Assembly (NCBI GenBank): GCA_020632265.1 | Contig: JACKFW010000001.1 | Span: 75,785 to 139,784, forward strand | Reading direction: 5' to 3' | Origin: Pseudomonadales bacterium | Lineage (GTDB): Bacteria > Patescibacteriota > Microgenomatia > UBA1400 > PJMF01 | DNA length: 64,000 nt | Shown here: positions 1 to 64,000 of the stretch, piece after piece | Layout: each line of letters opens with the position of its first letter | Position numbering within the stretch: the stretch's first letter is position 1 | Made by a program: the position numbers and the translations under genes | Notes under the pieces: generated by a model | Seen by the model: only the letters and a program-made list of their open reading frames with translations | Databases searched by the model: none | What the model was told of the DNA's origin: nothing

Positions 1-98
1 TTCTTTAGATCTTTTACGGGACATAAGACACCATTCCGTTAAATAATATTTTTAAGAAACAAAATTTTTGAGCACGTCCAAATACTTACTGCAAATTC

Positions 99-3000
99 TT
101 ACTTCAAATTCTCAAAACTTACATTCGAATCATCATCAACGTCAAACTTAATATATGAAACAAAAGAGTCGTTGTCTGAAAGGTTAGCAAAATAATGCGT
201 TTTCTTGTCCTGATCATATTTGTATTGATATTTACTTTCTCGCGTTATCTCAGTTTCATCATTTTGATTTAATACAAGTTCTCTATTACTGGTAACAATA
301 TATTTATTTATATTCGGGAACTCAGCAAACTTTTTTTCAAGCTCATGTACGAAGTTACTCTCTTCTTCTGTATTTTGCCAGTTCAAATTAGTTGCAATCA
401 CAAATATGTTCTTAATATCTGGCAATTTCTCTATTTCGAGGAAAGAATTGTAGAGAAAGAGTTTTTGATTCGCATCAGCTTGGGAGTTTTCATCCAAGTC
501 TAAAAATATAAAATAATCCTTTTGAGTGAAAAAGTTATGATAGCTAGATTTATATAATTTGGTATTGAGTAGGTCGTAGTTTCCGGCGTTATACAGAATT
601 GGATAATCGACTAAGTTGCCAAAGTTTTGATCAAAATAAGCCATCCAGGAGGCTTCGGTAACATGAATTGGATCGCCGGTTAGAATTAAGAAGTCATTTG
701 TGCTTTTATTTAAACCTGCATTATTTAGATTTTTGATAAAGGATTTAGTCGTGTAAGGTAGTTTGGCTGGATCATTTTGAGGATTTTTAATTGGAGCGTA
801 TCGATTATTTAAAACTGAGAACGAGTAACCATTGGATAATTTACTTGGATCTAAAGTGTTGTTATTGATTGAAGGCGGCGTTTTTGAAACTCGCTCAGCA
901 AGACTGGAAACTTTAAAGAGGTTGCATTGATCATCGCAATCAATTACTTCATAAAAAATATCGAAAGATTTTTTGAAGTTTTCAAAGTTATTTTGAAAGG
1001 TTGAATTATTTTCAATGCCGTAATCTGTAATATATAGCTCGCTATCGTTTGATAGAATATTTTTATAGCTGGTTTCAAGATTTAGTCCCTGCGAATCAGT
1101 TGCCAAATCTGCCCAAACATTTTGAGTTTGATCAAAGTAAGTTTGTTCTGGTGACAGAGGTAAAAGATCATAACTTGGTGTTTTATATAAATCGTAAGAA
1201 AAAGGGTTTATAAGAGTGATTAAATAGTATTGTTTATTTGGATTGGCAAAATATTTATTATCAAATTGAGCATTAAACCTTTTTACTAGCCAGTTTTGAT
1301 ATGCTGGTTTGTTGTTTCTGAAGTTTGTCTTAATGTTTGCAATTAGATTCATTTGGAAAATTGTGCCTAATATGGCTACTAATAAAATCAAGTGAGCGAA
1401 AACTCGATTATTTTCTTTAAATTTTATTAAAATATATGAATAAATAATTGGTAAAGTTAGCGCCAATAAAATAATTTCTAAAAATATTGAATTGGTAAGA
1501 GGTTGGCTTGTAACTGAAAACAGGTTGAAAATAAGAAAGCTGATCATTAGTGAGAAAAATTTTAGGGAATTTTGATGACTGGATTTCTTTTCTGAAGCAA
1601 TTATTTTTGAAATAATAAGATATACGATCAAAATTATTAAAATTGCCAAAGAAATATTTAGATAATAATATGTGCCAGGATCTGAATAAATTTTATAAAA
1701 TGGAACAAGTAAGAAAGAATAAAAGTTTGGATTATTTTTCAAAACTAGACCATTGTCTCTACAAACAGAAAATGCATTGATTTTTAGATAACATTTTGCA
1801 GTGACGACATTTTCGATAGCTTCGGGAGTTGTATCAAAATTTTTCAAAAGACTATTAGTGGCGTATGGGTTTTTATGAAGAGTTAAAAACAGAAGCAAAA
1901 ATGCAAGATAAAAGGTGAAATGCTTTTTGAAGTGTTTGATAATATTAAAAGTGGCATGATGTGTTTTGGAAGGATTTGAGCTTAAGGCCTTAGAATTTTC
2001 TGATTTTAAATTAGCTTTTGTGGATATAGATCCAGCTTTTATAATGATTCCTGCAAAAGCCCAAAAGGTAAAGGCAACTTTGGAAGCAGCGAAGACATCG
2101 ATGTAAGTTGCGTTGATCAGCAAGCCAATAATTGAACCAACAAAACCAATATTTAGAGCAGAAATTAACAGATCTGATTTTTTGATATTTTTATTTGCTT
2201 CAATGAGGATAATTAAGATAAAGCCATAAAATGTAATGAAGCCTAAAAATCCAGTTTCTCCAAGTGTTCTTAGAAAATTATTATCCGTTCCATCTGCTTC
2301 CGAAAACACGCCATTTTCAAGTTGAGAAAGTGCTGCGTAGCCAGAACCAGACAAAGGATTATTTGCTAGGCCCTTTAGTGCTTGTGGCCACAACTCATCC
2401 AAGCGGATTGCCATCGAAATTCCATATTTCAGAGCGTTAGCAGACCAAACACTTTTTTGTGGGATTATTTCTTTGGTTTCAGTGCCATCTTCATTAATAG
2501 TGGTTTTAATATAAAATTCATGTCCCTCTCCGAATAAATCTTCGGGTACTGTTGGATCGGAAGTTTCTGGTGAGATTGAAATTCCTGGAATTTTGGAAAT
2601 AATTTTATTTGCAGTTTCATTTCTTTGAGCAATGGATAAAAGTGCGGATTCTGTTTGTGCGCCAAATAAAGTAATTAATAAAGTGAAGCCAATTAGCAAA
2701 ATTACTAATGCAATTCCACCCCAGCGAAGTTTTTGCCTAAAATTCTTTAATTTTCGTAAATTTAGATAAATTACTGCGAGTAACCCTACAAAATAGGCGA
2801 AAAGAGCCGTTTTTGAGCCACTAGTAATGAGCATCCAGGCGCCGAGCGCATGGGTTAGGTGCAAAATAAGTTTAAAAGCGACTGCTTTGCTAGTTAGAGC
2901 TTTTTGCTTTTTGAGTTTTTTGAGCGGCATTAAACTGATTGCAAAAATTAGTGGTAGAACGATTACGAGATAGGCTGCTAAATCATAGTGACCGGCAAAA

Positions 3001-3596
3001 GTGGATTGAGGTCGGGCATTTTCCTGTAGATAAAGTTTTTCACCTTTGGAATATTCTCTATTCATCGTTGAGTACAATGGAAAATGCATATATTTTTGAC
3101 CAAAGCCATAACCGACAATTCCTAGTAAGGTGATTAACAAAGTGACAACAATAATTTTTAAATGTTGTTTGGTTTTGACTGCAGAATATAAGAAAAAGAA
3201 TAAAGTGAAGTATTCAATATATCTGAAATAATGAAGAGCACTTTTTCCAATATGAATTAGTTCAAAAGGAATGGACTGCAAAAGTGTGGCGCTGATAAGT
3301 ATTGTAGTGAAACCAGCGAATAAATAAGTTAAAACTATCCAAAAATACGGCGTGTTCCAAGAAAACTTTTTTTGATAGGCATCTCTTAGCCAAACTAAAA
3401 GAGTTAGAAATATAAAGAAGTCCTCTGCTCTAACACGGACAATATATCCAGGTAAAATATCAAGGATGGGAATTTTAGGAAATAATGGAATGAAAGCTAG
3501 CAAAAAAGTGCTTGAAACAAACAAAAGATTTGTATTCAGCCAAACAAAGAATTGTTTAGATTTTGACCAAATTATGATATTTTTGATTTTTTTCAT
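99..3596 (-). CDS. Large membrane protein with an N-terminal O-antigen ligase (Wzy_C/WaaL-like) domain fused to a second TM block and a ~430 aa C-terminal soluble domain
   Basis: 1165 aa. N-terminal ~520 aa has >=10 predicted TM helices and O-antigen-ligase family motifs: 'ITSGSKTALFAYFVGL' (the conserved SRG/SKT loop) and 'DNNFLRTLGETGFLGFITF' (H/N-N-x-x-L-x-x-x-x-E-x-G-x-x-G). A second hydrophobic block follows (residues ~560-740), then a hydrophilic Asn/Asp-rich C-terminal domain. Confidence 0.6.
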   Translation of the reverse strand: MKKIKNIIIWSKSKQFFVWLNTNLLFVSSTFLLAFIPLFPKIPILDILPGYIVRVRAEDFFIFLTLLVWLRDAYQKKFSWNTPYFWIVLTYLFAGFTTILISATLLQSIPFELIHIGKSALHYFRYIEYFTLFFFLYSAVKTKQHLKIIVVTLLITLLGIVGYGFGQKYMHFPLYSTMNREYSKGEKLYLQENARPQSTFAGHYDLAAYLVIVLPLIFAISLMPLKKLKKQKALTSKAVAFKLILHLTHALGAWMLITSGSKTALFAYFVGLLAVIYLNLRKLKNFRQKLRWGGIALVILLIGFTLLITLFGAQTESALLSIAQRNETANKIISKIPGISISPETSDPTVPEDLFGEGHEFYIKTTINEDGTETKEIIPQKSVWSANALKYGISMAIRLDELWPQALKGLANNPLSGSGYAALSQLENGVFSEADGTDNNFLRTLGETGFLGFITFYGFILIILIEANKNIKKSDLLISALNIGFVGSIIGLLINATYIDVFAASKVAFTFWAFAGIIIKAGSISTKANLKSENSKALSSNPSKTHHATFNIIKHFKKHFTFYLAFLLLFLTLHKNPYATNSLLKNFDTTPEAIENVVTAKCYLKINAFSVCRDNGLVLKNNPNFYSFLLVPFYKIYSDPGTYYYLNISLAILIILIVYLIISKIIASEKKSSHQNSLKFFSLMISFLIFNLFSVTSQPLTNSIFLEIILLALTLPIIYSYILIKFKENNRVFAHLILLVAILGTIFQMNLIANIKTNFRNNKPAYQNWLVKRFNAQFDNKYFANPNKQYYLITLINPFSYDLYKTPSYDLLPLSPEQTYFDQTQNVWADLATDSQGLNLETSYKNILSNDSELYITDYGIENNSTFQNNFENFKKSFDIFYEVIDCDDQCNLFKVSSLAERVSKTPPSINNNTLDPSKLSNGYSFSVLNNRYAPIKNPQNDPAKLPYTTKSFIKNLNNAGLNKSTNDFLILTGDPIHVTEASWMAYFDQNFGNLVDYPILYNAGNYDLLNTKLYKSSYHNFFTQKDYFIFLDLDENSQADANQKLFLYNSFLEIEKLPDIKNIFVIATNLNWQNTEEESNFVHELEKKFAEFPNINKYIVTSNRELVLNQNDETEITRESKYQYKYDQDKKTHYFANLSDNDSFVSYIKFDVDDDSNVSFENLK

Positions 3597-3603
3597 TGCT
3601 AAT

Positions 3604-5337
3604 CTATTTTACAGCAGATTTGTGGGAATGTGGAAAGGCAATGAGTGAAGTTAAAAATAAAATACTTATAAGTGAAATAAGATCTGAAACTTTTTGAACA
3701 TTGGTTTTTTGAAGAATTAGTTTAATCGTGTGATTGCCCTTATCAACTTGGACAAGAATTGTGCCGTCATCAGCAATTTCTTTTTGAGTAATTTCATCAT
3801 CCACCGCAACAGCCCAAACTGGCAAATCCCAGACAGCTAGATTTATTTTTTGAGGTTTACTGAGAGTTAATTCAACAACCTTTTTTACATTGCCATAGGA
3901 TGGTTTGGAAGTGTGATTGATGATAACAGCGCTTCCCGTAGCATTGAGAATTATTGGACCCGGTAAGACTGGTATTTTTGTAGCAGTGATAGGCATTAGT
4001 TCCCAAGAAATATCGGTAGGACCATTAAAAGATTTTAAGTCTTGGGTGTAATCTAGATCTTGTTTCCAATCTAGAGGCCAAGGTTTTGTGTAGTTTCTAA
4101 TGTTATAAATCATTACCAATAAAATTAATGAAATAAATATCATTCTTTGTTTGCTCGCTAGCATTTGTGAAACTAGACCGATGGCAAATGAACCTACCAA
4201 TGAAGTGGCAGCTAATAATCTCCATGGAAATTGAATTAGTTGTAGCGGATAAATTATTTGCCAGACCGATCTTGAGTGTTCCGTCATTAAGAAAATGAGG
4301 ATGCAAAAAGTAATGAGGAAAATTACTAAAAGTTTTGCTTCTTTTCTTTTCTTTTTTTGGAATATTAAAATAAGGGAAATTAAAAATGAAATCAAAATTG
4401 CTAATCCCACCTGAAAAGAAACGTCATCAGTTTTAAATGATGTAGAACTGCCGTAGCCCCATGCTGAATAGATGATTTGTTTTATTGTAGACCAATGGTC
4501 GGTGTAATCGATTAATACTTCGTTGCCTATTTTTACCCAGGATTTTTCAAGCATAAATGGGAAAAAATAAAATGCTGATAGTAAAACGCCAAAAATTGTA
4601 GAGGATATTAGGGCCAAGACTTTTTGTTTTGAAAAGTTTTTGCTAAGTAAATAGAGCGCGTACGCAGACAGTGGAATAAAGAAAATGATAATTGAGAGAA
4701 GGTGCGAAGTAATAATGCCAGCAATTCCCAGAGTCAAAGGGGCGCTATTTTTGCTGAATATAGGCTGATTTTGTGATTTTCTTGCACGATCTTTCTTTGA
4801 ATCTTTAGCAGTAAATAGCTGATAAAGTCCTAAACCGATTAAGGGTGCAAACAATAAGCCATATGAACCACCGGTTTGACCCGTAACGTAAAGGGTTAGA
4901 AACCTAAAAGGGACAATTCCATATGATATTGTTGCCAGTAGAGCTGGAACTGTATCCAGATGTTTTTTCATCCATAAATAAAAGGTTTGAAGTGAGCAAA
5001 AAATCACCAAAAACTGCATTAGTTTCCAACTCAAGGTAGTGCTAAATCCTAGGCTTTGAAAAAAAGCTGAAACGTAATATGGCAGTGGATAAAAAAACTG
5101 AAAAGTTAAGTAGCCATATGAATAGGCAATTTCTGGTGTCATGCGAACCGGAAATTGGCCGCTTTTTAGTTCTGTGAAAAAATGGAATGACCTGATGAGA
5201 TGGTAATCACCGTCATGAGTGCGATACATGCCAGGTTGAGAAAATGAGTTAAATGTAATGAAGATTGAAAGAAATAGGATAATCAAGAAAGAGAGAAATT
5301 TGGCAGAATTAGTGTTTAAAAGTTTATTAATGCACAC
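3604..5337 (-). CDS. Polytopic membrane protein, candidate GT-C glycosyltransferase (YfhO-like architecture); paralog of 56990..58849
   Basis: 577 aa. N-terminal motif 'HDGDYHLIRSFHFF..GQFPVRMTPEIAYSYGYLTFQFFYPLPYYV' aligns with 'HDYTQGARIVEM...GHFPVRWSQNFGYGYGMPLFEFYAPLPYYV' of ORF 56990..58849. About 9 TM helices, an extracytoplasmic C-terminal domain, and a final C-terminal TM anchor. Confidence 0.45.
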   Translation of the reverse strand: MCINKLLNTNSAKFLSFLIILFLSIFITFNSFSQPGMYRTHDGDYHLIRSFHFFTELKSGQFPVRMTPEIAYSYGYLTFQFFYPLPYYVSAFFQSLGFSTTLSWKLMQFLVIFCSLQTFYLWMKKHLDTVPALLATISYGIVPFRFLTLYVTGQTGGSYGLLFAPLIGLGLYQLFTAKDSKKDRARKSQNQPIFSKNSAPLTLGIAGIITSHLLSIIIFFIPLSAYALYLLSKNFSKQKVLALISSTIFGVLLSAFYFFPFMLEKSWVKIGNEVLIDYTDHWSTIKQIIYSAWGYGSSTSFKTDDVSFQVGLAILISFLISLILIFQKKKRKEAKLLVIFLITFCILIFLMTEHSRSVWQIIYPLQLIQFPWRLLAATSLVGSFAIGLVSQMLASKQRMIFISLILLVMIYNIRNYTKPWPLDWKQDLDYTQDLKSFNGPTDISWELMPITATKIPVLPGPIILNATGSAVIINHTSKPSYGNVKKVVELTLSKPQKINLAVWDLPVWAVAVDDEITQKEIADDGTILVQVDKGNHTIKLILQKTNVQKVSDLISLISILFLTSLIAFPHSHKSAVK

Positions 5338-5424
5338 GTTTAAAAGTATACACTGAATTAAATGTTATTTGATACTTTCAGTAGTATTATTGAATTTTGC
5401 TGGTTGCTATACTAAATTTTAATA

Positions 5425-6867
5425 ATGAAAAAACTTTGGAAAATATTTGCACTTTTATACATTATTTCTTTTTTAACAAGAATATTCTATTTTATTAATC
5501 ATGTTCCTTTTGCTCAAGACCAAATAAGAGATGTGTTGTTTATTAGAGAAATAATTTCTAATGGAAAATATTTTATTCCTTTTGGCCCTTCTACTAGTGT
5601 AGGTAACTTTTTTCTCCCACCGCTTTATTATTATTTTCAATTATTGTCCCATATTATATTTTTTAATAAATTTTATGCTATGGATCTATTTGTAATTTTA
5701 ATAGAATCACTAACTCCTTTAATGATTTTTTTTGTAACTCACAAATTGACGAAAAAAATTATTCCCTCTATTTTTTCTGGTTTGATCTATATTTTTTCCC
5801 CTATGGTTTTAATTGCAAGTTATGCTTGGAATCCAAATTTAATTCCATTTTTTAGCACTTTATTTTTAGTTAGTGTTTTAGTTTATTTTATAGATAAAAA
5901 AAAGCATTATTTAGGATCAGCATTGATTAGTTTTGTTGTATTAATTAATCTTCATTTTCAATGGTTTGTTTTGTTGCCTCTTTTGTTAATTTTACTTTTT
6001 CATAGCTTGAAAAATTTAAAAATTACATGGAAAATTTTAGTTTTCTCTTCAATTTTTTGCATTATGTTAATGTCTCCATATTTATTTGTAGAATTTCAAT
6101 CAAAATTTGGTAATTCAACAACAGCTATGGAATTTTTAAACAACAAGGAGTTAGTTTTTGAAAGAGTAAGAATACCTGCCTATATATCTGTTTTTTTCCC
6201 CAACTTCTTTCATAGATTTTTGTTTAATAATTTGTTTATAAATAATTGGGAATTTCAATATGAAAATTTTGGAGGAACTTTAATAATTAACTCAATATTA
6301 TTTTGGTTGATAATTCTGATTTATTTTAAGTACGCATTGAAAGATTTGAAAAAAAAGAATTCATTATATCCAGCAATTTATATTACAATTTTTACCTTTA
6401 TGAGCTTATTTTTAAGATTATACAAGGGAGATAAACCCGATTACTATTTATATGTTTTTATGCAATTCATGCCGATACTATTAGTTTATTCAATTTCAAA
6501 CATTGTTAGGAAGCACATTGTTAGAAATTCAATATTCATTTTTATTATTTCTTTAGAAATTATATCTTTTTTAAAGATTCCATCCTACAACGCTTATAAT
6601 TTATTTAAAGATATTGCTGATGAAGTTAAACAGTTAGATTCTAAAGTTTATATCGAGACAACTAACCAAGAGCTTGATTTGTCTTTAAAATATTTTTTAT
6701 TAGATGATTTAACTAGTAGTAGTGACATAAATACTGCAGATTACTACGTTTTAGTATGCTATACAAATGAAAACTGCTCTACAAAAAGTGGTAAAAATGA
6801 TGAGATGAGCAACAAAGTAGTTTCTAATAAATTATATTCTGCCGTATTTATTCCAATTAATAAATAA
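5425..6867 (+). CDS. GT-C fold membrane glycosyltransferase candidate ('AWNP'-motif family; paralogs at 38658..40136 and 43642..45438)
   Basis: 480 aa, >=10 TM. Shared motifs with its paralogs: N-terminal 'QDQIRD...GP...G', 'PPLYYYF', and 'SYAWNPNLIPFF' (compare 'SRWAWNPHFVIFW' and 'DRIAWNPNLSFLA'). Confidence 0.5.
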   Translation: MKKLWKIFALLYIISFLTRIFYFINHVPFAQDQIRDVLFIREIISNGKYFIPFGPSTSVGNFFLPPLYYYFQLLSHIIFFNKFYAMDLFVILIESLTPLMIFFVTHKLTKKIIPSIFSGLIYIFSPMVLIASYAWNPNLIPFFSTLFLVSVLVYFIDKKKHYLGSALISFVVLINLHFQWFVLLPLLLILLFHSLKNLKITWKILVFSSIFCIMLMSPYLFVEFQSKFGNSTTAMEFLNNKELVFERVRIPAYISVFFPNFFHRFLFNNLFINNWEFQYENFGGTLIINSILFWLIILIYFKYALKDLKKKNSLYPAIYITIFTFMSLFLRLYKGDKPDYYLYVFMQFMPILLVYSISNIVRKHIVRNSIFIFIISLEIISFLKIPSYNAYNLFKDIADEVKQLDSKVYIETTNQELDLSLKYFLLDDLTSSSDINTADYYVLVCYTNENCSTKSGKNDEMSNKVVSNKLYSAVFIPINK

Positions 6868-6868
6868 T

Positions 6869-7972
6869 TTATTTTAATCCTACAATCTTTCTGAGTACTG
6901 GAATTTTTTGTATTAATAGAATTAAGATGAAGCTAGCGCCAAATGTAATAGATGCGTTCACCAACACATAGATCCACAAATTGGGCATGCTGGGACTATC
7001 GGCTGTAACTCCTTGGAACTTGTTTATGTAATCCATAACAATGGGATGAATAAGGTATATTCCAAAGCTTAATTGAGCTAATTTTTGAATTGATTTAGTA
7101 AATAGATTACTTTTCATTAAAGAATCTGGTATTTTAAATTTCATAATTAGAGTAAACAATGCTAAAGACATTACTACTACGCTAATAGACAGGTATTCTT
7201 CAGCATATGTTTGCCCTCCGATATAAAAAATATCATTTCCATTTATATGCCAAAAAGTATTCAAGTATCCAAAAATTGCTGTAAAAATAAAACCTCCGAT
7301 GAAGATAGATGTCAATTTTTTAAAACTTAGATCTACTCCATATTTCTTGTACCATTGACCAAATAAAAAATATCCTACCCATACAATCCAAAGTGTGAAT
7401 GTATGGAAGACGTCTCCTACCCTCAATGTAAGATAGCGGACAAATGTTCCAAGTATTGCATTGACAAAAAAGAAAATAATTGTGTATTTAATTACCTTTT
7501 TATTATTTGAATTAAATAAAGCTTGAAAAAGCGGGAGGAGGAAATATAAGAAAGCAAGAATTACCAAAAAGTATAGATAAGTATATGTATTTTTTGATAA
7601 ATTGACAAAATAATCTAAGTAGTCATAGGGTTCACTTCGTAATTGGGCTGCAAAGTAACTGTATATATGAAATATGGTGTAAAAAGAAAAAAGAGGAACT
7701 AGGATTCTGTCTCGAACTCTAACTAAATTTTGTTTGATGGAAGTTTCTTTTCCTAGCACTAGATATCCACTTAAAATTACAAAAAGTGGCACGCTCGTTC
7801 TGAAAAGAACATTGAGTATGTATGAAGCCCACCATAAACTTCCATTAAAGAAATCAGGTCTAGCATAAATGGGGCTTAGGATATGAATGCCCACCACAAA
7901 TATAATTGCAATTGATCTGACTAAATCTGCATTAAATGAATATCCTTGTTTAGTTGCTGGTGATGCGTTCAT
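6869..7972 (-). CDS. Acyltransferase family 3 (OatA/WecH-like) membrane O-acyltransferase
   Basis: 367 aa, ~10 TM. N-terminus 'DLVRSIAIIFVVGIHILSP...RTSVPLFVILSGYL' is the typical Acyl_transf_3 opening (R/H-containing first helix, 'SGY'). Confidence 0.7.
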   Translation of the reverse strand: MNASPATKQGYSFNADLVRSIAIIFVVGIHILSPIYARPDFFNGSLWWASYILNVLFRTSVPLFVILSGYLVLGKETSIKQNLVRVRDRILVPLFSFYTIFHIYSYFAAQLRSEPYDYLDYFVNLSKNTYTYLYFLVILAFLYFLLPLFQALFNSNNKKVIKYTIIFFFVNAILGTFVRYLTLRVGDVFHTFTLWIVWVGYFLFGQWYKKYGVDLSFKKLTSIFIGGFIFTAIFGYLNTFWHINGNDIFYIGGQTYAEEYLSISVVVMSLALFTLIMKFKIPDSLMKSNLFTKSIQKLAQLSFGIYLIHPIVMDYINKFQGVTADSPSMPNLWIYVLVNASITFGASFILILLIQKIPVLRKIVGLK

Positions 7973-8056
7973 AATGCTTAAATCTCAATTATTTTTATTT
8001 ATTATATCCGGGTATAATGTTAGAAATATATACCTTCAATTTTTAAAACCATAACT

Positions 8057-9331
8057 TTAAAGTTTTAATTTGTAAGTTTTCCTATATAAAATCATACTAG
8101 TAATCAGTGTAAACACTAACAGTACTACCCTACTGACTATCCTTGTCCAAGCAGCTGCTTCAAGTCCATATTCAGGTACAAAAATTGTATTTCCGATAAG
8201 TACGACAACGAGTTGTAGAATGCCACTAACTGAAAAATACCAGTTGGCTTTGAAACTAAAGAATAAAGCAATAAATGGTACTACTGCAACTGCGATGAAT
8301 GAAGATGCAGTTAACAGGTAAAGAATATTCAGGCCAGAAATATATTCCGAGCCTATGGTAAGTAATATTGATAATTTGCCAAAAGGTAAAAATAGGATAA
8401 ATCCAATTATTGAAAGAATTGCTATTGTGAAAGCTTTTTTAATAAAAGCATTAAGGTCTTCTTTGTTTTTATACTTCGCTACTCTTGGAAACAAAACATT
8501 TCCTAATGAATATGCAATTAAAGCAAACAACATGGCAATTCTAGAAACACCAGAATATAAACCCACTTCATAGGAACTTAGATATTTTTGCAAATATAGA
8601 ACATCAATATTATCGATGAAGCCAGTTGCGATTAAACCTACGGCAGAATGTTTAGCAAGCATTAAAATTTTACTTTGCAATTTAGAATTATGAATCTTAA
8701 AATTTATCCTAGTATCTTTTGTTACAAACTTTTTCCAAAAAAGTACTGGCACTAAAGGAGCGGCAATATACCAAGTAAAAGTAATAAGTGATGAGGTAAT
8801 TCCAGTTATTAAGAGCGCTAAAGCCCATACCAATTTAGTAATTGCCTGAATAATATTAATAAATATTGCTTGATTAAATCTTTGCAAAGATTGCAGGGTA
8901 TTTAATAAATGTTCGTAATAAACAGTCGAGATCCCAATTGTTAGAGCAACCAAAATAATTAAAGGATCAGAAAAATTGAAAACTTTACTGATTGCACCTG
9001 AAAAGAAAATTCCGATTAAGATGATAAAGAATGAAATCAATAATTTATATTTAAGAGTAAATGAATAGATAAAGTTCTTCTCTTCCGTTTTTTCATTCTC
9101 AGAGCCATATCTTAAAATGGCGTTATTGAATCCGAGATCGTTAATTTTAGTTAAAATCATCACAACTGCAAATCCCACTGAAAATTCACCAAATTTCTCT
9201 GGACCCAAAACTCTTGAATAAATCATTAAAGCAATGGCTGAGATACCAGTAGCAAAAGTACTGCCAAATAGGGTTTTGACTGATTGTAGAAGGCCGTCGG
9301 AGGCAAAGATGAGTTTTATTTTTTTATGCAT
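8057..9331 (-). CDS. wzx: Wzx-like oligosaccharide flippase (polysaccharide biosynthesis protein, MOP superfamily)
   Basis: 424 aa, ~12 TM. N-terminus 'TGISAIALMIYSRVLGPEKFGEFSVGFAVVMIL' matches the Polysacc_synt signature (R-x-L-G-P-E-x-F/Y-G). Confidence 0.7.
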   Translation of the reverse strand: MHKKIKLIFASDGLLQSVKTLFGSTFATGISAIALMIYSRVLGPEKFGEFSVGFAVVMILTKINDLGFNNAILRYGSENEKTEEKNFIYSFTLKYKLLISFFIILIGIFFSGAISKVFNFSDPLIILVALTIGISTVYYEHLLNTLQSLQRFNQAIFINIIQAITKLVWALALLITGITSSLITFTWYIAAPLVPVLFWKKFVTKDTRINFKIHNSKLQSKILMLAKHSAVGLIATGFIDNIDVLYLQKYLSSYEVGLYSGVSRIAMLFALIAYSLGNVLFPRVAKYKNKEDLNAFIKKAFTIAILSIIGFILFLPFGKLSILLTIGSEYISGLNILYLLTASSFIAVAVVPFIALFFSFKANWYFSVSGILQLVVVLIGNTIFVPEYGLEAAAWTRIVSRVVLLVFTLITSMILYRKTYKLKL

Positions 9332-9394
9332 TCAAATTAGTATATATTACTTTAAAGATTAATATTACTAAATTTTAGTGCTAGAATTACCCAA

Positions 9395-10159
9395 ATGATA
9401 TATAAATATAAAGAGTTGTTATCTGAATTGACTAAAAGAGAAATTAAAGCTCGTTATAAGCAATCCGTATTGGGTTATGCCTGGGTTATTCTAAATCCAT
9501 TCTTCCAAATGTTGGTGATGGCGTTTGTTTTTTCAAAAATTTTAAGAATTACCGATTTGGGTGTGCCCTATGCCCTTTTTCTATATGTAGGACTACTTCC
9601 TTGGAATTTGTTTGCTGCATCTATTACTAGTAGCATGAACTCTCTTGTTGGAAATGGCTCACTACTAACCAAAATTTATTTCCCTCGAGAAATTTTTGTA
9701 ATTAGCACTATTCTAGCCAAGATAGTTGATTTTTTATTGGCATCAATAGTTTTGGTAATATTCTTTATATTTTTCCATCAGCAAGTCACGTTAAATATTT
9801 TCTGGATACTTCCAATATTCCTGATTCAGCAACTATTTACTTTTGGTCTGTCGTTGGTTTTGTCGGCCTTTAATTTGTTCTATAGAGATATTCAGTACCT
9901 CTTTGGTTTGATTTTACTCACGTGGATGTATATTACGCCAGTCATTTATCCTACTGAAATGTTTCCAGAGCAGTATCGATGGATTTTCAAATTAAATCCG
10001 ATGGCAATATTTATCAATGCCTATCGTCAAGTTATGTTGGGCGGCGGCTTGCCAAACTTTACAAGTTTGGGAATAGCTTTGGGACTTTCTCTAGTTATGG
10101 TCGTTATAGGGTATAAAATATTTAAAAATCTAGAAGGGATGTTTGCCGATGTCGTCTGA
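9395..10159 (+). CDS. wzm: ABC-2 type polysaccharide/teichoic-acid exporter permease (Wzm/TagG-like)
   Basis: 254 aa, 6 TM. N-terminus 'LTKREIKARYKQSVLGYAWVILNPFFQMLV' is the hallmark of Wzm/KpsM/TagG permeases. Its 3' end overlaps the downstream ATPase gene. Confidence 0.8.
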   Translation: MIYKYKELLSELTKREIKARYKQSVLGYAWVILNPFFQMLVMAFVFSKILRITDLGVPYALFLYVGLLPWNLFAASITSSMNSLVGNGSLLTKIYFPREIFVISTILAKIVDFLLASIVLVIFFIFFHQQVTLNIFWILPIFLIQQLFTFGLSLVLSAFNLFYRDIQYLFGLILLTWMYITPVIYPTEMFPEQYRWIFKLNPMAIFINAYRQVMLGGGLPNFTSLGIALGLSLVMVVIGYKIFKNLEGMFADVV

Positions 10160-10880
10160 CGTAGCTATTTCCATCCAGCATGTTTCTAAGCTTTTTAGAA
10201 AGCAGAACCAGAGAACTTTTAAGGAATTAATTCCTGCTTTATTTGGTGGAAAAAAAGTAGCTGAGTCTTTTTGGGCTTTGAAAGATATTGATCTAGAAAT
10301 TAAAAAAGGTGAAACTATTGGAATAATTGGTGTGAATGGTTCGGGCAAGTCTACTTTGCTTAAGTTAATCGCAGGTGTCTCACAGCCCACAAAGGGCAAG
10401 ATAACTACTGTTGGCAGAATGGCACCCTTGATTGAATTAGGAGCTGGTTTTCATCCAGAGTTAACAGGCAGAGAGAATGTTTATTTAAACGGGATTATCT
10501 TGGGAATGACTAGAGCCGAAGTTGATGCCAAATTCAAAGAAATTGTTGATTTTGCAGAGATTTGGGATTTTATTGATCAGCCAGTAAAGCATTATAGCTC
10601 AGGGATGTACTTAAGATTAGCTTTTGCAGTCGCAATTCACACTGAACCAGAGATTTTATTGATTGATGAGATCTTGGCTGTCGGAGATACTGCTTTCCAA
10701 GCAAAGTGTTTTAAAAAGATGGATGAGTTTAAGAAAAATAAGGTTGCTATTATGTATGTGAGTCATAATATGGATTCGGTTAGAACTTTTTGTGATAAGG
10801 TGTTATATATTGATGATAATAAAATGGCTGAATTTGGTAAAAAAGATCTGGTGCTAGATCAATATCTTAGTAAAATATAA
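10143..10880 (+). CDS. wzt: ABC transporter ATP-binding protein (Wzt/TagH-like), short form without a C-terminal carbohydrate-binding domain
   Basis: 245 aa. Walker A 'GIIGVNGSGKSTLLKLIAG', ABC signature 'YSSGMYLRLAFA', Walker B 'LLIDEILAVGD'. The annotated start at 10143 is a TTG; an in-frame ATG lies at 10149. The gene overlaps the wzm stop, consistent with translational coupling. Confidence 0.9.
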   Translation: MPMSSDVAISIQHVSKLFRKQNQRTFKELIPALFGGKKVAESFWALKDIDLEIKKGETIGIIGVNGSGKSTLLKLIAGVSQPTKGKITTVGRMAPLIELGAGFHPELTGRENVYLNGIILGMTRAEVDAKFKEIVDFAEIWDFIDQPVKHYSSGMYLRLAFAVAIHTEPEILLIDEILAVGDTAFQAKCFKKMDEFKKNKVAIMYVSHNMDSVRTFCDKVLYIDDNKMAEFGKKDLVLDQYLSKI

Positions 10881-10889
10881 GGAATTATT

Positions 10890-11567
10890 ATGAATTTAGA
10901 AGATAAAATAAAAAAAGCTAAGGAAATAATTCTAGAAGCTAGTAAAAAATGGGATCACGATAAAATTGCAATTGCTTGGACCGGAGGTAAAGATTCTACA
11001 GTTATTCTTCATATTGTTAGAGAGATGTTTGATGGTAAAGTTCCGTTTAAGTTGATGTTTAATGATTCAACTTTAGAGTTTCCAGAAATATATGATTTTA
11101 TAAGAAAATATGAAAAAGAATGGGATTTGGATTTGTTGTGGATTAAGCATCTTCCAGAAGATCTTAAAATTTATGAGACTTCATCGAATAAAGAAGAGCA
11201 AATGGAGATTTTGAGAATTGCTAAAATTAATGCATTAAACTTCGCTCTTAAGGAATATGACCTCAAAGCATTTATGTCTGGAATTAGGTGGGATGAACAT
11301 GAGGCGAGAAGTGATGAAAAAGCATTTTCTAAAAGATCTTCTCATATGAGAGTTCATCCTATTTTGCAGTTCACAGTTGATGATATCTGGAATTATATTC
11401 GAATGTTTAATGTACCTTACGTAGATCTTTATGATAAGGGATATAAGTCATTGGGTGAAATGCCATTTACTAGTCCAGTTGATGATCCAAATGCTTCAGA
11501 AAGAGCTGGAAGAGATGCAACAAAAGAAAGAGTCATGAAAAGATTGAGGGATTTAGGATATTGGTAA
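10890..11567 (+). CDS. PAPS-reductase-family PP-loop ATP pyrophosphatase-like protein (no catalytic C-terminal Cys motif)
   Basis: 225 aa. PP-loop 'IAWTGGKDSTVILHIV' (SGGKDS). C-terminal family block 'GIRWDEHEARSDE...HPILQFTVDDIWNYI...YVDLYDKGYKSLGEMP'. Lacks the 'ECG(L/I)H' Cys of true CysH reductases. Confidence 0.7.
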   Translation: MNLEDKIKKAKEIILEASKKWDHDKIAIAWTGGKDSTVILHIVREMFDGKVPFKLMFNDSTLEFPEIYDFIRKYEKEWDLDLLWIKHLPEDLKIYETSSNKEEQMEILRIAKINALNFALKEYDLKAFMSGIRWDEHEARSDEKAFSKRSSHMRVHPILQFTVDDIWNYIRMFNVPYVDLYDKGYKSLGEMPFTSPVDDPNASERAGRDATKERVMKRLRDLGYW

Positions 11568-11571
11568 AGAT

Positions 11572-13140
11572 ATGACAAAACATGTCTATCTAGTCTCTAT
11601 TGATGCACTTCGATTTGATTGTGTGCCTTATCAACAAGATAAAAGCTTTTTAAAAAAACATCGTGTTCTAAAATATCTTAAAATACCAACTTTAGAAAAA
11701 TTAACAAAAAAAAGTCTAAATTTTGAACTTGCGACTACAACGGCACCCTATACATCTGCTTCGCACGCTAGTTTGTTTACTGGCCTATATCCTCCCAGAA
11801 CTAACGTTAGATCTTTTTTTAATCCATCTTCTAGTTCATTAAATAAAAATTTAATTACTTTAGCTGAAGTATTTAAGTCTGAGGGATATAAAACTGTTTT
11901 TGCAACCGATGAAGAGTCTGTGTTTAAACCTTTAGATCTACATAGGGGCTTTGATTACTTTTTTCCAATTAACGATGATAAATTAATTTCATTTATTAAA
12001 AAAAATAAAAATGAAAAAATCTTTGTTTTTAAACATTTTTTAGATGTTCACAATCCTTACCTATACACGAGATATAGTTATAAAAAGGATGTAAATAACG
12101 ACTATGAAAAGTTTATTAGTAAAAAAATTAATAAGAAAGTAAAACTAAAAACAAATTTAAATTATTATGATTCATGGAGAAAAGTTTACGGAGGAAAAAA
12201 TAATAACATTAAATCTTTATTCCCCTTGTATGTGAAAGGAATAACTAAGTTTGATCAAGGTAGATTTAAATATTTTATCGAAAATCTAGAGAAAATGGGA
12301 GAGTTTGAAGAATCTTTATTTGCTTTTTTTGCAGATCATGGCGAAGGTAGGACAGATAAAAATGGCTTTTTTGCTCATGGAGGTGATTTATATGATGATG
12401 CAGTGAGAATTCCTTTGTTTTTAATTCATAAAGATATTCATAAAGTAAAGAATGATAAGCGTCTTGTTTCTCTAATAGATATTTTTCCTACGATAACTAA
12501 TTTTGTTTTTGGGGATGATGTTTTCTTCTATCCTAAATATAATCTTGATGGCATTGATTTGCTTAATTTTACTAATACTCATAGATATACATACTCTGAA
12601 GTATGGAAATCAAATATAATAAATCCTTTGGAATATCCAGATAATAAAGATTGGTTACTTTCAGAGAGATGTATTAGAACAAAAAATAAAAAATTTATTT
12701 TGAAAGGAAAGCCAGAAGTGTTTTTGATTTCGAATGATGATGCTCGATTTAGTCAAGGTGATATCGGTAAATATATATTAACTGAATTTAGCAATAAAGG
12801 AGTCAACCTCTCTTTTAAAGATGGGTCGTTAATTCAAGCATTGAAAGACGCAATTAGAATCTTCAATGATCGAATGACCAAATATTATGATCTAAAAAAG
12901 GACAGATGGGAAGAGAATCCAGATAATATATTACGAAATAATTATGGCTTTAAGAATAAAATATTGGTTTGGTACTTTATTAAAGCAATATATAACATTG
13001 ATAAAACAATATTAATAAATGATGAAGCTATTGCTAAATTAATTAATGATCGATTATATAACATAATTATTCGTATAAACATGAATGAAATAAATTTAAA
13101 AAATAAATTTAAGGATTTGTTGGGAAAATATTTGGCATAA
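11572..13140 (+). CDS. Alkaline-phosphatase-superfamily enzyme, type I phosphodiesterase/nucleotide pyrophosphatase (NPP)-like, cytoplasmic
   Basis: 522 aa, no signal peptide or TM. 'VYLVSIDALRFD' (metal site 1, compare NPP 'iSfDGfRyD'). 'TTTAPYTSASHASLFTGLYPPRTNV' (T-nucleophile-x-P-x-x-T...H-x-S-x-x-T-G-x-Y-P, compare NPP 'TfPnhysivTGlyPesHG'). Distal 'FADHGEG...FAHGG' (DHG/HGG metal ligands). Confidence 0.65.
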   Translation: MTKHVYLVSIDALRFDCVPYQQDKSFLKKHRVLKYLKIPTLEKLTKKSLNFELATTTAPYTSASHASLFTGLYPPRTNVRSFFNPSSSSLNKNLITLAEVFKSEGYKTVFATDEESVFKPLDLHRGFDYFFPINDDKLISFIKKNKNEKIFVFKHFLDVHNPYLYTRYSYKKDVNNDYEKFISKKINKKVKLKTNLNYYDSWRKVYGGKNNNIKSLFPLYVKGITKFDQGRFKYFIENLEKMGEFEESLFAFFADHGEGRTDKNGFFAHGGDLYDDAVRIPLFLIHKDIHKVKNDKRLVSLIDIFPTITNFVFGDDVFFYPKYNLDGIDLLNFTNTHRYTYSEVWKSNIINPLEYPDNKDWLLSERCIRTKNKKFILKGKPEVFLISNDDARFSQGDIGKYILTEFSNKGVNLSFKDGSLIQALKDAIRIFNDRMTKYYDLKKDRWEENPDNILRNNYGFKNKILVWYFIKAIYNIDKTILINDEAIAKLINDRLYNIIIRINMNEINLKNKFKDLLGKYLA

Positions 13141-13141
13141 T

Positions 13142-14368
13142 ATGAAAATACTTTTAACGAACCACCATCTTAATGGTTTAACTGGCTCTGAAATATTTAC
13201 TTTTACAGTAGCTAATTTTTTATTAAAAAATAGTAATCAGGTTATACTTTATTCTAAATTCATAGATGAAACACTACCTTTCTTTGAGTCAAAAAATGTT
13301 GAAGTAATATCTGATTTAAATCTTATCAAAAATGAAAAAATTGATATAGCTCATGTTCATCATGTTACTTCTGCTTTAGAGGTAAGGTACTATTTTCCTG
13401 ATTTACCAATGGTTTATTTGTCTCATGGAATAATTCCAGACCTAGAACAAAATCCAGAACTCATTTCAAACCTAGACATTGCTAAGTTCTTAGCAGTCAG
13501 CGAAGAAGTCAAAGATAATTTAATTAAATCAGGAGTAAATAAGTCTAATGTTGAGATATTCAGAAATATTTTTAATACAGACTTATTTCATGAAAAAAGG
13601 AAAATTAACAAAAAGCTAAAAAACGTATTAGTAGTTTCTGCCAGAATCGATGAGAATAAAGAAAACAAAATAAAAAAGGCGTGTGCAGAATTAAATCTAA
13701 ACCTTAAATTTGTTGGTGGGAGATTTGGCTGGAAGAATCAAAAACAAATTTCAGAACTTATCCAGTGTTCAGACGTTGTTTTCTCTTTAGGAAGAGGTGT
13801 AATTGAAACTATGCTAAGTGGAAGAGTTCCTTTTGTTTTTGATTACTTAGGAGGTGATGGATTAATTACTCCGGAGAATTATAAAGAAAGCATGACTTGT
13901 AATTTTTCCGGTAGAAAAAATCAAAAAGATTATTCAGTAGCTGAATTAAAAAAGGAACTTTCTAAATATAATTATGAATATGGTGTTAGGCTGAAAGAAC
14001 TAGCATTAAAAGAATTTTCTGCAAATATTAAAATCAAGGAACTCATTGGTATTTATGATAAAATAATCAAGAAAAAATCCAGAGTAAAGTTGAGCAGTTT
14101 AGATAAAACAAAATTAAAGTTAATTAATTCAGTAATTTCATTAACTAAAGACTATCAGACCAACCTATTAAGTAAATATTTTGAAAAATCAATAATAAAT
14201 TATGAAGTGAATGATGAGCTTGATGGTTTAATAGTTGAATATGTTTCCTTAGAAGAGAAAAGCAAGCTGCTTTATTTTGAAAAAGATAGCTGTCAACGTC
14301 AGCTTAATAGCTTGTTAAATTCAAAGTTCTATAAATTGTCGCAATTTTTATTAAATCTAAAAAGGTAA
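13142..14368 (+). CDS. GT-B fold glycosyltransferase-like protein (GT4-like N-terminus) with a C-terminal coiled-coil extension
   Basis: 408 aa. N-terminus 'MKILLTNHHLNGLTGSEIFTFTVANFLLKN' parallels the downstream bona fide GT4 ('MKILLISHTFLPKYVGGTEVYTFELATEL'). The canonical EX7E is not obvious, so the call is tentative. Confidence 0.4.
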   Translation: MKILLTNHHLNGLTGSEIFTFTVANFLLKNSNQVILYSKFIDETLPFFESKNVEVISDLNLIKNEKIDIAHVHHVTSALEVRYYFPDLPMVYLSHGIIPDLEQNPELISNLDIAKFLAVSEEVKDNLIKSGVNKSNVEIFRNIFNTDLFHEKRKINKKLKNVLVVSARIDENKENKIKKACAELNLNLKFVGGRFGWKNQKQISELIQCSDVVFSLGRGVIETMLSGRVPFVFDYLGGDGLITPENYKESMTCNFSGRKNQKDYSVAELKKELSKYNYEYGVRLKELALKEFSANIKIKELIGIYDKIIKKKSRVKLSSLDKTKLKLINSVISLTKDYQTNLLSKYFEKSIINYEVNDELDGLIVEYVSLEEKSKLLYFEKDSCQRQLNSLLNSKFYKLSQFLLNLKR

Positions 14369-14375
14369 TAAGTGA

Positions 14376-15872
14376 ATGAATACAAAAAATAATGATTTTA
14401 ATTCCACAGAGTACTTAAAGAAGAAAATTTCTAAAAAGAAAAAAGAAGTTTCTAAGTTGGAGAAAGAAGTTAATGCTAAAAAAAAAGATATTGAAAAGAT
14501 CACCTCCTCTAAAGCCTTTTCTTATTGGGTTTTATTTAATAAAACTAAGTCAGATATTATGAGAAATATTTATCCAAAGTTACTTCTTGACAGAGGTAAA
14601 ACGTTATTAAGAAAAATAAAAGTGGATTTGAATGCAAAAAATTATATCACTCGCCTAGAAAATGTCAAAGTTTCAAAAAACTACAAAATATCAGTAGTTA
14701 TCCCCACTTATTATGCAGAAAGTTTTATGCCCTCTCTATTGAAGGCAATTTCTGCTCAAAAACACATTGAAGATTTAGATTTAATTATCATTGATTCTGA
14801 GTCTAAAGACAAAACTCAAGAATTTGCTAAAGACTTTGGGGCTAATGTTCTAACTATCAAACAAAATGATTTTACTCATAGTTTAGCTAGAAATATTGCA
14901 GCTAAACATGCCAAGCATGACTTGATTCTATTTACAGTCCAAGATGAACTTCCAGCCGAGAATACTACTTTTGCCAAAATGGCAGAATTACTTTATTTGG
15001 ATCAAAACATTGCAACAGTCTCCACTAGACAGATTGCAAGACCAGACGCTGATATTTTTGCAAGATGGCAAGTAGACAATCACAATCAGGCACTTGATTT
15101 GAATTATGATTCAATTAGTAAAATTAATGATTTTAATAAATTTAGTCAGGAATCATTTGTTTTACAAAGAAGAGTTTCTTTGCTAGATAATGTATGCGCA
15201 CTATACAGAAAAGATATTTTCACTGAGCTGAATGGCTTTACGGAGGTTATCTTTGGAGAAGATTTAGATTATGCATTTAAAGTCCTGAAAAAAGGCTATA
15301 AACTTGGCTTAGTTTGTTCGACCGGAGTAATTCATTCTCACAATCGACCAGCTCATTATTTCTTAAAAAGAACTTTTGTTAGTAGCATGCTTGATCTGGA
15401 TTTATTATCTGCTGTGGACGATAGTATAGTGATCAACCCTAGTTTAGATTTAATAGCAGGCCTAACTATTTCTGAATATTTATCAAGTAAACAGACTTTG
15501 TCAGAATTTTCTAAAGATGACCTTCGTGAATTTATGAATAAATTCAAGTTTAATGATTTTAAAAAAAGTGAAATACGTTCGGAGTTAAGCAAACTAATTT
15601 TATTCTCTCTAGAAAGTACAAATTTAGATAATAAATCTATCTCCGATGATGATATTCTTAAATATTATCAAAATTTATTAAATATGTTAGATAATTATTT
15701 GAAAAAACACCCTCAAATAATTGCCTCAATTAAGGACAGATTTGGTTTTCTGGAAAAAATGCTGGGCACTAAAATTGGAGATACTCTAGCAAAATATTGC
15801 CTGAGCAAACAGACTACTGAGGTCAAGATAAATACAAAAATATTAAAAAATATTTTGTTTGGATACGTATGA
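14376..15872 (+). CDS. Family 2 glycosyltransferase (GT-A) with an N-terminal Lys-rich coiled-coil segment
   Basis: 498 aa. 'KISVVIPTYYAESFMPSLLKAI...DLIIIDSESKDKTQEFAKDFGANVL' is the Glycos_transf_2 core. The first ~45 aa 'KKKISKKKKEVSKLEKEVNAKKKDIEKI' are coiled-coil-like. Confidence 0.75.
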   Translation: MNTKNNDFNSTEYLKKKISKKKKEVSKLEKEVNAKKKDIEKITSSKAFSYWVLFNKTKSDIMRNIYPKLLLDRGKTLLRKIKVDLNAKNYITRLENVKVSKNYKISVVIPTYYAESFMPSLLKAISAQKHIEDLDLIIIDSESKDKTQEFAKDFGANVLTIKQNDFTHSLARNIAAKHAKHDLILFTVQDELPAENTTFAKMAELLYLDQNIATVSTRQIARPDADIFARWQVDNHNQALDLNYDSISKINDFNKFSQESFVLQRRVSLLDNVCALYRKDIFTELNGFTEVIFGEDLDYAFKVLKKGYKLGLVCSTGVIHSHNRPAHYFLKRTFVSSMLDLDLLSAVDDSIVINPSLDLIAGLTISEYLSSKQTLSEFSKDDLREFMNKFKFNDFKKSEIRSELSKLILFSLESTNLDNKSISDDDILKYYQNLLNMLDNYLKKHPQIIASIKDRFGFLEKMLGTKIGDTLAKYCLSKQTTEVKINTKILKNILFGYV

Positions 15873-17227
15873 AAATATTACTAATTTCTCACACATTTCT
15901 GCCTAAATACGTAGGTGGTACTGAAGTATATACTTTTGAATTAGCAACAGAATTAAAGGCTCAGGGTCACGATGTAGAAATATTATGTACTGATCCTTTG
16001 AGTAAAAAGAAAGCCTATTCATTAACTAAGAAAAAATATAGAGGTTTAAATATTAGTGTAATTGAGAAAAATATTTTAAAATATGAAAATTTTGAACAAA
16101 CTTACTTTGATACAGACGTAGATGATATATTTATTAAATTTATTGATGATTTTAATCCAGATATCATCCACTACACTCATTTAATGCATCTTTCGTTGAA
16201 TCTGGTTTCAATAGCATCCCAACGCGGAATTAAACAGGTTGCTACTTTAAATGATTTTTGGATGCAAACTCATTTATTTAACAGGGTTACTTCTAAAGGG
16301 ACGCTTTATAAAGAATTCTCTAGGGAAGAGGATGCGAGAGAACTCTCAGATAAATTAAATTCAGGTCCAAGAAAAAGTACTCCTCTGAATTTTGCATATT
16401 TTCTGAAAAATAAAGATAAAGTTGAATATTTAAAAACAGTCTTCAAAAAGGTAAGTCGAAGAGTACTGGGCCATTCTACTGAGTTTTTAAATTTGAATAA
16501 ATATTTAAATCTTATTGATCATAGGTCTGACAAAGTTAGAGAGACTTTATCTCAACTTGATCTAGTAATTTTTCCAACTGTGTTTCTTTATCAGGAATTT
16601 TCTAAGTGGGGATTTCAATCAAAGCAAGTAATTATCTCTGAACATGGCATTGATACATCTCTATTTAAAAAGTTCACAAAGGAACCAAGTAAAAAAATAA
16701 GGTTTGCATTTATTGGTGCAATTATTCCAGCAAAAGGTCTGGATATTTTGCTAAAAGCTTGGAAAAAAATAGATTCAAGTAATGTTGAACTAAAAATATA
16801 TGGCAAGTTTGATCTTGATAAAAAGTATACTTCTTCTATCCAGTCGCTTATATCTCATTCTAAGAGTATTAAACTTGAAGGTACATTTAAACCTGAAGAA
16901 ATTGCTCAAGTTTTCTCTGAAGTTGATGTCTTAGTTTTGCCATCAAGATGGTTTGAGAATGGTCCTCTGGTATTGCGAAACTCTTTGTTGGGTAAAATTC
17001 CAGTGATAGCTACTAATTTGGGCAGTAATCCTGAGTATATAAATGATCCTCTTAATGGACTGTTATTTGAAAATGAAGACGAAAATGACCTGGCTAATAA
17101 GATCGAATTTCTAATTGAGAAGCCAGAAAAAATAAAGGAAATGTCTAAAAAAATTCTTAAACAAAAATCAATTAAACAAGATACTTTTAATTTATTATAT
17201 AATTATCAAAACTTATTAAAATCATGA
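15869..17227 (+). CDS. Family 4 (GT-B) glycosyltransferase
   Basis: 452 aa. N-terminus 'MKILLISHTFLPKYVGGTEVYTFELATELKAQGHDV'. C-terminal 'LPSRWFENGPLVLRNSLLGKIPVIATNLGSNPEYINDPLNGLLFE' carries the EX7E-type Glycos_transf_1 motif. 4-bp ATGA overlap with the upstream gene. Confidence 0.85.
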   Translation: MKILLISHTFLPKYVGGTEVYTFELATELKAQGHDVEILCTDPLSKKKAYSLTKKKYRGLNISVIEKNILKYENFEQTYFDTDVDDIFIKFIDDFNPDIIHYTHLMHLSLNLVSIASQRGIKQVATLNDFWMQTHLFNRVTSKGTLYKEFSREEDARELSDKLNSGPRKSTPLNFAYFLKNKDKVEYLKTVFKKVSRRVLGHSTEFLNLNKYLNLIDHRSDKVRETLSQLDLVIFPTVFLYQEFSKWGFQSKQVIISEHGIDTSLFKKFTKEPSKKIRFAFIGAIIPAKGLDILLKAWKKIDSSNVELKIYGKFDLDKKYTSSIQSLISHSKSIKLEGTFKPEEIAQVFSEVDVLVLPSRWFENGPLVLRNSLLGKIPVIATNLGSNPEYINDPLNGLLFENEDENDLANKIEFLIEKPEKIKEMSKKILKQKSIKQDTFNLLYNYQNLLKS

Positions 17228-18159
17228 AAAAAAATAGATGTGTAGTTTACGGGGCAACAGGATTTATTGGAGGATATTTAGTAAATGAATTAATTAGAAA
17301 TGAATATTATGTTGTTGCTGTCGGAAGAAATACTGAGAAATTACATAAAAAATTTGGAAATTTGACCAATTCATTAGAAATTAAAGCGTGTGATTTTAAA
17401 GATACAACTAAAAGTATTTCTTTTCTGAGAGAATATGATATTGTTTTTGATCTCGTTGCATCTTCAGTACCTGTAACTTCTGTAAAAATGCCTATTGAAG
17501 AAATTCAAAATAATATTGAGCCACAGGCTGACTTTTTTATGCGTGCTTGTGAAAAAAAGGTTAGTAAAATTATCTTTACCTCATCTGGAGGTAGTATTTA
17601 TGGTGATATGGGTGATAAGCCATTCTCGGAGACAGATTTGCCAAATCCTCAATCACCACATGCAATAGGAAAACTATCTACAGAATATTTTCTCAAATAT
17701 TTTTGCTCAATAGCTCATCTCCCATTTACAATTTTTAGGGTCAGTAATCCCTTTGGGATGGGTCAAGAAAAAACTGAAGGATTTGGAGTAATTCCAACAT
17801 TTTTGGAAGGGATAAGAACTAATACTCCTCCAACTCTGTTTGGGGAAGGAAATTTGGTGCGAGACTTTATTCATGTTCAAGATTTAGTTGAAGCAATTGT
17901 TTTATCATTATATAAAGATAATAATTACTTTATATATAATATTGGAAATGGATCTGGATTAAAAATAAGAGAAGTTTGGGATGTAATCAAAGAAGCCTCT
18001 GGGACTAATTTAGTTCCCATTTTGAAAGAAAGCAGATCTTTTGATATAAAAAAAATAGTTCTAGATATTTCTAGATTTTCAAATGAGTTTACTTGGAAGC
18101 CAAAGACAGATGTGAAGGAATCTATATCGAAGCTAGCTAGATCAATTAAAAACTATTAA
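17224..18159 (+). CDS. NAD-dependent epimerase/dehydratase (extended SDR)
   Basis: 311 aa. Rossmann 'CVVYGATGFIGGYLVNELI'. The catalytic YxxxK region ('HAIGKLSTEYF') is degenerate. Confidence 0.75.
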   Translation: MKKNRCVVYGATGFIGGYLVNELIRNEYYVVAVGRNTEKLHKKFGNLTNSLEIKACDFKDTTKSISFLREYDIVFDLVASSVPVTSVKMPIEEIQNNIEPQADFFMRACEKKVSKIIFTSSGGSIYGDMGDKPFSETDLPNPQSPHAIGKLSTEYFLKYFCSIAHLPFTIFRVSNPFGMGQEKTEGFGVIPTFLEGIRTNTPPTLFGEGNLVRDFIHVQDLVEAIVLSLYKDNNYFIYNIGNGSGLKIREVWDVIKEASGTNLVPILKESRSFDIKKIVLDISRFSNEFTWKPKTDVKESISKLARSIKNY

Positions 18160-18176
18160 TTTGCTGAATCTTATAA

Positions 18177-19232
18177 ATGAAAACAAAATTAAAGAAACCC
18201 AGATTAGTATTTATTGATTTAATCAGGGTAGTTGCTATCTTTTTTGTTATCTTTCATCATTTACATTTTCATTTTTTAGATATGGGATTATTTAGCAAAG
18301 ACGAACTTTGGTCTAATAGTTTTTTTGGTCTGAGTTATGGTGACATTGGTGTTTCACTCTTTATATTTATATCAGGACTTAGTTTAACAATCTCATCAAA
18401 TTATGGAAAATTTAATATAATAAAATTCTTTTCCAAAAGAATTAAAAATATATATCCTGAATTTTTTATTGCTTACTTTTTCTTTTTTTGTTGGTACGCA
18501 TATATGAAATATTTACCAAAAACAGTAGATTTTCCAGGACTTTTACTTTCATTAACTGGACTTGATACATATTTGATATCATTCTTTGATTTTAAATTTT
18601 ATTCATTATTTGATTGGTTTATTGGATTTATTTTAATTTTATATTTAATATTTCCTTTGATGTATTCGATCTACAAAAAAAATCAGTTTCTTTTGTTATT
18701 TACTGCCATTTCTTTGCTTTCTTTTACCTTATATATATCTAATAATCAAATAGATTCTAGGTTTATAACGCTAAGAATTTTAGAATTTTCATTGGGTATG
18801 TTGTATGCAAAAACTGCATTGAGTAAAAATAATGGCAATCATTTCTTGATATTAATGTTTAGTTTATTGGCCTTGTTTACTTTTTATACAACGTCAACAG
18901 TAATATTTTTCTTTATTCGTTTAATTATTGTTGATTATATTTTTATAGAAACAGCTTATTTTATCTGCAGTCATTTTAAAAAGAATAAAATTATTAATAA
19001 ATCAATAACTTATTTAGCTTCAATATCATATTTAATCTTTTTACTTCAACATCAGGTTATAATAAGAATTATGGGAGATATATTTTTACCAAATAAAGTT
19101 TTTTTTGCTCCAGCTTTCATCTCTTCATTGTTATTTCAATCTATATTTATTATTTTATTTATCATATTCTTTGCTGTAATGCTATCAAAAATTGGCAAAA
19201 TAATATTTAATAGATTTATGATTAGTAAATAA
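18177..19232 (+). CDS. Acyltransferase family 3 membrane O-acyltransferase
   Basis: 351 aa, ~10 TM. N-terminus 'RLVFIDLIRVVAIFFVIFHHLHFH' is the typical Acyl_transf_3 first helix with a conserved His. Confidence 0.6.
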   Translation: MKTKLKKPRLVFIDLIRVVAIFFVIFHHLHFHFLDMGLFSKDELWSNSFFGLSYGDIGVSLFIFISGLSLTISSNYGKFNIIKFFSKRIKNIYPEFFIAYFFFFCWYAYMKYLPKTVDFPGLLLSLTGLDTYLISFFDFKFYSLFDWFIGFILILYLIFPLMYSIYKKNQFLLLFTAISLLSFTLYISNNQIDSRFITLRILEFSLGMLYAKTALSKNNGNHFLILMFSLLALFTFYTTSTVIFFFIRLIIVDYIFIETAYFICSHFKKNKIINKSITYLASISYLIFLLQHQVIIRIMGDIFLPNKVFFAPAFISSLLFQSIFIILFIIFFAVMLSKIGKIIFNRFMISK

Positions 19233-19263
19233 TACATATTAGAATTTATAGTGATCAATAAAA

Positions 19264-22125
19264 TTATCCTTTATTTTTTTTAAATATAATTATTAAGCAT
19301 GTTCCTATTGAAATCAGTGAAATTATTTTACCAATATAAAATACTGTTGGTTCGTATTTCATTTCTACTTTAATATTGTGTCCAGCTGGCAAATTAAATC
19401 CTCTGAATGCTAGGTTTACTGGATCAATTTTACCCTTAACTCCATTCATATAGATATTCCAACCAGGGTAATATGCATCTGATAATACTCCATACTGTGG
19501 TTGAGAACTTGAATATTTAAAACTCAATTGATTATCTTCGAAAGAAGATTCTGAAATTATAACCTGAGTTGGGTCAAAATCTTGATTTTCATTATTAATT
19601 CCATCTACAATCGCAATATCTGTAATTTCTTTTCTATATTCATTCATCAACTTTATAATGTTTTCGTATTCAACATCAGAGTTATTTTTACCTATGAAAA
19701 TAGTCTTTTTTACAAAATGTAATCTTGGGACAGCTTGTTTATTCTCATAGATATTCATTAAATCACTATTAATTAATTGATATTTTTGATTAATTTGCAT
19801 TTGTTCATTGTCCCAGATAAATCCTCCCCACCCACTTTGATCATATGAGTTATCGCCGTTTGGATCTGTGATTAATTCCAAATCAAAAGAATATGATTCA
19901 TCTGACTGCGGAAAAGGTCCTAATTTCATCACAGACCATTTTTGATCATCTCGATTATTTGCTGGATCAATTCGAACAGTTTGAAAATCGATTATGTATT
20001 TATCATATATAACTTTAGCAGCAAAAGTAACACCATTTCCTTTGTTAATATTAAATATACCGGGAGAAATGGCTGGATATAAATATAAAAACTTTGCACC
20101 AATAGGTTTAATGATTTTGGCAGCGTCATCTCCAGGAGCGTGTTGAAATAATATATTTTTTGATTCATTTCCAATTTGGAAAGATGAAGCTACTATGTTA
20201 GAATCATTTTTTTTGTTTTTTAAAAAAGTTTCAATAATGTTATTATTGATTAATTTAGATTCTATATCTCCATATGAAATTATGTATTTTACTGACATTA
20301 GATCAAAATAAGGATTGTCAATTAAATTTGCTGATTTTGTGGCGTTGTGCTCTCTAATACCAGTTAATTGAAGAGAATTAGGTTCTGCAAAAAATTCTTT
20401 TATGTAATAGAAATATCTGTCTGGCCATATGGCATCCAATATTCTAATATCATTAAGATCATAAATTGTGGAAAGATTTGGGAACAAAATATGGTCTAAG
20501 CCAAAAATTCTAAATTCTTTATAGTTCTTATTTAGCAAATATGTAAAAGAGGGAGGCTCTCTAAAACTATCTCTTCTCATTTGATCTCCATCTTTAGGAA
20601 AATAAATATATGCTTCTATTAATGCAAGGCATAAAAGGATGTAAGCTATGTGTTTTTTATTTCTTAAAAATATTAATATTGATGTAATAATGAAAACAAT
20701 TATTAGAGCGTAAAATGCATTTGCGCTTATAAAACCAAAATATTTTTTAATATAATGACTTGATAAAATTACATCTTGATAATAATTATTAGCAAAAAAT
20801 ATTGCGTACGAAATAAATAATCCAGATAGTAGCAATACATAATTTCTTTTTTTAAATACCTGATTTAAAAAGATTACTACAGTAGATATCATGGAGAAAC
20901 CAATTAAACTTGAACTATATTTGGTAAAAATAGTTTGTTTGAAGACAGGTAATTTTTCAAAGAAGAAAAAATGAATAATTCCATATTGTTGTAATAGTAA
21001 AACTAACGACAATATCCAAAAGAATAACAGTATTAATATCTGGCTATTATTCTTAATTTTCTTAATCCAAAAAATAAAAGTGCTGCTACATATTATATAT
21101 AAATAAGAAATAATAACTCCAACATGATTTACTGATGCAATGTGAAAATCAATCTTTGTAAGATATTCAGACACATTTCTTAGAGCAAAAAATTCTGGCA
21201 TAGCTAGAAATATAACGTTTTTCCAACTAACAGATTTTGGATTTATTCCAGATACATGCGTGGTAACTCCATTAGAAAGAAATTCGAGTCCTGGCAAGTA
21301 AATAATTGCTCCAATTCCAAGACCAAGTAATAAAATAAATAATCCATATAGAAAATATTTTAAACTATTATTTTTCAAATAAAAAAATGATAAGAATGTT
21401 GAATATAAACCTACGAAAAAAAGTACAAATATACTAGATTCTGGCATACCCCCGAGCATTGATAAACCTAATAGTATTCCAGTTAAACCTATCCACTTTG
21501 GATTTTTATTGAAATATAATTTATTTATTCCCCAAGCAATAAAAGGAATTAGAATGTCAACATTGTGATGAGCGATATTTGGAAGATAAATAAAATATCC
21601 TATAGAAAAATATGATAGACCGGCAAACCATGACAATTCTTTAGATATTTTAAAACTTCTAATAAACAAAAACATACCAATAGAGGCAATAATATATCTA
21701 GTAACAAAAAAAAGATCTAAAAATAGTAAGTTCTTTGTTATTGAGAATAAAATTGAAAATGGCATCAGTGGCAAATAGAATACAGTTGACTGAAAATTAG
21801 CTACCAATGGAAAGCCAACGCCTATATTTTGGCTCCATTTTGGTATTTTTAAATCAAACATTTGCCTGGAACTTTCCATCCAATGAGGCGGGTGTTGCCA
21901 AACATATGCTCCTGGGTCAATCATTGTTTTGCAATACTCATTAAATTTAATGCCTTCTTGCTGAAAAGGCGTGTTCCCTCCCATTACACCATTGGCACAT
22001 TCAAATCCAAATGATTTTCCAAAAAATACATTGAAATAAAATATTAAAGGCAACAAAACAGCTACAATAATTTCTAAGAGAACAGTTTTTTTATGTTTAT
22101 TAAAAAATTTTGACATTATGCTCAA
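19264..22125 (-). CDS. Large (953 aa) polytopic membrane protein, YfhO-like GT-C glycosyltransferase candidate
   Basis: ~13 TM in the N-terminal 520 aa, then a ~380 aa extracytoplasmic domain and a single C-terminal TM anchor ('IISLISIGTCLIIIF'). This architecture matches YfhO-family lipid-linked glycosyl transferases; the family assignment is by architecture and weak motif memory only. Confidence 0.4.
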   Translation of the reverse strand: MSIMSKFFNKHKKTVLLEIIVAVLLPLIFYFNVFFGKSFGFECANGVMGGNTPFQQEGIKFNEYCKTMIDPGAYVWQHPPHWMESSRQMFDLKIPKWSQNIGVGFPLVANFQSTVFYLPLMPFSILFSITKNLLFLDLFFVTRYIIASIGMFLFIRSFKISKELSWFAGLSYFSIGYFIYLPNIAHHNVDILIPFIAWGINKLYFNKNPKWIGLTGILLGLSMLGGMPESSIFVLFFVGLYSTFLSFFYLKNNSLKYFLYGLFILLLGLGIGAIIYLPGLEFLSNGVTTHVSGINPKSVSWKNVIFLAMPEFFALRNVSEYLTKIDFHIASVNHVGVIISYLYIICSSTFIFWIKKIKNNSQILILLFFWILSLVLLLQQYGIIHFFFFEKLPVFKQTIFTKYSSSLIGFSMISTVVIFLNQVFKKRNYVLLLSGLFISYAIFFANNYYQDVILSSHYIKKYFGFISANAFYALIIVFIITSILIFLRNKKHIAYILLCLALIEAYIYFPKDGDQMRRDSFREPPSFTYLLNKNYKEFRIFGLDHILFPNLSTIYDLNDIRILDAIWPDRYFYYIKEFFAEPNSLQLTGIREHNATKSANLIDNPYFDLMSVKYIISYGDIESKLINNNIIETFLKNKKNDSNIVASSFQIGNESKNILFQHAPGDDAAKIIKPIGAKFLYLYPAISPGIFNINKGNGVTFAAKVIYDKYIIDFQTVRIDPANNRDDQKWSVMKLGPFPQSDESYSFDLELITDPNGDNSYDQSGWGGFIWDNEQMQINQKYQLINSDLMNIYENKQAVPRLHFVKKTIFIGKNNSDVEYENIIKLMNEYRKEITDIAIVDGINNENQDFDPTQVIISESSFEDNQLSFKYSSSQPQYGVLSDAYYPGWNIYMNGVKGKIDPVNLAFRGFNLPAGHNIKVEMKYEPTVFYIGKIISLISIGTCLIIIFKKNKG

Positions 22126-22145
22126 AAATATAAATGATAAAGGTA

Positions 22146-23714
22146 TTATTTCTTTAAATATATTATTGCACTACCAATAACATGTGGTGTATTATCAAAT
22201 TCGAAATAGTTTATTCTGTCATTAATAAACTTTGATTTTTCATCTTCATTAATAAATATAGAATTAGAATTAAGAACCATTAGTTTTACATTATTTTTTC
22301 CACTATATTTTAATGATTTTAAGAACCTTAAATCGTTTATAGGTATATAAAATTTATCCATTATCGCCATTCTTTCGGAATAGTATGGAATTGATGAATC
22401 CCAGTCATACCCGTAAATTAATGATATATCATTTTTATTTATACTGGTTTTGATAAATCTACTAATAATGTGAATGTCGGGGCTCATTGTTTTTTGAACT
22501 GGTAAAAAATAATTATAGTATCTTTGGTAAGATAGTATAATTATTAATTGAAATAAAATTATTCCAAGGAATTTTTTATAAGTATTTGATTCTTCTAAGT
22601 AATATAGTATGTTTAAGCTAAGACCAAGAATTAGAAAAAACAAATTTGCATAGAAGTAGTAGCTATGTGTAAAAAAAAGATTAGTAAAAAATATTGGGCC
22701 AATTAGAAAAAATAGATATAAAAATAAAGAATTATTTTTATATTTTGACTTTACCAATAAGGGGATTGTTAATAAAACAAAAACTAAAATTAATATGGTT
22801 ATATTTGAATATTCAAATAAGTTTGAAAAGGTGTGAATGCCTATTTGATTCCAAGTTGATAGAGAAAATTTTTGAGATAATGTACCAAAATTCCATTTTG
22901 TAAGAGCTCCGGAAGTTATAAAGTTAGCCGCCAATGGATTCATATTTTTAACTACATCTGTGTGTTTGATCCATGAGATACCTATTAGAAGTGGTGCTCC
23001 AAATATTATAATACCAGTTTTGATATATCTCCATATATTTTTTAAAAAAATCTGTCCTTTATATTTGTCTGAATAAGTTTTTAATAAATATACGAATGTT
23101 GGAAAGCAAAATATTATAAATGTGGTTATTTTTGTTAATGCTCCAAAAATTCCAGCCATTATTGTTAGAAATAAGATTCTTTTATCATTATTTTTTATAA
23201 AATAAATAGATCCGGTTAAAAATGAAATAGAGAAAAAGAACGCAGTAGATTCCATCATGAATGATCTTGACCAAAATATGTACATTGGATTAGCCAGAAA
23301 TAAAGAAATTGGAATTAGTATAAATATTTTCTTCTTTATAAAATTACTTAACAGGTAATAAATAATAAATATTGATGAATAAAAAAAGAAAATACTTACC
23401 AAGCGTCCTGATTGATCTAAGCCAATGCCAGTTGTATCTGCAAAAATAGCCACCAGTCCCTGATAGGTTGGGAACTCCAAGGGTATAGACCATGGAGCAC
23501 CTAAAACCGGTGTGATGTAATCGATCTTTAAGCCATCTTTCAACAAATAAAATGCTGATATTGCTGTCTGAGTTTGTCTAAACCCGTACATATTAATTAT
23601 GTCATTTTCAAATCCTGTAAATATCTGTACAAAACTTAAAGAAAGAATTACAATAAAGAATATTAAAATATATGAATCTATAAATTTTGATAAAATAGTA
23701 TTCTTTTCTTTCAT
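22146..23714 (-). CDS. Polytopic membrane protein, GT-C-like glycosyltransferase candidate
   Basis: 522 aa, ~11 TM. N-terminal loop 'YGFRQTQTAISAFYLLKDG...LGAPWSIPLEFPTYQG' resembles the conserved first periplasmic loop of GT-C enzymes; no specific family recognised. Confidence 0.35.
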   Translation of the reverse strand: MKEKNTILSKFIDSYILIFFIVILSLSFVQIFTGFENDIINMYGFRQTQTAISAFYLLKDGLKIDYITPVLGAPWSIPLEFPTYQGLVAIFADTTGIGLDQSGRLVSIFFFYSSIFIIYYLLSNFIKKKIFILIPISLFLANPMYIFWSRSFMMESTAFFFSISFLTGSIYFIKNNDKRILFLTIMAGIFGALTKITTFIIFCFPTFVYLLKTYSDKYKGQIFLKNIWRYIKTGIIIFGAPLLIGISWIKHTDVVKNMNPLAANFITSGALTKWNFGTLSQKFSLSTWNQIGIHTFSNLFEYSNITILILVFVLLTIPLLVKSKYKNNSLFLYLFFLIGPIFFTNLFFTHSYYFYANLFFLILGLSLNILYYLEESNTYKKFLGIILFQLIIILSYQRYYNYFLPVQKTMSPDIHIISRFIKTSINKNDISLIYGYDWDSSIPYYSERMAIMDKFYIPINDLRFLKSLKYSGKNNVKLMVLNSNSIFINEDEKSKFINDRINYFEFDNTPHVIGSAIIYLKK

Positions 23715-23723
23715 TTGTTTTTC

Positions 23724-24386
23724 TTAATTTAACTTTTTATAGACTAATAGACTTTGTGCTCCAAAAAATTTCCATAAAATAGGGATTTTAAGATACAATC
23801 TTATCATCCAATCTTTTTTTGGCAGTGTGCTTTTTGTTGTATATGGTAAAAATCTTACAATTTTTTCTACTGAATTAAAACCATTTATTTCAAATATTTC
23901 ATCCAAAGCTCTATCATCTATTGGAGTAATATGATCAAAAAACATCCAATAATCTTTAGAGCAAAATCTAATATTTGGTTGTAAGATGATAATTTTCCCA
24001 TTGTCTTTCAAAATTCTTTTAAATTCAATAATTGTTTTTTGAATTTCTTTTCTAGTTATATGTTCGAAAAAATTACTTACAAATATCTTATCAACTGATT
24101 TATTATTTAACGGTAAAGAATTTGATAATGCTTTATAAAATTTTACTCCCTTATTAAGAAATCTTTTTGAATCAGGATTAATATCAATTGCAATTTTATA
24201 TTTAACATTGATATTGTTAATAAATTCTCCATATCCACATGGTAAATCTAGCACAATATCTTTTTTATCAAAATATTTATAAAAAAAATCATTACATAAT
24301 ATTTTCCACATATTATTACGAAATTCTAAGCCAGTTTGGATAAATCTTTTTTCATACATTTTATCTAATTTTTGATATATTTTCAT
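23724..24386 (-). CDS. Class I SAM-dependent methyltransferase
   Basis: 220 aa. Motif I 'VLDLPCGYGEF'. Post-I acidic 'IAIDINPD'. Motif IV-like 'DKIFVSNFFEH'. Confidence 0.75.
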   Translation of the reverse strand: MKIYQKLDKMYEKRFIQTGLEFRNNMWKILCNDFFYKYFDKKDIVLDLPCGYGEFINNINVKYKIAIDINPDSKRFLNKGVKFYKALSNSLPLNNKSVDKIFVSNFFEHITRKEIQKTIIEFKRILKDNGKIIILQPNIRFCSKDYWMFFDHITPIDDRALDEIFEINGFNSVEKIVRFLPYTTKSTLPKKDWMIRLYLKIPILWKFFGAQSLLVYKKLN

Positions 24387-25126
24387 ATGGTTTTTTTATA
24401 ATCTCCCATTGCAAGTAATTTTTCCAAATAACAATATAATATTATAAAGAAATATCTTCCACCCATTTCTTTAATTTTTAGTTTTGATACGCCCTCTTTC
24501 CTATTCGTCCAATTAGTTGGCACTACAGCATATGAAAAACCTCTAACAATTGATTTTAAGGGAAGTTCCACTGTAATATTAAAATGATTGCTCAAAAAAG
24601 GTTTTAATCCATAAATTGTGTCCCTGGAATACATCTTAAAAGCATTTGTTGTATCATTATATTTAATTAAGAACAATATTTTTATAATATTGTTTGTAAT
24701 TCTATTTAAAATCATTTTATGAATCGGGTAATCTTTAATTTTTGCACCTTTTATAAATCTGCTTCCAAATACACAATCGTAGCCTTCTTTTGCTTTTTTG
24801 TACATTTTAATTAAATCAGAGGGATTATCTGAAAAATCCGCCATCACAATTGCCACATAATCTCCGGAGAAGTTTTCCAATCCTTTTCTTATTGCAAAAC
24901 CAAATCCATTTGGAGGAGTGTTATTTAAATATTTTACCTCTTTGATATTCTTAGTTAATTCTTTTAATTTTGATTCAGTAGAATCTGTGCTATTATCGTT
25001 AATTACTAATATTTCATGCTTTATATCATTATTTTTCAAAGCATTGCTAAATTTTTTAACAGTTTCTTCTATGCACTCTTCTTCGTTGTGAGCTGGAATT
25101 ACAAGAGATAGCATTTTTTTATTCAT
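24383..25126 (-). CDS. GT2 polyprenyl-phosphate sugar synthase (DPM1/GtrB/ArnC-like)
   Basis: 247 aa. 'LSLVIPAHNEEECIEETV...ILVINDNSTDSTESKL', 'AIVMADFSDNPSDL', 'CVFGSRF'. Soluble size and motifs typical of dolichol/undecaprenyl-phosphate glycosyltransferases. Confidence 0.8.
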   Translation of the reverse strand: MNKKMLSLVIPAHNEEECIEETVKKFSNALKNNDIKHEILVINDNSTDSTESKLKELTKNIKEVKYLNNTPPNGFGFAIRKGLENFSGDYVAIVMADFSDNPSDLIKMYKKAKEGYDCVFGSRFIKGAKIKDYPIHKMILNRITNNIIKILFLIKYNDTTNAFKMYSRDTIYGLKPFLSNHFNITVELPLKSIVRGFSYAVVPTNWTNRKEGVSKLKIKEMGGRYFFIILYCYLEKLLAMGDYKKTI

Positions 25127-25127
25127 A

Positions 25128-26198
25128 TTAGCCCAAAATATTATCTAGTAATGTTTGATTTTTTATCACCCATTCATGAGTGTCTTTAACAATATCCTCA
25201 ATATTTTTTTGAGGAATCCAATCAATAGTATTCTGAATAACACTGTTATCTGTGATGTAGACTTTTAAATCAGCTGGTCTATTTTTTTGTTCACTAGAGA
25301 TATTTATTTTATTTCCAGTGATTTTTTTACAAACTTCGGATAATTCTTTTAATGACACACTATTTTCTATTCCACCTCCAACATTGAAAGTTTTACCACT
25401 CAATTTATCAATATTTTCAATTTGTTTAATTAATACGTTAAAAACATCTTCAATATGGATAAAATCTCTCACCTGCTTTCCTAGTCCTCCATAACCAATA
25501 TATTTTAGTTCTTTTTTAAGAACATGTTTAATTACCCAAAGAGCCATTACACCTTGATCAATTTTGCCCATTTGCCATGGTCCCGCAATACATCCAAATC
25601 TATTAATAATTGTTTTGATTCCAAATGATTCTGCATATTCTCTTATAAATAACTCTGATGCTAATTTAGTAGCTCCATACAATGATCTAGCTCCCATTAA
25701 TGGGAATTTTTCATTAATTCCTTTGGTTGTGACTCCAGTAATTTCTTGATTTTCAGAAAAGTCAAATCTTTTTTCAGACTCAACATAATTGCACTTATTT
25801 AATACTTGATATGGATATACGCGACTAGTTGATAAAAAAATAATATCAGAGTTTTTTTTCACTGAATAATTAAGACAGTTGATTAAGCCACCTAAATTGG
25901 TATCAATTAAATAATCAGTATTACCGTTTAAACCAGCCATAACAGAAGGTTCTGCAGAACATTCAATTATTAAGTCAGTTTTATCAATAATATCTATATC
26001 AGAGCTATTTCTAACATCACCATGAATGAAAATAACACCTTCTCTTTTAAGTCTGGGCAAATTTAGTTCAGAACCTCTTCTTTTCAAGTTGTCTAAAGCT
26101 ATTACCTCAATATTGTTAAAATTTCTTTTAAAACTTATGGCCAAATTTGATCCTACGAAACCAGCTCCACCGGTAATTAAAATATTTTTATATTTCAT
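25128..26198 (-). CDS. NAD-dependent sugar-nucleotide epimerase/dehydratase (CDP-paratose-2-epimerase-like extended SDR)
   Basis: 356 aa. 'ILITGGAGFVGSNLAISF', 'ALDNLKRRGSELN', 'HGDVRN', 'STSRVYP', 'YGATKLASE'. Confidence 0.85.
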   Translation of the reverse strand: MKYKNILITGGAGFVGSNLAISFKRNFNNIEVIALDNLKRRGSELNLPRLKREGVIFIHGDVRNSSDIDIIDKTDLIIECSAEPSVMAGLNGNTDYLIDTNLGGLINCLNYSVKKNSDIIFLSTSRVYPYQVLNKCNYVESEKRFDFSENQEITGVTTKGINEKFPLMGARSLYGATKLASELFIREYAESFGIKTIINRFGCIAGPWQMGKIDQGVMALWVIKHVLKKELKYIGYGGLGKQVRDFIHIEDVFNVLIKQIENIDKLSGKTFNVGGGIENSVSLKELSEVCKKITGNKINISSEQKNRPADLKVYITDNSVIQNTIDWIPQKNIEDIVKDTHEWVIKNQTLLDNILG

Positions 26199-26203
26199 AT
26201 TAA

Positions 26204-27292
26204 TTAAAAGTGTCCATTCTTACAAATATCAGCAAATATTGCATCAATATTATATTTAAATTTCCAATTAGGATAATGATTTTTAAATTTTGATACGTCA
26301 CTTATATACCAAATATGATCTCCAATTCTATTATTATCACTGTACTCAATAATAGCTTTCTTTGATAATATTTTTTCAGCTTTTTCAATTGCTTCAAGCA
26401 TAGATATATTAGAATGTCTTCCTCCACCCATGTTATAAACCTCTCCTTTTCTTGGATTTAAGTAAACGTGGTAAAAAGCATTTACCAGATCTGAGGAATG
26501 AATATTATCCCTAACCTGCTTTCCCTTATACCCGAAAATTGTGTACTTTGTTTCAGTCGCAACACACTTTATTAAATACGCTAGAAAACCATGTAGTTTG
26601 GTACCGCTATGACCAGATCCTGTTAAGCAGCCGCCTCTGAAGATTGTTGTATTGAGGTCAAAATATTTACCATATTCCTGTACCATAATATCGGCAGCAA
26701 CTTTAGATGCACCAAACATACTATGCTTAGTGTTGTCTATGCTCATAGATTCATTAATTCCATGTTTGTAAAATGGATGTGATTTGTCAATTTCCCATCT
26801 TTGATCTAGTTCAATTAATGGCAATGAGTTTGGATTATCTCCATAAACTTTATTTGTAGAAGTAAAAATAAACGTTGCTTTTGGAGAATATTTTCTAAAA
26901 TTTTCCAACAAAACTAATGTTCCATTTGCATTGACTGTAAAATCTGTAATTGGTTCTTTAGCGGCCCAGTCATGAGATGGTTGTGCGGCAGTGTGGACAA
27001 TTAAATTAAAATCATGATTTTTAAATATTTCTTCAATATCTTCATTATTTCTAATATCACAATTGTATAGTTTAAATTTATCACCATATTTTTCTTTTAA
27101 AAGATCACCTTGCCATTTAGTACTAGCTTCTTTGCCAAAGAAGTACTTTCTCATATCATTATCTATTCCCACAACGTCAAAACCTTTTTTTATGAAAAAG
27201 TTCGTTGTTTCTGCACCAATTAATCCGCACGATCCGGTAACTAATATTTTTTTCGTATTGATACTTTTAGTCATTTCATCATTATGCCACAA
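26204..27292 (-). CDS. NAD-dependent sugar-nucleotide epimerase/dehydratase (extended SDR)
   Basis: 362 aa. '[18 protein letters not shown]', '[13 protein letters not shown]', 'NCDIRN', 'TSTNKVYG', 'FGASKVAAD'. Confidence 0.85.
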
Positions 27293-27430
27293 ACATTATA
27301 ATTGTGTACCACATGTCTAGTATTTTCTAAGTTTACACACAACATTCATCATTTGTTTATAAAAATTTGGGAATGATATTATAACTACACTACTTATATT
27401 AGCAAAAACTCTATATATAATATATTAATA

Positions 27431-28237
27431 ATGTTTAAAGTAATTTTACCTAAAATGAATAAGGATTTGACTTCAATTATTGTTCCAAATTTAAAATTAG
27501 ATCTACTCGAATCTTTTTTGAGGACAAATATTGAGTATTTTGACAACAAAACCGAGCTAATTATTGTTACTAGTGCTCTAAACGAAAAGTCAGTTTGGGA
27601 TTATCGCTCAAAATTTCCTAAAATCAAATTTATCCCAATTGAAGAGAATAAGGGATTTGCAAATACAGTAAATATTGGTTTTAAAGCTTCTACAGGAAAA
27701 TTTGTAGGAACTTGCAATGATGATGTAATTTTAACCAAAAATTGGATTTCTTACTTGTTGGAATCAACTGATGAAATGACTGGTTCTATTAATCCAATTA
27801 TTTTGAATTTAGATAAGTCAGTTGAGAGCGCTGGAATAAAAATTGATCTTAAAGGAAAAGCGTTTCCACTTCAAAAAGCTCCTAGTAATAAAATCGTTGA
27901 TGCTACTAATGCAGCGTGTGTAATTTATTCACGTGAAGCACTAAAGAAAGTGGGAGTTTTTGATGAGAGATTTGGCTCATATCTTGAAGATATAGATTTA
28001 TCTTTGCGTCTGTCAAAAGCGGGCTATCAAAATATAGTTAATAGTAGAGTAAAAGTTATTCATTTACAACATCAGACTTCTGGCACAATTAATTTTAATA
28101 AATCTTATTATGATTTTAAAAATTGGATTTTGATAATATTAAAAAACTGGACATTTGAGCAAATAATAAAAAACCTTCCGCAAATTTTACTGGAAAGGGC
28201 TAAAAATTTTTCCGGAATGCTAAAACAAATTTACTAA
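27431..28237 (+). CDS. Family 2 glycosyltransferase
   Basis: 268 aa. 'FVGTCNDDVILTKNW' (DxD region) and 'ACVIYSREALKKVGVFDERFGSYLEDIDLSLRLSKAGY' (typical GT2 C-terminal acceptor-site block). Confidence 0.7.
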   Translation: MFKVILPKMNKDLTSIIVPNLKLDLLESFLRTNIEYFDNKTELIIVTSALNEKSVWDYRSKFPKIKFIPIEENKGFANTVNIGFKASTGKFVGTCNDDVILTKNWISYLLESTDEMTGSINPIILNLDKSVESAGIKIDLKGKAFPLQKAPSNKIVDATNAACVIYSREALKKVGVFDERFGSYLEDIDLSLRLSKAGYQNIVNSRVKVIHLQHQTSGTINFNKSYYDFKNWILIILKNWTFEQIIKNLPQILLERAKNFSGMLKQIY

Positions 28238-28935
28238 CTCAACAAATTATACTTAAATATAGCCCAAACAGCTCTAAACGCATCCTTAAGTCCAATTTTT
28301 TTACCCTCTTCGTAGGTTCTGCCATGATAAGAAATACCCACTTCGTAAATTCTTAAATTCTTTTTAGCTATTTTAGCTGTTATTTCTGGTTCAATGCCAA
28401 ATGAATTTTCTTCGATCTTAATACTTTGAATTATGTCTGTCTTAAAAACTTTATAACAACTTTCCATATCTGTTAGATTTAAATTTGTAAAGATATTAGA
28501 CAATGTTGTAAGTAAGCTGTTTGCCACAAAGTGCCAATAATAGACCACTCTATGAGCTTCTGATCCAGTAAATCTGGAGCCGTAAACAACATCAGCTTTG
28601 CCATCAACAATTGGAGCTATTAGCTTTTGATATTCTTTTGGATTGTATTCTAGATCCGCATCTTGAATCACTAAGATTTCTCCAGTGGCTTTTTTTATTC
28701 CTTCTCTAAGCGCAGATCCTTTTCCTTCATTTTTGTTTTTGAGAATCAGTACGTCAATATTTTTACTTTGCTTCTTAAGCAATTTTCTAGTTTTGTCGGT
28801 AGATTTATCATCCACAACAATTAACTCTATTGATTTTATACCAGAATTTCTAACTTGAGAGATTATATCTTCGATAGTATTTTCTTCATTGAAGACCGGA
28901 ATTATGACAGATAGTAATTTTTGTTTTTTTTTCAT
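28234..28935 (-). CDS. GT2 polyprenyl-phosphate sugar synthase (DPM1/GtrB-like)
   Basis: 233 aa. 'LSVIIPVFNEENTIEDII...ELIVVDDKSTDKT', 'ILVIQDADLEYNPKEY', 'VVYGSRF'. Confidence 0.8.
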   Translation of the reverse strand: MKKKQKLLSVIIPVFNEENTIEDIISQVRNSGIKSIELIVVDDKSTDKTRKLLKKQSKNIDVLILKNKNEGKGSALREGIKKATGEILVIQDADLEYNPKEYQKLIAPIVDGKADVVYGSRFTGSEAHRVVYYWHFVANSLLTTLSNIFTNLNLTDMESCYKVFKTDIIQSIKIEENSFGIEPEITAKIAKKNLRIYEVGISYHGRTYEEGKKIGLKDAFRAVWAIFKYNLLS

Positions 28936-28966
28936 TTTTAAATATATCCTATTAACTTATTCTATA

Positions 28967-29638
28967 TCATTTTCTAAAATACCAAATAGGAATTTTAATT
29001 AAAACTTTGAAAGCATCAAGTAAGGTCATTCCCGATTTGTCATCTAAATAGGTGGTATTAATTTTAATTTCAGAAAAAGGAAGATCTAGTCTTCCAATCT
29101 TGGTGGCGATTTCGGTTTCTACTCCATAATTTGAAGCACTCCATTCCAATTGCTTATAAAGGCTTAAATTCATTCCAAAAAATCCACAAAGTAAATCATG
29201 TCTCTTGATACCAAAAAGAATATGGACTACTTTTCTAACAATAAAATTTCCAACTTTCCGGATTAGCGGAACATTTTCTTTTAATAATCTATACCCAAAG
29301 ACCAACTGGTCTTTTTTGAGAGCTTTTTCGAATTGAGGTAATAGCTTAGGGTCATGTTGTCCATCCGCATCAATGAAAATTACAGATTGAGAATTGTTCT
29401 TAAATGCCTTCTCAATTCCCGTTTTCATTGCCTTACCTTTTCCCATATTAATTTTGTGAAATACAAGTGAAATTTGAGAATTTTCAGAAAAATTATTGTT
29501 TAACAAATCTCTGCTCATTTGATTTGAACCATCATCAACCACGATTACAGGATTTTTTGAAAACTCAAGAATTTTATTTATAGTTTTTACTGCTCTATTA
29601 CCCTCATTATAAGTAGAGACGATGATGCTAATTTTCAT
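28967..29638 (-). CDS. GT2 glycosyltransferase, DPM1/GtrB-like
   Basis: 223 aa. 'KISIIVSTYNEGNRAVKTINKIL...IVVDDGSNQMS', 'VIFIDADGQHDP'. Confidence 0.75.
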   Translation of the reverse strand: MKISIIVSTYNEGNRAVKTINKILEFSKNPVIVVDDGSNQMSRDLLNNNFSENSQISLVFHKINMGKGKAMKTGIEKAFKNNSQSVIFIDADGQHDPKLLPQFEKALKKDQLVFGYRLLKENVPLIRKVGNFIVRKVVHILFGIKRHDLLCGFFGMNLSLYKQLEWSASNYGVETEIATKIGRLDLPFSEIKINTTYLDDKSGMTLLDAFKVLIKIPIWYFRK

Positions 29639-31232
29639 TTTTTATTGATAATTTATATAAGTTGCAACTTCCAAAACAACCTTCTGATACTAATTCAGTT
29701 TCGAAGATATCTTCAATATTTTGGTAGTCTTTTTTCCAAACATCAGTACTTGCGTAATAATTTGAGATATATATATTTTTACCATCATTCATTAAATTAA
29801 GGTATTCATCAATCAAGCTTTTATTATAAAAATATTTTAGAACATCTTTTTCACTCGATGAAAATTCTTGATAAAGACTAATGGGAAGATAATTGTATTT
29901 ACCAAATGAATTAATTTCAATATAAAAAGGTGGTAAAAAAGTAGCTAGATAAGAGTTAGATTCGTTGATATTATCATTAAAGTTTTGTACCGCCAAATAA
30001 TTCCAAGGGGTTTCTTGATATTTAAAGTTAATCATTATCTGATTTTTCAAAGAAATAAGATTATTAACATTAAGATGAGGTCCTTGCTTTGTAATTAGCA
30101 AGCTAAATAATATTATAAAAAATGCAATTGCAGAAGATTTGCCGGCAGATTTAATCTTAGCAAATTGATTTAAAAATAAGACAAATCCTAGTATTAGTGG
30201 AATAACCAAAGTCATAATGTATCTTGAATCTGCATAGTAAAAAAATGACATAAAGCCAATATTTAATGCAATAAAAATACCAAAATAACTTATTAAATTG
30301 CGTTTGTTATTATTTAAATATGACCATATTAAACCAATCACACCAGTTACTGCAAAAAATTTATTAAACAACAACTCTTGATACCACAAAAATCTGGCGT
30401 TTGAGCCCATCAAACCGTTTACATAAAAATTTAGATTTGTTTTAAACGATTCAATGTTAAAACTTGTTTCGCTGGATAGGTTTGCATGCCCAAATAAAAT
30501 ATTTGTCTTCAAAACAAAAAAGACAAATATCATTACTGAAATAATTGAATTTATCAAGTATGTTGATAGTACATTAACTTTGTTATTAAGGATAACTTTT
30601 ATCAAAAAGCTAAGATGAAATGCCAAAGCAAGTGGTAAATTTGAAAACTTAGTCAATAAGAGCAGTAGTCCCACATATCCAGAAAATATCGAGTTTATTT
30701 TAGAATTTTTTGTGGCTAATAAATAAAATGAAAGCATTACTAATGTGAGCGTTAAGTTTTCGGCCATTAATAAAGATGGCAAGTTATAAATATGGAAGGT
30801 GGTCGCATAAATCAAACCACCGGATAAAATATATAAAGATTTATTAATTCTTTTTTTTGAAAAAGTTGAAATAATTTTTATAAACAAAAATAAACTGAAA
30901 AATCCTAAAGCTTGGTTTGCAAAATAAAACATTCTGAAATCATTTTTAATAAAATAAAAAGGAATAAGAAAAATGGAATATAGGGGTGGCACCATACTTT
31001 TAATTTCATGACCATAAGTCATCATTTTAAACTCATTGCCTTTTATAAAATTAATTGCGGGAATAGAATAAAAAAGCGTATCAGGGAAAGGTTCTAAATT
31101 CGGTATTAGTGATCTAACAGAAAAAGGATCTTTAAAAGAAAGCGCAAAGTATACAATAAATACTATTATTGCTGCTATCTGAATGGAATACTTTTTTATA
31201 TATCGATACAACTTCAAAAGAACAGCTTTCAT
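29628..31232 (-). CDS. ArnT/PMT_2-like GT-C membrane glycosyltransferase (divergent; lacks the canonical DE dyad)
   Basis: 534 aa, >=11 TM. First loop 'PDTLFYSIPAINFIKGNEF...PPLYSIFLIPFYF' parallels the ArnT 'DEaryaeiA..ml..G.......kPPL.yW' region. Confidence 0.45.
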   Translation of the reverse strand: MKAVLLKLYRYIKKYSIQIAAIIVFIVYFALSFKDPFSVRSLIPNLEPFPDTLFYSIPAINFIKGNEFKMMTYGHEIKSMVPPLYSIFLIPFYFIKNDFRMFYFANQALGFFSLFLFIKIISTFSKKRINKSLYILSGGLIYATTFHIYNLPSLLMAENLTLTLVMLSFYLLATKNSKINSIFSGYVGLLLLLTKFSNLPLALAFHLSFLIKVILNNKVNVLSTYLINSIISVMIFVFFVLKTNILFGHANLSSETSFNIESFKTNLNFYVNGLMGSNARFLWYQELLFNKFFAVTGVIGLIWSYLNNNKRNLISYFGIFIALNIGFMSFFYYADSRYIMTLVIPLILGFVLFLNQFAKIKSAGKSSAIAFFIILFSLLITKQGPHLNVNNLISLKNQIMINFKYQETPWNYLAVQNFNDNINESNSYLATFLPPFYIEINSFGKYNYLPISLYQEFSSSEKDVLKYFYNKSLIDEYLNLMNDGKNIYISNYYASTDVWKKDYQNIEDIFETELVSEGCFGSCNLYKLSIKNEN

Positions 31233-31233
31233 C

Positions 31234-32154
31234 TTACTTTTCCCAATACTTCAAAAAATAGTCAACAGTTTCTTTGACTCCATCCTCTAGCGAAACTTGT
31301 GCTTGCCAACCCAAATATTGCCTTGCCTTTTGAGCATTGGCATACAATACCAAAGGATCGCCGGGACGCTCTGCTAAATAAGTGATTTTAGCCTGTTTAT
31401 TCATCGCCTTTTCAACCTCGCGAGCAATTTCAAGGACTGTAGATGGTTTTTCTGTTGAAAGGTTAAAATAATGATATTTCTCTGGATTTTTTATCGCATA
31501 ATCAAGAGCTTTGAAATGGGCTGACACAATGTCACGAATATGAATATAATCTCGTTTGTGTTCCCCATTTCCATAAACCGTTACTTCTTGATTGTTAAAA
31601 ATTTGTTTAATAAAGCGTGGCATGGCGTGAGATTCTGGCATATGATGCTCCTCAGGACCATAAAGATTGAAGTATCTTAGCGCCACTCCAGTAAACTTGT
31701 GAGCCTCCACATAACTTGAGATCAAACCTTCCATAGCTAATTTATTCATTCCATAAGGATTAATCGGAATAGTTCTATCATCTTCTTTAATTGGAATATT
31801 TAATGGCTCTCCATAAACTGCCGCAGATGATGAAAAGATTATTGTCTTTATGTTATTTACCCGCATTGCCTCCAGAACACTAATCGTACCTGAAATATTA
31901 GTATCTACATATTTTTGAGGAAATTTGACGGATTCTCCGGCTTCGATCAAGCCTGCAAAATGAAAAACAACTTCCGCGTCCTTTATATGCTGCTTCATTA
32001 GATCAGTATTTCTAATATCAGCAATAATGGTGTTAACATCATTATCTCTTGAAGGTCTTAAATCAATATTTTTAACTTCATGGCCCTCATTTTTAAGAGC
32101 CCTGATCATGTGAGTACCTAAAAATCCAGAACCTCCTGTAACAATTATTCTCAT
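31234..32154 (-). CDS. NAD-dependent epimerase (UDP-glucose 4-epimerase-like)
   Basis: 306 aa. 'MRIIVTGGSGFLGTHMIRAL', 'SSSAAVYG', 'YGMNKLAME'. Confidence 0.85.
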   Translation of the reverse strand: MRIIVTGGSGFLGTHMIRALKNEGHEVKNIDLRPSRDNDVNTIIADIRNTDLMKQHIKDAEVVFHFAGLIEAGESVKFPQKYVDTNISGTISVLEAMRVNNIKTIIFSSSAAVYGEPLNIPIKEDDRTIPINPYGMNKLAMEGLISSYVEAHKFTGVALRYFNLYGPEEHHMPESHAMPRFIKQIFNNQEVTVYGNGEHKRDYIHIRDIVSAHFKALDYAIKNPEKYHYFNLSTEKPSTVLEIAREVEKAMNKQAKITYLAERPGDPLVLYANAQKARQYLGWQAQVSLEDGVKETVDYFLKYWEK

Positions 32155-32155
32155 A

Positions 32156-33601
32156 TCATTCTTTCACAATCTTTTTAAATATTTTTTGCTCTCCTTGATC
32201 ATATATTATTTCATAATCAAGGTCATGAAGTAATTTAAATTTAAGATCGTAGAAATTTATTCCCAAAAATGTGTTAGGCTCTTGTCCCTCTCTGAAATCG
32301 ACCACGATGTAATCTGGTGAAAATTGGTCGTAGTTATCTCTGAGCATCAACACGTGTCTTCTGTATGCGATCTTTGCAGCAATATTTGTTTGAGCCATCA
32401 CTACTCCGTCTTTGGGAATATGGTCAATGAGTGTTGATAAAAATTTAAAGTTTTGAGAATGTTTATAAAATGCTGAATTACCAAATAACAAAATTGGCGA
32501 ATTCAAATAAACAACATTTATAAATGCTGTTAGTATCACTATCAAAAATAGCAGTACCTTTATGTATTGATATTTAAAAAATGGCATTACTTTATGAATA
32601 AACATTTTTAATCTTATCCAACCTATATTTGCCCCAAGTATCAAGGTTGGAGTTATTTCAGCATTGTAATGCATCCCCAAATCATGTCTTGTTGTAGCTA
32701 CGCTTGAAAACCTTGACCACCAATTGAAAAGTATTGGTGGCAGAGTCTCGGGAGCTAAAACTGGAAAAAATCCAAAATTAAGAAAACTATAAAAAATTGT
32801 TTTAATTCTTAGCTCGTCAAATTTTGGCAAAATGGCTTCAATACTTGTCGTTGCTTCACCCAAATAATAATTACCAGTTCCATTGAAAAATTTAAAAACA
32901 TAATTAATGACAAAATAGCCATAAGCAACAGAAAAAATAAGACTAAATATACCAATTTTGCGCCACTCGCCTTTATTTTTAAATAATATCAGGAGAGAAA
33001 ACCAAGCAGGGATAATAAAAGTAAGTTCTTTAGTTAATAAGACTGAAAATAGTCCCAGGAAATACCAAAACTTTTTCTTTTTTATCATGCCATAGAAGAA
33101 AAGTGAAAGAGGCAGTGGTAATAAAGTAATCGCATGGAATTCAGTAATGAGTGCGTTGTGCAATCCAATAAATGAAAAATATAGCATTAACATTGCGAAT
33201 GATTCGAATTTTGTTTTTTGATAGTGTTTAGAAATTAAATATATGAATAATCCACTCAAAGCCACAAAAAAAGTTTGAAAAACCAACAAAACTTCTCCTG
33301 TTTTAAAAATAGCCACAAAAGGACTGATCAAAAAGATGATGGGGTGAAAATGATCTCCCAAAATATTGGTATTTGTAAAAACAAAATGATCAATGATTGG
33401 TGCTTCAAGTCTTGAAACAGAAGAAATTGCAGTATAAAAAATTCCAAAATCATAATACCAGGCGGAATATTGCCAATAACGATGTAATGCCACTGTGGTA
33501 AAAATAATAAAAAATACTGAGATGATTAAAAATAATCTTCGGTACTCTTTGGTGTTATTTTTTTTGATAAAACTTGTGAGTGTATTCATAAAATTATGCA
33601 A
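32156..33601 (-). CDS. DUF2079-like polytopic membrane protein (candidate GT-C)
   Basis: 481 aa, ~12 TM. N-terminus 'ALHRYWQYSAWYYDFGIFYTAISS' resembles the DUF2079 signature (h-x-x-F-x-x-x-x-x-D-L-G-I-F-x-Q). Assignment from motif memory only. Confidence 0.4.
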   Translation of the reverse strand: MHNFMNTLTSFIKKNNTKEYRRLFLIISVFFIIFTTVALHRYWQYSAWYYDFGIFYTAISSVSRLEAPIIDHFVFTNTNILGDHFHPIIFLISPFVAIFKTGEVLLVFQTFFVALSGLFIYLISKHYQKTKFESFAMLMLYFSFIGLHNALITEFHAITLLPLPLSLFFYGMIKKKKFWYFLGLFSVLLTKELTFIIPAWFSLLILFKNKGEWRKIGIFSLIFSVAYGYFVINYVFKFFNGTGNYYLGEATTSIEAILPKFDELRIKTIFYSFLNFGFFPVLAPETLPPILFNWWSRFSSVATTRHDLGMHYNAEITPTLILGANIGWIRLKMFIHKVMPFFKYQYIKVLLFLIVILTAFINVVYLNSPILLFGNSAFYKHSQNFKFLSTLIDHIPKDGVVMAQTNIAAKIAYRRHVLMLRDNYDQFSPDYIVVDFREGQEPNTFLGINFYDLKFKLLHDLDYEIIYDQGEQKIFKKIVKE

Positions 33602-33605
33602 GCAA

Positions 33606-34871
33606 TTAGGCTACCCAGTATCCTTGTATAAACAGCAGTGTATTTACTATAAGCAAAATACTACTAATAGTAAACCAAACATATCTAAATCTTTTTGATT
33701 TTTCAGCCCAAATGGCTAATTGAATAAATATTGGGAAACAAACTAAGAGGTATCTTGGCATGCTAGAAAAAGTACCAGTTAATGTAGGAATAAGGAATGC
33801 TAGAAGTGCAAATAAAACATAACTTAAACGAACTTTTCTTGCACTTAAAAATAAAACAATTAGTGCCAAGGTGCCAGCTACCATTTCTTGGAAATAGGCA
33901 AAATATTTGAGGTCAAAAGGTCTTGCTGTAACTAATATTTTTATATATCTCCACAGAACTTGAGGATATGATATTAAAGATTCTTGTCTTACTCCCCCAC
34001 CAAATTCCGATTGAACATGAAAGAAATATAATGGGTCACCAAATTTTTTCCACAAATAAACCATGTATAGAACTAAGCCGATACTACCTAAAGATATAAT
34101 TGCAGTTGGTTTGAAATATTTTTTCCAATTACTAATTTTTTTAGTTAAAGTTGTTTTAAACTCAATAGCCAATTGCTCAAACTTCACACCAAATATATCT
34201 GGCAGTTTTTGATCGCTAAAAATTACCTCAAAAATCAATGCTGGTACCAAAGCGATGCCTATAATTTTTGTAGCACTTGCAATTGCAACAAATATTGCAG
34301 CCAGCCAATACTGTTTCTTCTGAGTAAAAATAAAGGCCAATAGAACGGTAAGTAAAAACAAGGACTCAGTATAAATGGCTCCAAAGAATAATGAAGTCGG
34401 AAATAATATTAAGGCGAGAACTGAATACCACGCAATTTTTTTTGCGTATTTTTTATCATTAGATTTTTCATAAACGTTCTTCACACCGATCTTGCCGGAA
34501 ATTAATTGGTGCCAAACAAAAAGTAAAATTAAAAATGAAACATTTGAAATTAATAGATGAGAGGCTAAAATATTCTCTATAAATATATTTAAGAATTTAG
34601 CAAAAAATGGATAAACTGGGAAAAAAGCTTGAATGTACTCAGCGCCTTTAAATCCAGACTTAGCAATGGTCAAATAATGGACGCCGTCGAAGTTTCCCCA
34701 AGAGTAAACCCATCTGGGAAATTTTAAAAAACTCAAGGTTCCGTCGGCATAAGGAAAACTAGGATCATACTTCAAAAATAAATCGGCAAAATATCCAACT
34801 ATAAATAATGCTACTCGCCAAACAAAGAATGTGGCTAATATTTTTTTAAATACTTTCATTTTACCTATCAA
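33606..34871 (-). CDS. PIG-V/Gpi18-like (Mannosyl_trans2, GT76-like) GT-C mannosyltransferase homolog
   Basis: 421 aa, ~10 TM. 'WGNFDGVHYLTIAKSGFKGAEYIQAFFPVYPFF' matches the PIG-V family block (W-D-a-e-H-F-l-x-I-A-e-x-G-Y ... A-F-F-P-l-y-P). Confidence 0.5.
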   Translation of the reverse strand: MIGKMKVFKKILATFFVWRVALFIVGYFADLFLKYDPSFPYADGTLSFLKFPRWVYSWGNFDGVHYLTIAKSGFKGAEYIQAFFPVYPFFAKFLNIFIENILASHLLISNVSFLILLFVWHQLISGKIGVKNVYEKSNDKKYAKKIAWYSVLALILFPTSLFFGAIYTESLFLLTVLLAFIFTQKKQYWLAAIFVAIASATKIIGIALVPALIFEVIFSDQKLPDIFGVKFEQLAIEFKTTLTKKISNWKKYFKPTAIISLGSIGLVLYMVYLWKKFGDPLYFFHVQSEFGGGVRQESLISYPQVLWRYIKILVTARPFDLKYFAYFQEMVAGTLALIVLFLSARKVRLSYVLFALLAFLIPTLTGTFSSMPRYLLVCFPIFIQLAIWAEKSKRFRYVWFTISSILLIVNTLLFIQGYWVA

Positions 34872-34914
34872 CTTTAATATTTCGGATCAATCTTAATATT
34901 TGGACTTCGAAAAA

Positions 34915-35970
34915 TTATTTTTCAATAATTTTTTTATATACTTCAACTGTTTGATTGGCGGTTTTTTCCCAAGTAAAAGTTTGTGACCATTTGTAGGCAT
35001 CTCTGATCCAATTAGTCCGTTTTGTTTTTGACCAATTAAGCACTGTTTGAACAGCTTGAGCCATATCTTCGGCAACCGGCTTGGTAAAAACTACGTTTTG
35101 ACCACCAACCTCGATTAATGAAGAATTTTCTGTTGAAATAACTGGAGTTTTGCATTGCATCGCTTCTAAAACAGGAAGCCCAAAACCCTCATATAAGGAT
35201 GGTTGAACATATCCAAGAGCTCCGCTGTAAATTGCTGCTAATTCTTCTACAGATTCTGTAAGGACATTATTTAAAAATATCACTCTATTAGCAACATCGC
35301 TCAGTGCCAGTTGAGTTTCAATCCATTTCCATTCGGGAATTTCTTGTGGAGTAAAATTGCGACCTAAACATACCAATTTAATTTCTTTGTCTTCTACAAA
35401 CTTCATCATTTTTATTAGTTGAGGAATATTTTTGTTATAGTTAATATCCCCAACATAAAGTAGATATTTTTTCGGCAAGTTATTCTGTTTCAATACTTTT
35501 CTCACTAATTTTTCATTTTGAAATTGCATTTCAGGATTCGCCGCCAAATATACGACATGCACTTTTTCTTCTGGAATCGATAGAAACTTAACTATGTCGG
35601 CTTTTGAAGCATGAGAATCTGTAATAATCGCGCTAACGGTTTTGAGAGCAAATTTTTGTTTTTCAAAACGCAACTTACCTTTTACGCCTGCTTTATAGAA
35701 ATCTGGAAATATCAATGGAATGACATCATGAATTGTTACAACATTATGTTCAAATGGACTAATTGGCAAAGTGCTAAAAAATAAATCAAAAAAAGGATAG
35801 TGAACTATATCAAATTTAACCTTTTCGTCTTGAGAATAGGTGCTAGATCTATAAACCTTAAGTTCATCATTTTTTTCAAACTCTGATAACAAAAGACGTG
35901 CGTAAGTACCAATGCCTCTAATAGCACTGCCACCACTTAAAACATTTGTGTCGAATAAAATATTAATCAT
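34915..35970 (-). CDS. Family 4 (GT-B) glycosyltransferase
   Basis: 351 aa. 'LSGGSAIRGIGTYARLL'. C-terminal 'QPSLYEGFGLPVLEAMQCKTPVISTENSSLIEVGG' is the classic Glycos_transf_1 E-x7-E block. Confidence 0.85.
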   Translation of the reverse strand: MINILFDTNVLSGGSAIRGIGTYARLLLSEFEKNDELKVYRSSTYSQDEKVKFDIVHYPFFDLFFSTLPISPFEHNVVTIHDVIPLIFPDFYKAGVKGKLRFEKQKFALKTVSAIITDSHASKADIVKFLSIPEEKVHVVYLAANPEMQFQNEKLVRKVLKQNNLPKKYLLYVGDINYNKNIPQLIKMMKFVEDKEIKLVCLGRNFTPQEIPEWKWIETQLALSDVANRVIFLNNVLTESVEELAAIYSGALGYVQPSLYEGFGLPVLEAMQCKTPVISTENSSLIEVGGQNVVFTKPVAEDMAQAVQTVLNWSKTKRTNWIRDAYKWSQTFTWEKTANQTVEVYKKIIEK

Positions 35971-36796
35971 TTTTTTTGTATTTCCTATTTTCCTTTATTT
36001 CCCAAAGCAATAAATATGCGATTGCATGATGCATCCCACTCATGATAGCAAATACAAAGCCGGGAATTCCATCAACAAAACCTTTGTGTCTTAAAAACAT
36101 CATTAAAAATGTTTTTAAAGGCAAATAAACCATATATTTCATTGTATTGAAAATATTTATTTGCAAACCTTTTTCGTTTAGTTGATGTGCTTTAAAATTT
36201 GTGTAAGTGCCAAATTTACGTAAATAATCTGAAAAAGTAGGATTTGCATAATGCAGTAAATGACCTTTTGCCCATCCCACAGTTCCATCAACTACCATTT
36301 GTTCATGAACATCTTTTTGAGGCAATTTTGCAAATCCATTGATATAAAGTCTAATGACAGGATCAGGATACTGACCTCCTTTTTTAAGCCAAGCCCCTAG
36401 AAACAAGTTTTTTCTGGGGATTTCCCAAGCGACTGGATTATTGGCTTTCCATTCAGTTTCCCAGCTCTCATTATTGTTTTTTATAACTTGAATTTTTTTA
36501 TTAAGTTTGTCAACAAATTTTACCAGATTTTTATCACAAACTTCATCGGCATCAAGTTGGAGCACTAAATCACCTTTAGCCATATCCAACCCCATCTGTT
36601 TGTTAATGTGAAAGTTTTTTTTATTGGTAGTCTTGATTACCTTCGCACTCAATTTTTCACAAACTTCTCTAGTTTGATCAGATGAATAGCCGTCAACAAC
36701 AATAATTTCATCAGCAATCTTCCTAATTGAATCAGAACTTAAATATTTAAGAATATTTTTTTCTTCGTTATATGTGGCTAAAACAACTGACAGCAT
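35963..36796 (-). CDS. Family 2 glycosyltransferase (paralog of 52580..53425 and 54552..55502)
   Basis: 277 aa. 'LSVVLATYNEEKNILKYL...DEIIVVDGYSSDQTREV', 'LVLQLDADEV'. Shares a 'G-A-W-l-x-k-G-G-x-x-P-D-x-v-x-R-L-f/y' block with two other GT2s in the window. C-terminal TM. Confidence 0.75.
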   Translation of the reverse strand: MLSVVLATYNEEKNILKYLSSDSIRKIADEIIVVDGYSSDQTREVCEKLSAKVIKTTNKKNFHINKQMGLDMAKGDLVLQLDADEVCDKNLVKFVDKLNKKIQVIKNNNESWETEWKANNPVAWEIPRKNLFLGAWLKKGGQYPDPVIRLYINGFAKLPQKDVHEQMVVDGTVGWAKGHLLHYANPTFSDYLRKFGTYTNFKAHQLNEKGLQINIFNTMKYMVYLPLKTFLMMFLRHKGFVDGIPGFVFAIMSGMHHAIAYLLLWEIKENRKYKKND

Positions 36797-36838
36797 TCAT
36801 TTATTGTACTATTAAGAACCATCTCTGGCTAGATCCCT

Positions 36839-38671
36839 CTAGTTGGTGCTAAAAAGATTTTCACAAAACTCTTGGTTTGAAAGCGATTCCACTGCCATGA
36901 CGTTCTTTTTGATGTTCGGATATGGATTCAGAGTATATTGGCTACAAAGTTTGTCATTATATATGGTAAATATTGTGCCACTGTCGGTGAGCGACTTGAT
37001 TTGGGTGGTTAAATTTGGATCGTGGTTTGGCACGCATGGATCTTTGGTAAAAAATACAAATACTGTAACGTCATTTAAATCAAGAACTGATTGAGAGCAA
37101 CCTCCTTCTATTTTTAAATTATTGATTTCAAACTCACGATCATTAATTGCTAAGCTAGCTTGTTCGCGATTAGATTGAGATAAAAGATGGTTATAATGAA
37201 TTTGATAATTAAAAGTGGCATCATCTCGGTCAGGAAGAATATAAACATCATCTTGGGAGTTAATTCTATCTATGTAGCTTGCCACCACTCTTTCGTAAAA
37301 ACCCACATTTTTAGTATGAGTAATTGGATATCTAAAAAAATAGATGAAAAAGAACGGCGTTGTAGTGATTAAGTATATTGCCACAAACAAAAATGTCATT
37401 CTTTTTGAAAACAGTTCTAAAAATGAAGCTGAGCCAATGCCCATTAATAAAACTATTCCCAGAAATACAAACGCACCTCTAAAATAAATCCATGGATCTC
37501 CGATGCGAATTGTATTTGGTATTGCCCCAATTACGATAAATGACAAAACAAAAAATAGAACTCTGTAGTCTTTTTTATTAGCAACGATAAATCCAAGTCC
37601 AATCACAATTACTAAAATATCAATTAAATGAAAATAGCCATAATCTAAAACTGAAAAAGTATCAACTCTAGCATCGCCTTCAATAAATAATCTTTTAAAA
37701 TCAAAAGAGTTCAGGAATTTATCAGTAAGTTCTGTTGCTAGTACAGAATATTTATTGATATACAAACTGTTTAAAGGAGTCGACAGACTCATTCTTCGCC
37801 AATCATTCACCTTACTACTTAGAGCTGTTGGATCAAAAATTTGAAATTCACCACTTCTTTGTGAAGAAGTTAAATTTGGTAATCTAACTAAGTAAATAAT
37901 TGTAAGCAAAATTGAAAATATAAATATAACTATTGTTGCAAGAATATTTTTGTTACTAATATTTTTCTTTAATTGTTTTAGAAAGTTTTTTATTTTGTAC
38001 TGATCTACTTTTTTATTTGCACTCTTTGAGTTATCTTCATCTTTTATACTAGTCTTTTCTAAAATCAAAAATATCAAACACAAAAAGATTAATGGAACTA
38101 ACAGAGGTTTATGACCCTGATATTGAAAAAAGCCCAAAAACAGCGGTGCAACTGACCATAATTTACGCCATTTTTTAAAATAGAGTAAAGAAACCATTCC
38201 CATCAAGTAAAATCCAATACTAAAAAGCGAATCATAGCCCATTCTGGTAAATTGAAATATCCAGGGATTTAGAGTTGCAATAACGGTTGTGGCTATAAAG
38301 ACTCTTTTTTCTTTTCTAAGTCTATATGCTAGCAATCCGAGTAACACTGGAATTAAACTACCTAATAATAGAGGCACGAATTTTCCAGCAAGAATTGGAT
38401 TATTGGGAAATAAAATAAAACCTGGAGTTAATACAGTGCTTGTTAATTCGGTGTAATAAGAATCAGATGGTTCTAAAAACCAAGGTTTCCAAGTACCTTT
38501 CAAATCGGTTCCATATTTAACAATACTTTGTGCTTCTGCCAAATAAATCACTTCATCATAGGTTGCTGCACTAGGAGTTGATTGAAAATGAAATAATCGA
38601 GCCAAAATATTTAATATAAAAAATATTAGCACTAAAAATTTCATCTTTGTGGTAATTTTATTCTGTGCCAT
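36839..38671 (-). CDS. ArnT/PMT-family GT-C membrane glycosyltransferase
   Basis: 610 aa, ~12 TM plus a C-terminal soluble domain. 'ATYDEVIYLAEAQSIVKYGTD' (DE dyad) and 'IATLNPWIFQFTRMGYDS' (compare ArnT 'spw.......r....D'). Confidence 0.6.
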   Translation of the reverse strand: MAQNKITTKMKFLVLIFFILNILARLFHFQSTPSAATYDEVIYLAEAQSIVKYGTDLKGTWKPWFLEPSDSYYTELTSTVLTPGFILFPNNPILAGKFVPLLLGSLIPVLLGLLAYRLRKEKRVFIATTVIATLNPWIFQFTRMGYDSLFSIGFYLMGMVSLLYFKKWRKLWSVAPLFLGFFQYQGHKPLLVPLIFLCLIFLILEKTSIKDEDNSKSANKKVDQYKIKNFLKQLKKNISNKNILATIVIFIFSILLTIIYLVRLPNLTSSQRSGEFQIFDPTALSSKVNDWRRMSLSTPLNSLYINKYSVLATELTDKFLNSFDFKRLFIEGDARVDTFSVLDYGYFHLIDILVIVIGLGFIVANKKDYRVLFFVLSFIVIGAIPNTIRIGDPWIYFRGAFVFLGIVLLMGIGSASFLELFSKRMTFLFVAIYLITTTPFFFIYFFRYPITHTKNVGFYERVVASYIDRINSQDDVYILPDRDDATFNYQIHYNHLLSQSNREQASLAINDREFEINNLKIEGGCSQSVLDLNDVTVFVFFTKDPCVPNHDPNLTTQIKSLTDSGTIFTIYNDKLCSQYTLNPYPNIKKNVMAVESLSNQEFCENLFSTN

Positions 38672-40136
38672 ACCAAAAAACTTTCCAATCTGAATCTACA
38701 TTAATAACCTTTCGCAATTTTTTATCTTTAAATGCCGTCATCGCATAGGACTTATCTTGCCTAAGAATTTCATCTGTTGCAGTGCTAATTACAAACAAGT
38801 GCTCACTAACATCATACTCGCTTGGTTCTCTAAGTCCTGTGTTTCTCATTCTAATGTAATCTCGGTAATCTGCGGCAAGCGGATCACTATCATGACTAGA
38901 GAGTGCCGCCACATTAGCATTATGCAACTTTTCATTATTAATGATGTCAATAATTATTTGACTAGCATTAGTTGTTATTTTCATGCTTGGTGGAACTTCA
39001 GATATTGTTAGTTGATTTTTGATAGTCAATAACGAACCGAGAATTAATATTAAAAATATAAATTTTGCTAAAAATATATTAAGCAATTCTTTGCGTGGCA
39101 AAAGTAGCCATATAAAGAAAAAAACAATGCTTGGATAAACATATCTCATTTGAAAATCATTTATAATCACACCTGCAAAAATAATTAATGTAGCTGGCAC
39201 TATCCATGTTAAAGTTTGATAAGTTTTCGTTTTAAGTTCTCTAATTATCAAGATTAATGAAGTAAATAATAATATAACTTGTAAAAATCCATTCTGTACA
39301 AATGTTTGTAAATAAATTGAAATATCTCTATATAAATGATCTTTAATTAAATCAATGCTATAAACTGTTTCAATTTGAGGAGTGTTACCTCCCAACAAAT
39401 ATTTCCCAAAAAATAATCCCGGTGGGTTTTTCAAATCAAACAAAATAAAAAGTGAGAATGGCAAAGCATATCCAATTAACATAAATAATACTTTTCTAAA
39501 TTGTTTCTTTTTAAAATACTGCAGTGAAATGAGAATTAAAAAAGATACTGTTGAAAAAATTGACACGTAATGATGATGAAACATTGCTCCGAAAGAAAGT
39601 CCCATTATTAAGTAGCTAATCAATCCGAGTGATTTTCTATAAAAAAATAATAGTAATCCTAGCGAAGCCCAAAATATCACAAAATGTGGATTCCAAGCCC
39701 AACGACTCACTAAAACCAGTGGATACCAAATCATAATTAACACACTACCTAAAAATAAAAATTTTGGGTTAACTTTATGAATAATTAATAATAAAAAAAT
39801 AGCAGTTATAAATCCATAAAATGCCATACCATAGACCGTTGACACTGGTGTGAAATTAAAAGCAATCGCAAATGGCATCACCATGTAATAGCTCAGAGAA
39901 CTGAAAACTTTATCTTGTTCACTGGAAATAGGACCCACTAATGATAATTGTTTATTTTGATAATATTGGTGCATGCGAGCGAGATCACTTGATTCATCTC
40001 TAGTAAATCTTGCCGTGCCATCCAGATTATAAAAACGGGTAAATATAACAACTAAAAAGAAAAAAGTCAGTAATAGTTTTGAGTTAAATGAAAGTTTTTG
40101 AAGTTTGTGAAAGTTTTTTGTAATAAATTGGTGCAT
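38658..40136 (-). CDS. GT-C fold membrane glycosyltransferase candidate ('AWNP'-motif family)
   Basis: 492 aa, >=11 TM. 'RFTRDESSDLARM...LVGPISS', 'VLVSRWAWNPHFVIFW'. Paralogous to 5425..6867 and 43642..45438. 14-bp overlap with the upstream gene. Confidence 0.5.
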   Translation of the reverse strand: MHQFITKNFHKLQKLSFNSKLLLTFFFLVVIFTRFYNLDGTARFTRDESSDLARMHQYYQNKQLSLVGPISSEQDKVFSSLSYYMVMPFAIAFNFTPVSTVYGMAFYGFITAIFLLLIIHKVNPKFLFLGSVLIMIWYPLVLVSRWAWNPHFVIFWASLGLLLFFYRKSLGLISYLIMGLSFGAMFHHHYVSIFSTVSFLILISLQYFKKKQFRKVLFMLIGYALPFSLFILFDLKNPPGLFFGKYLLGGNTPQIETVYSIDLIKDHLYRDISIYLQTFVQNGFLQVILLFTSLILIIRELKTKTYQTLTWIVPATLIIFAGVIINDFQMRYVYPSIVFFFIWLLLPRKELLNIFLAKFIFLILILGSLLTIKNQLTISEVPPSMKITTNASQIIIDIINNEKLHNANVAALSSHDSDPLAADYRDYIRMRNTGLREPSEYDVSEHLFVISTATDEILRQDKSYAMTAFKDKKLRKVINVDSDWKVFWYGTE

Positions 40137-40255
40137 TCAGACAATTATAGCCTAGCCAAAAGGAAATCGTCAAATCAATATATAAATTGTTTATATCATT
40201 GTAAATAAAACACTGGCAGTTAGATCTAATAAAGTGTATTATATAAAAATATCTC

Positions 40256-41977
40256 ATGAAACAAATTAATTCTAAAAATAAATTATTTGCTCCATTAATC
40301 TTAGTTGTTTTATTTTTTTTCGGTATGCTGATGAGATTTTGGCAAATCGACCAAGCTCCAAAAGGTGCGCTCATCGATGAACTTCACTTTGGTTATATTG
40401 CTCAATCCTTAATTAAAACTGGTGCTGATGAACATGGACAAAAATGGCCATTAATTTTTGAAGGATTTGGTGATCGCAAGTTGCCTGCAATGGCATATTT
40501 AGATATTCCCAGCGTTTATTTCTTTGGTCTCTCACTTTTAGCAATTAGAATTCCTTCTGCATTGGCTGGATCATTATTAATATTAGTTTCTTACTGGTTA
40601 GTTTTAGAAGCAACAAATAGAAAAAAGTGGGCATTATTAGGTGCATTGATTACTACAATTAGTCCTTGGACTTTTTTCTTGAGTAGATTCGGTTTTGAAT
40701 CCAATCTGGCTTTATTATTTTTAACCATGGGACTAGCAGGTTTATTTAGCGCAGAAAGAACAAAAAAAAATAAATGGTATATCATATCTGCAATTGGTTT
40801 TGGTCTAACTTGGTATAGCTATATCGCATATAGGCCAATAGTGGCTATATTACTTTTTGTTTTTGCATTTTTAAAATTAAAAACGAATTTTAAAGAAAAT
40901 AAGAAAGCAATTTTTATTTTGCTTTTGTCATTTGCTCTCGTTGTTGCTCCATTATTTGCACCGAGTATTATTAGTGTAAATAGCACTCGCTTCGATCAAG
41001 TGGGGATTGCTTCTGACCCAGGAACTGCTCAAGTAATTAATGAAAAACGTAATTTTTGTTCAATGCATTTCCCAAGATTTTTTTGTGATATTGCTTCGAA
41101 TAAATTTGTTTTCATTTTTAAAGAGCTTACTCATCGATATTTGTCTGCATTCTCGCCGCAATATTTAGTTACTAGAGGTGAACTAACTACAGATTTTTTA
41201 GCAGTCGATTCTTTTGGACAATTTTTTCCACCACTTTATCCACTATTGTTATTTGGTTTAATCGGTCTAATTACATTTAAAAATCATAATTTAACTAAAA
41301 ATCAAAAATGGCTTTTATTTATTGGGTTATTAATTTCTCCAATACCAACAGCTCTAGTCGGTGAACCACAAAAAGTTAGAATTTCCGCCCTATATACATT
41401 CATGTTGATATTTATTGTTTATGGCGCGATGGTAGTCGATAAATTATTGAAAAATAAAATATTTAAATCACTTTTCTTTTATGGATTAATTGTTGCTTTG
41501 CTTGGATACACTTTTCTGTTTCAAATAGAATATTTAGGAGTGCATACAACACAATATGAATATAAATATCAATCGTATCTTCCTGGATTAAACCAATATT
41601 TGGGAAATTTGCCAGAAGATACCTTAATTAATATCGTGCCGTTTTACTCCGATCCTTTGATGTTTTATGCATTCTACACAAATATGGATCCAGCTCTCTA
41701 TCAATCTCTGGCTGTCATTGACGATTTTGATGGCGCCAACTTTAGACATACTCTTGAACTTGGTAATGTTTTTGCACACAAATATTCCCCTGAATATGTA
41801 GCTTGTCTAGGAATGGAAAGAGGCGCAAAAGCTTACTTTGTAACTGATAAAAAACTTGAAAATCTATTTAAAATGTATGAAGAAAAATCTACAAATGGTG
41901 TTAACACATATGCATATGTTTATGATGTAACTGAATTAATGATCAAGGAAGACTGTGAAAATAAAGCAAATTTCTAA
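40256..41977 (+). CDS. ArnT/PMT-family GT-C membrane glycosyltransferase (first of a tandem pair)
   Basis: 573 aa. 'ALIDELHFGYIAQSLIKTGADEHGQKWPLIFEGFGDRKLPAMAYL', 'ITTISPWTFFLSRFGFES'. ~12 TM plus a C-terminal soluble domain. Confidence 0.7.
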   Translation: MKQINSKNKLFAPLILVVLFFFGMLMRFWQIDQAPKGALIDELHFGYIAQSLIKTGADEHGQKWPLIFEGFGDRKLPAMAYLDIPSVYFFGLSLLAIRIPSALAGSLLILVSYWLVLEATNRKKWALLGALITTISPWTFFLSRFGFESNLALLFLTMGLAGLFSAERTKKNKWYIISAIGFGLTWYSYIAYRPIVAILLFVFAFLKLKTNFKENKKAIFILLLSFALVVAPLFAPSIISVNSTRFDQVGIASDPGTAQVINEKRNFCSMHFPRFFCDIASNKFVFIFKELTHRYLSAFSPQYLVTRGELTTDFLAVDSFGQFFPPLYPLLLFGLIGLITFKNHNLTKNQKWLLFIGLLISPIPTALVGEPQKVRISALYTFMLIFIVYGAMVVDKLLKNKIFKSLFFYGLIVALLGYTFLFQIEYLGVHTTQYEYKYQSYLPGLNQYLGNLPEDTLINIVPFYSDPLMFYAFYTNMDPALYQSLAVIDDFDGANFRHTLELGNVFAHKYSPEYVACLGMERGAKAYFVTDKKLENLFKMYEEKSTNGVNTYAYVYDVTELMIKEDCENKANF

Positions 41978-43577
41978 TTACTTTTTAATCTTAATTGTTT
42001 TTCTTGCATTTGTTTTAAGGATAGTCTCACTTGGATCAGTACCTAAAGGCTTACAATCAGATGAAGCTTCTTTTTTGATCAACTCAGCAGCAATTTTAGA
42101 AACTGGAAAAGATGAAGATGGCCGGCAATTTCCAATCTATCTTAATTCATTGATCGATAGTAAGCCTGCGCTTTATTCATATTTACAAATTCCTTTTATA
42201 AAAATTTTTGGAACAACAACAGCTGCTTCTAGAATGCCATCAGCTTTGATCGGAACACTTAGCATTTATTTATTTTATCTATTAATTGTCACAGTTTTTA
42301 AAGACGAAAAGTTGGCAATATTTAGTGCATTGATTTTAGCGATTTCACCTTGGCATATTGTGAACTCTCGAGCTACTCAAGAGGTGATTTTAAGTCTAGC
42401 TTTTATAATCACCAACCTAATTTTTGCTTATAAAATATTTTATGATAAGTTTTCAATTAAGAATTTAGTTTTATTTTTCCTAACTGCAGTTGGAGGCATG
42501 TATGTTTATCATGCTGCTAAAATAGTTCTATTATTATTTTACCTAATTCTTGCCCTAGCTAGTTTCATCAATAAAAAAGGTGGAGTTTCACAACAAAAAT
42601 CAATGTTAATTATATCTCTGTTGATTGTATTTAGTTTTGTTATTACTGCACAATCAGCTCTAACAAGATTTTCTGCAATAGGTTTATTAAATGATGATCT
42701 TCCTAAAGCACTTATTTTTGAAAATACTACAAAATCAACTCCACACACACCTTTATTAGCAATTAGAGCTTTTTACAATAAACCAGTAATGTACTTTAAG
42801 TATTTTCTTGAAACATATCTAGCTCATTTTGATCTCAATTATTTATTTACTATCGGTGGTGCTACAAGAAGATTCATTGTGCCTCAGTACGGTTTATTCC
42901 ATATGTTTGAATTACTTCTTATTCCTTTAGGGCTGTTTACTTTAATAAAAAAACATACTAAGGAATTACTTCCCTGGATTTTACTAGTCCTCATATCACC
43001 AATTCCTGCCGCTCTAACAACTGAAGAAATTCCAAGTAGTATTCGAGCTTTCACATTAATCATTCCCTTGATCTTGGCATCAGCAATGGGATTTAATTAC
43101 CTATCTGAGCTATTTCATAAAAAAAGCAAATATTTGTTTTATTTTGTATCAGCTTTTGTGTTTGTATGGAGTATCACTGCATTTATTCAACAATTTTTTG
43201 TTATGATGCCAATTCAAAATACTCATTACCGAAGTCGATCGTACGAAGTTGTCAGTGAAATCATTGCCAATGAACATGAAAATTATAATTCTCTACAATT
43301 TACCAGTGATCTTAGGGAAATGTATATCTATTTGTGGCAACACAACCTGATTAGCATTAATGAAATCCAAATTAATCCAATGGCTCGATACTCACAAAGC
43401 TATACTTTGGGAAAATTTAGCTTCAATCAATATCAATGTAAATTTGAAAATGTTTTACCAAATAGTTTATTAATAGCTCCTGAAAGTTGTTCTGATTCGC
43501 TAAAAAATACTTATTCTGTTCTAAAAACTGCCAATTTTGATGATGGAACACCTGGATTTGTTCTTCTGACAAATTAA
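41955..43577 (+). CDS. ArnT/PMT-family GT-C membrane glycosyltransferase (second of a tandem pair)
   Basis: 540 aa. 'LQSDEASFLINSAAILETGKDEDGRQFPIYLNSLIDSKPALYSYL', 'ILAISPWHIVNSRATQE'. Overlaps the upstream paralog by 23 bp. Confidence 0.7.
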   Translation: MKIKQISNYFLILIVFLAFVLRIVSLGSVPKGLQSDEASFLINSAAILETGKDEDGRQFPIYLNSLIDSKPALYSYLQIPFIKIFGTTTAASRMPSALIGTLSIYLFYLLIVTVFKDEKLAIFSALILAISPWHIVNSRATQEVILSLAFIITNLIFAYKIFYDKFSIKNLVLFFLTAVGGMYVYHAAKIVLLLFYLILALASFINKKGGVSQQKSMLIISLLIVFSFVITAQSALTRFSAIGLLNDDLPKALIFENTTKSTPHTPLLAIRAFYNKPVMYFKYFLETYLAHFDLNYLFTIGGATRRFIVPQYGLFHMFELLLIPLGLFTLIKKHTKELLPWILLVLISPIPAALTTEEIPSSIRAFTLIIPLILASAMGFNYLSELFHKKSKYLFYFVSAFVFVWSITAFIQQFFVMMPIQNTHYRSRSYEVVSEIIANEHENYNSLQFTSDLREMYIYLWQHNLISINEIQINPMARYSQSYTLGKFSFNQYQCKFENVLPNSLLIAPESCSDSLKNTYSVLKTANFDDGTPGFVLLTN

Positions 43578-43641
43578 TCCATTGTTAATCTCCAACCACA
43601 ACATTTGAATTACCACTAACTTTCAAAAATACATTTCAAGA

Positions 43642-45438
43642 TTATAAAATTCCTGGCCGAATATTCAAGGCTTCAAAATCCTTGGAAATTAATGAAAATT
43701 CATCACCTAATTTGGTGGATATATAAACTAAACTGAATAGTTCATACTCTTTTAAATATCCTTTATATTCCTCATAGTTAATTGCTCTCCAATCATTTTC
43801 CAGTAGTTTTTCAGAAGCATTTTTATTCAAAATTTGAGTAGTATCATTCCCAGGTAAAAATGGATTGTCTATTTTTTTAACTAAAACTAATAAGTCCCCA
43901 GTAAATCCATTTTCAGAAACAATTCGGTAGGCTTCATGTGGTCCATATGCCCAACCCATATATTTGTCTTGATATAAGAGGAAATTAGAAGTAGTTCTAA
44001 GAACGACATCAGAATTAGTTACATAGTTGCTTTGTTCGTCCGTCCTTGGGTCAATCCAAAGCCCATAATTGCCGTATCTATCATTAGCTGATTCCGCATG
44101 AGCAACATGAATAACTCTCGCGTTCTGACTCGTTCTGTCTAGACTGTTGACATCAATCATTCTTTTAACAAAATAATTCATTCCATAACTATCAACACTG
44201 GAAATATCATATGATACTTCTTTGATTGGAGTTGTTTTGCTTATTCTTGCGATATCTAAAGCCATATTAAGTTGGTTGCTTATTTGTAAAGAACCACTAC
44301 CTGCAATTGCTTTAAAGTTTGAAACTGTCGAAAAAGCTAATAAAAAATATAGTAATAAGAATATTTCTTTTGGATACTTAATCTTATTAATGAGAGGTGA
44401 AATAAAATTTGAGGCAAAAACAAACATTGCTGGTAAAAGAATAAAAAAGTAATATTCAGGTGAATTGGAACGATAAAAACTGAATATTACAACAACTATG
44501 CTAATCCACAAAAAGGAAATTGAAGTATTAAGCCCATTATTTAAAATCTTTTTAAAATAAAACCAAGCTACAAAAATAAGAATAAATAAGCCTACATAAA
44601 CGCTAATATTTCTTTCTAGCTGATATGGAACCAAACTCCCTAAAATTTCAAGAGCAGCCTTGATAGAATGAATAAATCTAGAATAAAATAACGTACCTCC
44701 AACAGATTCTTTTTCTAATAAAAATGAAATAAATCCCCTAGAGTTTAACCATCCGTTTTTGGCATCAAAAATTATTGTAGGTAAAAGACTTGATGCAAAT
44801 CCTAAGGCTGAGGCGATAATTGGTTTAATGGAAAATTTTTTATATATAAGTAAAGTTAATACTAATAAAACAGGCAACAATAATCCTGAAAAATGAGCCT
44901 GAAAACCTAAGAAACTACCAATAAAAATTAAAAATAAATCAATTCGCTTAGATTTTTTTTCAGTAATTATTCCCAATAAAGGAAAAAATATAAAAGCACT
45001 TGCTAAGAATGATAAGTTGGGATTCCATGCAATTCGATCAAAATATATTAAGTATGGAGAAAATGTCCAAATTAAAAGTCCAATGATGGCACTTTTTTTA
45101 GAAACGTATTTTTTTAATAAGAAAAATATTGATAATCCAGTTACAGCTGAAATCAAAGTAGACATTCCAACAATTGACCAAGGAGAATCAAAAAAGAAGA
45201 AAAATACAGCGGTAATATAATAGACTAAAGGTCCTGTGAACATTTGGGCTGGTCCAGTTCTTGGACCTATCAAGGTTAAGTTTCCATTCTTAATGTCTTC
45301 GGCATTTGTTAAAATTTGTACTTGATCAAAGCCAAAGGGATAAAGTTGAGGCATGTATGCTCTATAAAATGTACCTGTTAATATTAAAATCACTACTAAC
45401 GTTGGTAAGTTGAAGAATTTTGAAATAAATGTTTTCAT
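43642..45438 (-). CDS. GT-C fold membrane glycosyltransferase candidate ('AWNP'-motif family)
   Basis: 598 aa. 'FGFDQVQILTNAEDIKNGNLTLIGPRTGPAQMFTGPLVYY', 'FDRIAWNPNLSFLASAF'. ~11 TM plus a ~200 aa C-terminal soluble domain. Confidence 0.5.
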   Translation of the reverse strand: MKTFISKFFNLPTLVVILILTGTFYRAYMPQLYPFGFDQVQILTNAEDIKNGNLTLIGPRTGPAQMFTGPLVYYITAVFFFFFDSPWSIVGMSTLISAVTGLSIFFLLKKYVSKKSAIIGLLIWTFSPYLIYFDRIAWNPNLSFLASAFIFFPLLGIITEKKSKRIDLFLIFIGSFLGFQAHFSGLLLPVLLVLTLLIYKKFSIKPIIASALGFASSLLPTIIFDAKNGWLNSRGFISFLLEKESVGGTLFYSRFIHSIKAALEILGSLVPYQLERNISVYVGLFILIFVAWFYFKKILNNGLNTSISFLWISIVVVIFSFYRSNSPEYYFFILLPAMFVFASNFISPLINKIKYPKEIFLLLYFLLAFSTVSNFKAIAGSGSLQISNQLNMALDIARISKTTPIKEVSYDISSVDSYGMNYFVKRMIDVNSLDRTSQNARVIHVAHAESANDRYGNYGLWIDPRTDEQSNYVTNSDVVLRTTSNFLLYQDKYMGWAYGPHEAYRIVSENGFTGDLLVLVKKIDNPFLPGNDTTQILNKNASEKLLENDWRAINYEEYKGYLKEYELFSLVYISTKLGDEFSLISKDFEALNIRPGIL

Positions 45439-45492
45439 ATTTAAAAAATTATAGCATCTAAATACTGTCTAGAAATGCCAGTAAATTCGCAT

Positions 45493-47460
45493 CTATAAAT
45501 TAATTACTTTCCAACTTCCAAATGGCTTTACTTCTAGATTATTTTCAGAATCTCCTAACATCTTTTGAAATACATTTGTAAGATGATCATCCTTGCATAA
45601 AAATATATTAATATTTTCAGACTCAATCAGTTTTTTTAAAGAAATATCATCGTTAGTTTTGATAATTTCATTTAGTTCGTCACTAATTTTTTTATCACTA
45701 CCTATTAACTCTAATTGGGATGGATTGGCCAGATATACTTTCGCAGGAGATAAAACAGAAACCAATGTGCTGTGATAAATATATGAATTTTCAGGACAAA
45801 TCATTATCTTATCGCTAGAACTTAAATTGGTAAGTTGATTGATGGTTTCGTTTTCTAGTAAAAACGGAGAGTTAGTTTTTTCAAAAAATGTTTTAATAGT
45901 TGTTGGAATAGCAATCAATAATAAAATTAGAACAATCAATATTTTTAAAAACTTTGGCTTTTTTTCCAAAATTTCAGCGATGAAAACTACAAACATGATA
46001 TTCGCAAAAACTAATGCATAATACCAAAATTGAATTGAGTTCCAAACTATTCCTTTTTGTAAATATAGTAATGGAAAAATTGAGCTAAATAAAAAACCTA
46101 CAAAAATATAGACAAATAGGTTCCAATTGACATTTTTTTTCAACTTTTTAAAAAATAGAAAAAGAGGTAGGCCAAAGAATAGTGATCTAATTCCCAAATT
46201 TCCAATATAAAAAACTATCAGTTTTTTTGTCTCTAGCAAAATCAATCTTAGCCAATTCTTTTTAAATAAGTAATGATCCTGAAGAAACTTCCACTCCAAG
46301 TAATTAACTCTATCAGGGCTTTCAATCATTGAATTTGTATACCACAAGGGCATATAGAAAAAAGAGTCTCCTTTAAATTTAGTGATCAACCATACAAAAG
46401 GTAATGAAAATAGCAAATATATTATTCCCAATAAAAATGGGTAAAAAGATTTATATTTAAATATTTCTCTTAATAATACGACTGCATAAACTACGCTTAA
46501 TATTACCCAGGCGTAACTCTTAAAACCAATGCTCGTTGCAATAAAAATAATAATGAGAAAATGTAGTGCAAAATATTGTCTAGTTTTATTGGTAATTTTT
46601 CCAGATATTAATTCTAGTTCTAAGATGAGTAAAATAACTACGTAAGTTATTATTAATGTAAATATAACCTGAGGATTAACAATCATCACAAATGTTTGGC
46701 TGACCCAAAAGCTTGATTCAGCCCAAGGTTGGTCGGGATGGAAAAAAACTGGAATTAAATAAGAAAGACTACCAAATAATGTAGTACTTAAAACTAAAAG
46801 ATATCCAGAAAATTTGTTCTTGAGTTTTTCACCTAAAATAAATGCGCTTAATACAAGTCCAATGCTTAAAAATATTACGGACACTTGATAATAAAGTATT
46901 AGGCTTGAAATCCCAGAAAATTTAACTAATCCGCCTAAAAATAAATCATAAAAATAATGATAATTTGTTAAAACAATAGTATCTGTAGAAGGATGAGCTG
47001 GTGGAATACTAACTTGCAAATTTTTAATTAATGCTAAGTGCCAAAAACTATCATGAACTTCTTGCAAAACTAGATCTCCAGCAAAGTTTATTCGACTGAA
47101 TATCAAAGTTGATGTAAATAGTAATGTGCAAGTTATTAATAGTATTGATCCAAAAAGATTCTCTTTTATGAAATTAACTAAACCAGAATATATTTTAAAT
47201 ATCTGTGGATACTGTAAAAATCCAGTAATAAAGATAGGAATCAAAAAATAATAAGCTGAGACACTTAAAAATTGCCCGACTATTGCAATAACAGAAGTTA
47301 CTAGGGATATACTCAAAAACATAGCAATTAAATATTTTTGAGCACCATCAAGTTTAATTTTAATTTTTTTTAGAATCCATAAACCAAATCCCATATATCC
47401 AAATATAATCATCAAAATTACAAGTATCAGTTTAATTATGGTGTATAGATATCCAATCAT
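45493..47460 (-). CDS. Polytopic membrane protein of unknown family (655 aa), candidate polymerase or GT-C
   Basis: ~14 TM. Conserved-looking loop 'HDSFWHLALIKNLQVSIPPAHPSTDTIVLTNYHYFYDLFLGG'. C-terminal ~120 aa soluble. No family confidently recognised. Confidence 0.3.
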   Translation of the reverse strand: MIGYLYTIIKLILVILMIIFGYMGFGLWILKKIKIKLDGAQKYLIAMFLSISLVTSVIAIVGQFLSVSAYYFLIPIFITGFLQYPQIFKIYSGLVNFIKENLFGSILLITCTLLFTSTLIFSRINFAGDLVLQEVHDSFWHLALIKNLQVSIPPAHPSTDTIVLTNYHYFYDLFLGGLVKFSGISSLILYYQVSVIFLSIGLVLSAFILGEKLKNKFSGYLLVLSTTLFGSLSYLIPVFFHPDQPWAESSFWVSQTFVMIVNPQVIFTLIITYVVILLILELELISGKITNKTRQYFALHFLIIIFIATSIGFKSYAWVILSVVYAVVLLREIFKYKSFYPFLLGIIYLLFSLPFVWLITKFKGDSFFYMPLWYTNSMIESPDRVNYLEWKFLQDHYLFKKNWLRLILLETKKLIVFYIGNLGIRSLFFGLPLFLFFKKLKKNVNWNLFVYIFVGFLFSSIFPLLYLQKGIVWNSIQFWYYALVFANIMFVVFIAEILEKKPKFLKILIVLILLLIAIPTTIKTFFEKTNSPFLLENETINQLTNLSSSDKIMICPENSYIYHSTLVSVLSPAKVYLANPSQLELIGSDKKISDELNEIIKTNDDISLKKLIESENINIFLCKDDHLTNVFQKMLGDSENNLEVKPFGSWKVINL

Positions 47461-49076
47461 TCTTTTTTTTCTTCAGTTAGATATATTTGAAATTTCATTT
47501 TTCCATCAGATCCATAAATTAGATGTTGGGCTTTTTCAATTGGAAGTTCATCTGAATTACTCCCCACAATTAAAGCATTATTTCTAATCAAGTCACCAAT
47601 ATTAATAGATGAATTAAATTCATATTTAATTAACGAACCGCCTTGATACCAAATTGGATTAGTTTTTCTGGAAAACAAGGCGTAAATGTATGGTTGACCA
47701 TATTTTGAAGTAAAAACGATCTTGTCCACTTCTCTATAGCCATCTAAACCCTTTTCATATTTTTCAGCAATATTAAACGCCTCTAAATATCCATCAGAAA
47801 AATCTTCTGCAGACTGACTTGCAAACTGTGTAAAATACTTATTCAAAAAGGTGATGGCTATCAAAATATGAATAGCTAAAAAAGTTCCTGCTACTGATTT
47901 GAGAATGATATTATTTTCACTTTTAGAGCCCAAGAATTTTTTATTCGATTTAGATTTTTCCAAAAATTGAAGTAGAAATTCAAAACCATATACTGCCATA
48001 AGTAAAAATCCAGGTAAAGCTAAAATAGCTCTGTTAGCATGAGGAACTTCTAAAGAAACTGCAGCGGGTAATAAACCAATAAATATTATTGAAAAAATCA
48101 ACAATTGTTCTCGGGATCTATTTTGATTTAAAATAATTGAAATTGCTCCAAACAAAACTAGAAGAAGAGTTGTGATATATAGAACTCCCATAAATCCTGG
48201 TCCATGTCTTAGAGTTGTAGTTTCTCCCAAAATCAAAAAGTTTGGAGATAGGTGAGTGGCAAAACTCACAAGAACATATTTAATTTTTTCAAGCAGAGAA
48301 ATATTAGATGAAAAAATAGTAACTCCAGCTCTTGTTAAGCCTTCGCCAAAAAAAGAATCTTTTATTAGTGGAAATAGTAGAATCGACATACCAAAAATTA
48401 ATGCCAAGATTTTTTTAAGATTGCTTTTTACAAGTGGGAAAAACAATACTGAAAATTCAAATAATAAAACTGGAACAAATACCTTTGCGCTATGATATGT
48501 GTAAAGAGCAGCAACAAAGCATAATCCTCCTAAAACTAATGACAAACGCTTGATAAAATTACTCCTAACTGCTGTCAAACTAAAATATAATCCCCAAATA
48601 ATAAATGTAAGTGCCATTCCCGATTCAAAACCTGCGCGAGAAAAGAATATATGCCAAGGTGATAGCGTTAATAAAAATCCAGCAAACAAACTTAAATACT
48701 TGCGATACTTATTTTTTTCAAATATAAGATCTGCCAGCAACATCATACCTAAAATTCCTAAAATTGAACTAATTGCAAAGGGCAAGCGAACCGCAAACAA
48801 ATTTAATCCAAAAACATTTGTAAATGGTCCATTTAGATAGATTGCTAAAGGTGCTTTGTAATCGCCAAAAGATTGAAAGCTGACTGGAAGTCGATGTAAC
48901 CACTCGTCTCGGCGAGTAGTGAAGATTGCAAAACCGTTGTAACCTATTGCAGCTTCATCCCAAGTCATTCCGTGAGGAATATTGCCAAGCTGATAAAAGC
49001 GCAAAGCAACTGCTAGGGATAATATTGCTAAAACCGACAATAAATACCATCTTTTTTTAAAAAGTTTAGCTATCAT
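47457..49076 (-). CDS. ArnT/PMT-family GT-C membrane glycosyltransferase
   Basis: 539 aa. 'MTWDEAAIGYNGFAIFTTRRDEWLHRLPVSFQSFGDYKAPLAIYL', 'LLTLSPWHIFFSRAGFES'. 4-bp overlap with the upstream gene. Confidence 0.7.
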   Translation of the reverse strand: MIAKLFKKRWYLLSVLAILSLAVALRFYQLGNIPHGMTWDEAAIGYNGFAIFTTRRDEWLHRLPVSFQSFGDYKAPLAIYLNGPFTNVFGLNLFAVRLPFAISSILGILGMMLLADLIFEKNKYRKYLSLFAGFLLTLSPWHIFFSRAGFESGMALTFIIWGLYFSLTAVRSNFIKRLSLVLGGLCFVAALYTYHSAKVFVPVLLFEFSVLFFPLVKSNLKKILALIFGMSILLFPLIKDSFFGEGLTRAGVTIFSSNISLLEKIKYVLVSFATHLSPNFLILGETTTLRHGPGFMGVLYITTLLLVLFGAISIILNQNRSREQLLIFSIIFIGLLPAAVSLEVPHANRAILALPGFLLMAVYGFEFLLQFLEKSKSNKKFLGSKSENNIILKSVAGTFLAIHILIAITFLNKYFTQFASQSAEDFSDGYLEAFNIAEKYEKGLDGYREVDKIVFTSKYGQPYIYALFSRKTNPIWYQGGSLIKYEFNSSINIGDLIRNNALIVGSNSDELPIEKAQHLIYGSDGKMKFQIYLTEEKKE

Positions 49077-49192
49077 AATTTTCTAATTATATACAAACCT
49101 ATCTTATCGTAATTGGGCTCACACACCAACTAGTACTTTGAAGTAATATTAAATGCTACAATTACATTACTATACTCAAAATATAGATTATT

Positions 49193-50353
49193 ATGAATTC
49201 TAAATGCATAAATTTTCTCGTTACTAATATAATTGCCTTAACAATTATCCTCTTATTAACTCTATTTCCAATTTATAAATATTGGAACATATTCTCAAAT
49301 CCTACTGATATGGAACGCTATGAACAATTATATGCAAACTCACAATACGTTTTAGGAGAGGCGTCAACTCATAAAATAGATGACAATGAAGTTTATATTT
49401 ATGCAGGTTATACCTATATTCGAGGAGATGATCCAACCCTGGTTAATTTTGAGCACACGCCATTGGCAAAATATTTTCTTGGTTTTTCATACTTATTAAC
49501 AGGTAATTCTGTACTACTAAATATTCCCTTATATTTTTCAATTTTGCTATTGTTCTATTTGCTTGCTAGTAAATTTATTAAAAATAAAATCATTTTGTAT
49601 GTTTTGATTGTTTTGATTGGTACGCAAAGACTTTTTTACTTTAATGTTTCTCAAGGAATGCTAGATTTACCAAACCTTTTCGCAACACTGTTATTTTTTA
49701 ACATACTTTTCTCAGAAAAGAAAAATCTTATTTTAAAATACTTGTTTCTCGGTTTATCACTTGGTATTTTTGCAGGCACAAGATATCCTTTTCCTTCAAT
49801 ATTTTTATTAATCATCCCATTATTAATTTGGGCATTTTATAAAAGTGAGTTTAAATATTTACTTGTCACTTTATTATCGTTAATTAGCACATACTTTGCA
49901 ACTTACGTGATTTATTTCAAACATCATTCATTGGCACAGTGGCCAAAATTTGAATGGTATAGATTTATTTGGTTTGCAGGCAATAGAACAATACCAAAAT
50001 TTTTAATATTTCAAACTATTTTTTTAGGAAGATTTTTAGGTTGGTGGAATAATGAATGGCAAACTATCTCAACTTGGTCAATTGTTTGGCCAATTACATT
50101 TGTTGGAAGCATCGTTGCTACTTACAAGAATAAATTTAATTTAAAAAACTTTGTCTTAATTTTATACACTTATGGATTAATTATATTCTATTCAATTGCA
50201 GCTGCCTCATATGATAGATTTTTAATTCCAATTATTCCATATTGGGTAATATTACTTGGAATCGGATTAGACAATATTGGAACAAAATCAAATTTTTTGG
50301 GCGAAATCAAAAGATCTTTAAGAAGTGCAAAATCTCTTAAAGATGTATTTTAA
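49193..50353 (+). CDS. PMT_2-like (GT39-like) membrane glycosyltransferase candidate
   Basis: 386 aa, ~9 TM. 'RGDDPTLVNFEHTPLAKYFLGFSYLLTGN' parallels the PMT family 'D-x...-E-H-P-P-L-a-K-y-l-i-a-l-s' loop. Confidence 0.45.
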   Translation: MNSKCINFLVTNIIALTIILLLTLFPIYKYWNIFSNPTDMERYEQLYANSQYVLGEASTHKIDDNEVYIYAGYTYIRGDDPTLVNFEHTPLAKYFLGFSYLLTGNSVLLNIPLYFSILLLFYLLASKFIKNKIILYVLIVLIGTQRLFYFNVSQGMLDLPNLFATLLFFNILFSEKKNLILKYLFLGLSLGIFAGTRYPFPSIFLLIIPLLIWAFYKSEFKYLLVTLLSLISTYFATYVIYFKHHSLAQWPKFEWYRFIWFAGNRTIPKFLIFQTIFLGRFLGWWNNEWQTISTWSIVWPITFVGSIVATYKNKFNLKNFVLILYTYGLIIFYSIAAASYDRFLIPIIPYWVILLGIGLDNIGTKSNFLGEIKRSLRSAKSLKDVF

Positions 50354-50381
50354 ATATATTAGGATTTTTCTAAATATATTT

Positions 50382-51422
50382 TTAGCGAGATCTTCGCAAC
50401 TTCCAAATTGGTTTAAATATCTGATGCAATATTTTTTGTAAGCAATTGCCATGTTTTAACACAAATTTTTGATTATTTTCCCAGCTCATTTGATCGATTT
50501 TATTTTTACCAAACTCATCAGAATTAGTAGACTCATGCACATGAAAAACAACTGCTTTCTCATCAAACAAAACTTTCCAACCTCTTTTTCGAGCTCTAAA
50601 CGACAGGTCTACATCTTCCCAGTAGGCAGGATAAAATAATTTATCAAATCCACCCAAGTGTAACCATTTTTTCCTTGAAAACATGCCAGAACCTCCACTA
50701 ACCCAAGCAGTTTCTCCCGAAATAAAATTATTTGCTTTTGAATGCATAAATATACCTTGCGAAAACCAAAGTTTATTTTTGCCCGACATCTCTCCAGAAT
50801 TATCTTTTTCGTATTCCAAACAACCAACTCCAAAAACATTTTCATTTGAGAAATTAGATAGCAATTGGCTAATTATATTTTTTGTTGGTTTTACGTCATT
50901 GTTTAATAATAAAACATGATCATTATTAGCTAATAAAACACCAACATTAGCAGTAGCGGCAAATCTTAAATTTAGCTGTTGAGAAATTAATTTTATTGAA
51001 AAAGTTTTTGAGCCTGAGTTTGAGACCTCCTTTAGCTTTTCAGATGAAAGAGTTTTCCTATTAGCATTTGGTGCCTCACTTAGTTTCTCACTTGAAATAT
51101 TAATTGATTTTCTAAATGAAATCTTATTTGAATATACCTTGAAATCAATTTGCTTTACGTTGGGATTATAATTTGGCGGAAAATCTTCAATATTAAGGGT
51201 TGTCTTTATCAAATTAAGTTTAAATTTTTTAATTAGCCAGCTCACTGTGTGATCATTGCTACAATCATCCACAATAATTAATTCGTCGCCGTTTCTTAAA
51301 GCAAGCAAGACATCTGGAAGAAAAGTTTTCAATAAATTTTGACCATTGAAGGTAGGAATTACAACTGAGACATGCTGATTGGTTTGTAATTTTTTTTCAA
51401 TTTTTTTATTCATCTTTCTCAC
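50382..51422 (-). CDS. Family 2 glycosyltransferase with a low-complexity Ser/Lys/Asn-rich insertion
   Basis: 346 aa. 'VSVVIPTFNGQNLLKTFLPDVLLAL...ELIIVDDCSNDHT' and 'HVLLLNNDV'. Residues ~70-150 ('...SSEKLSEAPNANRKTLSSEKLKEVSNSGSK...') interrupt the GT-A fold between the N-terminal DxD-bearing half and the C-terminal half. Confidence 0.7.
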   Translation of the reverse strand: MRKMNKKIEKKLQTNQHVSVVIPTFNGQNLLKTFLPDVLLALRNGDELIIVDDCSNDHTVSWLIKKFKLNLIKTTLNIEDFPPNYNPNVKQIDFKVYSNKISFRKSINISSEKLSEAPNANRKTLSSEKLKEVSNSGSKTFSIKLISQQLNLRFAATANVGVLLANNDHVLLLNNDVKPTKNIISQLLSNFSNENVFGVGCLEYEKDNSGEMSGKNKLWFSQGIFMHSKANNFISGETAWVSGGSGMFSRKKWLHLGGFDKLFYPAYWEDVDLSFRARKRGWKVLFDEKAVVFHVHESTNSDEFGKNKIDQMSWENNQKFVLKHGNCLQKILHQIFKPIWKLRRSR

Positions 51423-51503
51423 CCAAATTTTTTTTGATTTTTTGATTATTAATTCTTAACATATTTTTTTCATAGTTTCCCAGTGATAAATTGAGAACGT
51501 TCT

Positions 51504-52583
51504 CTAAAACATTTGCCAAACAATTTCTTCAAACTTACTTTCATCAAAATTTGTTGCGCGATCTAAAACCTTTGAAACATACTGATTATAATCAATATTA
51601 CCATTTATCACTTGCATAGTTTTGATAATACATTCGTCTTTTGTTTCCCACGATAGCTCGGATAATTGATTTCCCAATATTTCAACTTGGCCACCTTTAC
51701 CCAAAACAATCGGAATACATCCCGAAGCCATAGCTTCTAGAGTTGTGATTCCAAAATGCTCAACTTTTTCTGGTTCTTTTTTTTCATCAATGTCAAAACC
51801 GGTGGCGTGCCAATAAATTTTTGATTTTTCAAAGTACTCTATTAGTGTTTCACGTGAAACATCGTTATGAAACTCAATTGGTAATCCGCTCGCTGCCTCA
51901 ACTACTTCGTGAAAATATTCCTTATCTTCAATATTTCCAATAAATATTAACTTCCAGTCTTTAAGTTGATCTGGATACTGATCTATCATTTTTCTAAACA
52001 CTTCCACTAGAACATCTTGTCTTTTGCTATGCAATTGTTTAAAAAATCTACCAACATTTAAAATAATTTTTTCTTTATGTTTATTTGAATTAAATTCTCT
52101 TAAGTTGACTTTTGGATTATGCACAAAATCAATTGTGGTATGCCAGTTATTTTGAATAAATCTCTTAGTAAAAATGGAGTTTGTATTTTTAATATTCCAA
52201 TTTTTTAATTTTAGTCGATCAATTAAGGAATTTTTTCCTACTTTAAATGGAATCTGAATGTGTAAGTTATTTTTTTTAGCCAAACTAAAGAATAGACTCC
52301 CATCTGTTGCATAGTAAAAATAATCAAACTGCTTTGTCCACCACAATTTTTGAAAAAAATTTCCCTTAGGAATTGGAGAAGTAATAAAATTGATTTTTTC
52401 TAATGAATAATTTAAAAAACTCTCATAATCTTTTTTAATTTGAGCAAAGTTTTTGGACTCATTTTTATCAATAGAGATAAAAACATCATGTTTCGATGCA
52501 ACCAATGTTGCAATGTCAAAAAAATGCCTTTCTCCCCCACCAAAGTGCTTTGGAACGTAAGGGGAATAAAAACAAATCTTCAC
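51504..52583 (-). CDS. Family 4 (GT-B) glycosyltransferase
   Basis: 359 aa. 'MKICFYSPYVPKHFGGGERHFFDIA'. C-terminal 'HFGITTLEAMASGCIPIVLGKGGQVEIL' (E-x7-E block). Confidence 0.75.
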   Translation of the reverse strand: MKICFYSPYVPKHFGGGERHFFDIATLVASKHDVFISIDKNESKNFAQIKKDYESFLNYSLEKINFITSPIPKGNFFQKLWWTKQFDYFYYATDGSLFFSLAKKNNLHIQIPFKVGKNSLIDRLKLKNWNIKNTNSIFTKRFIQNNWHTTIDFVHNPKVNLREFNSNKHKEKIILNVGRFFKQLHSKRQDVLVEVFRKMIDQYPDQLKDWKLIFIGNIEDKEYFHEVVEAASGLPIEFHNDVSRETLIEYFEKSKIYWHATGFDIDEKKEPEKVEHFGITTLEAMASGCIPIVLGKGGQVEILGNQLSELSWETKDECIIKTMQVINGNIDYNQYVSKVLDRATNFDESKFEEIVWQMF

Positions 52584-53425
52584 TTTTTCCTTCCTAGATC
52601 ATGCTCGTTTTTCCAAAGAGCTGAGAGTTCTACTTCTTTCTCACTATATCTATCTTGAATTGTAGGATTTTGTTGAAATTCCCATACTTGAATGTAAACC
52701 AATATTCTATTAATTGCTTGAATAACAGCTTCAATTAAACCCTCCATCCCATCTCTATAACCCTTTTTCATAACTGCTCGTCTAAAAAATTCCATCCATC
52801 CTTTACGCACTAGAGTAAAAAATGTTACAGCTGGAATACTAGCTTTATATAATTCAATTGCTTCAACTGGAGTCCAGCTTGCAGTTTTATACAGACCACT
52901 TATAGTATCTCTATGAGTAAAATGAATCAGCTTAGTTTTTAAATCAATCAAATTACCTTTATAAATGGGAGTTTCATGAATATCGCCAGACCAACCCATC
53001 AAATTATCCTTTTTAAATACTCTCTCAAGAACGTCATCTTGCCAACCTCCCCATGATAATTTTTTACCAAAATATGTATTTTCTCGTTTCAATCTAAATA
53101 TTTGAGCGCTATTCGTTTCAATATTTACCATTATTTCTTTGGCCAAAATAGGACTGACTCTTTCATCAGAATCAACATAAATAACCCATTCAGATTTTGC
53201 TCTTTTTAATGCTTCCTCCCTTAATCTGGAAAATGATGAGTGTTTGAATGAAATTACTTTAGCACCATAGCTTTCGGCAATTTCTCTGGTGTCATCGATC
53301 GAACCATCATCAATTACAATTACTTCACTACACCATTTGAGTGAATTAATGCAATTGCCAATCATCTTCTCCTCATTTTTGGCAATAATTAAAGCTGATA
53401 TAGTTGGCTTGATCATATCTGTCAA
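52580..53425 (-). CDS. Family 2 glycosyltransferase (LPS-core-type GT2; paralog of 35963.. and 54552..)
   Basis: 281 aa. 'ISALIIAKNEEKMIGNCINSLKWCSEVIVIDDGSIDDTREIA', 'VIYVDSDERV', 'GGWQDDVLERVF'. Confidence 0.75.
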   Translation of the reverse strand: MTDMIKPTISALIIAKNEEKMIGNCINSLKWCSEVIVIDDGSIDDTREIAESYGAKVISFKHSSFSRLREEALKRAKSEWVIYVDSDERVSPILAKEIMVNIETNSAQIFRLKRENTYFGKKLSWGGWQDDVLERVFKKDNLMGWSGDIHETPIYKGNLIDLKTKLIHFTHRDTISGLYKTASWTPVEAIELYKASIPAVTFFTLVRKGWMEFFRRAVMKKGYRDGMEGLIEAVIQAINRILVYIQVWEFQQNPTIQDRYSEKEVELSALWKNEHDLGRKK

Positions 53426-53576
53426 ATTTATTATACCTTCAAAATGGTTAAAAAAGAAACTATGGAGATTTTAAAAAATCCTAAATTTTCACTAATCATT
53501 CTAAAATAATTTATGCAAAAAATTAGTTTACAATCTGACACATAAATTTATGAAAATATGAAAAAATTATATGAAA

Positions 53577-54509
53577 TTATAAAACTGGCTGTTTACCAAA
53601 TTGAGCAGTCAAAAAGTGAAAAATCCCAAGTCTCTGACGATTATTTCCAAACAGAATATAATTTAGACCCAATCTGAATCCAGCTAGTAGTTGATGCCAA
53701 CCACCATGCTTAAATATAAATATGAATCTATTTCTAGTTTGATAATATTCCTGGACTCCTGATCCAGATCCTCCACTCGAATTAGCATTTTTATGCCAAA
53801 CAATAGATTGAGGTACAAAATGTACTTCATATCCATTTTTTTGTGCTCTAACACTCAAATCAACATCTTCTAAATACAAAAAATATCTTTTATCAAGCGT
53901 ACCGACCTTCTCAAGTACTTCGCGTCTAATAAGCACACTACAACCAGTTGCAAAATCAGATTCCAATTGATTGTCGAAATGTCCTCGATCAACCTCATCA
54001 ACTCCACGATGAAAAGCCACTAAATGGTCCCAATCAATTGAACCACCCGCATACCAAAGTACGTTTCCAAGTTCTTGCTGTGAATACGAATCGACAAAAT
54101 ACTCGTGACCTTTGGCAAAATAAATTTTAGAGCTCATAAGACCTGCTTTTGGATATTTTTCTGCATGATCAATTAATGCTTTTAAAAATTTTGGATCAAC
54201 AATAGTGTCATTATTTAATAATAAAACAAAATCTGAATTATATTTCTCAACACAATAATGAATACCCATATTGTTCCCACCTGTATAACCTAAGTTTGAC
54301 TCGCTTCTAATTACCTCAATATCATTAGTTTTAAGTTTTTTTGGTAAAACAAATGCTTCTTTGGAGCCATTATCGACTATCAAGATCGAAAACTTGAAAC
54401 CACTAGATTTAACTTTCGACAAAGAATTCAGACATTCTAAGGTATCTGGTTGAGAATTATAATTAACAATTACGATTGATATATGTAACACGGTCTTATT
54501 ATACAACAT
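53577..54509 (-). CDS. Family 2 glycosyltransferase (rhamnosyl/galactosyl-transferase-like)
   Basis: 310 aa. 'ISIVIVNYNSQPDTLECLNSL...ILIVDNGSKE', 'VLLLNNDTIV', 'GCSVLIRREVLEKVGTLDKRYFLYLEDVDLSVRAQKNGY'. Confidence 0.85.
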   Translation of the reverse strand: MLYNKTVLHISIVIVNYNSQPDTLECLNSLSKVKSSGFKFSILIVDNGSKEAFVLPKKLKTNDIEVIRSESNLGYTGGNNMGIHYCVEKYNSDFVLLLNNDTIVDPKFLKALIDHAEKYPKAGLMSSKIYFAKGHEYFVDSYSQQELGNVLWYAGGSIDWDHLVAFHRGVDEVDRGHFDNQLESDFATGCSVLIRREVLEKVGTLDKRYFLYLEDVDLSVRAQKNGYEVHFVPQSIVWHKNANSSGGSGSGVQEYYQTRNRFIFIFKHGGWHQLLAGFRLGLNYILFGNNRQRLGIFHFLTAQFGKQPVL

Positions 54510-54551
54510 TAGAAAAATTTAAATATTTCTTCTAAAAAATTATAGCTTTCT

Positions 54552-55502
54552 TCAAAAATACAGTTTTCTTCTAATTTTCCAAAAAAGTTTAATAAAGCCA
54601 GTATTATTTTCCACCTTCCAGTCAGCAATCCAGTAAGCTAACTCTTTTTTAAATTGAGAAATTTCCTCAATTAACTCCTCTTCTTGAGCTTTGTCAGTTT
54701 CTGGAAATCCATTTAAATCCCAAACCTTCATAGCAACAGAAGCCTCAGAAATTGATTGAAGCAAAGACAAGCATAAACCATGACTACCGTCATTAATACC
54801 TCTCTGAGCAAATAGTCTGGATAGTAACTCACTATAAAATTTTTTAAATATAAATTTTGAGTCAATTTGAATATCTTTTGAATCATGAACAAACTCTTTA
54901 GCTTGAATACTACTATAATGATTCATTCTGGTTATATATTGATTAACATGTTGATAATTGTGATGAATAATTGCAATGTCCTTTTGAGCTGGTAATTCTT
55001 TCACTTCACCACTAGTGATAGGTATGGAATGAATATCATCGGACCATTCAACATGACCTTTTCTAAATAATCTCAAAACATGGTCGGGCCACCAACCAGT
55101 TTTTTCAATCCATTTGCCAAATATTAAATTTTGTCTTGGAATGTAATAACAGTCAGCAACTGCTTTTCCAATTTTGTTACCGGATTTTTCCCCACTTTCA
55201 GGGATTTCAGAAATTATATCTAAAATTGTTGTTGCGAGTTTTTTTGGAACTTCCTCGTCTGCATCTAAAATAAATACCCAATCTCCTTTTGCTTTTGAAA
55301 TTGCAAAGTTCCTAGCGGGTTCTACATAACCAACATCATCGTGGGTATATACTTTCTTGGTAAATTTATTTGCAATTAACACCGTATTATCGGTGCTTTT
55401 CATATCTACAACTACAATTTCATCTGCAAACTTTACTGATTGTAATGCTGCTTCAAGCGAAGTTTCTGCATTTTTTGTATTTATCACCACAGAAAGCTTC
55501 AT
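54552..55502 (-). CDS. Family 2 glycosyltransferase (LPS-core-type GT2 paralog)
   Basis: 316 aa. 'MKLSVVINTKNAETSLEAALQSVKFADEIVVVDMKSTDNTVLIA', 'VFILDADEEV', 'TGWWPDHVLRLF'. Confidence 0.75.
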   Translation of the reverse strand: MKLSVVINTKNAETSLEAALQSVKFADEIVVVDMKSTDNTVLIANKFTKKVYTHDDVGYVEPARNFAISKAKGDWVFILDADEEVPKKLATTILDIISEIPESGEKSGNKIGKAVADCYYIPRQNLIFGKWIEKTGWWPDHVLRLFRKGHVEWSDDIHSIPITSGEVKELPAQKDIAIIHHNYQHVNQYITRMNHYSSIQAKEFVHDSKDIQIDSKFIFKKFYSELLSRLFAQRGINDGSHGLCLSLLQSISEASVAMKVWDLNGFPETDKAQEEELIEEISQFKKELAYWIADWKVENNTGFIKLFWKIRRKLYF

Positions 55503-56956
55503 TTGAGACTCCTAACTTCTTGTAAAATTTTATTCCTACCTAATAATAATAAAGTAATTAAATAAACAAAACTAGTCAAGATTAAACCAAATCCAAAATT
55601 CACAAAACCCAATTTCCAGTAATTCATCCCCATCATTCCTACAAGCGACATCATTAAAGCTGCTACAAACTGCCTCCAAACCTGGTCAATAAACTCAATT
55701 GGAATAATTTTCTTCACAAGATAAACTGATAATACTGATGTAAATGAAATTAACAATGCGGCAATTGAAACACCATTAAATCCAAAGTAGTAAATTCCAA
55801 TTGGAGTCAAGATCCAAGTAAGTATGGTCCAAAAGATCATTAACTTTAGAGTTAAATTAATTTTACCAATGGCATTAAGAGTATTTGTTAATGGGGTTGA
55901 AATTGCTCCCCAGGCAATACTCAAACTAAATAAAATTAAACTAAATGCAGCAGGTTCCCACTTATTCCATTTTGGCACTAAACTGATAAATGGAAAAATA
56001 AAAACACTCATTCCTGCTAAAATTGGAAAGATTGCTAAGGTAATAAAAAATAATGATTTTTCAATTGCTTTTTTTAATGCTTCTGTATGCCCTTGCAACC
56101 TTGAAAATGCTGGAAAAGTTATCGCTAGCATATTTTGTACAGTAAGATTGTATGGATACATTGACCAATTTTTTGCCCACTGAATATAACCAAAGTCTCT
56201 TAGAGGTAAAATTAATCCTAAAAATAAGTAAAATAATTGATCTTTAATTCTAGCTAGAAAGTCATTGATTTGAAATTTTACTCCAAACCCAAGTAAAACC
56301 TTGAGGGAATTTTTATCTAGAGCTATGCCAAAAGACCATGGCTGTAAAATTGTCATGACTGCGACACCAACTATCGATCTAGCTACAATAGCATAAGCAT
56401 AAGCTATAGATCCAGAACCAGATAAAGCCATATATATTAGTATCCCGTGAAAAACAATTTGTTCAAAAATTTGTGGCAAAATTAATTTTGAAAAATCCAA
56501 TTTTCTTTCTAAAATAACTGATGGAATAGTTTTAAAAGTTGCAAGTGGGAACGAAATGCCCAGAGCTAATAAAATCCATTTTCCGGTTTCACCAGTTTTT
56601 GCTTGCACAAATCCAGTCAAAAGAATTATCAAAATTATTCCAAAAATAACCCAACTTAAAATTTGCTGAACTGTAAAAGCACTTCGGTAGTCATTCGCAG
56701 TAGGTTCAGAATTCTTTTGAATTAATGAGGCTGCCAAACCTACATCGGAAAAGAAAACTAGAATTCCAATAATTTGGATAACAAAACCATATATACCGAA
56801 ATCTTCAGGTGAAAAATATGAACTAAGGATGAAAATTGATACTAAACCAATTCCTTGAAGTATTAATGTTCTAATAAAATATGAGATCGCTCCTGTGACA
56901 GATTTTTTCTTAACATCTTGAAGATATTCAACTCTCTTAAGTTCTTTGGCGTTCAT
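55499..56956 (-). CDS. wzx: Wzx-like oligosaccharide flippase (MOP superfamily), second copy
   Basis: 485 aa, 12-14 TM. 'ISYFIRTLILQGIGLVSIFILSSYFSPEDFGIYGFV' is the Polysacc_synt N-terminal signature. Confidence 0.75.
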   Translation of the reverse strand: MNAKELKRVEYLQDVKKKSVTGAISYFIRTLILQGIGLVSIFILSSYFSPEDFGIYGFVIQIIGILVFFSDVGLAASLIQKNSEPTANDYRSAFTVQQILSWVIFGIILIILLTGFVQAKTGETGKWILLALGISFPLATFKTIPSVILERKLDFSKLILPQIFEQIVFHGILIYMALSGSGSIAYAYAIVARSIVGVAVMTILQPWSFGIALDKNSLKVLLGFGVKFQINDFLARIKDQLFYLFLGLILPLRDFGYIQWAKNWSMYPYNLTVQNMLAITFPAFSRLQGHTEALKKAIEKSLFFITLAIFPILAGMSVFIFPFISLVPKWNKWEPAAFSLILFSLSIAWGAISTPLTNTLNAIGKINLTLKLMIFWTILTWILTPIGIYYFGFNGVSIAALLISFTSVLSVYLVKKIIPIEFIDQVWRQFVAALMMSLVGMMGMNYWKLGFVNFGFGLILTSFVYLITLLLLGRNKILQEVRSLK

Positions 56957-56989
56957 AAGATCTATCTTCCTTATTATTAATATTCTGGA

Positions 56990-58849
56990 TTAATAATCTT
57001 TCTTAACAATTAAGCTCTCTAATTTTTTCTTTAATAATTTCCTATAATAGCAAATTAAGGTTAACAAAAAAATTATAAGTCCAAACAATGACAAGCGATC
57101 AGAAATGATTCTAATTTTGCTTCCCTTAAATTCTAAACCCACTAAATGATTGCCCGCCTCAACAGGCACAATAATAGTTCCCAATTCTCCAACCTGGTGA
57201 GGAATCACATTACCATCAATTTTAGCTGTCCATCCAGGAAAATCAGCTAGAGCAAATTCAACAAGAGTTAGTTCTTGTGTTTCAACTTCAACCAATTTTT
57301 TTTGTGTCATATCTGCAATGATGCTGAATTTAAAATTACAATTATCTTTAGGTATTACTAATTCATTGCCAGTAAGTGAAGATGAATCGACAGACTCAAA
57401 TTCACAAAGAAACATTTTTCCAACAGGAACATAAGTAAACATAGATTTTTCAGACAAAGGTTCTGATTTCGCTATCGCCATTTGAATTGGTATAAAATCT
57501 GGTAAAGTTTTACTCATTTCTGCTCTAATTCTTTGTGAATCATCATAATATCTTAGGTTGGTCTCTGATAAAAAACCAGCTGGCTGAAAAAATTTCCAGT
57601 TTGAAAAAATAATCACTAAAAGAATTGCTCCAGCAAAAAAGAAACGGTGGAATTTTCCTTTCAAAAATTTTGAATTATATCCAATTACGATTGCTAAAAA
57701 TATTATTGAAGCTGACAACCATCGCCACGGAAATTGAATATATGATAAAAAGCTTAATTGATCCCAAATAAATTTTGATTTATAAACTGACATAAACACA
57801 GAAAACAAAAGCAATCCAAGAAATAAGAAATACAAATTAAATTTCTGAGTTAAAAAAAGATATATTTTTTTAGGATGAATTTTCTTTAAATTACCAGTGT
57901 ATGAATAGAATGATTTAATTAGCAGAATCCCAGAAATCGCTAAACCCATTAATTGTCCAGTCCCTAAATAAAATGAAATGTCATCATTTGGACCAAATGA
58001 AGATCCGCCGTATTGCCAATTATCCTCAAAAAATTGTTTGATGGAAAGAAAATGCAAATTGTAATCAAAATAGGTTGCTAGAACAGTTTGATCAATTCTA
58101 GTAAAACTCTTTTCAGCCAAGGCAGGAATTATATAAAAAGTAGAAATTAAAATGGAAAGTAAATAAGTTCCAGTTAACACCAATAATCTGCTGAACAACA
58201 ATTTAAACCAATTTTTCTCTCCATAAAAACTTATCAGCAAATAAACTGCACTAAAAATAATACTCAAAGGTATAAATATTAGCGATGTTAAATTATGGCT
58301 CAAGAGTAAGGTTATCAATGAAAATAGTAAGGTAATCCAACCATTTTTTTTATTTTTAACGACTAAAATTATTCCATAAAGAATAAATGGTAATACCATG
58401 ACACCCCAAGATTCGCTTACAGCACCTCTTACAAATAAATTTAAAGCTCGATATGGTGCCAAAGTAATTGCGGCTGCAACCACAACTCCCCAAGAACTTC
58501 CAAATAATTCTTTACCTAACTTATAGCCTCCAATCACACTTATTAATGCGGAAATCAAAAACAATGCCTTAATAGAATTAATCAAGGAAAAGCCTAGTAA
58601 GTAAATCAAGCCACCAACATAATAGGGAAGCGGTGCATAAAATTCAAATAACGGCATTCCATAACCATAACCAAAATTTTGACTCCACCTAACTGGAAAA
58701 TGACCATCACTAAGAGCATTTTTCATCTCAACGATTCTAGCTCCCTGAGTATAATCATGAACATAAAAAAAATCATTTCTAAAGAGTGCCCAAGAAGAAC
58801 TCCAAAAAATAATAAGAAGTAATAAGAATATAGTGATTTTCTTAATCAT
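56990..58849 (-). CDS. Polytopic membrane protein, candidate GT-C (YfhO-like architecture); paralog of 3604..5337
   Basis: 619 aa. See the shared N-terminal block under 3604..5337. ~13 TM, a C-terminal extracytoplasmic domain and a terminal TM anchor ('LSLFGLIIFLLTLICYY'). Confidence 0.45.
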   Translation of the reverse strand: MIKKITIFLLLLIIFWSSSWALFRNDFFYVHDYTQGARIVEMKNALSDGHFPVRWSQNFGYGYGMPLFEFYAPLPYYVGGLIYLLGFSLINSIKALFLISALISVIGGYKLGKELFGSSWGVVVAAAITLAPYRALNLFVRGAVSESWGVMVLPFILYGIILVVKNKKNGWITLLFSLITLLLSHNLTSLIFIPLSIIFSAVYLLISFYGEKNWFKLLFSRLLVLTGTYLLSILISTFYIIPALAEKSFTRIDQTVLATYFDYNLHFLSIKQFFEDNWQYGGSSFGPNDDISFYLGTGQLMGLAISGILLIKSFYSYTGNLKKIHPKKIYLFLTQKFNLYFLFLGLLLFSVFMSVYKSKFIWDQLSFLSYIQFPWRWLSASIIFLAIVIGYNSKFLKGKFHRFFFAGAILLVIIFSNWKFFQPAGFLSETNLRYYDDSQRIRAEMSKTLPDFIPIQMAIAKSEPLSEKSMFTYVPVGKMFLCEFESVDSSSLTGNELVIPKDNCNFKFSIIADMTQKKLVEVETQELTLVEFALADFPGWTAKIDGNVIPHQVGELGTIIVPVEAGNHLVGLEFKGSKIRIISDRLSLFGLIIFLLTLICYYRKLLKKKLESLIVKKDY

Positions 58850-58901
58850 TAATTTAATTGTAACTCAAAATCAATAAAAAAACCCATTTTTGCACATTAA
58901 T

Positions 58902-58979
58902 GATAAAATATTCTTTGATAAGATGATAAAATGTTGCTAGATATGATGATAAAATATTGTTTGATAAGATGATAAAATG
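58902..58979. promoter_or_regulatory. 32-nt direct repeat (2 copies, 46-bp period, 1 mismatch) in the divergent promoter region upstream of the LCP gene
   Basis: Copy A 58902..58933 'gataaaatattctttgataagatgataaaatg' and copy B 58948..58979 'gataaaatattgtttgataagatgataaaatg'. Each copy contains 'gataaaat' twice. Copy B ends 10 nt before the LCP ATG at 58989. Confidence 0.5.
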
Positions 58980-58988
58980 GAACCCTAA

Positions 58989-60131
58989 ATGAAAGAAAGC
59001 ACTGATACAAAAAATAATCTTGGTCAGGAAATACCAAAACCCAAACCAAAAACCACACCCAAGGCTGTTCCAACTGCTGGATCGATCTTCATAAAAGCCA
59101 CTTTATTAAGCTTGTTTTTTGTGATGATAATGCTGATCATCACCGCTTTTGGATTTGGGATTTGGAGTTTAAATAAGCTGAATAATTTTGCAAGACTTTC
59201 TGGTACTTCGCTTACCGAGTTAAACACAATTTTTCAAGCTGGATGGAATTTGCCAATCACTCAATCTGAGGGACATAAAAATATTCTTCTACTAGGAGTC
59301 GATAGCCTGGAATCAAGACCAGGAAGTCCAGCTCTAACTGATACAATCATGATAATTTCCACTAATTTTAAAACTGGAGAAATTTCAACCATTTCCTTGC
59401 CAAGAGACTTGTGGAGTGATGAATATTTAACCAGAATAAATGCGCTCTACTTTTATGGTCAAGAAAAATATCCTTCTGAGCCTCAAAGATTTACCAAAGA
59501 AGTGGTGGAAAATCTTACTGGCGTTGAAATCCACCACACGATTGTGATTTCTATTAATTCAGTTGCCGAAATTATTGATATTTTGGATGGAGTTGACATT
59601 GATGTAGAACAAGGATTTACCGATACAGAATTTCCAAAAGGAAATGTAGACGTTACAATTGAAAGGGATCCTGCAAAACTTTATGAAACCATTACCTTTG
59701 AAAAAGGCTTACAACGTATGGATGGAGAAAGAGTCCTACAATATATTCGTAGTCGAAAATCTGGAGATGATCAAGGTGATGATATTTCAAGATCCAAGAG
59801 GCAGCAAATCGTGATCAATTCAATGATTGGCAAGTTGCAAAATTTTAACTTGCTGGCAGATGAAGTCGTACTTGCTAAATTATATAAATATTATAATCAA
59901 AATCTATCGAAACAATTTTCTATTGAAGAAGGAATTGCATCAATAAAAGCATTATATCCCTATAGAAATAAACTTACCTTCAATCCAAATAAGTTAAGCA
60001 TATTTCCTCAAGATCCAAACGGAGTAATTTCTAACCCTCCGGTCAATAAATATAAAGGAGAATGGGTTTACGAAATCAGAAACAGAGATCTTTTTAAAGA
60101 AGAAATTTTATCCAAACTTAATTTATTATAG
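58989..60131 (+). CDS. LytR-CpsA-Psr (LCP) family glycopolymer phosphotransferase, N-terminally membrane-anchored
   Basis: 380 aa. A single N-terminal TM follows a Pro/Lys-rich cytoplasmic tail. LCP core 'ILLLGVDSLESRPGSPALTDTIMIISTNFKTGEISTISLPRDLW' and 'VLQYIRSRK...DDISRSKRQQ'. Confidence 0.85.
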   Translation: MKESTDTKNNLGQEIPKPKPKTTPKAVPTAGSIFIKATLLSLFFVMIMLIITAFGFGIWSLNKLNNFARLSGTSLTELNTIFQAGWNLPITQSEGHKNILLLGVDSLESRPGSPALTDTIMIISTNFKTGEISTISLPRDLWSDEYLTRINALYFYGQEKYPSEPQRFTKEVVENLTGVEIHHTIVISINSVAEIIDILDGVDIDVEQGFTDTEFPKGNVDVTIERDPAKLYETITFEKGLQRMDGERVLQYIRSRKSGDDQGDDISRSKRQQIVINSMIGKLQNFNLLADEVVLAKLYKYYNQNLSKQFSIEEGIASIKALYPYRNKLTFNPNKLSIFPQDPNGVISNPPVNKYKGEWVYEIRNRDLFKEEILSKLNLL

Positions 60132-60142
60132 AAGAATTTAAA

Positions 60143-60376
60143 ATGAAATATATTTTAAAAATTGAAAAATCTAAACCAATATCGCAAAAAACTTTAACCA
60201 GGATCTTAGTTTTTATCATATTTATATTAAGTTTAATTGCTGGTTATTACCACAATGCTTTAATTTTAGAAAACCAAAAATATTTAAGACTGGAAGATAG
60301 ATATGTTAGAGTTAGAGGGGAATTAGGAATTGATGAAACTCAAAAACTTATTGATCAGTCCCGTCAAGAAAATTAA
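60143..60376 (+). CDS. Small single-pass membrane protein of unknown function
   Basis: 77 aa. One TM ('ILVFIIFILSLIAGYY') and a charged C-terminus. Tightly packed between the LCP gene and rmlB; no recognisable family. Confidence 0.3.
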   Translation: MKYILKIEKSKPISQKTLTRILVFIIFILSLIAGYYHNALILENQKYLRLEDRYVRVRGELGIDETQKLIDQSRQEN

Positions 60377-60414
60377 TTGATTATTATTTACAAACAATAA
60401 AGTATAAATAAATT

Positions 60415-61440
60415 ATGAAAAAAAACTCAACTCTCTTAGTAACCGGTGGTGCTGGATTTATCGGTGCCAATTTCGTTCATTATTGGTTGAATAATTATCC
60501 AGATACCAAAATTATTAACCTAGATTCCCTTACATATGCGGGTAATTTAACAAGTTTAACTGATATTAGTAGCAACCCCAACTACACCTTCATTGAAGGG
60601 AATATTACCAACAAAGAATTGGTTAATAAAATTATGGATGATGTTGATATTGTTGTTCATTTTGCTGCTGAATCGCATGTTGATCGTTCAATCCTAAATC
60701 CAGAAATTTTTCTAGAAACAAATGTAATGGGAACTCATGTTCTCCTAGAATCTGCTGTTAGAAATAAGATTGAGCGCTTCCACCATATATCAACTGATGA
60801 AGTTTTTGGCACTCTAAGTTTAGAAGATCTCAATTCAAAATTCAGTGAAAATACTCCTTATGACCCTAGAAGTCCATACTCTGCAAGCAAAGCCGCCTCA
60901 GACCATTTAGTTAGAGCATATGGAGAAACGTACAATCTTAAATACTCGATCACTAATTGTTCCAATAATTATGGCGAATTTCAACATCCAGAAAAATTAA
61001 TTCCACTAACAATAACCAATCTAATGGAAGATCTTGAAATTCCAGTTTATGGTGATGGAATGCAAGTTAGAGATTGGCTTTATGTCCAGGATCACTGCAA
61101 GGCAATAGACATGGTCTTAAATTCAGAAAATACGGACAAAACTTTTGTTGTTGGTGGTTTAAATGAAGATATACCCAACATTGAAATTATTAAAATGATC
61201 ATAAATTTAATGGGTAAAAGTGAAAATTTGATCAAATTTGTGAAAGATAGGGCTGGTCATGACAAGAGGTATAGTGTTGATTGGAGCAATATTAAAGAAA
61301 AATTAAATTGGACTCCCTCTGTCACTTTTGAAGAAGGATTGCAAAAAACAATTGATTGGTATAAAAATAATCAAAGCTGGTGGAAGCCTCTTAAAAACGA
61401 TAGTAAAGACTTCTTTTTAAAAAATTATCAAGGCCGCTAG
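60415..61440 (+). CDS. rmlB: dTDP-glucose 4,6-dehydratase
   Basis: 341 aa. 'LLVTGGAGFIGANFVHYWL', 'NLDSLTYAGNL', 'HFAAESHVDRSI', 'HISTDEVFG', 'YSASKAASDHLVRAY'. Confidence 0.9.
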   Translation: MKKNSTLLVTGGAGFIGANFVHYWLNNYPDTKIINLDSLTYAGNLTSLTDISSNPNYTFIEGNITNKELVNKIMDDVDIVVHFAAESHVDRSILNPEIFLETNVMGTHVLLESAVRNKIERFHHISTDEVFGTLSLEDLNSKFSENTPYDPRSPYSASKAASDHLVRAYGETYNLKYSITNCSNNYGEFQHPEKLIPLTITNLMEDLEIPVYGDGMQVRDWLYVQDHCKAIDMVLNSENTDKTFVVGGLNEDIPNIEIIKMIINLMGKSENLIKFVKDRAGHDKRYSVDWSNIKEKLNWTPSVTFEEGLQKTIDWYKNNQSWWKPLKNDSKDFFLKNYQGR

Positions 61441-61457
61441 GCATTAAAAGGAACTTA

Positions 61458-62063
61458 ATGATTGAAACAACATTTATACCAACTACTGAAAATAAAATTG
61501 GAGATTGTCTACACAAAACTTCGATAGAAGGTTTATATTATATTCCTCACAACTCTTTTCCAGACAAACGCGGATTTTATTCTGAATTAAGTATCATTCC
61601 AGAAATAGAAAAAGTAACTAATGAAAAATTTGTGATTAAACAAATGAATCAATCACGCTCTTACACCAATGTCGCAAGAGGCATTCATACAGAAAACTGG
61701 AACAAATTAATAAATGTCACTTCTGGACTTTGCTTTTGTGCTCTAATCGATTTAAGACCAGACTCTCCTACTTTTTCAAAATATGAAAGTTTTTATTTAG
61801 GAATTGATCAAAAAGCGCTTCAAGGATCACTTTATGTATCCAAAGGCATTGGTAATTCGATGTGCATTTTAAAAGGTCCAGTCGATTATATTTACGCAGT
61901 TGATGCAGTTTGGAAAGATCGTGATCCAAATGGTGATACTGCCATTGCTTTATTTGATCCTGACATTAACATTCAATGGCCAATTTCAAAAGATCAAATG
62001 ATTGTTTCTAAAAGAGATGTTGAAAGCATTCCTTTAAGAAATATGTTTCCTGATAAATTCTAA
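61458..62063 (+). CDS. rmlC: dTDP-4-dehydrorhamnose 3,5-epimerase (cupin)
   Basis: 201 aa. 'IEGLYYIPHNSFPDKRGFYSEL' (RmlC 'G.....p....D.RGfF.E' block) and 'RGIHTENW...KLINVTSG'. Confidence 0.75.
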   Translation: MIETTFIPTTENKIGDCLHKTSIEGLYYIPHNSFPDKRGFYSELSIIPEIEKVTNEKFVIKQMNQSRSYTNVARGIHTENWNKLINVTSGLCFCALIDLRPDSPTFSKYESFYLGIDQKALQGSLYVSKGIGNSMCILKGPVDYIYAVDAVWKDRDPNGDTAIALFDPDINIQWPISKDQMIVSKRDVESIPLRNMFPDKF

Positions 62064-62124
62064 ATTGACTAACAAAACTGGAAAAATTCTTACTGAATAT
62101 TTGAATATAAAAAGGTAACTCAAT

Positions 62125-63000
62125 ATGAAACAACCATTATTAGCTACGGGAATAAATGGACTAGTAGGTTCTAAAATCGACGAACTTCTCAGTGATAAAT
62201 ATTCTTTTGACTCTATGGATATATCAGATCCAGAATCTCCTGTGGATATAACTAATGAATCAGATGTCATGAATTCATTCAAGAATTCATCTGCAAATTT
62301 TGTAATTCATTTTGCTGCATACACTGATGTTACAGGAGCTTGGAACCAAAAAGACGATAAATCAGGAATTGCTTACAAAATTAATGTTATTGGCACAAAA
62401 AATATCATCAAAGCATGCAAACAATTCAATAAGCATTTGGTTCATATTTCAACCGCATATGTTTTTAATGGAGAAAACGAAGGATATTACACTGAAAATG
62501 ATCCCTTAAGTCCGATTGAGTGGTATGGTCAAACGAAAGCAGATGCGGAAATGGAAATTACCAATAGTGATATAAATTGGACAATACTTAGAATTGACCA
62601 ACCTTTTAGATCTGATAATTTTTCTAAACCAGATATTGTGAGAAGAATAGCTAGCGGACTTAAAAATAATAATTTATATCCACAATTTAGCAATCATTTT
62701 TTTGGTCCAACTTATATTGATGATTTCGCTTTAGTTATTGATTGGGTGATTAGAACTGGCTCAACAGGAATCTATAATTCTTCCTCTGGAGAAAAATGGA
62801 CTGATTTCGATTTTGCGAATTTGATCAATTCAACTTTTAATTTTAAAGGAGCCGTTACAGAAGGTGACTTAAATTCCTATTTAAAAACTTTAGATCGCCC
62901 ATATCAAATAAATACTGCTATGAATGTTGATAAATTGAAAAGCGAAATAGATTTTAAACTTAAGACAGTCGAAGAAGCAATTAAACTCGTCGATCTTTAA
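62125..63000 (+). CDS. rmlD: dTDP-4-dehydrorhamnose reductase
   Basis: 291 aa. 'LLATGINGLVGSKI', 'VIHFAAYTDVTGAW', 'HISTAYVFNG', 'YGQTKADAE' (the RmlD YxxxK region), 'ILRIDQPF'. Confidence 0.8.
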   Translation: MKQPLLATGINGLVGSKIDELLSDKYSFDSMDISDPESPVDITNESDVMNSFKNSSANFVIHFAAYTDVTGAWNQKDDKSGIAYKINVIGTKNIIKACKQFNKHLVHISTAYVFNGENEGYYTENDPLSPIEWYGQTKADAEMEITNSDINWTILRIDQPFRSDNFSKPDIVRRIASGLKNNNLYPQFSNHFFGPTYIDDFALVIDWVIRTGSTGIYNSSSGEKWTDFDFANLINSTFNFKGAVTEGDLNSYLKTLDRPYQINTAMNVDKLKSEIDFKLKTVEEAIKLVDL

Positions 63001-63061
63001 CTTTTTAGATTAACACCGGTATTCCATACTACTAATGATAGCTAATTTAACCCTGGACAGG

Positions 63062-63128
63062 GGCTTACTTTAGACTGATGGCATAATTTTAGTCTGATGA
63101 CTTAATTTTAGTCCGATGGCTTAATTTT
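63062..63128. repeat. 19-bp tandem repeat, ~3.5 copies, in the convergent intergenic region between rmlD and trmD
   Basis: 'agactgatggcataatttt' / 'agtctgatgacttaatttt' / 'agtccgatggcttaatttt' / 'agtccgatgg'. Preceded by a small GC-rich palindrome 'ccctggacagggg' (~63048..63060). The last partial unit overlaps the trmD stop codon region. Confidence 0.6.
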
Positions 63129-63807
63129 AGTCCGATGGTTTTTCTTGTATTTGCCGGCCTCTCCAATCTTCAACTTTCGTATGGTTTCCTCGCAATAAAA
63201 CTTCTGGGACTTCCCAACCGTTATAACTTCGTGGTCTCGTGTATTGAGCAAAGCCTAATTTTCCAGGAGTTGAATGTGACTCATTTAGAGTACTTTCTTG
63301 ATTGCCCAAAACATTTGGAAGCAATCTAATCACCGCGTCTGAAATAACCACTGCGGCAGCTTCGCCACCAGTCAAGACATAATCGCCGATTCTAATTTCT
63401 TCATCAATCAAATTTTCAGCAACACGTTCGTCAACACCTTCGTAATGACCACATATAATTGTTAGTTCGGTTAACTTAGAATAGTTTTTAGCGATATTCT
63501 GATCGAAAGGCTTGCCCTTAGCTGAGGTCAAAATTATTTTAGATTTTTTTGTTTTAATATTTGCACTCAGTGCTTTTGGTAAATATAAACTTTCAAGTGC
63601 CAAATGAATCGGTTCAACCTTCATAACCATACCAGGACCACCACCGAATGGACGATCATCAGTCAGTTTATGTTTATCTGTCGCAAAATTCCTAATATCA
63701 ACGATATTTATTTCAACCATAGCACCTTCGATTGCTCTTTTAATAATAGAAGTTGAAAAAGGAGACTTAAAATAGTCTGGAAAGATAGTCAAAATGTTTA
63801 CTTTCAT
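63127..63807 (-). CDS. trmD: tRNA (guanine37-N1)-methyltransferase
   Basis: 'MKVNILTIFPDYFKSPFSTSIIKRAIEGAMVEINIVDIRNFATDKHKLTDDRPFGGGPGMVMKVEPI' and 'IICGHYEGVDERV'. The ORF track extends 25 codons further upstream (to 63882), but conservation begins at the internal ATG at 63807. Confidence 0.9.
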   Translation of the reverse strand: MKVNILTIFPDYFKSPFSTSIIKRAIEGAMVEINIVDIRNFATDKHKLTDDRPFGGGPGMVMKVEPIHLALESLYLPKALSANIKTKKSKIILTSAKGKPFDQNIAKNYSKLTELTIICGHYEGVDERVAENLIDEEIRIGDYVLTGGEAAAVVISDAVIRLLPNVLGNQESTLNESHSTPGKLGFAQYTRPRSYNGWEVPEVLLRGNHTKVEDWRGRQIQEKPSD

Positions 63808-63881
63808 ACTAAACATTATACACTCTCCTAGTTCAAACAATTGAAAAATATTGATATCATTAAAGATATTATGGCTACTCA

Positions 63882-64000
63882 AGAAAATACAGGTCCAACT
63901 TTGACAAACTTTACTTACTTTAGTAGGCAGTTTGTTAAATATGGTTCAATCATCTTGGTTGTGTTAATGGTCGGAAGAGTATTGATTAATGGTTTTGTTG
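63882..64000 (+). CDS. Partial ORF (5' end only), hypothetical, possibly a membrane protein; truncated by the window edge
   Basis: ATG at 63882, reading 'MATQENTGPTLTNFTYFSRQFVKYGSIILVVLMVGRVLINGFV...' with no stop before the window end. Divergent from trmD. Confidence 0.2.

Follow-up and report, generated by a model that had tools for sequence, protein, structure and literature searches.

A Wzy_C-fold membrane protein of Patescibacteria carries a shortened copy of a second membrane protein family and a degenerate metallophosphoesterase fold

A large part of bacterial diversity belongs to the Patescibacteria, whose cell envelopes are almost uncharacterised; LPS is not known from this lineage. 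The described systems closest to the protein analysed here are the O-antigen ligase WaaL (CAZy GT121; 7TPG/7TPJ from Cupriavidus metallidurans, and E. coli WaaL), the Wzy-type polymerases (CAZy GT122-135) with a separate Wzz, and the SEDS proteins RodA/FtsW with a bPBP. O-antigen ligases are defined by an acceptor-activating His, whose site is taken by Asp or Glu in SEDS and in families of Wzy-type polymerases (PMC10920833). Precedents for Wzy_C joined to an extra domain of the same pathway are WadA from Brucella (GT121 plus GT25) and WsfB/PglL (Wzy_C plus C-terminal TPR) (PMC10920833, PMC2943079). The lipoteichoic-acid ligase TacL from Streptococcus pneumoniae is a Wzy_C enzyme of a host without LPS and serves a glycolipid-anchored polymer (PMC5727136); we liken it to the present protein by its description and, unlike the fusion, it is a single-domain protein of 397 aa. 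Our literature search for a fusion of Wzy_C with a metallophosphoesterase (MPE), or for an O-antigen ligase in Patescibacteria/Candidate Phyla Radiation (CPR), found nothing relevant.

Within the 64-kb stretch of DNA analysed here (the window), the ORF list contains an ORF at positions 99..3596 of the minus strand, the strand of all features given below, that runs from an ATG to a stop codon at 99-101 and encodes 1165 aa. A preliminary description of this DNA had read it as a fusion, and rightly so: three independent assemblies, namely an NCBI MAG contig of 1.08 Mb, SRR12358676 and SRR28385529, encode exactly this protein. The homologous fusions that the same description had asked for in related genomes were also found, with at least 100 full-length homologs from Patescibacteria (960-1270 aa, 30-55% identity) covering 90-100% of the query and at least 20 further full-length loci in GTDB species representatives. 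Moreover, long forms cluster with long forms, separately from the short paralogs described below. The identical product and the full-length homologs rule out that two or three genes were joined artificially by a frameshift or by the assembly, a reading we consider virtually inconceivable and in favour of which we found nothing beyond the weak conservation and lower pLDDT of a linker at aa 531-559. The fusion is, then, genuine and widely conserved among the ultra-small CPR/Patescibacteria.

Three evolutionary pieces make up the protein: a Wzy_C module, a shortened copy of a second family of membrane proteins, and a degenerate MPE fold. Hydropathy and AlphaFold secondary structure place 12 TM helices in aa 1-530, followed by a Lys-rich linker, five more TM helices in aa 560-748 and ~410 hydrophilic residues, and the full-length AlphaFold (AF2) model has a pLDDT of 89 and a pTM of 0.83. 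The linker (aa 531-559; 1920..2006), which joins both membrane modules and is predicted to face inward, into the cytoplasm, contains 6 K/R in 29 residues and zero conserved columns. The hydrophilic C-terminal region is rich in Asn (13.3%) and Asp (7.7%), which is partly an effect of the ~30% GC genome. Scans of the whole protein with NCBIfam and of the window with Rfam produced zero matches, and a promoter/terminator scan around the gene remained at chance level.

The N-terminal piece (aa 1-530; 2007..3596) is a conserved, presumably catalytic, 12-TM glycan transferase module of the Wzy_C/WaaL fold (GT-C_B). Its membership in the O-antigen-ligase family, already proposed, was confirmed by Pfam Wzy_C (PF04932), which matches aa 250-456 (2229..2849) with 45.3 bits against a gathering cutoff of 31.7 (E = 1e-11); at least 100 homologs carry a precomputed match to the same model. 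As in WaaL-type GT-C_B proteins, there are ~12 TM helices, a large extracytoplasmic loop (aa 311-439; 2280..2666) and structural likeness to 7TPG/7TPJ. The loop, with the invariant motifs WSxNALKYGxSMxIRLDxLWP, which includes R398, and TDNN, which includes D438, is ~70 residues longer than that of WaaL, and the whole protein has 635 extra residues at its C-terminus. WaaL was the closest solved structure to this module in structure comparison and no Wzy-type polymerase chain was among the PDB matches listed, so that structural neighbours cannot separate a polymerase from a ligase. At the sequence level no solved WaaL was matched: searching PDB sequences with the family profile yielded a sole, weak match to Mre11/SbcD (E = 0.26), and with the N-terminal module alone zero matches at E<=10. 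Likewise, the module was not matched by Pfam FTSW_RODA_SPOVE, the 10-TM fold of SEDS (FtsW/RodA) was not its best structural neighbour, and neither Pfam nor NCBIfam matched it to any named Wzy family; we infer a polymerase activity from the features discussed below.

Because direct comparison with E. coli WaaL (EcWaaL) by hhalign and hmmsearch was not significant, aligning only a TQTRAT/SGSKTA stretch, we used the Pfam model that both proteins match as a bridge for placing the catalytic residues. By model coordinates, and with TQTRAT paired with SGSKTA, K262 (2811..2813) stands where WaaL has the first of its diphosphate-binding Arg residues (EcWaaL R215); the residue is Lys in 106 of 120 long forms, unlike in WaaL, and Arg in 18 of the 18 short paralogs examined. 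The second diphosphate-binding Arg (EcWaaL R288) would correspond, at the level of motifs ('GAR-L..' vs 'GIR-LD.LW'), to the invariant R398 (2403..2405). At the site of the acceptor-activating His (EcWaaL H338; 7TPG H313) stands D438 (2283..2285), which is Asp in 120/120 long and 18/18 short forms; this mapping combines model coordinates (EcWaaL 205-354 on HMM positions 6-146, query 250-456 on positions 4-148 of 149) with motif register, the G..G spacing being in register, and presumes that the final ~18 positions of the model are free of indels. Mapped in this way, the outer-loop His of O-antigen ligases sensu stricto (WaaL, GT121) is absent and the position has the state of Wzy-type polymerases and SEDS. 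The earlier label of O-antigen 'ligase' is thus sound as to the Wzy_C/WaaL fold, but unjustified as to the reaction, its defining His being an invariant Asp.

The second membrane module had been described as one of 4-5 TM helices. It belongs to a stretch, aa 552-907, that is a shortened paralog of stand-alone membrane proteins of ~513-584 aa (the X family), with which hhalign aligns it, C-terminal C-x3-C domain included, with Prob 100 and E = 2.8e-55. In phmmer, X-family matches to the fusion come as two pieces, in agreement with hmmsearch. The segment aa 560-757 (1326..1919), with five TM helices, a 66-aa outer loop and the invariant C602/C612, corresponds to the first ~160 positions and the later TM part of the X family, and 'domain A' (aa 758-905; 882..1325), a small alpha/beta domain with an invariant C887-x3-C891, is the counterpart of the X-family C-terminal soluble domain. 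Homology is certain, although not full-length: the central ~185 of the ~530 positions of the X profile (positions ~160-345, with motifs TKYA, FLW and FYxxDxRY) have no counterpart in the fusion. Also missing from the fusion family, where columns 586-592 are variable, is the N-L-E-P-x-P-D motif that is invariant in the first outer loop of the X family, a putative catalytic acidic motif of GT-C type. It is present as NLEPFPD in a full-length X-family member of 534 aa that a separate gene of the window encodes (29628..31232) and that the X profile matches with E = 9.4e-134 (hmmsearch). Judging from weak hhalign matches (Prob 25% and 2.6%), the X family probably consists of PMT_2-like GT-C glycosyltransferases.

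The large C-terminal domain reported previously exists, but it comprises two separable domains, domain A and aa 906-1165 (102..881). The latter adopts the four-layer alpha/beta-beta/alpha sandwich of the superfamily, resembling solved MPEs; Pfam Metallophos (PF00149) scores 16.0-16.2 bits on the query, below the cutoff of 21.5 (E = 0.015), and matches 9 of 21 relatives at E<=0.1 (best 3.3e-7). The MPE likeness suggested before holds: the motifs belong to an MPE fold, one that lacks the canonical catalytic set, which in active MPEs is DxH / GD / GNH[DE] / H / GH / GHxH. Motif I reads N931-x-Y933, and GD is kept in motif II (G974-D975). LTGDPIH, which contains motif II, and NAGNYD, which contains motif III (G1005-N-Y-D1008), lie where they had been claimed, with Tyr replacing the motif-III His; motifs IV (T1069) and V (S-N-R1105) have lost their His, and motif VI was not identifiable in the query. 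Since D975 and N1006 alone remain of the alignable metal/catalytic residues, a catalytic ('processing') role of this domain in the present protein is unlikely.

An active phosphoesterase that recycles released polyprenyl diphosphate to the monophosphate, or trims a phosphodiester substituent of the polymer, is accordingly a very improbable function for this domain, not only for the residues lost here: the motif-I His occurs in 0/120 family members and the motif-I Asp in only ~15 distant ones, the 5 conserved columns out of 260 are unlike an enzyme under purifying selection, and the nearest stand-alone MPE relatives, which bear signal peptides, are also non-canonical in their ligand set. Most main-clade relatives keep the would-be metal-2 ligands (GD, GN, H, NH), and metal or phosphate binding, or even catalysis, might occur there. 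Structural neighbours include inactive MPE folds, namely GAP50, Vps29 and the B subunits of DNA polymerases alpha, delta and epsilon, which resemble aa 906-1165 in fold but are eukaryotic, cytosolic or of the inner-membrane complex, and none is fused to a glycosyltransferase.

Both C-terminal parts are predicted to be extracytoplasmic, with 23 K/R in inner versus 7 in outer short predicted loops and all four conserved Cys (C602/C612, C887/C891) in predicted outer segments; the signal peptides of the stand-alone MPE relatives point the same way. Of the binding or processing domain formerly placed on the outer face, the location thus agrees with prediction, and processing is unlikely. These parts evolve fast (~27-30% identity), with 5-6 highly conserved columns per module as compared with 117 of 530 in the N-terminal module. 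In contrast to Wzy-type polymerases with Wzz and to SEDS proteins with their bPBP, the accessory module is here in cis, and it is unrelated to Wzz and PBPs, its sources being a probable GT-C protein and a phosphoesterase, both decayed. It also differs from the extra domain of WadA, an active cytoplasmic-type glycosyltransferase, and from the TPR of WsfB/PglL, which are protein-binding repeats; none of these proteins has a GT-C remnant or a phosphoesterase fold. In this architecture, two different enzymes would have been put to new use, without catalysis, inside a third, which makes it a clear example of such recycling.

A short paralog of ~570 aa lies ~10 kb from the fusion gene, and this long/short pair is ancient. 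The invariant residues of the N-terminal module are common to both paralogs. The surrounding locus encodes Wzx-like flippases, an ABC-2 exporter pair near the fusion gene, GT2/GT4 enzymes, epimerases and many GT-C proteins; a downstream block of epimerase, PMT_2, GT4 and GT4 is kept in 14 of 17 loci. The 577-aa gene immediately upstream (gap 7 nt) was considered as an obligate partner and rejected, being adjacent in 1/17 related loci and present in 2. No lipid A/core genes were seen in the window, and we agree with the previous description that it is open what a WaaL-like enzyme would use as its acceptor in an organism without LPS. This conserved glycan locus adjoins ruvCAB, the protein family is present in at least 563 species-level genomes, and the catalytic module is as tightly conserved as core cell-wall enzymes; together, family spread, locus and module conservation point to a conserved, so far undescribed surface polymer.

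We consider it probable that the protein is one active, polymerase-like polyprenyl-diphosphate-glycan transferase with a non-catalytic extracytoplasmic platform made from two pseudo-enzymes. Aa 1-530 would be a WaaL/Wzy-type integral-membrane glycosyltransferase working on the outer face of the cytoplasmic membrane, its donor a glycan assembled on polyprenyl diphosphate by GT2/GT4 enzymes from this locus before export through the neighbouring Wzx-like flippase or ABC-2 exporter. K262 and R398 would grip the diphosphate, and D438 would activate the acceptor hydroxyl for glycan transfer. Because a carboxylate replaces the His and conservation is as tight as in enzymes with fixed donor and acceptor, we favour a polymerase-like reaction that lengthens a conserved envelope glycopolymer and consider a classical O-antigen-ligase reaction less likely. 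Aa 560-1165 would be neither a second nor a third enzyme. The GT-C copy, devoid of its central helices and loop-1 acidic motif, and the terminal MPE fold, devoid of most metal ligands, would stay outside the membrane, stabilised in their outer parts by the two Cys pairs, most likely as a scaffold that holds the acceptor, the growing chain or a partner protein beside the catalytic loop.

Other assignments of the same architecture can be weighed on the same observations. A TacL-like terminal ligase, moving a finished glycan from polyprenyl diphosphate to a membrane glycolipid or the cell wall while the platform recognises the acceptor, would accord with WaaL as the closest solved fold, with the 397-aa TacL and its Wzy_C as a ligase known from monoderm bacteria (PMC5727136), and with the nearby ABC-2 exporter pair, since such a pathway needs no Wzy-type polymerase; the ancient paralogs could then be a polymerase and a ligase. 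We find this doubtful, because both paralogs have Asp in place of the His by which O-antigen ligases are defined (PMC10920833), the sharing of all invariant residues favours the same chemistry over two acceptors, and NCBIfam matched no ligase model. Transfer to a surface protein (S-layer or type IV pilin) by an O-oligosaccharyltransferase, with the platform serving protein recognition like the TPR of WsfB/PglL, appears improbable. Wzy_C does occur in the Gram-positive S-layer enzymes WsaB and WsfB and in the pilin enzymes PilO and PglL, with a C-terminal protein-interaction motif in WsfB and PglL and a Wzm/Wzt exporter in the pathway (PMC2943079). One X-family member matches the model of WsfD, from the same S-layer pathway, and the window holds both an exporter and a side-chain GT-C system; however, neither an S-layer nor a pilin gene could be recognised beside the fusion gene in the loci examined, and TPR or any other protein-binding repeat was not detected. 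As far as we know, such high conservation and a polymerase-like Asp are not described for PglL-type enzymes, either.

The polymerase-like reading with a scaffolding platform can be carried further, tentatively, to a lineage-wide envelope glycopolymer of Patescibacteria (Microgenomates/Paceibacteria-type) made by paired ancient Wzy_C polymerases akin to RodA/FtsW in peptidoglycan synthesis, in which the dead GT-C and MPE fused to the long one would replace a co-polymerase or partner, as a chain-handling platform outside the membrane. If true, a polymerase/co-polymerase machine would here be assembled from pseudo-enzymes, in a manner not described before. Current annotation misleads on function, as homologs are listed as 'O-antigen ligase family protein', sometimes 'metallophosphoesterase' or 'YfhO family'. 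Concrete experimental handles are offered by the long/short paralog pair and by its sole systematic difference, the K/R at position 262.

The long ORF of the minus strand (window 99..3596), which appears in the ORF list with an ATG start and 1165 aa, lies in DNA with a GC content of about 30%. Its product matches the Pfam Wzy_C model at aa 250-456 (45.3 bits; cutoff 31.7) and, below the cutoff, the Pfam Metallophos model at aa 957-1051 (16.2 bits versus 21.5), with no match of the fusion protein in NCBIfam. Hydropathy and predicted secondary structure placed 12 transmembrane (TM) helices in aa 1-530 and five in aa 560-748, separated by a Lys-rich linker and followed by around 410 hydrophilic residues containing 13.3% Asn and 7.7% Asp, with the motifs G974-D975 and G1005-N-Y-D1008. 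The preliminary description, which did not name the strand, was therefore correct as to the Wzy_C match, the TM modules, the Asn/Asp-rich tail and the motifs it quoted. The ORF is not an artefact joining two genes, a concern raised in that description, because an identical protein is found in three assemblies, the NCBI MAG (contig of 1.08 Mb) and two independent Logan assemblies, and because full-length homologs exist. Over 100 homologs, 960-1270 aa long, show 30-55% identity and cover 90-100% of the query, and scanning a single genome for each GTDB species retrieved at least 563 relatives. An AlphaFold model of the full-length fusion, built with 65 homologs, had a mean pLDDT of 89 and a pTM of 0.83.

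The genomes of these relatives are labelled Paceibacterota/Pacebacteria, Woesebacteria, Microgenomates, Falkowbacteria or 'Patescibacteria group'. A label also met often, 'uncultured Pseudomonadales bacterium', given to isolate HK-STAS-PATE-17 among others, is evidently erroneous for such MAGs. Patescibacteria MAGs deposited as 'Pseudomonadales bacterium', with or without 'uncultured', are numerous, the source of the window among them (homologous loci L009, L012, L013, L019, L020, L078 and others; homologous protein P0001), in what looks like a systematic taxonomic mislabel. At loci L014-L021 and L048, tblastn match ranges extended from 6001 to ~10200-11200, that is, 4.2-5.2 kb versus a 3.4-kb gene, probably by joining segments of neighbouring genes; the extended range of L019 and L020 takes in a Wzx-like ORF.

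Catalytic residues of the N-terminal module were mapped indirectly onto E. coli WaaL (EcWaaL), through the shared Pfam Wzy_C model, in which EcWaaL 205-354 corresponds to model positions 6-146 and query 250-456 to positions 4-148. In this register, R215 of EcWaaL corresponds to K262 and the acceptor-activating H338 to D438, in agreement with the local motifs (H-N-E-I-I-E-A-G-S-L-K-G-L-M-G in EcWaaL and D-N-N-F-L-R-T-L-G-E-T-G-F-L-G in the query). Independently, hhalign and hmmsearch aligned TQTR215AT of EcWaaL with SGSK262TA of the query. R398, in G-I-R-L-D-x-L-W, resembles G-A-R288-L of EcWaaL, a mapping made by motif only; both D438 and R398 are invariant among 120 homologs. O-antigen ligases have two Arg and one His; in SEDS proteins and in almost every family of Wzy-type polymerases in this clan, the His position holds an Asp or Glu (Meitil et al. 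2024, PMC10920833). By this criterion, and judging from sequence, D438 marks the module as polymerase-like, not ligase-like. Conservation was high across this module (49% mean identity; 117 of 530 columns at least 90% conserved), and each C-terminal module showed 26-30% identity, with five to six such columns.

Exhaustive phmmer searches with aa 756-1165 indicated that the 'C-terminal domain' of the fusion consists of two units, the first of which (query ~758-900) matches the extreme C-terminus of many proteins of 513-584 aa. In whole-query searches these proteins, a stand-alone membrane family that we call X, gave two separate matches, query 555-670 with their first ~125 residues and query 670-900 with their last ~230. 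In a profile-profile alignment, 64 X proteins matched the fusion family over 343 columns (Prob 100, E 2.8e-55), leaving X positions ~160-345 unmatched. The invariant first-loop motif of X, N-L-E-P-x-P-D, falls in columns that vary in the fusion, and its FYxxDxRY motif lies inside the absent segment. No Pfam family is dedicated to X. It is a probable GT-C family, since PMT_2 matches two of the 64 members (best 3.6e-7), DUF2079 one, the NCBIfam 'LA_3751/LA_3752 family putative glycosyltransferase' six and WsfD one, and since the X profile weakly matches bona fide PMT/PMT_2 proteins of the window. The window also holds a full-length X gene (29628-31232, minus strand; 534 aa, motif NLEPFPD; hmmsearch E 9e-134), directly adjoined by two small GT2 genes (28234-28935 and 28967-29638, both minus), a layout typical of systems in which a polyprenyl-phosphate-sugar synthase serves GT-C side-chain glycosylation.

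The second unit, the metallophosphoesterase-like domain at aa 906-1165, has lost most of its metal ligands. The motif-I His was found in no family member, being replaced by F or Y; GD hardly varies, GN is frequent and followed by Y, F or H, and roughly half of the members retain the His of motifs IV and V. The query reads N-x-Y / GD / GNYD / T / SNR, so that D975 and N1006 are the only alignable ligand or catalytic positions to survive. The nearest stand-alone relatives (~310-410 aa) carry a signal peptide and a C-terminal TM anchor, with motifs that are atypical and well conserved, GHxY / GD / GNH[DE] / SH / GDxG; these secreted proteins are P0147, P0148, P0174, P0175, P0218, P0228, P0230, P0243, P0191 and P0132 among the homologs. 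Residual activity of the phosphoesterase-like domain is conceivable in relatives that keep GD/GNHD/H/NH and unlikely in the query protein.

Topology of the 17 helices was predicted with the N-terminus inside, as in WaaL. In this arrangement every conserved catalytic loop lies outside, as do the 66-aa loop that follows TM13 and the entire C-terminal 417 residues; short inner loops carry 23 K/R and short outer loops seven. The invariant Cys pairs C602/C612 and C887/C891 both lie in predicted outer segments. An outward C-terminal half is also consistent with the signal peptides present in the stand-alone phosphoesterase relatives.

A short paralog, 531-612 aa long and matching only aa ~14-520 of the fusion, is also present in many genomes, often 10-13 kb from the long form on the same contig. 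That of the query genome, a 573-aa Wzy_C protein, is at L001:22989-23498, ~9.5 kb beyond the window start and on the strand of the fusion; others were seen at L058, L062, L083 and further loci, co-occurring with the long form on one contig in several genomes. All residues that are invariant in the long forms are retained in the short ones, and the sole systematic difference found was at position 262, Lys in long and Arg in short forms. Identity was 49% among long forms, 54% among short forms and 43% between them, and every sequence had its nearest neighbour within its own type, long and short being mutual outgroups. This pattern indicates, at the level of sequence comparison, that the duplication is old and that both copies have been retained.

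These results fit a protein with one active enzyme and an extracytoplasmic pseudo-enzyme platform. The Wzy_C/WaaL-fold module would be the single active enzyme, using a polyprenyl-diphosphate-linked glycan as donor at the outer face of the cytoplasmic membrane; K262 and R398 would bind the diphosphate, and D438 would serve as the base. The fast-evolving platform would consist of two decayed enzymes, a GT-C and a metallophosphoesterase. Its most likely role is to bind the acceptor, a growing chain or a partner protein, by analogy with the periplasmic acceptor-binding domains found in GT-C enzymes and with the TPR extensions carried by WsfB and PglL (PMC2943079). Because of the Asp at the His position and the SEDS-like conservation, we prefer a polymerase-like role for the Wzy_C module. 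We consider it unlikely that the module acts as a TacL-like ligase (PMC5727136), and a role as an O-oligosaccharyltransferase for S-layer or pilin proteins appears more doubtful still.

Bimodular Wzy_C enzymes are already known, for example WadA (PMC10920833) and WsfB/PglL (PMC2943079), but literature searches combining Wzy_C with metallophosphoesterase, or O-antigen ligase with Patescibacteria/Candidate Phyla Radiation, returned no description of this architecture. Databases label its members 'O-antigen ligase family protein', 'metallophosphoesterase family protein', 'YfhO family protein' or hypothetical. The interest of the fusion lies in its putative pseudo-enzyme platform and its paralog pair, which together would imply that Patescibacteria make a conserved, still uncharacterised polymer of the envelope.

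The 64-kb window as a whole forms a glycan-biosynthesis island: genes for this function take up almost all of it, and no Rfam family, tRNA included, reached threshold. It encodes two Wzx-like flippases (8057-9331 and 55499-56956), an ABC-2 exporter pair (9395-10880), two acyltransferases, several epimerases/dehydratases, many GT2/GT4 enzymes and at least five membrane glycosyltransferase ORFs of PMT/PMT_2, DUF2079 or YfhO type. Downstream of the fusion, a block of epimerase (opposite strand), PMT_2 (~510 aa), GT4 and GT4, with ruvC coming after it, is kept in 14 of the 17 related loci, and the upstream side varies. On the minus strand, seven ORFs encoding 421-655 aa (3604-5337, 22146-23714, 33606-34871, 36839-38671, 38658-40136, 45493-47460 and 56990-58849), lack a Pfam match, and several show abundant hydrophobic stretches. 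One of them, of 577 aa, ends 7 nt upstream of the fusion's start codon; it is present in two of the 17 related loci and adjoins the fusion in one. On the plus strand, a PAPS-reductase-family gene (10890-11567) adjoins that of a 522-aa sulfatase/phosphodiesterase-family protein (11572-13140), a pair that, within a glycan locus, could point to sulfated or phospho-substituted glycans. Finally, a 953-aa ORF (19264-22125, minus strand) matches the C-terminal end of Pfam YfhO over its last ~80 residues and may encode a further oversized protein of membrane glycosylation.

What the first reader, a model, noticed from the sequence alone, without database searches (positions are those of the whole stretch)
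3604..58849. Glycosylation supercluster of ~18 GT-C membrane glycosyltransferases in at least five paralogous families
About 55 kb is occupied almost exclusively by glycan-assembly genes. At least 18 encode large polytopic GT-C-type proteins. These comprise ArnT/PMT-like with a DE dyad (36839, 40256, 41955, 47457; degenerate 29628, 49193), an 'AWNP'-motif family (5425, 38658, 43642), YfhO-like proteins with a terminal TM anchor (3604, 19264, 56990), and PIG-V-like (33606), DUF2079-like (32156) and unassigned (22146, 45493) members. Three DPM1/GtrB-like GT2 synthases (24383, 28234, 28967) could supply the polyprenyl-phosphate-sugar donors that GT-C enzymes use, which is established for the ArnC/ArnT, GtrB/GtrV and DPM1/PMT systems. 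Ordinary O-antigen or capsule loci carry 0-2 GT-C genes. This density implies many distinct extracytoplasmic glycosyl transfers, for example protein O-glycosylation of S-layer or pilin, or lipid glycosylation. It is characteristic of poorly studied low-GC/CPR lineages, where none of these enzymes has a known acceptor.
Basis: partly seen in the sequence, partly recalled or inferred. Interest (0 to 1): 0.75.

Follow-up and report, generated by a model that had tools for sequence, protein, structure and literature searches.

The report
Sixteen GT-C glycosyltransferases in one locus
A tiny-genome Patescibacteria (CPR) bacterium fills about 55 kb entirely with surface-sugar genes, including 16 membrane enzymes that add sugars outside the cell; this kind of machinery is known, but the number here is unusual, two of the enzyme families match no Pfam family, and their targets are unknown.

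Summary
All 43 ORFs between 3604 and 58849 belong to glycan-assembly families. Fifteen are supported as GT-C-type and one (33606) only weakly. None is a Wzy polymerase or a transporter.

The three small GT2 enzymes are closest to polyprenyl-phosphate sugar synthases such as DPMS, AglJ and PpgS. In other organisms, two of them occur fused to the very GT-C families they sit beside here. This ties donor synthase to transferase.

The context is an ABC exporter, two Wzx-like flippases, an LCP ligase and rmlBCD. It points to a wall-linked glycopolymer that is extended or decorated outside the membrane.

Arrays of 2-8 GT-C genes flank a conserved rml-LCP core in six more distant Patescibacteria loci. 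The phenomenon is therefore lineage-wide, extreme here, and uncharacterised.

The parts
3604..5337 (-). GT-C, family C (PTPS_related/YfhO-like), 577 aa, C-terminal TM anchor
   Evidence: 28% identical to o56990m, E 6e-46. Family C HMM E 1e-80. Homologues carry PF10131, PF09586 or PF13231. HD motif after TM1.
5425..6867 (+). GT-C, family B (AWNP motif), 480 aa
   Evidence: PMT_2 E 1.4e-4, below the gathering score. BLASTP to 43642 5e-8. AWNP at residue 134. Family B versus family A hhalign 98.6%.
8057..9331 (-). Wzx-type flippase (Polysacc_synt)
   Evidence: Pfam E 1.2e-20.
9395..10880 (+). ABC-2 glycopolymer exporter pair (Wzm/TagG-like permease and Wzt/TagH-like ATPase)
   Evidence: Pfam ABC2_membrane and ABC_tran. 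NCBIfam TagH E 3e-67 and Wzm E 1e-20.
19264..22125 (-). YfhO-like GT-C, 953 aa: 11 predicted TM helices (10 N-terminal, one C-terminal anchor) and a 418-aa outside domain
   Evidence: Pfam YfhO E 2.9e-8 on residues 859-936 only. Family C HMM hits 865-951. N-terminal part versus family B hhalign 76.8%. Topology.
22146..23714 (-). GT-C, ArnT/GT39-like family F, 522 aa
   Evidence: Homologues carry PMT_2/PMT and are named GT39/ArnT family. Some are fused to a GT2 or a methyltransferase. Family A versus this family hhalign 97.4%. Invariant R46, Q47 and E80.
23724..24386 (-). SAM methyltransferase between the GT-C 22146 and the GT2 24383
   Evidence: Pfam Methyltransf_11. Homologue P0247 of 22146 carries fused methyltransferase domains.
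24383..25126 (-). Small soluble GT2, polyprenyl-phosphate sugar synthase-like; partner of 22146
   Evidence: Best NCBIfam hits are PgfS 3e-22 and AglJ 2.5e-18. No TM helix. The GT2 domains of the 22146-like fusions P0262 and P0270 match it best, at 1e-19 and 2.5e-28.
28234..28935 (-). Small soluble GT2, the most DPMS-like of the three
   Evidence: PDB 5MLZ dolichol-P-mannose synthase E 7e-21 over residues 8-217, then ArnC and the GT2 sll0501. AglJ 8e-40 and PpgS 7e-20.
28967..29638 (-). Small soluble GT2; partner of 29628, overlapping it by 11 nt
   Evidence: AglJ 2e-16 and PpgS 8e-14. It is the best match (34-46% identity, E 1e-45 to 1e-63) to the N-terminal GT2 of six GT2::29628-like fusion proteins.
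29628..31232 (-). GT-C, family D (no Pfam), 534 aa
   Evidence: 363 cluster representatives. Invariant P48, D51 and R337. hhalign 95.9% to the ArnT-like family and 97.8% to family A. The only PDB profile hit is ALG12 at E 0.02.
32156..33601 (-). DUF2079 membrane protein, 481 aa (GT-C-like)
   Evidence: Pfam DUF2079 E 4e-37. hhalign 62-68% to families A and D as a single sequence. Placement of DUF2079 in the GT-C clan is from memory and was not tested.
33606..34871 (-). Probable GT-C (GT87/PIG-V-like), 421 aa; weakest assignment
   Evidence: GT87 E 2.3e-3, below the cut-off. Nine TM helices and a 71-aa loop after TM1 containing FDGVHYLTIA. The single-sequence AF2 model was unusable, pLDDT 48.
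36839..38671 (-). GT-C, family A (PMT_2-like, DE dyad), 610 aa
   Evidence: BLASTP to 40256 1e-14 and to 41955 8e-12. DE at residue 39. 61% identical orthologue in L005.
38658..40136 (-). GT-C, family B (AWNP and DE), 492 aa
   Evidence: BLASTP to 5425 7e-6 and to 43642 4e-4. AWNP at residue 147. 69% identical orthologue in L005.
40256..41977 (+). GT-C, family A, 573 aa
   Evidence: Pfam PMT E 2e-11 and PMT_2 E 6e-8, both above the cut-offs. NCBI name 'phospholipid carrier-dependent glycosyltransferase'.
41955..43577 (+). GT-C, family A, 540 aa
   Evidence: PMT_2 E 4.5e-8. 30% identical to 40256.
43642..45438 (-). GT-C, family B, 598 aa, with a 221-aa C-terminal outside domain
   Evidence: PMT_2 E 2.7e-5, just below the cut-off. 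AWNP at residue 137. D38 invariant in the family.
45493..47460 (-). GT-C, family E (no Pfam; named sources all CPR), 655 aa
47457..49076 (-). GT-C, family A, 539 aa; the family A member also kept in a distant relative
   Evidence: PMT_2 E 5.6e-6, above the cut-off. 59% identical orthologue in the distant locus L009.
49193..50353 (+). GT-C, short member of family D, 386 aa
   Evidence: Family D HMM E 9.7e-12. hhalign 96.2% to family D and 95.6% to family B. 71-75% identical orthologues in L005-L008.
50382..55502 (-). Five cytoplasmic glycosyltransferases (GT2, GT1, GT2, GT2, GT2): conserved backbone-assembly block
   Evidence: Pfam. The same block appears in L006, L009, L012 and L016.
55499..56956 (-). 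Wzx-type flippase (Polysacc_synt_3)
   Evidence: Pfam E 9e-44. Always next to the family C gene in relatives.
56990..58849 (-). GT-C, family C (PTPS_related/YfhO-like), 619 aa; conserved core member
   Evidence: 938 homologues, many carrying PF10131/PF09586/PF13231. H31-D32 invariant. Family A versus family C hhalign 96.1%.
58989..60131 (+). LCP (LytR-CpsA-Psr) glycopolymer-to-peptidoglycan ligase
   Evidence: Pfam E 1e-28. NCBIfam LCP domain 84 bits, cut-off 62.
60415..63000 (+). rmlB, rmlC and rmlD (dTDP-rhamnose synthesis)
   Evidence: Pfam GDP_Man_Dehyd 4e-81, dTDP_sugar_isom 6e-29 and RmlD_sub_bind 2e-42.
13142..19232 (+). GT4, GT2, GT4, epimerase and acyltransferase-3: a second cytoplasmic assembly and modification block
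   Evidence: Pfam.
99..3596 (-).
   Evidence: Wzy_C E 1e-11. hhalign 99.8% to family D over residues 553-897.

Best explanation
The locus is the cell-envelope glycan factory of a Patescibacteria (CPR) bacterium. It consists of a conserved core plus a large expansion of extracytoplasmic glycosyltransferases.

Proposed route:
1. Cytoplasmic GT2 and GT4 enzymes, fed by RmlBCD and four epimerase/dehydratases, build lipid-linked glycan on a polyprenyl carrier.
2. A Wzm/Wzt-type ABC exporter and/or two Wzx-type flippases move it outside.
3. In parallel, three small soluble GT2 enzymes (24383, 28234, 28967) load single sugars onto polyprenyl phosphate.
4. After flipping, sixteen GT-C enzymes of at least seven sequence families each transfer such a sugar to a particular position of the exported polymer. 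They do this with a conserved acidic residue in the outside loop that follows TM1 (TM4 in 45493).
5. The LCP enzyme then links the product to peptidoglycan.

Two donor/transferase pairs are specified: 24383 with 22146, and 28967 with 29628.

Shown here: family and fold assignments, topology, conserved acids, gene fusions and synteny. Inferred: the lipid-linked donors, the order of steps, the wall polymer as acceptor, and the sugars involved.
For: - Topology and catalysis. The proteins have 8-14 predicted TM helices. K+R density is 0.12-0.50 per residue in the N-terminal tails and 0.05-0.10 in the 39-100-aa loop after TM1. Near-invariant acids are D41-E42 (family A), D38 (B), H31-D32 (C), D51 (D), D137 (E) and E80 (F).
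- Donors. 28234 aligns to Pyrococcus dolichol-P-mannose synthase at 7e-21, then to ArnC and the GT2 sll0501. The best NCBIfam hits of all three are polyprenyl-P sugar synthases (AglJ, PpgS, PgfS, ArnC), unlike the seven other GT2s tested.
- Coupling. Six 29628-like proteins carry an N-terminal GT2 that best matches 28967 at 34-46% identity. Two 22146-like proteins carry a GT2 that best matches 24383.
- Pathway context. TagH/Wzt 3e-67, LCP above its cut-off, and RmlBCD.
- Precedent. The streptococcal SCC and GAC pathways use the same parts: an ABC exporter, GT-A Und-P-sugar synthase plus GT-C pairs, and LCP (PMC11754754; PMC11127046).
- Selection. The order of 38658 to 56990 is kept at 50-81% identity in other species, while paralogues are only 23-30% identical. 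They are therefore old and diverged, not recent copies.
Against: - No initiating phosphoglycosyltransferase, RmlA or GtrA-type flippase lies in the window.
- The three small GT2s lack the membrane anchor found in GtrB, ArnC and Pyrococcus DPMS. None reaches an NCBIfam equivalog cut-off.
- Nothing identifies the acceptor. PMT-family hits would also fit protein O-glycosylation.
- Only one GT-C fold was verified by structure. 33606 is weakly supported, and the GT-C status of DUF2079 rests on recalled clan membership.
- Three donor synthases for sixteen transferases means that many GT-C enzymes share donors or use donors made elsewhere.
Confidence: 0.55

Rival explanations
1. The GT-C array is mainly a protein O-glycosylation system. 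PMT/GT39-like enzymes transfer sugars from polyprenyl-P-sugars to Ser/Thr of S-layer proteins, pili or other surface proteins. Precedents are actinobacterial Pmt and the streptococcal GtrB/GT-C systems that glycosylate Ser/Thr-rich regions.
For: 40256, 41955 and 47457 pass the Pfam PMT/PMT_2 cut-offs, and five proteins have the DE dyad typical of PMTs. The best NCBIfam hit of 24383 is PgfS, named there only 'glycosyltransferase PgfS'; its role in a streptococcal protein glycosylation system is from my own knowledge. The abstract of PMC12041528 reports glycosylation of Ser/Thr-rich disordered regions of membrane-associated streptococcal proteins, and the paper mentions GtrB and GT-C (abstract and term counts only; the enzyme mechanism is from my own knowledge).
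Against: No window protein hits the PMT_4TMC domain, whereas a relative in L010 does. PMT_2 also covers ArnT-type lipid and polysaccharide transferases. No candidate glycoprotein gene lies in the locus. The conserved neighbours are polysaccharide parts: ABC exporter, Wzx, LCP and rml.
Confidence: 0.2
2. The GT-C enzymes polymerise, rather than decorate, a membrane-anchored lipoglycan or wall glycan outside the cell. The model is mycobacterial arabinan and mannan, where about a dozen GT-C enzymes (Emb, Aft, Mpt, PimE) each make one linkage from decaprenyl-P-sugars.
For: Many non-redundant, anciently diverged GT-C families sit in one locus. AftA, AftB, AftD and PimE are among the structural matches to 45493. 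PpgS is the second-best family for 28234 and 28967; that it is a TM-less donor synthase working with a GT-C in mycobacteria is from my own knowledge. Multiple DPM-synthase copies have been noted in other CPR genomes (PMC4736985 and PMC6031116). There are only three donor synthases for sixteen transferases.
Against: Fourteen cytoplasmic GT2/GT4 enzymes and an ABC exporter suggest that much of the polymer is built inside. No phosphatidylinositol-mannoside or lipid-anchor genes were seen. Processivity cannot be read from sequence.
Confidence: 0.15
3. The array is a surface-diversification toolkit comparable to phage-borne gtr serotype-conversion cassettes. Individual GT-C genes are gained and lost to vary the surface glycan seen by phages or by the host cell of an episymbiont. 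This concerns why there are so many genes and is compatible with any of the acceptor models.
For: L007, a close relative, lacks the 40256/41955/43642 block and has a family C-like gene there instead. GT-C number around the same conserved core ranges from 2 to 8 per roughly 22 kb in other Patescibacteria.
Against: Eight GT-C genes keep order and 55-75% identity between species. There are no mobile-element genes in the window. There are no phase-variation tracts beyond three 9-nt A/T runs.
Confidence: 0.25

Closest known systems
Streptococcal rhamnopolysaccharide loci (Group A carbohydrate gac; S. mutans SCC scc)
   Same: They share rml genes, cytoplasmic GT2/GT4 backbone synthesis, an ABC-2 exporter, a Wzx-family protein, GT2 Und-P-sugar synthases paired with specific GT-C transferases (SccN/SccM, SccP/SccQ), a sulfatase-superfamily gene and LCP attachment (PMC11754754). 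GacI/GacL and GacK details are from my own knowledge.
   Different: Those loci have 1-2 GT-C genes and this one has 16. The synthases there are membrane-anchored and these are not. The sulfatase-family protein here has no TM domain and sits next to a CysD/CysH-like protein. The organism is a CPR bacterium, not a Firmicute.
Three-component Gtr-type periplasmic glycosylation (GtrA/GtrB/GtrV; ArnC/ArnT; CsbB-GtcA-YfhO)
   Same: Both use a GT2 lipid-P-sugar synthase plus a GT-C transferase acting outside the membrane (PMC11127046; PMC8035078 listed).
   Different: No GtrA/GtcA-type small flippase is present. The synthases lack TM helices. In relatives the synthase and the GT-C are fused into one polypeptide. 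I found no description of such fusions in the held library.
Mycobacterial arabinogalactan/LAM GT-C set (EmbA-C, AftA-D, PimE, MptA-C) and the PpgS/Rv3779 pair
   Same: Both have many GT-C enzymes of different families, each presumably making one linkage outside the cell. AftA, AftB, AftD, EmbA and PimE are structural matches of 45493. The small GT2s match the PpgS family model. That PpgS is TM-less, like the small GT2s here, is from my own knowledge.
   Different: Sequence identity is 12% or less. The mycobacterial genes are scattered over a 4.4-Mb genome (my own knowledge), whereas here they sit in one locus of a 1.08-Mb genome. No Emb-type carbohydrate-binding modules were detected.
GT39 protein O-mannosyltransferases (PMT)
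   Same: There are Pfam PMT/PMT_2 hits and a DE dyad in the loop after TM1 for family A.
   Different: There is no PMT_4TMC or MIR domain. The best structural and profile relatives are spread over ArnT, ALG, Aft and OST families alike.

Membership tests
GT-C glycosyltransferase superfamily | Polytopic membrane protein with about 7-13 TM helices | tested here: met
   Hydropathy peak-picking gives 8-14 TM helices for all 16 candidates.
GT-C glycosyltransferase superfamily | Extracytoplasmic loop right after TM1 that carries a conserved catalytic acidic residue | tested here: met
   A 39-100-aa loop follows TM1, and the positive-inside rule places it outside. Conserved D/E residues are present in families A-F. 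In 45493 the loop follows TM4. In the 22146 family the invariant acid is E80. For 33606, 32156 and 19264 no family alignment was available.
GT-C glycosyltransferase superfamily | GT-C fold shown by structure comparison | tested here: inconclusive
GT-C glycosyltransferase superfamily | Uses a polyprenyl-phosphate-linked or diphosphate-linked sugar donor | not testable with these tools
   Indirect only: adjacency to, and fusion with, DPMS-like GT2 domains.
GT39 / PMT protein O-mannosyltransferase | Pfam PMT or PMT_2 above the gathering score | tested here: inconclusive
   Met for 40256, 41955 and 47457. Below the cut-off for 5425 and 43642. No hit for 36839 and 38658.
GT39 / PMT protein O-mannosyltransferase | C-terminal PMT_4TMC domain | tested here: not met
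   No window protein hits PF16192 even at E up to 10. A relative in L010 does.
STT3/PglB/AglB oligosaccharyltransferase | WWDxG motif | tested here: not met
   The motif is absent from all 16 proteins, although OSTs are among the structural matches of 45493.
YfhO / PTPS_related | Pfam YfhO or PTPS_related above the gathering score over the membrane domain | tested here: inconclusive
   19264 passes, but only through its last 78 residues. 3604 and 56990 are sub-threshold themselves, but their homologues carry PF10131/PF09586.
YfhO / PTPS_related | Large outside domain followed by a C-terminal TM anchor | tested here: met
   C-terminal TM at residues 550-568 of 577, 929-947 of 953 and 581-599 of 619.
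Polyprenyl-phosphate glycosyltransferase (DPM1/GtrB/ArnC/AglJ/PpgS type GT2) | Catalytic domain closest to characterised polyprenyl-P sugar synthases | tested here: met
   28234 versus 5MLZ DPMS 7e-21, then ArnC and the GT2 sll0501. The top NCBIfam hits of all three are AglJ, PpgS, PgfS and ArnC, unlike the other seven GT2s tested.
Polyprenyl-phosphate glycosyltransferase (DPM1/GtrB/ArnC/AglJ/PpgS type GT2) | Score above a curated equivalog cut-off | tested here: not met
   The best score is 137 bits against the AglJ cut-off of 325. The sugar specificity is therefore unknown.
Polyprenyl-phosphate glycosyltransferase (DPM1/GtrB/ArnC/AglJ/PpgS type GT2) | C-terminal TM helices or a GtrA_DPMS_TM domain | tested here: not met
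   No TM helix in 24383, 28234 or 28967. A relative in L016 has GT2 plus GtrA_DPMS_TM. TM-less members exist (human DPM1, PpgS; my own knowledge), so this does not exclude the activity.
Gtr-type three-component glycosylation system | Dedicated small GtrA/GtcA-family flippase | tested here: not met
   No GtrA Pfam hit was found. The only unassigned small ORF encodes 77 aa with one TM helix.
ABC-transporter-dependent, LCP-attached wall glycopolymer pathway | Wzm/Wzt (TagG/TagH) exporter and LCP ligase | tested here: met
   TagH 3e-67, Wzm 1e-20, and the LCP domain at 84 bits against a cut-off of 62.
ABC-transporter-dependent, LCP-attached wall glycopolymer pathway | Initiating phosphoglycosyltransferase (WecA/TagO or WbaP type) in the locus | tested here: not met
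   No PF00953 or PF02397 hit among the 49 ORFs. It may be encoded elsewhere in the genome.

The most novel reading that the evidence does not exclude
These CPR bacteria build most of their wall glycan outside the membrane with an assembly line of GT-C enzymes. This includes two families with no Pfam model and distant from every solved GT-C structure (the 45493 family and the 29628/49193 family). The donor synthase and the transferase form one functional unit, fused in relatives and split but translationally coupled here. That unit also moves the polyprenyl-P-sugar across the membrane itself, which would explain why no GtrA-type flippase is present.
Probability: 0.15. Interest if true: 0.8.

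Novelty: new variant of a known kind. Interest (0 to 1): 0.55.

Why it matters
CPR/Patescibacteria are a large share of bacterial diversity. Most are uncultivated, and many are thought to live attached to other cells, so their surface chemistry probably sets their host range and phage range. Almost nothing is known about that chemistry.

- This locus spends 2.5% of a 1.08-Mb genome on GT-C enzymes alone, which implies an elaborate and strongly selected surface glycan.
- It supplies two GT-C families with no Pfam model, which would probably become new glycosyltransferase families if characterised.
- It supplies two donor/transferase pairs specified by natural gene fusions (24383 with 22146; 28967 with 29628). 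These are ready-made targets for heterologous reconstitution.
- The fused GT2::GT-C proteins and the missing flippase also bear on an open question noted for streptococci (PMC11754754): how lipid-P-sugars cross the membrane.

Tried and rejected
- NCBIfam gave nothing for the ten unassigned membrane proteins, nor for o99m and DUF2079.
- Single-sequence PDB searches of 45493, 56990, 40256 and 33606 gave only chance hits.
- Profile-versus-PDB searches for family C (A3) and the 22146 family (A4) found nothing significant. AftD at E 2.7 was the only suggestive line. For family D there was a single marginal hit, ALG12 at E 0.02.
- AlphaFold on 33606 without an alignment failed (pLDDT 48).
- The afdb50 structure library was not available.
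- Pfam at E up to 10 added nothing for 29628, 38658, 49193 or 22146.
- Literature searches on Patescibacteria plus GT-C, CPR plus protein glycosylation, DUF2079 and GT2/GT-C fusions returned no relevant paper.
- Rejected: Wzy polymerases or transporters as the identity of the membrane proteins.
- Rejected: STT3/PglB-type oligosaccharyltransferases, because there is no WWDxG motif.
- Rejected: recent tandem amplification, because paralogues are 23-30% identical while orthologues are 55-75% identical.
- Rejected: phase variation by homopolymer tracts.
- Rejected: the NCBI organism label 'Pseudomonadales', because the nearest genome is labelled Candidatus Paceibacterota and the CPR-named homologues dominate the famC and 45493-family hit lists.

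Full report
**What is there.** The window has about 30% G+C. ORFs of at least 150 aa cover 96.7% of it. I scanned all 49 such ORFs against Pfam. Between 3604 and 58849 there are 43 ORFs, and every one belongs to a glycan-assembly class:
- 16 large polytopic membrane proteins, which are the GT-C candidates
- 10 GT2 and 4 GT4/GT1 enzymes
- 4 NAD-dependent epimerase/dehydratases
- 2 Wzx-type flippases
- a Wzm/Wzt (TagG/TagH-like) ABC exporter pair
- 2 acyltransferase-3 proteins and 1 methyltransferase
- 1 PAPS-reductase/CysD-like protein and 1 sulfatase-family protein

An LCP ligase, rmlB, rmlC, rmlD and then trmD follow on the right. A 17th (PMT_2, 516 aa) lies just beyond the left edge. The 16 genes total 26,988 nt, which is 49% of the region and 2.5% of the genome.

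**Source.** Identical proteins occur on a 1,082,363-bp NCBI contig with locus tags H6772_00450 to H6772_00590, labelled 'Pseudomonadales bacterium', and on Logan assemblies. That label is almost certainly wrong. The nearest species-representative genome is a 'Candidatus Paceibacterota' MAG, which NCBI places in phylum Minisyncoccota, i.e. Patescibacteria/CPR. Named homologues come from Pacebacteria, Levybacteria, Curtissbacteria, Woesebacteria, Beckwithbacteria and 'Patescibacteria group'.

**Are the membrane proteins GT-C?** By direct Pfam evidence:
- 40256, 41955 and 47457 pass PMT/PMT_2.
- 19264 passes YfhO, through its C-terminal 78 residues only.
- 32156 is DUF2079 (E 4e-37).
- 5425 and 43642 fall just under the PMT_2 cut-off.
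- 33606 has only a weak GT87 hit (E 2e-3).
- Seven have nothing, and NCBIfam adds nothing.

I resolved the seven unassigned proteins as follows.
- 36839 joins 40256 and 41955 by BLASTP (1e-14 and 8e-12). 38658 joins 5425 and 43642.
- 3604 and 56990 are paralogues (E 6e-46). 56990 has more than 900 homologues, many carrying PTPS_related, YfhO or PMT_2 domains.
- Homologues of 22146 carry PMT_2/PMT and are named GT39/ArnT family.
- 29628 belongs to a family of 363 cluster representatives without Pfam coverage. Its profile aligns to the ArnT-like family at 95.9% and to family A at 97.8%. Its only PDB profile hit is the GT-C enzyme ALG12, at E 0.02.
- 49193 hits the 29628-family HMM at 9.7e-12.

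In the same hhalign runs the two Wzx flippases and an acyltransferase score 2.7% or less against every GT-C profile. No candidate has a Wzy domain. Only the neighbouring 1165-aa o99m does.

Verdict: 15 of 16 are supported and 33606 is probable only. Its single-sequence model was unusable.

**Families.**
- A: 36839, 40256, 41955 and 47457, with a DE dyad.
- B: 5425, 38658 and 43642. The AWNP motif occurs in exactly these three.
- C: 3604 and 56990, with 19264 sharing their C-terminal module.
- D: 29628 and 49193, plus part of o99m.
- E: 45493.
- F: 22146.
- Singles: DUF2079 (32156) and the GT87-like 33606.

'At least five families' therefore holds, but 29628 and 49193 are not degenerate members of family A.

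**Topology and catalytic residues.** All candidates have 8-14 predicted TM helices. In 15 of them TM1 is followed by a 39-100-aa loop. K+R density is 0.12-0.50 per residue in the short N-terminal tails and 0.05-0.10 in that loop, so the loop lies outside. Each family with an alignment keeps an acidic residue there:
- D41-E42 in A, D38 in B and H31-D32 in C
- D51 in D (motif NLEPYPD) and D137 in E (HDSxWH, after four TM helices)
- E80 in F

This matches the GT-C description quoted in PMC11127046. No protein has the WWDxG motif of oligosaccharyltransferases.

**Donor synthases.** Of the ten GT2s, seven others were scanned against NCBIfam and only 24383, 28234 and 28967 resemble polyprenyl-phosphate glycosyltransferases.
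- 28234 aligns over its whole length to Pyrococcus dolichol-P-mannose synthase (5MLZ, 7e-21), then to ArnC and the GT2 sll0501.
- Their best NCBIfam hits are AglJ, PpgS, PgfS, ArnC and halobacterial dolichyl-P-hexose transferase, all below the equivalog cut-offs.
- They have no TM helix, unlike GtrB and ArnC. Human DPM1 and PpgS also lack one (my own knowledge).

The strongest new evidence is Rosetta-stone fusions. All six 29628-like proteins of 729-780 aa that were scanned carry an N-terminal GT2 domain. The five of these re-examined by BLASTP with a 28967-like domain, plus a seventh long homologue P0386, best match 28967 at 34-46% identity, E 1e-45 to 1e-63. In P0375 the GT2 best matches 27431 instead. 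Gene 28967 overlaps 29628 by 11 nt in the window. Two 22146-like proteins carry a GT2 that best matches 24383, and another carries methyltransferase domains like the gene lying between 22146 and 24383. An N-terminal cytoplasmic GT2 followed by an N-in TM1 is topologically consistent.

**Pathway context and conservation.** The ABC ATPase matches TagH/Wzt (3e-67), and the LCP domain passes its curated cut-off. The parts list mirrors the streptococcal rhamnopolysaccharide pathways. There the polymer is made inside and exported by an ABC transporter. It is then glucosylated outside by GT-A/GT-C pairs (SccN/SccM, SccP/SccQ) and attached by LCP, and the flippase is still unknown (PMC11754754).

Missing from the window are RmlA, an initiating phosphoglycosyltransferase and any GtrA-type flippase.

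Closer relatives (L005-L008) keep the order of their genes at 50-81% identity: 38658 to 56990 in L006 and 36839 to 49193 in L005. One of them, L007, has replaced 40256/41955/43642 with a family C-like gene. Six more distant Patescibacteria loci were examined. Four of them (L009, L012, L015, L016) share the core rmlD-rmlB, a small 66-79-aa protein, LCP, a family C GT-C and Wzx, and several also share the GT2/GT1 block. The six loci carry 2 to 8 GT-C genes per roughly 22 kb. In the window the local maximum is 11 in 21 kb.

GT-C arrays are therefore a recurrent Patescibacteria trait. This locus is at the high end rather than unique. I found no paper describing them. Two CPR genome papers merely note multiple dolichol-P-mannosyltransferase copies.

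**Mechanism and alternatives.** I consider it most likely (about 0.55) that the locus makes a peptidoglycan-linked, rhamnose-containing glycopolymer. Its backbone would be assembled in the cytoplasm and exported, then extended or branched outside by the GT-C enzymes using polyprenyl-P-monosaccharides made by the three small GT2s.

That the enzymes are GT-C transferases using lipid-linked donors I rate at about 0.85. The acceptor is the weak point. Protein O-glycosylation (0.2) and an extracytoplasmically polymerised lipoglycan of the mycobacterial type (0.15) remain open. Gene-content differences between relatives suggest the array also serves surface diversification.

**Novelty.** The kind of system is known. 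New here are:
- the scale (16-17 GT-C genes in one locus of a 1.08-Mb genome)
- two GT-C families without Pfam models, one supported by a high-confidence predicted structure
- natural GT2::GT-C fusions that assign donor/transferase pairs
- the absence of both synthase membrane anchors and a dedicated flippase

I rate this a new variant of a known kind, with interest 0.55.

Noticed in passing
window 99-3596 (-): This 1165-aa protein combines an O-antigen-ligase-like Wzy_C domain (residues 250-456) with pieces of GT-C family D. Those pieces are the TM1 and outside-loop segment (motif NFDTTPE in place of NLEPYPD) and the C-terminal soluble domain with its CxxxC motif. The middle TM helices of family D are missing (hhalign 99.8%, residues 553-897). 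It suggests a shared acceptor-binding module swapped between two kinds of lipid-linked-sugar transferases.
   Followed up: partly
whole window (NCBI proteins MCB9812836 to MCB9812872, locus tags H6772_00450 to H6772_00590): The public record labels this 1.08-Mb genome 'Pseudomonadales bacterium'.
   Followed up: partly
window 60143-60376 (+): A 77-aa ORF with one TM helix lies between the LCP gene and rmlB. A 66-79-aa gene sits in the same position in four distant Patescibacteria loci: L009, L012, L015 and L016. It is a conserved but unannotated small membrane protein of the core locus.
   Followed up: partly
window 10890-13140 (+): A CysD/CysH-like PAPS-reductase-family protein (225 aa) is followed directly by an arylsulfatase-like protein with no TM helix (522 aa), just downstream of the ABC exporter. 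This might indicate sulfation or phospho-modification of the glycan. It differs from the membrane-anchored GacH/SccH-type sulfatase-family transferases.
   Followed up: no
L007 3883-5559 versus window 40256-45438: A close relative from the same metagenome series as L006 lacks the 40256/41955/43642 block and carries a family C-like gene there instead. The GT-C complement therefore changes between near neighbours.
   Followed up: partly
L013 13573-23498 (left of the window): The glycan region continues beyond the window: a 109-aa gene, an epimerase, a PMT_2 GT-C (516 aa) and two GT4 genes. It is then interrupted by ruvCAB and resumes with a hexapeptide transferase, a GT2 and a second Wzy_C protein.
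   Followed up: no
L011 6597-10004; proteins P0224-P0239: The 45493 family also exists in forms of about 1135 aa with a long N-terminal extension, next to a normal-length paralogue. P0190 joins a 24383-like GT2 to the C-terminal half of a 45493-like protein, though it comes from a short contig.
   Followed up: no
L016 975-2144: In another Patescibacteria genome the donor synthase next to a PMT_2 gene is a 389-aa GT2 fused to a GtrA_DPMS_TM domain. That is the anchored form missing from the window's three small GT2s.
   Followed up: no
window 12000-28000: G+C drops to 0.26-0.28 here, against 0.30-0.33 in the rest of the window. This may mark a more recently acquired or faster-evolving part of the locus.
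   Followed up: no

Follow-up and report, generated by a model that had tools for sequence, protein, structure and literature searches.

The window, a stretch of 64,000 nucleotides, accounts for ∼6% of a Pacebacteria-like (CPR/Patescibacteria) genome of ∼1.08 Mb; the same proteins are encoded on a 1,082,363-bp contig, and the nearest genomes are those of Candidatus Pacebacteria and Microgenomatus. Fifty genes were counted (49 real ORFs of at least 100 aa, plus the 77-aa ORF that follows the LCP gene), arranged in 13 separate same-strand runs. All but one of these, covering 96% of bases, encode glycan-related or polytopic membrane proteins, indicating that their co-location is not due to chance (Table 1). 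Every gene named in the initial annotation was found in its place with a score above the curated Pfam cut-off. The identities in that inventory hold, therefore, but its count was too low, since ∼20 proteins encoded by the window are polytopic membrane proteins, 12 or more of them GT-C-like. The glycan region runs on leftward beyond the window and there includes the gene for a second Wzy_C protein; the left flank (epimerase, PMT_2, GT4, GT4, RuvCAB) is kept in the relatives L009 and L024. The window thus represents most of a ∼75-kb cell-envelope glycan supercluster, comprising two conserved end modules (L and R) and a variable, GT-C-rich interior. The window and its 10-kb flanks yielded neither a priming phosphoglycosyltransferase (PF02397 or PF00953) nor rmlA, hence completeness is not demonstrable for any of the pathways.

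Table 1. Features of the window, with coordinates, strand and principal matches.
Feature	Position	Strand	Details
Giant Wzy_C protein	99..3596	-	1165 aa; PF04932 45.3 bits vs cut-off 31.7
GT-C-fold membrane glycosyltransferase	3604..5337	-	577 aa; paralog of 619-aa protein
PMT_2-like (GT-C) membrane protein	5425..6867	+	480 aa; PMT_2 E 1.4e-4, under cut-off
Acyltransferase_3 (O-acyltransferase)	6869..7972	-	PF01757 110.9 bits
Wzx1, PST-family (MOP superfamily) flippase	8057..9331	-	424 aa; Polysacc_synt PF01943 74.5 bits vs 28.2
Wzm, ABC-2 permease of glycan exporter	9395..10159	+	PF01061 (ABC2_membrane) 77.7 bits
Wzt, nucleotide-binding domain only	10143..10880	+	245 aa; ABC_tran PF00005 sole match
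PAPS-reductase-family PP-loop protein	within 10890..13140	+	225 aa; PF01507 130.7 bits
Alkaline-phosphatase/'sulfatase' superfamily protein, soluble	within 10890..13140	+	522 aa; PF00884 98.1 bits
Remainder of Wzm-Wzt operon	13142..19232	+	GT4, GT2 (498 aa), GT4, NDP-sugar epimerase/dehydratase, Acyltransferase_3
Putative decoration operon	19264..27292	-	Two NDP-sugar dehydratase/epimerases, polyprenyl-P-sugar-synthase-like GT2, methyltransferase, 522-aa polytopic protein, 953-aa YfhO-like GT-C
Putative decoration region	27431..40136		GT2 at 27431-28237 (+); GalE-like epimerase, DUF2079, 421-aa protein (faint GT87 match), GT4, GT2
Two polyprenyl-P-sugar-synthase-like GT2s	28234-28935, 28967-29638		Within 27431..40136
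Polytopic proteins of 610 and 492 aa	within 27431..40136		Related to PMT_2
GT-C paralog run	40256..50353		PMT/PMT_2 proteins at 40256, 41955, 43642, 47457
Polytopic proteins, no known family	45493-47460, 49193-50353		655 aa, 386 aa
Five cytoplasmic glycosyltransferases of Wzx2 operon	50382..55502	-	GT2, GT4, GT2, GT2, GT2
Wzx2, PST-family flippase	55499..56956	-	485 aa; Polysacc_synt_3 PF13440 150.3 bits vs 23
GT-C-fold glycosyltransferase (predicted fold), first gene of Wzx2 operon	56990..58849	-	619 aa; AF2 pLDDT 90.5
LCP (LytR-CpsA-Psr) glycopolymer transferase	58989..60131	+	380 aa; PF03816 LytR_cpsA_psr 100.7 bits vs 24.6
Single-pass membrane ORF between LCP and rmlB	60143..60376	+	77 aa; called as a gene in L001, L002
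RmlB, RmlC, RmlD (dTDP-L-rhamnose synthesis)	60415..63000	+	RmlB TIGR01181 471.9 bits vs 365.1

Both Wzx-like proteins are members of the MOP superfamily and fall in its PST family, not among the MATE or MurJ proteins. Wzx1 has a second Pfam match, to PF13440 (50.2 bits), whereas the NCBIfam matches of Wzx2 (MOP flippase, O-glycosylation Wzx and TuaB) are all under cut-off. Similarity between the two is confined to 58 aa (E 2e-4), and they are not recent paralogs. The rival idea that the pair are transporters of the MATE, MurJ or another MOP type and play no part in glycan export is close to refuted: both proteins score under every NCBIfam equivalog cut-off, Wzx1 has no NCBIfam match at all and no solved structure matches either by sequence, but the gathering scores of PF01943 and PF13440 are exceeded, neither protein matches MatE or MurJ at E ≤ 0.001, both genes are embedded within glycan operons, and Wzx2 is syntenic with LCP, glycosyltransferase and rml genes in four other genomes. 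Homologs of Wzx1 (80-91% identity) were found at nine metagenome loci, in varying contexts.

Both wzx genes adjoin GT-C genes. Beside wzx1, with which the acyltransferase gene is co-transcribed, the 577-aa protein has a faint YfhO match and resembles the 619-aa protein of the Wzx2 operon (BLASTP 28% identity, E 6e-46; A2 profile E 2e-146), and the 480-aa protein has eight predicted TM segments and is paralogous to the product of 43642-45438.

The Wzm protein is conserved at 68-93% identity across more than 120 Patescibacteria clusters, with Aquifex Wzm, mycobacterial RfbD and TarG as its best solved relatives and the mycobacterial galactan exporter permease as its best NCBIfam match. The wzt gene overlaps wzm by 17 nt. 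Since ABC_tran is the only match of its product, and the best solved relatives are TarH, TagH and the nucleotide-binding domain of Aquifex Wzt (residues 20-233 of a 404-aa chain), with mycobacterial RfbE also among them, the carbohydrate-binding domain is truly absent. The earlier suggestion that the short Wzt permits export without cap recognition is upheld; TarH/TagH and mycobacterial RfbE provide precedents. Directly after wzt, the PAPS-reductase-like and sulfatase-like genes occur in the same order in L024 and L025; a C/SxPxR motif and a C-terminal Cys motif are both absent from the proteins encoded at 10890-13140. The remaining genes of the operon are separated by gaps of -4 to 17 bp.

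In the closer relatives L024/L025 and L026, the giant Wzy_C gene directly adjoins wzm-wzt in divergent orientation, whereas in the window the two are separated by an inserted cassette containing wzx1, the acyltransferase gene and two GT-C genes. Each of seven Wzm homologs lies on a contig equal in length to one that bears a giant Wzy_C homolog, three of these contigs being ≤28 kb. In the more distant relatives L027 and L028 no giant Wzy_C gene lies within 10 kb of wzm-wzt, and in L009 there is no wzm-wzt within 10 kb upstream of the giant Wzy_C gene. The giant protein itself begins with a WaaL-fold membrane domain (∼aa 1-530), followed by a further membrane module (∼550-785) and, at the C-terminus, by a degenerate domain resembling metallophosphoesterases (∼850-1165). 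A 534-aa membrane protein encoded at 29628-31232 is homologous to the central part of the giant protein (A1 profile positions 517-848, E 5e-34). A His residue is essential in both PglL and WaaL. By-eye alignment revealed no conserved WaaL-type His motif in the giant protein, hence its chemistry may differ from that of WaaL.

LPS synthesis is not known in CPR bacteria, and an acceptor other than LPS is accordingly needed. In Module L, the cytoplasmic GT4 and GT2 enzymes, the epimerase, the acyltransferase and the PP-loop and alkaline-phosphatase-superfamily proteins would complete a lipid-linked polymer intracellularly. This polymer would be exported by Wzm and the short Wzt with no recognition of a terminal cap, and the 1165-aa WaaL-fold protein would then move it from the polyprenyl carrier to a non-LPS acceptor, candidates for which include surface proteins, lipid anchors and other glycans. 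There is monoderm precedent for Wzm/Wzt operating with a Wzy_C-domain transferase (PMC2943079).

A specific version of Module L, modelled on the role proposed for WsaB of Geobacillus stearothermophilus, has the giant Wzy_C protein acting as an O-oligosaccharyltransferase that puts the Wzm/Wzt-exported glycan on surface proteins (pilins or S-layer). PglL and WsfB carry extra TPR domains; the giant protein has a degenerate metallophosphoesterase domain instead, and this extra C-terminal domain could bind the acceptor, as the TPR domains could. The direct adjacency of Wzy_C to Wzm-Wzt in L024-L026 and the need for an acceptor other than LPS are also in keeping with such a role, and Wzy_C-domain O-oligosaccharyltransferases with Wzm/Wzt and rml have been described in Gram-positive S-layer glycosylation (PMC2943079). 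However, no S-layer or pilin gene is present in the window or the examined flanks and, with the essential His of PglL and WaaL unconserved in the by-eye alignment, this version is considered unlikely.

At the opposite end of the cluster, in Module R, the genes for LCP, the 77-aa ORF and RmlBCD are divergent from those for the 619-aa GT-C protein, Wzx2 and five glycosyltransferases. The LCP protein exceeds the TIGR00350 cut-off (84.2 bits vs 62.3), has an N-terminal membrane anchor, with a TM segment predicted near aa 27, and has TagV, TagU, TagT and MsrR as its best solved relatives. RmlC and RmlD have matching best hits with scores under cut-off. The predicted fold of the 619-aa protein is GT-C: top Foldseek hits of the model were AglB, AftD, STT3, Pmt4, ArnT and PglB, and its 937 homologs have PTPS_related, YfhO or PMT_2 matches. 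Some of the five glycosyltransferases are rhamnosyltransferase-like, with 53577-54509 matching the TIGR01556 rhamnosyltransferase (62 bits).

Other Microgenomates share this arrangement gene for gene: it recurs in L011 as trmD, rmlDCB, a 79-aa ORF (53% identical to the 77-aa ORF), LCP, GT-C, Wzx, five GTs and PMT_2, with identities of 48-71%; the five glycosyltransferases correspond gene for gene (50-67%). Parts of it occur in L006, L007 and L008, and in these genomes and L011 Wzx2 shows 61-81% identity and keeps its synteny with LCP. Co-transcription of LCP and rmlBCD is seen in four other CPR genomes. LCP, whose divergent pairing with the GT-C-Wzx2-GT operon is conserved, is not the orphan of a teichoic-acid pathway encoded elsewhere, the possibility raised at the outset. 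Using dTDP-rhamnose from RmlBCD, the five cytoplasmic enzymes would assemble a lipid-linked, rhamnose-containing oligosaccharide, to be flipped by Wzx2, extended or transferred outside the membrane by the adjoining GT-C protein, and attached to peptidoglycan by LCP.

Encoded in the interior are three polyprenyl-P-sugar-synthase-like GT2s, together with no fewer than nine further GT-C-like membrane proteins. The short GT2s have polyprenyl-P-sugar synthases (PgfS, AglJ, PpgS, ArnC) as best matches, that at 24383-25126 matching PgfS, AglJ and ArnC, and all three assignments are under curated cut-offs. The 953-aa YfhO-like protein matches the A2 profile (E 3e-5), and the product of 47457-49076 has a homolog in L011 (59% identity). 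Wzx1, its acyltransferase and the two GT-C proteins may act together with these interior GT2s and GT-C-like proteins, the sugar-modifying enzymes and the methyltransferase. Such routes would be of the extracytoplasmic decoration type, and are likened here to the GacIJKL, WpsABGJ and CsdAB systems.

The initial annotation took three export routes to imply at least three distinct glycopolymers. This does not follow, since Gram-positive wall polysaccharides employ Wzx plus GT-C decoration routes: in the rhamnose polysaccharides, an ABC exporter, Wzx-family flippases (GacK, WpsG), GT-C enzymes and LCP yield one composite polymer from one locus, a single-locus precedent for Wzx-family flippase plus GT-C decoration with LCP anchoring (PMC9574508). 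One independent polymer per route, with two or more final acceptors, would suit the three distinct exporter types, the limited similarity of the Wzx pair, the two kinds of attachment-type enzyme and the 13 gene runs. It is nevertheless decidedly improbable, given that flippases of the Wzx family (GacK, WpsG; PMC9574508) also supply GT-C enzymes with single sugars or side-chain units, and that the Wzx1 operon has acyltransferase and GT-C genes but no cytoplasmic glycosyltransferase set of its own. Moreover, the window contains neither Wzz/PCP co-polymerase nor priming enzyme for any route, and the giant Wzy_C protein is its sole Wzy-family match, four polytopic proteins being without family assignment.

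Conversely, the whole locus could make one composite wall polysaccharide with a single final acceptor, in the style of Lactococcus/Enterococcus/Streptococcus rhamnose polysaccharide or mycobacterial arabinogalactan. The Wzm/Wzt-exported backbone would then be the LCP substrate, fixed to peptidoglycan, with both Wzx routes bringing side-chain units for GT-C enzymes to graft onto it, and the giant Wzy_C protein, like Wzy or WpsI, polymerising a side chain. An ABC exporter, Wzx, GT-C, LCP and rml in one locus is the documented Rha-CWPS recipe (PMC9574508), and the mycobacterial relatives of Wzm and Wzt, the GT-C genes adjoining both wzx genes and the abundance of GT-C-like proteins (at least 12) are all consistent with it. 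However, L011, L006 and L008 keep LCP, rml, Wzx2 and glycosyltransferases together with no ABC exporter nearby, so LCP has its own Wzx-dependent partner, and the gene linked to Wzm-Wzt is neither LCP nor rml but that of the WaaL-fold protein; a single composite polymer is therefore possible but rather unlikely. The exporter-to-attachment pairings are drawn solely from gene adjacency. In every characterised Gram-positive system that we know of, LCP enzymes attach ABC-exported polymers, hence the alternative pairing is quite possible.

The explanation that we favour, with about even confidence in the whole, has Modules L and R producing separate backbones at the two cluster ends, accompanied by decoration routes. 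The analysis shows gene identities, folds and synteny, whereas all substrates, exporter-to-ligase pairings and acceptors are inferred. The earlier claim of at least two final acceptors is plausible on gene order, given that in relatives each attachment enzyme has its own linked exporter. Most likely, then, the three export routes of this organism serve two backbones and their decorations rather than three independent polymers, and the backbones may plausibly be delivered to two different final acceptors.

The window has a G+C content of ~30% and is almost wholly coding; excluding trmD, 49 real ORFs of 100 aa or more and a single ORF of 77 aa account for 96% of its bases, arranged in 13 same-strand gene runs with gaps of between -23 and 151 bp. 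A Pfam scan of every ORF recovered all of the genes named in the initial annotation, at the positions tabulated below and with scores above gathering thresholds. Some 20 polytopic membrane proteins were revealed by a hydropathy scan, and seven proteins gave direct Pfam matches to GT-C families (five PMT/PMT_2, one YfhO and one DUF2079). Further proteins were tied to GT-C by paralogy, by profile, or by the faint GT87, YfhO or PTPS_related matches that were all that relaxed Pfam scans returned for membrane proteins lacking a family, and the window holds at least 12 GT-C genes. The best matches of three short GT2 proteins are polyprenyl-phosphate sugar synthases (PgfS, AglJ, PpgS and ArnC), with scores below the curated cut-offs, and one GT2 matched a rhamnosyltransferase subfamily, also below cut-off.

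Features of the window, with Pfam or TIGRFAM matches (bit score versus cut-off)
Feature	Position	Strand	Family match
Giant Wzy_C protein, 1165 aa	99-3596	-	
577-aa GT-C protein	3604-5337	-	
Wzx1	8057-9331	-	PF01943, 74.5 vs 28.2
Wzm	9395-10159		PF01061
Wzt, 245 aa	10143-10880		PF00005 only
PP-loop and 'sulfatase'-family pair	10890-13140		
Polytopic protein without family	22146-23714		
Short GT2	24383-25126		
Short GT2	28234-28935		
Short GT2	28967-29638		
Polytopic protein without family, 534 aa	29628-31232		
Polytopic protein without family	45493-47460		
Polytopic protein without family	49193-50353		
Wzx2	55499-56956	-	PF13440, 150.3 vs 23
119-aa ORF within wzx2	55824-56183	+	
619-aa GT-C protein	56990-58849	-	
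LCP protein	58989-60131		PF03816, 100.7 vs 24.6; TIGR00350, 84.2 vs 62.3
77-aa ORF	60143-60376		

Since the genomes closest to the window are those of Candidatus Pacebacteria and Candidatus Microgenomatus, and since named homologs are nearly all from Patescibacteria, the host is a CPR bacterium, Pacebacteria-like and with a genome of ~1.08 Mb, and the public label 'Pseudomonadales bacterium' looks wrong for this contig. Identical proteins (H6772_00590 and neighbours) are deposited under that label on a contig of 1,082,363 bp, and a metagenome contig of 119,918 bp also matches the window. The window alone represents 5.9% of the host genome. The glycan region goes on to its left with an epimerase gene, a PMT_2 gene and two GT4 genes, then ruvCAB, then genes for an acetyltransferase, a GT2 and a second Wzy_C protein, and the whole supercluster occupies 6-7% of the genome. 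The ruvC, ruvA and ruvB genes thus lie amid glycan genes (L004, left of the window, 13573-23498), with the GT4 pair on one side and the acetyltransferase, GT2 and 573-aa Wzy_C genes on the other, an arrangement kept in related loci L009 and L024.

Both flippases scored above cut-off with PST-family models and gave no MatE or MurJ match at E <= 0.001, consistent with the initial assignment as Wzx-type proteins as opposed to MATE transporters; movement of polyprenyl-(P)P-linked sugars is predicted from the family match. A crude hydropathy scan found 8-9 strong transmembrane segments in each, and more at a lower threshold, the family having ~12. An ORF of 119 aa lies wholly within wzx2 on the opposite strand; public assemblies do not annotate it, and it is probably spurious. 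GT-C genes adjoin both wzx genes, and the Wzx1 operon is without a cytoplasmic glycosyltransferase set of its own. Wzx1 homologs of 80-91% identity have gene surroundings that vary among relatives: Wzm-Wzt lies alongside in one of the six informative loci, and a gene of the 577-aa type together with the giant Wzy_C gene lies downstream in one.

The wzm and wzt genes, which overlap by 17 nt, encode an ABC-2 permease and an ABC ATPase whose best solved relatives are Aquifex Wzm-Wzt, TarGH, TagGH and mycobacterial RfbDE, although every NCBIfam equivalog score was below cut-off. The initial annotation described the ATPase as a short form devoid of the C-terminal carbohydrate-binding domain, and this proved correct: the protein stops at residue 245, and its best solved relatives are the nucleotide-binding domain of Aquifex Wzt (matched over residues 20-233 of a 404-aa chain), TarH, TagH and mycobacterial RfbE. 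The absence of the carbohydrate-binding domain is therefore genuine. Short ATPases of ~245-265 aa, with export that is not gated by a terminal cap, are likewise a feature of Staphylococcus aureus TarGH, Bacillus subtilis TagGH and Mycobacterium tuberculosis RfbDE, and the Klebsiella pneumoniae O2a Wzm/Wzt is another glycan ABC exporter without the domain. Unlike these systems, which are not described with such genes, the window has PP-loop and alkaline-phosphatase-superfamily genes conserved directly after Wzt. The presence of Wzm-Wzt alongside in only one of the six informative Wzx1 loci had hinted that the exporter might be an accessory, strain-specific cassette, an idea that was rejected because Wzm is 68-93% identical over more than 120 Patescibacteria clusters. 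In more distant relatives, large methyltransferase or methyltransferase-GT2 fusion proteins follow or lie near Wzm-Wzt (L028, 11584-13656; L027, 14887-16398); these resemble the chain-terminating enzymes of capped ABC pathways, yet Wzt is still short there, at 242-244 aa.

The giant Wzy_C gene is directly divergent to Wzm-Wzt in related loci L024/L025 and L026; in the window, a 5.7-kb cassette encoding the 577-aa GT-C protein, a PMT_2-like protein, an acyltransferase and Wzx1 lies between them. The link is not universal, the giant Wzy_C gene being absent within 10 kb of Wzm in the more distant L027 and L028, and Wzm being absent within the 10 kb upstream of the giant gene in L009. Within the same genome pairs, Wzm and Wzt are 74-89% identical versus 31-34% for the adjoining giant protein, a gap in sequence identity which suggests that the exporter either is under very strong constraint or has recently been exchanged among CPR lineages. 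The PAPS-reductase-like and 'sulfatase'-like genes that follow Wzt in the window do so too in L024/L025, with identities to those counterparts of 73% and 35%, respectively. The former encodes a PP-loop protein with a TGGKDS motif and without the C-terminal Cys motif, such that a true CysH is unsupported, and the latter a soluble protein without the C/SxPxR formylglycine motif, such that a true sulfatase is unsupported. It is possible that the pair serves the ABC pathway in polymer modification or in provision of a terminal cap. In L024 (16138-20314) the Wzm-Wzt operon runs on into genes for a CotH/beta-helix protein of 913 aa, a protein with a VTC domain and a DUF4956 protein, suggestive of a polyphosphate or kinase connection that is absent from the window.

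The 1165-aa architecture of the giant Wzy_C protein is kept in 520 Patescibacteria homologs. The AlphaFold2 model (pLDDT 88.4, pTM 0.84) has three parts, with both a Wzy_C domain and the WaaL membrane fold present, and the middle membrane module is homologous to a stand-alone 534-aa protein encoded within the window (profile E 5e-34). Compared with Cupriavidus metallidurans WaaL (7TPG/7TPJ), the protein shares 13% sequence identity and is ~630 residues longer. The conserved periplasmic His of WaaL (H337 in Escherichia coli, in an HN...E.G motif) was not found: matched by eye, the giant family carries TDNNFLRTLGETG as an invariant motif where E. coli WaaL has LHNEIIEAGSLKG, which contains H337, and the family segment has no His. 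D438-N439-N440 are invariant in 71 homologs at the WaaL-His motif, and the sole invariant His is H115. Since the catalytic loop stayed unaligned when E. coli WaaL was compared with the CPR family by profile, the statement that the His is missing rests on the by-eye motif comparison and the list of invariant columns. The CPR group to which the Pacebacteria-like host belongs is not known to make LPS and, unlike that of WaaL, this host is probably without a lipid A-core. The giant protein is classed as a WaaL-fold transferase and, in view of the host, not as WaaL. Sequence searches of solved structures with the giant protein, the 619-aa protein and Wzx2 returned nothing useful, and the profile of the giant family gave a marginal Mre11 match alone (E 0.4).

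A distant Patescibacteria genome (L011) has the same gene order as the right-hand end of the window, with gene-for-gene counterparts that are 48-71% identical: trmD, rmlD, rmlC, rmlB, a 79-aa ORF and LCP, divergent from GT-C, Wzx, GT2, GT2, GT2, GT4 and GT2, with PMT_2 further on. The Wzx2/LCP/rml core also occurs in related loci L006, L007 and L008, with Wzx2 identities of 61-81%. The possibility, raised initially, that the LCP gene belongs to a pathway encoded elsewhere is therefore not borne out, since the gene sits in a conserved local pathway. The LCP protein has an N-terminal transmembrane segment near residue 27 and its solved relatives are TagV, TagU, TagT and MsrR, although scores against the named equivalogs TagU (66.2 bits versus a cut-off of 441), LytR (42.7 versus 450) and CpsA (33.4 versus 650) all fell short. 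The 77-aa ORF between LCP and rmlB, which encodes a single-pass membrane protein, has been annotated as a gene in L001 and L002, keeps its position and sequence in L011 (79 aa, 53% identity), and has a faint EbsA-like match as its sole family hint. The first gene of the Wzx2 operon encodes the 619-aa protein, for which 937 homologs were found; since the best structural matches of its AlphaFold2 model (pLDDT 90.5) are the GT-C enzymes AglB, AftD, STT3, Pmt4, ArnT and PglB, it is a GT-C transferase and not a Wzy polymerase. Both it and the 577-aa protein had been candidates for a missing Wzy polymerase and were rejected as such because of their GT-C fold; the first outer loop carries the expected acidic residue, H31 and D32 being close to invariant.

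The giant Wzy_C protein is the sole match to a Wzy family in the window, where four polytopic proteins are without family assignment. No match to Wzz/PCP was found in the window or 10 kb either side, and over the same interval there was no GtrA-type small flippase, nor room for one, the sole small ORF being that for the 77-aa protein. Despite the presence of ~50 glycan genes, neither rmlA nor a priming phosphoglycosyltransferase (Bac_transf or Glycos_transf_4) was found in the window or the 10-kb flanks (L001, L004). Initiation must be specified elsewhere, or else must begin on polyprenyl monophosphate via the three synthase-like GT2 proteins.

The initial annotation held that three export routes at one locus imply at least three distinct glycopolymers. 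It was right on the protein families, on a local LCP and on a Wzt that lacks a binding domain, but the polymer count does not follow, because a single locus can combine ABC exporter, Wzx, GT-C and LCP for one polymer (PMC9574508). In Gram-positive rhamnose wall polysaccharides, several routes are combined into one composite polymer: the backbone leaves through an ABC exporter, Wzx-family flippases (GacK, WpsG) deliver single sugars or side-chain units, GT-C enzymes act on the extracellular side, and LCP provides the anchoring (PMC9574508). The Lactococcus cwps, Streptococcus gac/rgp and Enterococcus epa loci share with the window rml genes, ABC exporter, Wzx, GT2s of the polyprenyl-P-sugar-synthase type, GT-C and LCP, which in those loci directs the polymer to peptidoglycan (PMC9574508), as well as conserved ends with a variable interior. 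With respect to rhamnose supply, RmlB of the window is above the equivalog cut-off, RmlC and RmlD are best matches only, and rmlA and a primer are absent from window and flanks. The window differs from these loci in having far more GT-C genes, no identified RgpA/B/F-type or GacO-type genes, an additional WaaL-fold enzyme, and a CPR host with a small genome.

Mycobacterial arabinogalactan assembly (RfbD-RfbE, Aft/Emb GT-C and Lcp1) also resembles the window in its Wzt without a carbohydrate-binding domain, dTDP-rhamnose supply, LCP ligase and many GT-C enzymes acting on lipid-linked donors; the best NCBIfam match of the window Wzm is a galactan exporter permease, with all scores below equivalog cut-offs, and the top fold matches of the 619-aa protein include AftD. 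However, GlfT- or Ubi-type genes were not identified in the window, and arabinogalactan assembly uses neither Wzx flippases nor a WaaL-fold protein. In the slg clusters of Geobacillus stearothermophilus and Paenibacillus alvei, which have rml genes within the locus, Wzm/Wzt exports a complete lipid-linked glycan that is then transferred by the Wzy_C-domain protein WsaB or WsfB, in a bacterium that lacks LPS (PMC2943079). The window enzyme is distinguished from WsaB/WsfB by its length, extra membrane module and degenerate metallophosphoesterase domain; Geobacillus Wzt is proposed to bind a 2-O-methyl cap, whereas the window Wzt is without a binding domain, and there is no S-layer gene or WsaP-type primer near the window locus.

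Synteny argues for two putative backbone modules, whose substrates, pairings and acceptors we infer, and the locus interior has the look of a reservoir of decoration systems. Each module would have its own exporter and attachment enzyme, with Wzm/Wzt serving the WaaL-fold protein, and Wzx2 and GT-C serving LCP. For the former, the nearest precedent for pairing without LPS is S-layer glycosylation, in which Wzm/Wzt operates with WsaB (PMC2943079). The opposite pairing, in which LCP takes the product of the ABC exporter, is a serious alternative, being the arrangement of all characterised Gram-positives; unlike in the cwps, gac/rgp and epa loci, however, LCP and rml in the window are tied to the Wzx operon and not to the ABC exporter. 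With Wzm/Wzt paired with the WaaL-fold protein and Wzx2 with LCP, two final acceptors are plausible, because each module has its own export and attachment enzyme, and we infer peptidoglycan for LCP and a non-LPS acceptor for the WaaL-fold enzyme.

A more inclusive reading is put forward tentatively, and we consider it rather doubtful as a whole. The giant protein would stand for a class of glycan ligase found throughout the Microgenomates lineage, in which a WaaL-fold domain with Asp/Asn replacing the catalytic His is fused to a further membrane module, possibly GT-C-like, and to a degenerate metallophosphoesterase domain. The ligase would be functionally coupled to a Wzm/Wzt lacking the carbohydrate-binding domain and, on a CPR cell free of LPS, would attach the polymer exported by the ABC route to an acceptor other than LPS, while a second, Wzx/GT-C/LCP-dependent rhamnose polymer would be carried on peptidoglycan. 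If so, these ultra-small symbionts would devote 6-7% of the genome to two separately anchored, heavily decorated surface glycans.

CPR bacteria, or Patescibacteria, are ultra-small organisms that for the most part live on other microbes and from which many biosynthetic pathways are missing; to our knowledge, almost no work has addressed their surface chemistry. No description of CPR wall glycopolymers or their loci emerged from literature searches, and a paper on the lipocone superfamily that mentions Patescibacteria is not relevant to this locus (PMC12419801). The kind of system encoded here is already known, the variant being unusual in its host, its share of the genome, its GT-C density and its fused WaaL-fold protein without the His motif. 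For the claim of three polymers the value of the analysis is corrective, in that tallying exporters inflates polymer number, and two candidates are offered for experimental testing, namely the LCP/Wzx2/GT-C/rhamnose module and the giant WaaL-fold enzyme linked to the ABC exporter. The conservation of the locus ends across Microgenomates, together with the variable, GT-C-rich interior and the share of the genome committed, suggests that surface glycans play a central part in how these organisms live, with possible roles in recognising hosts or in escaping phage or predators.
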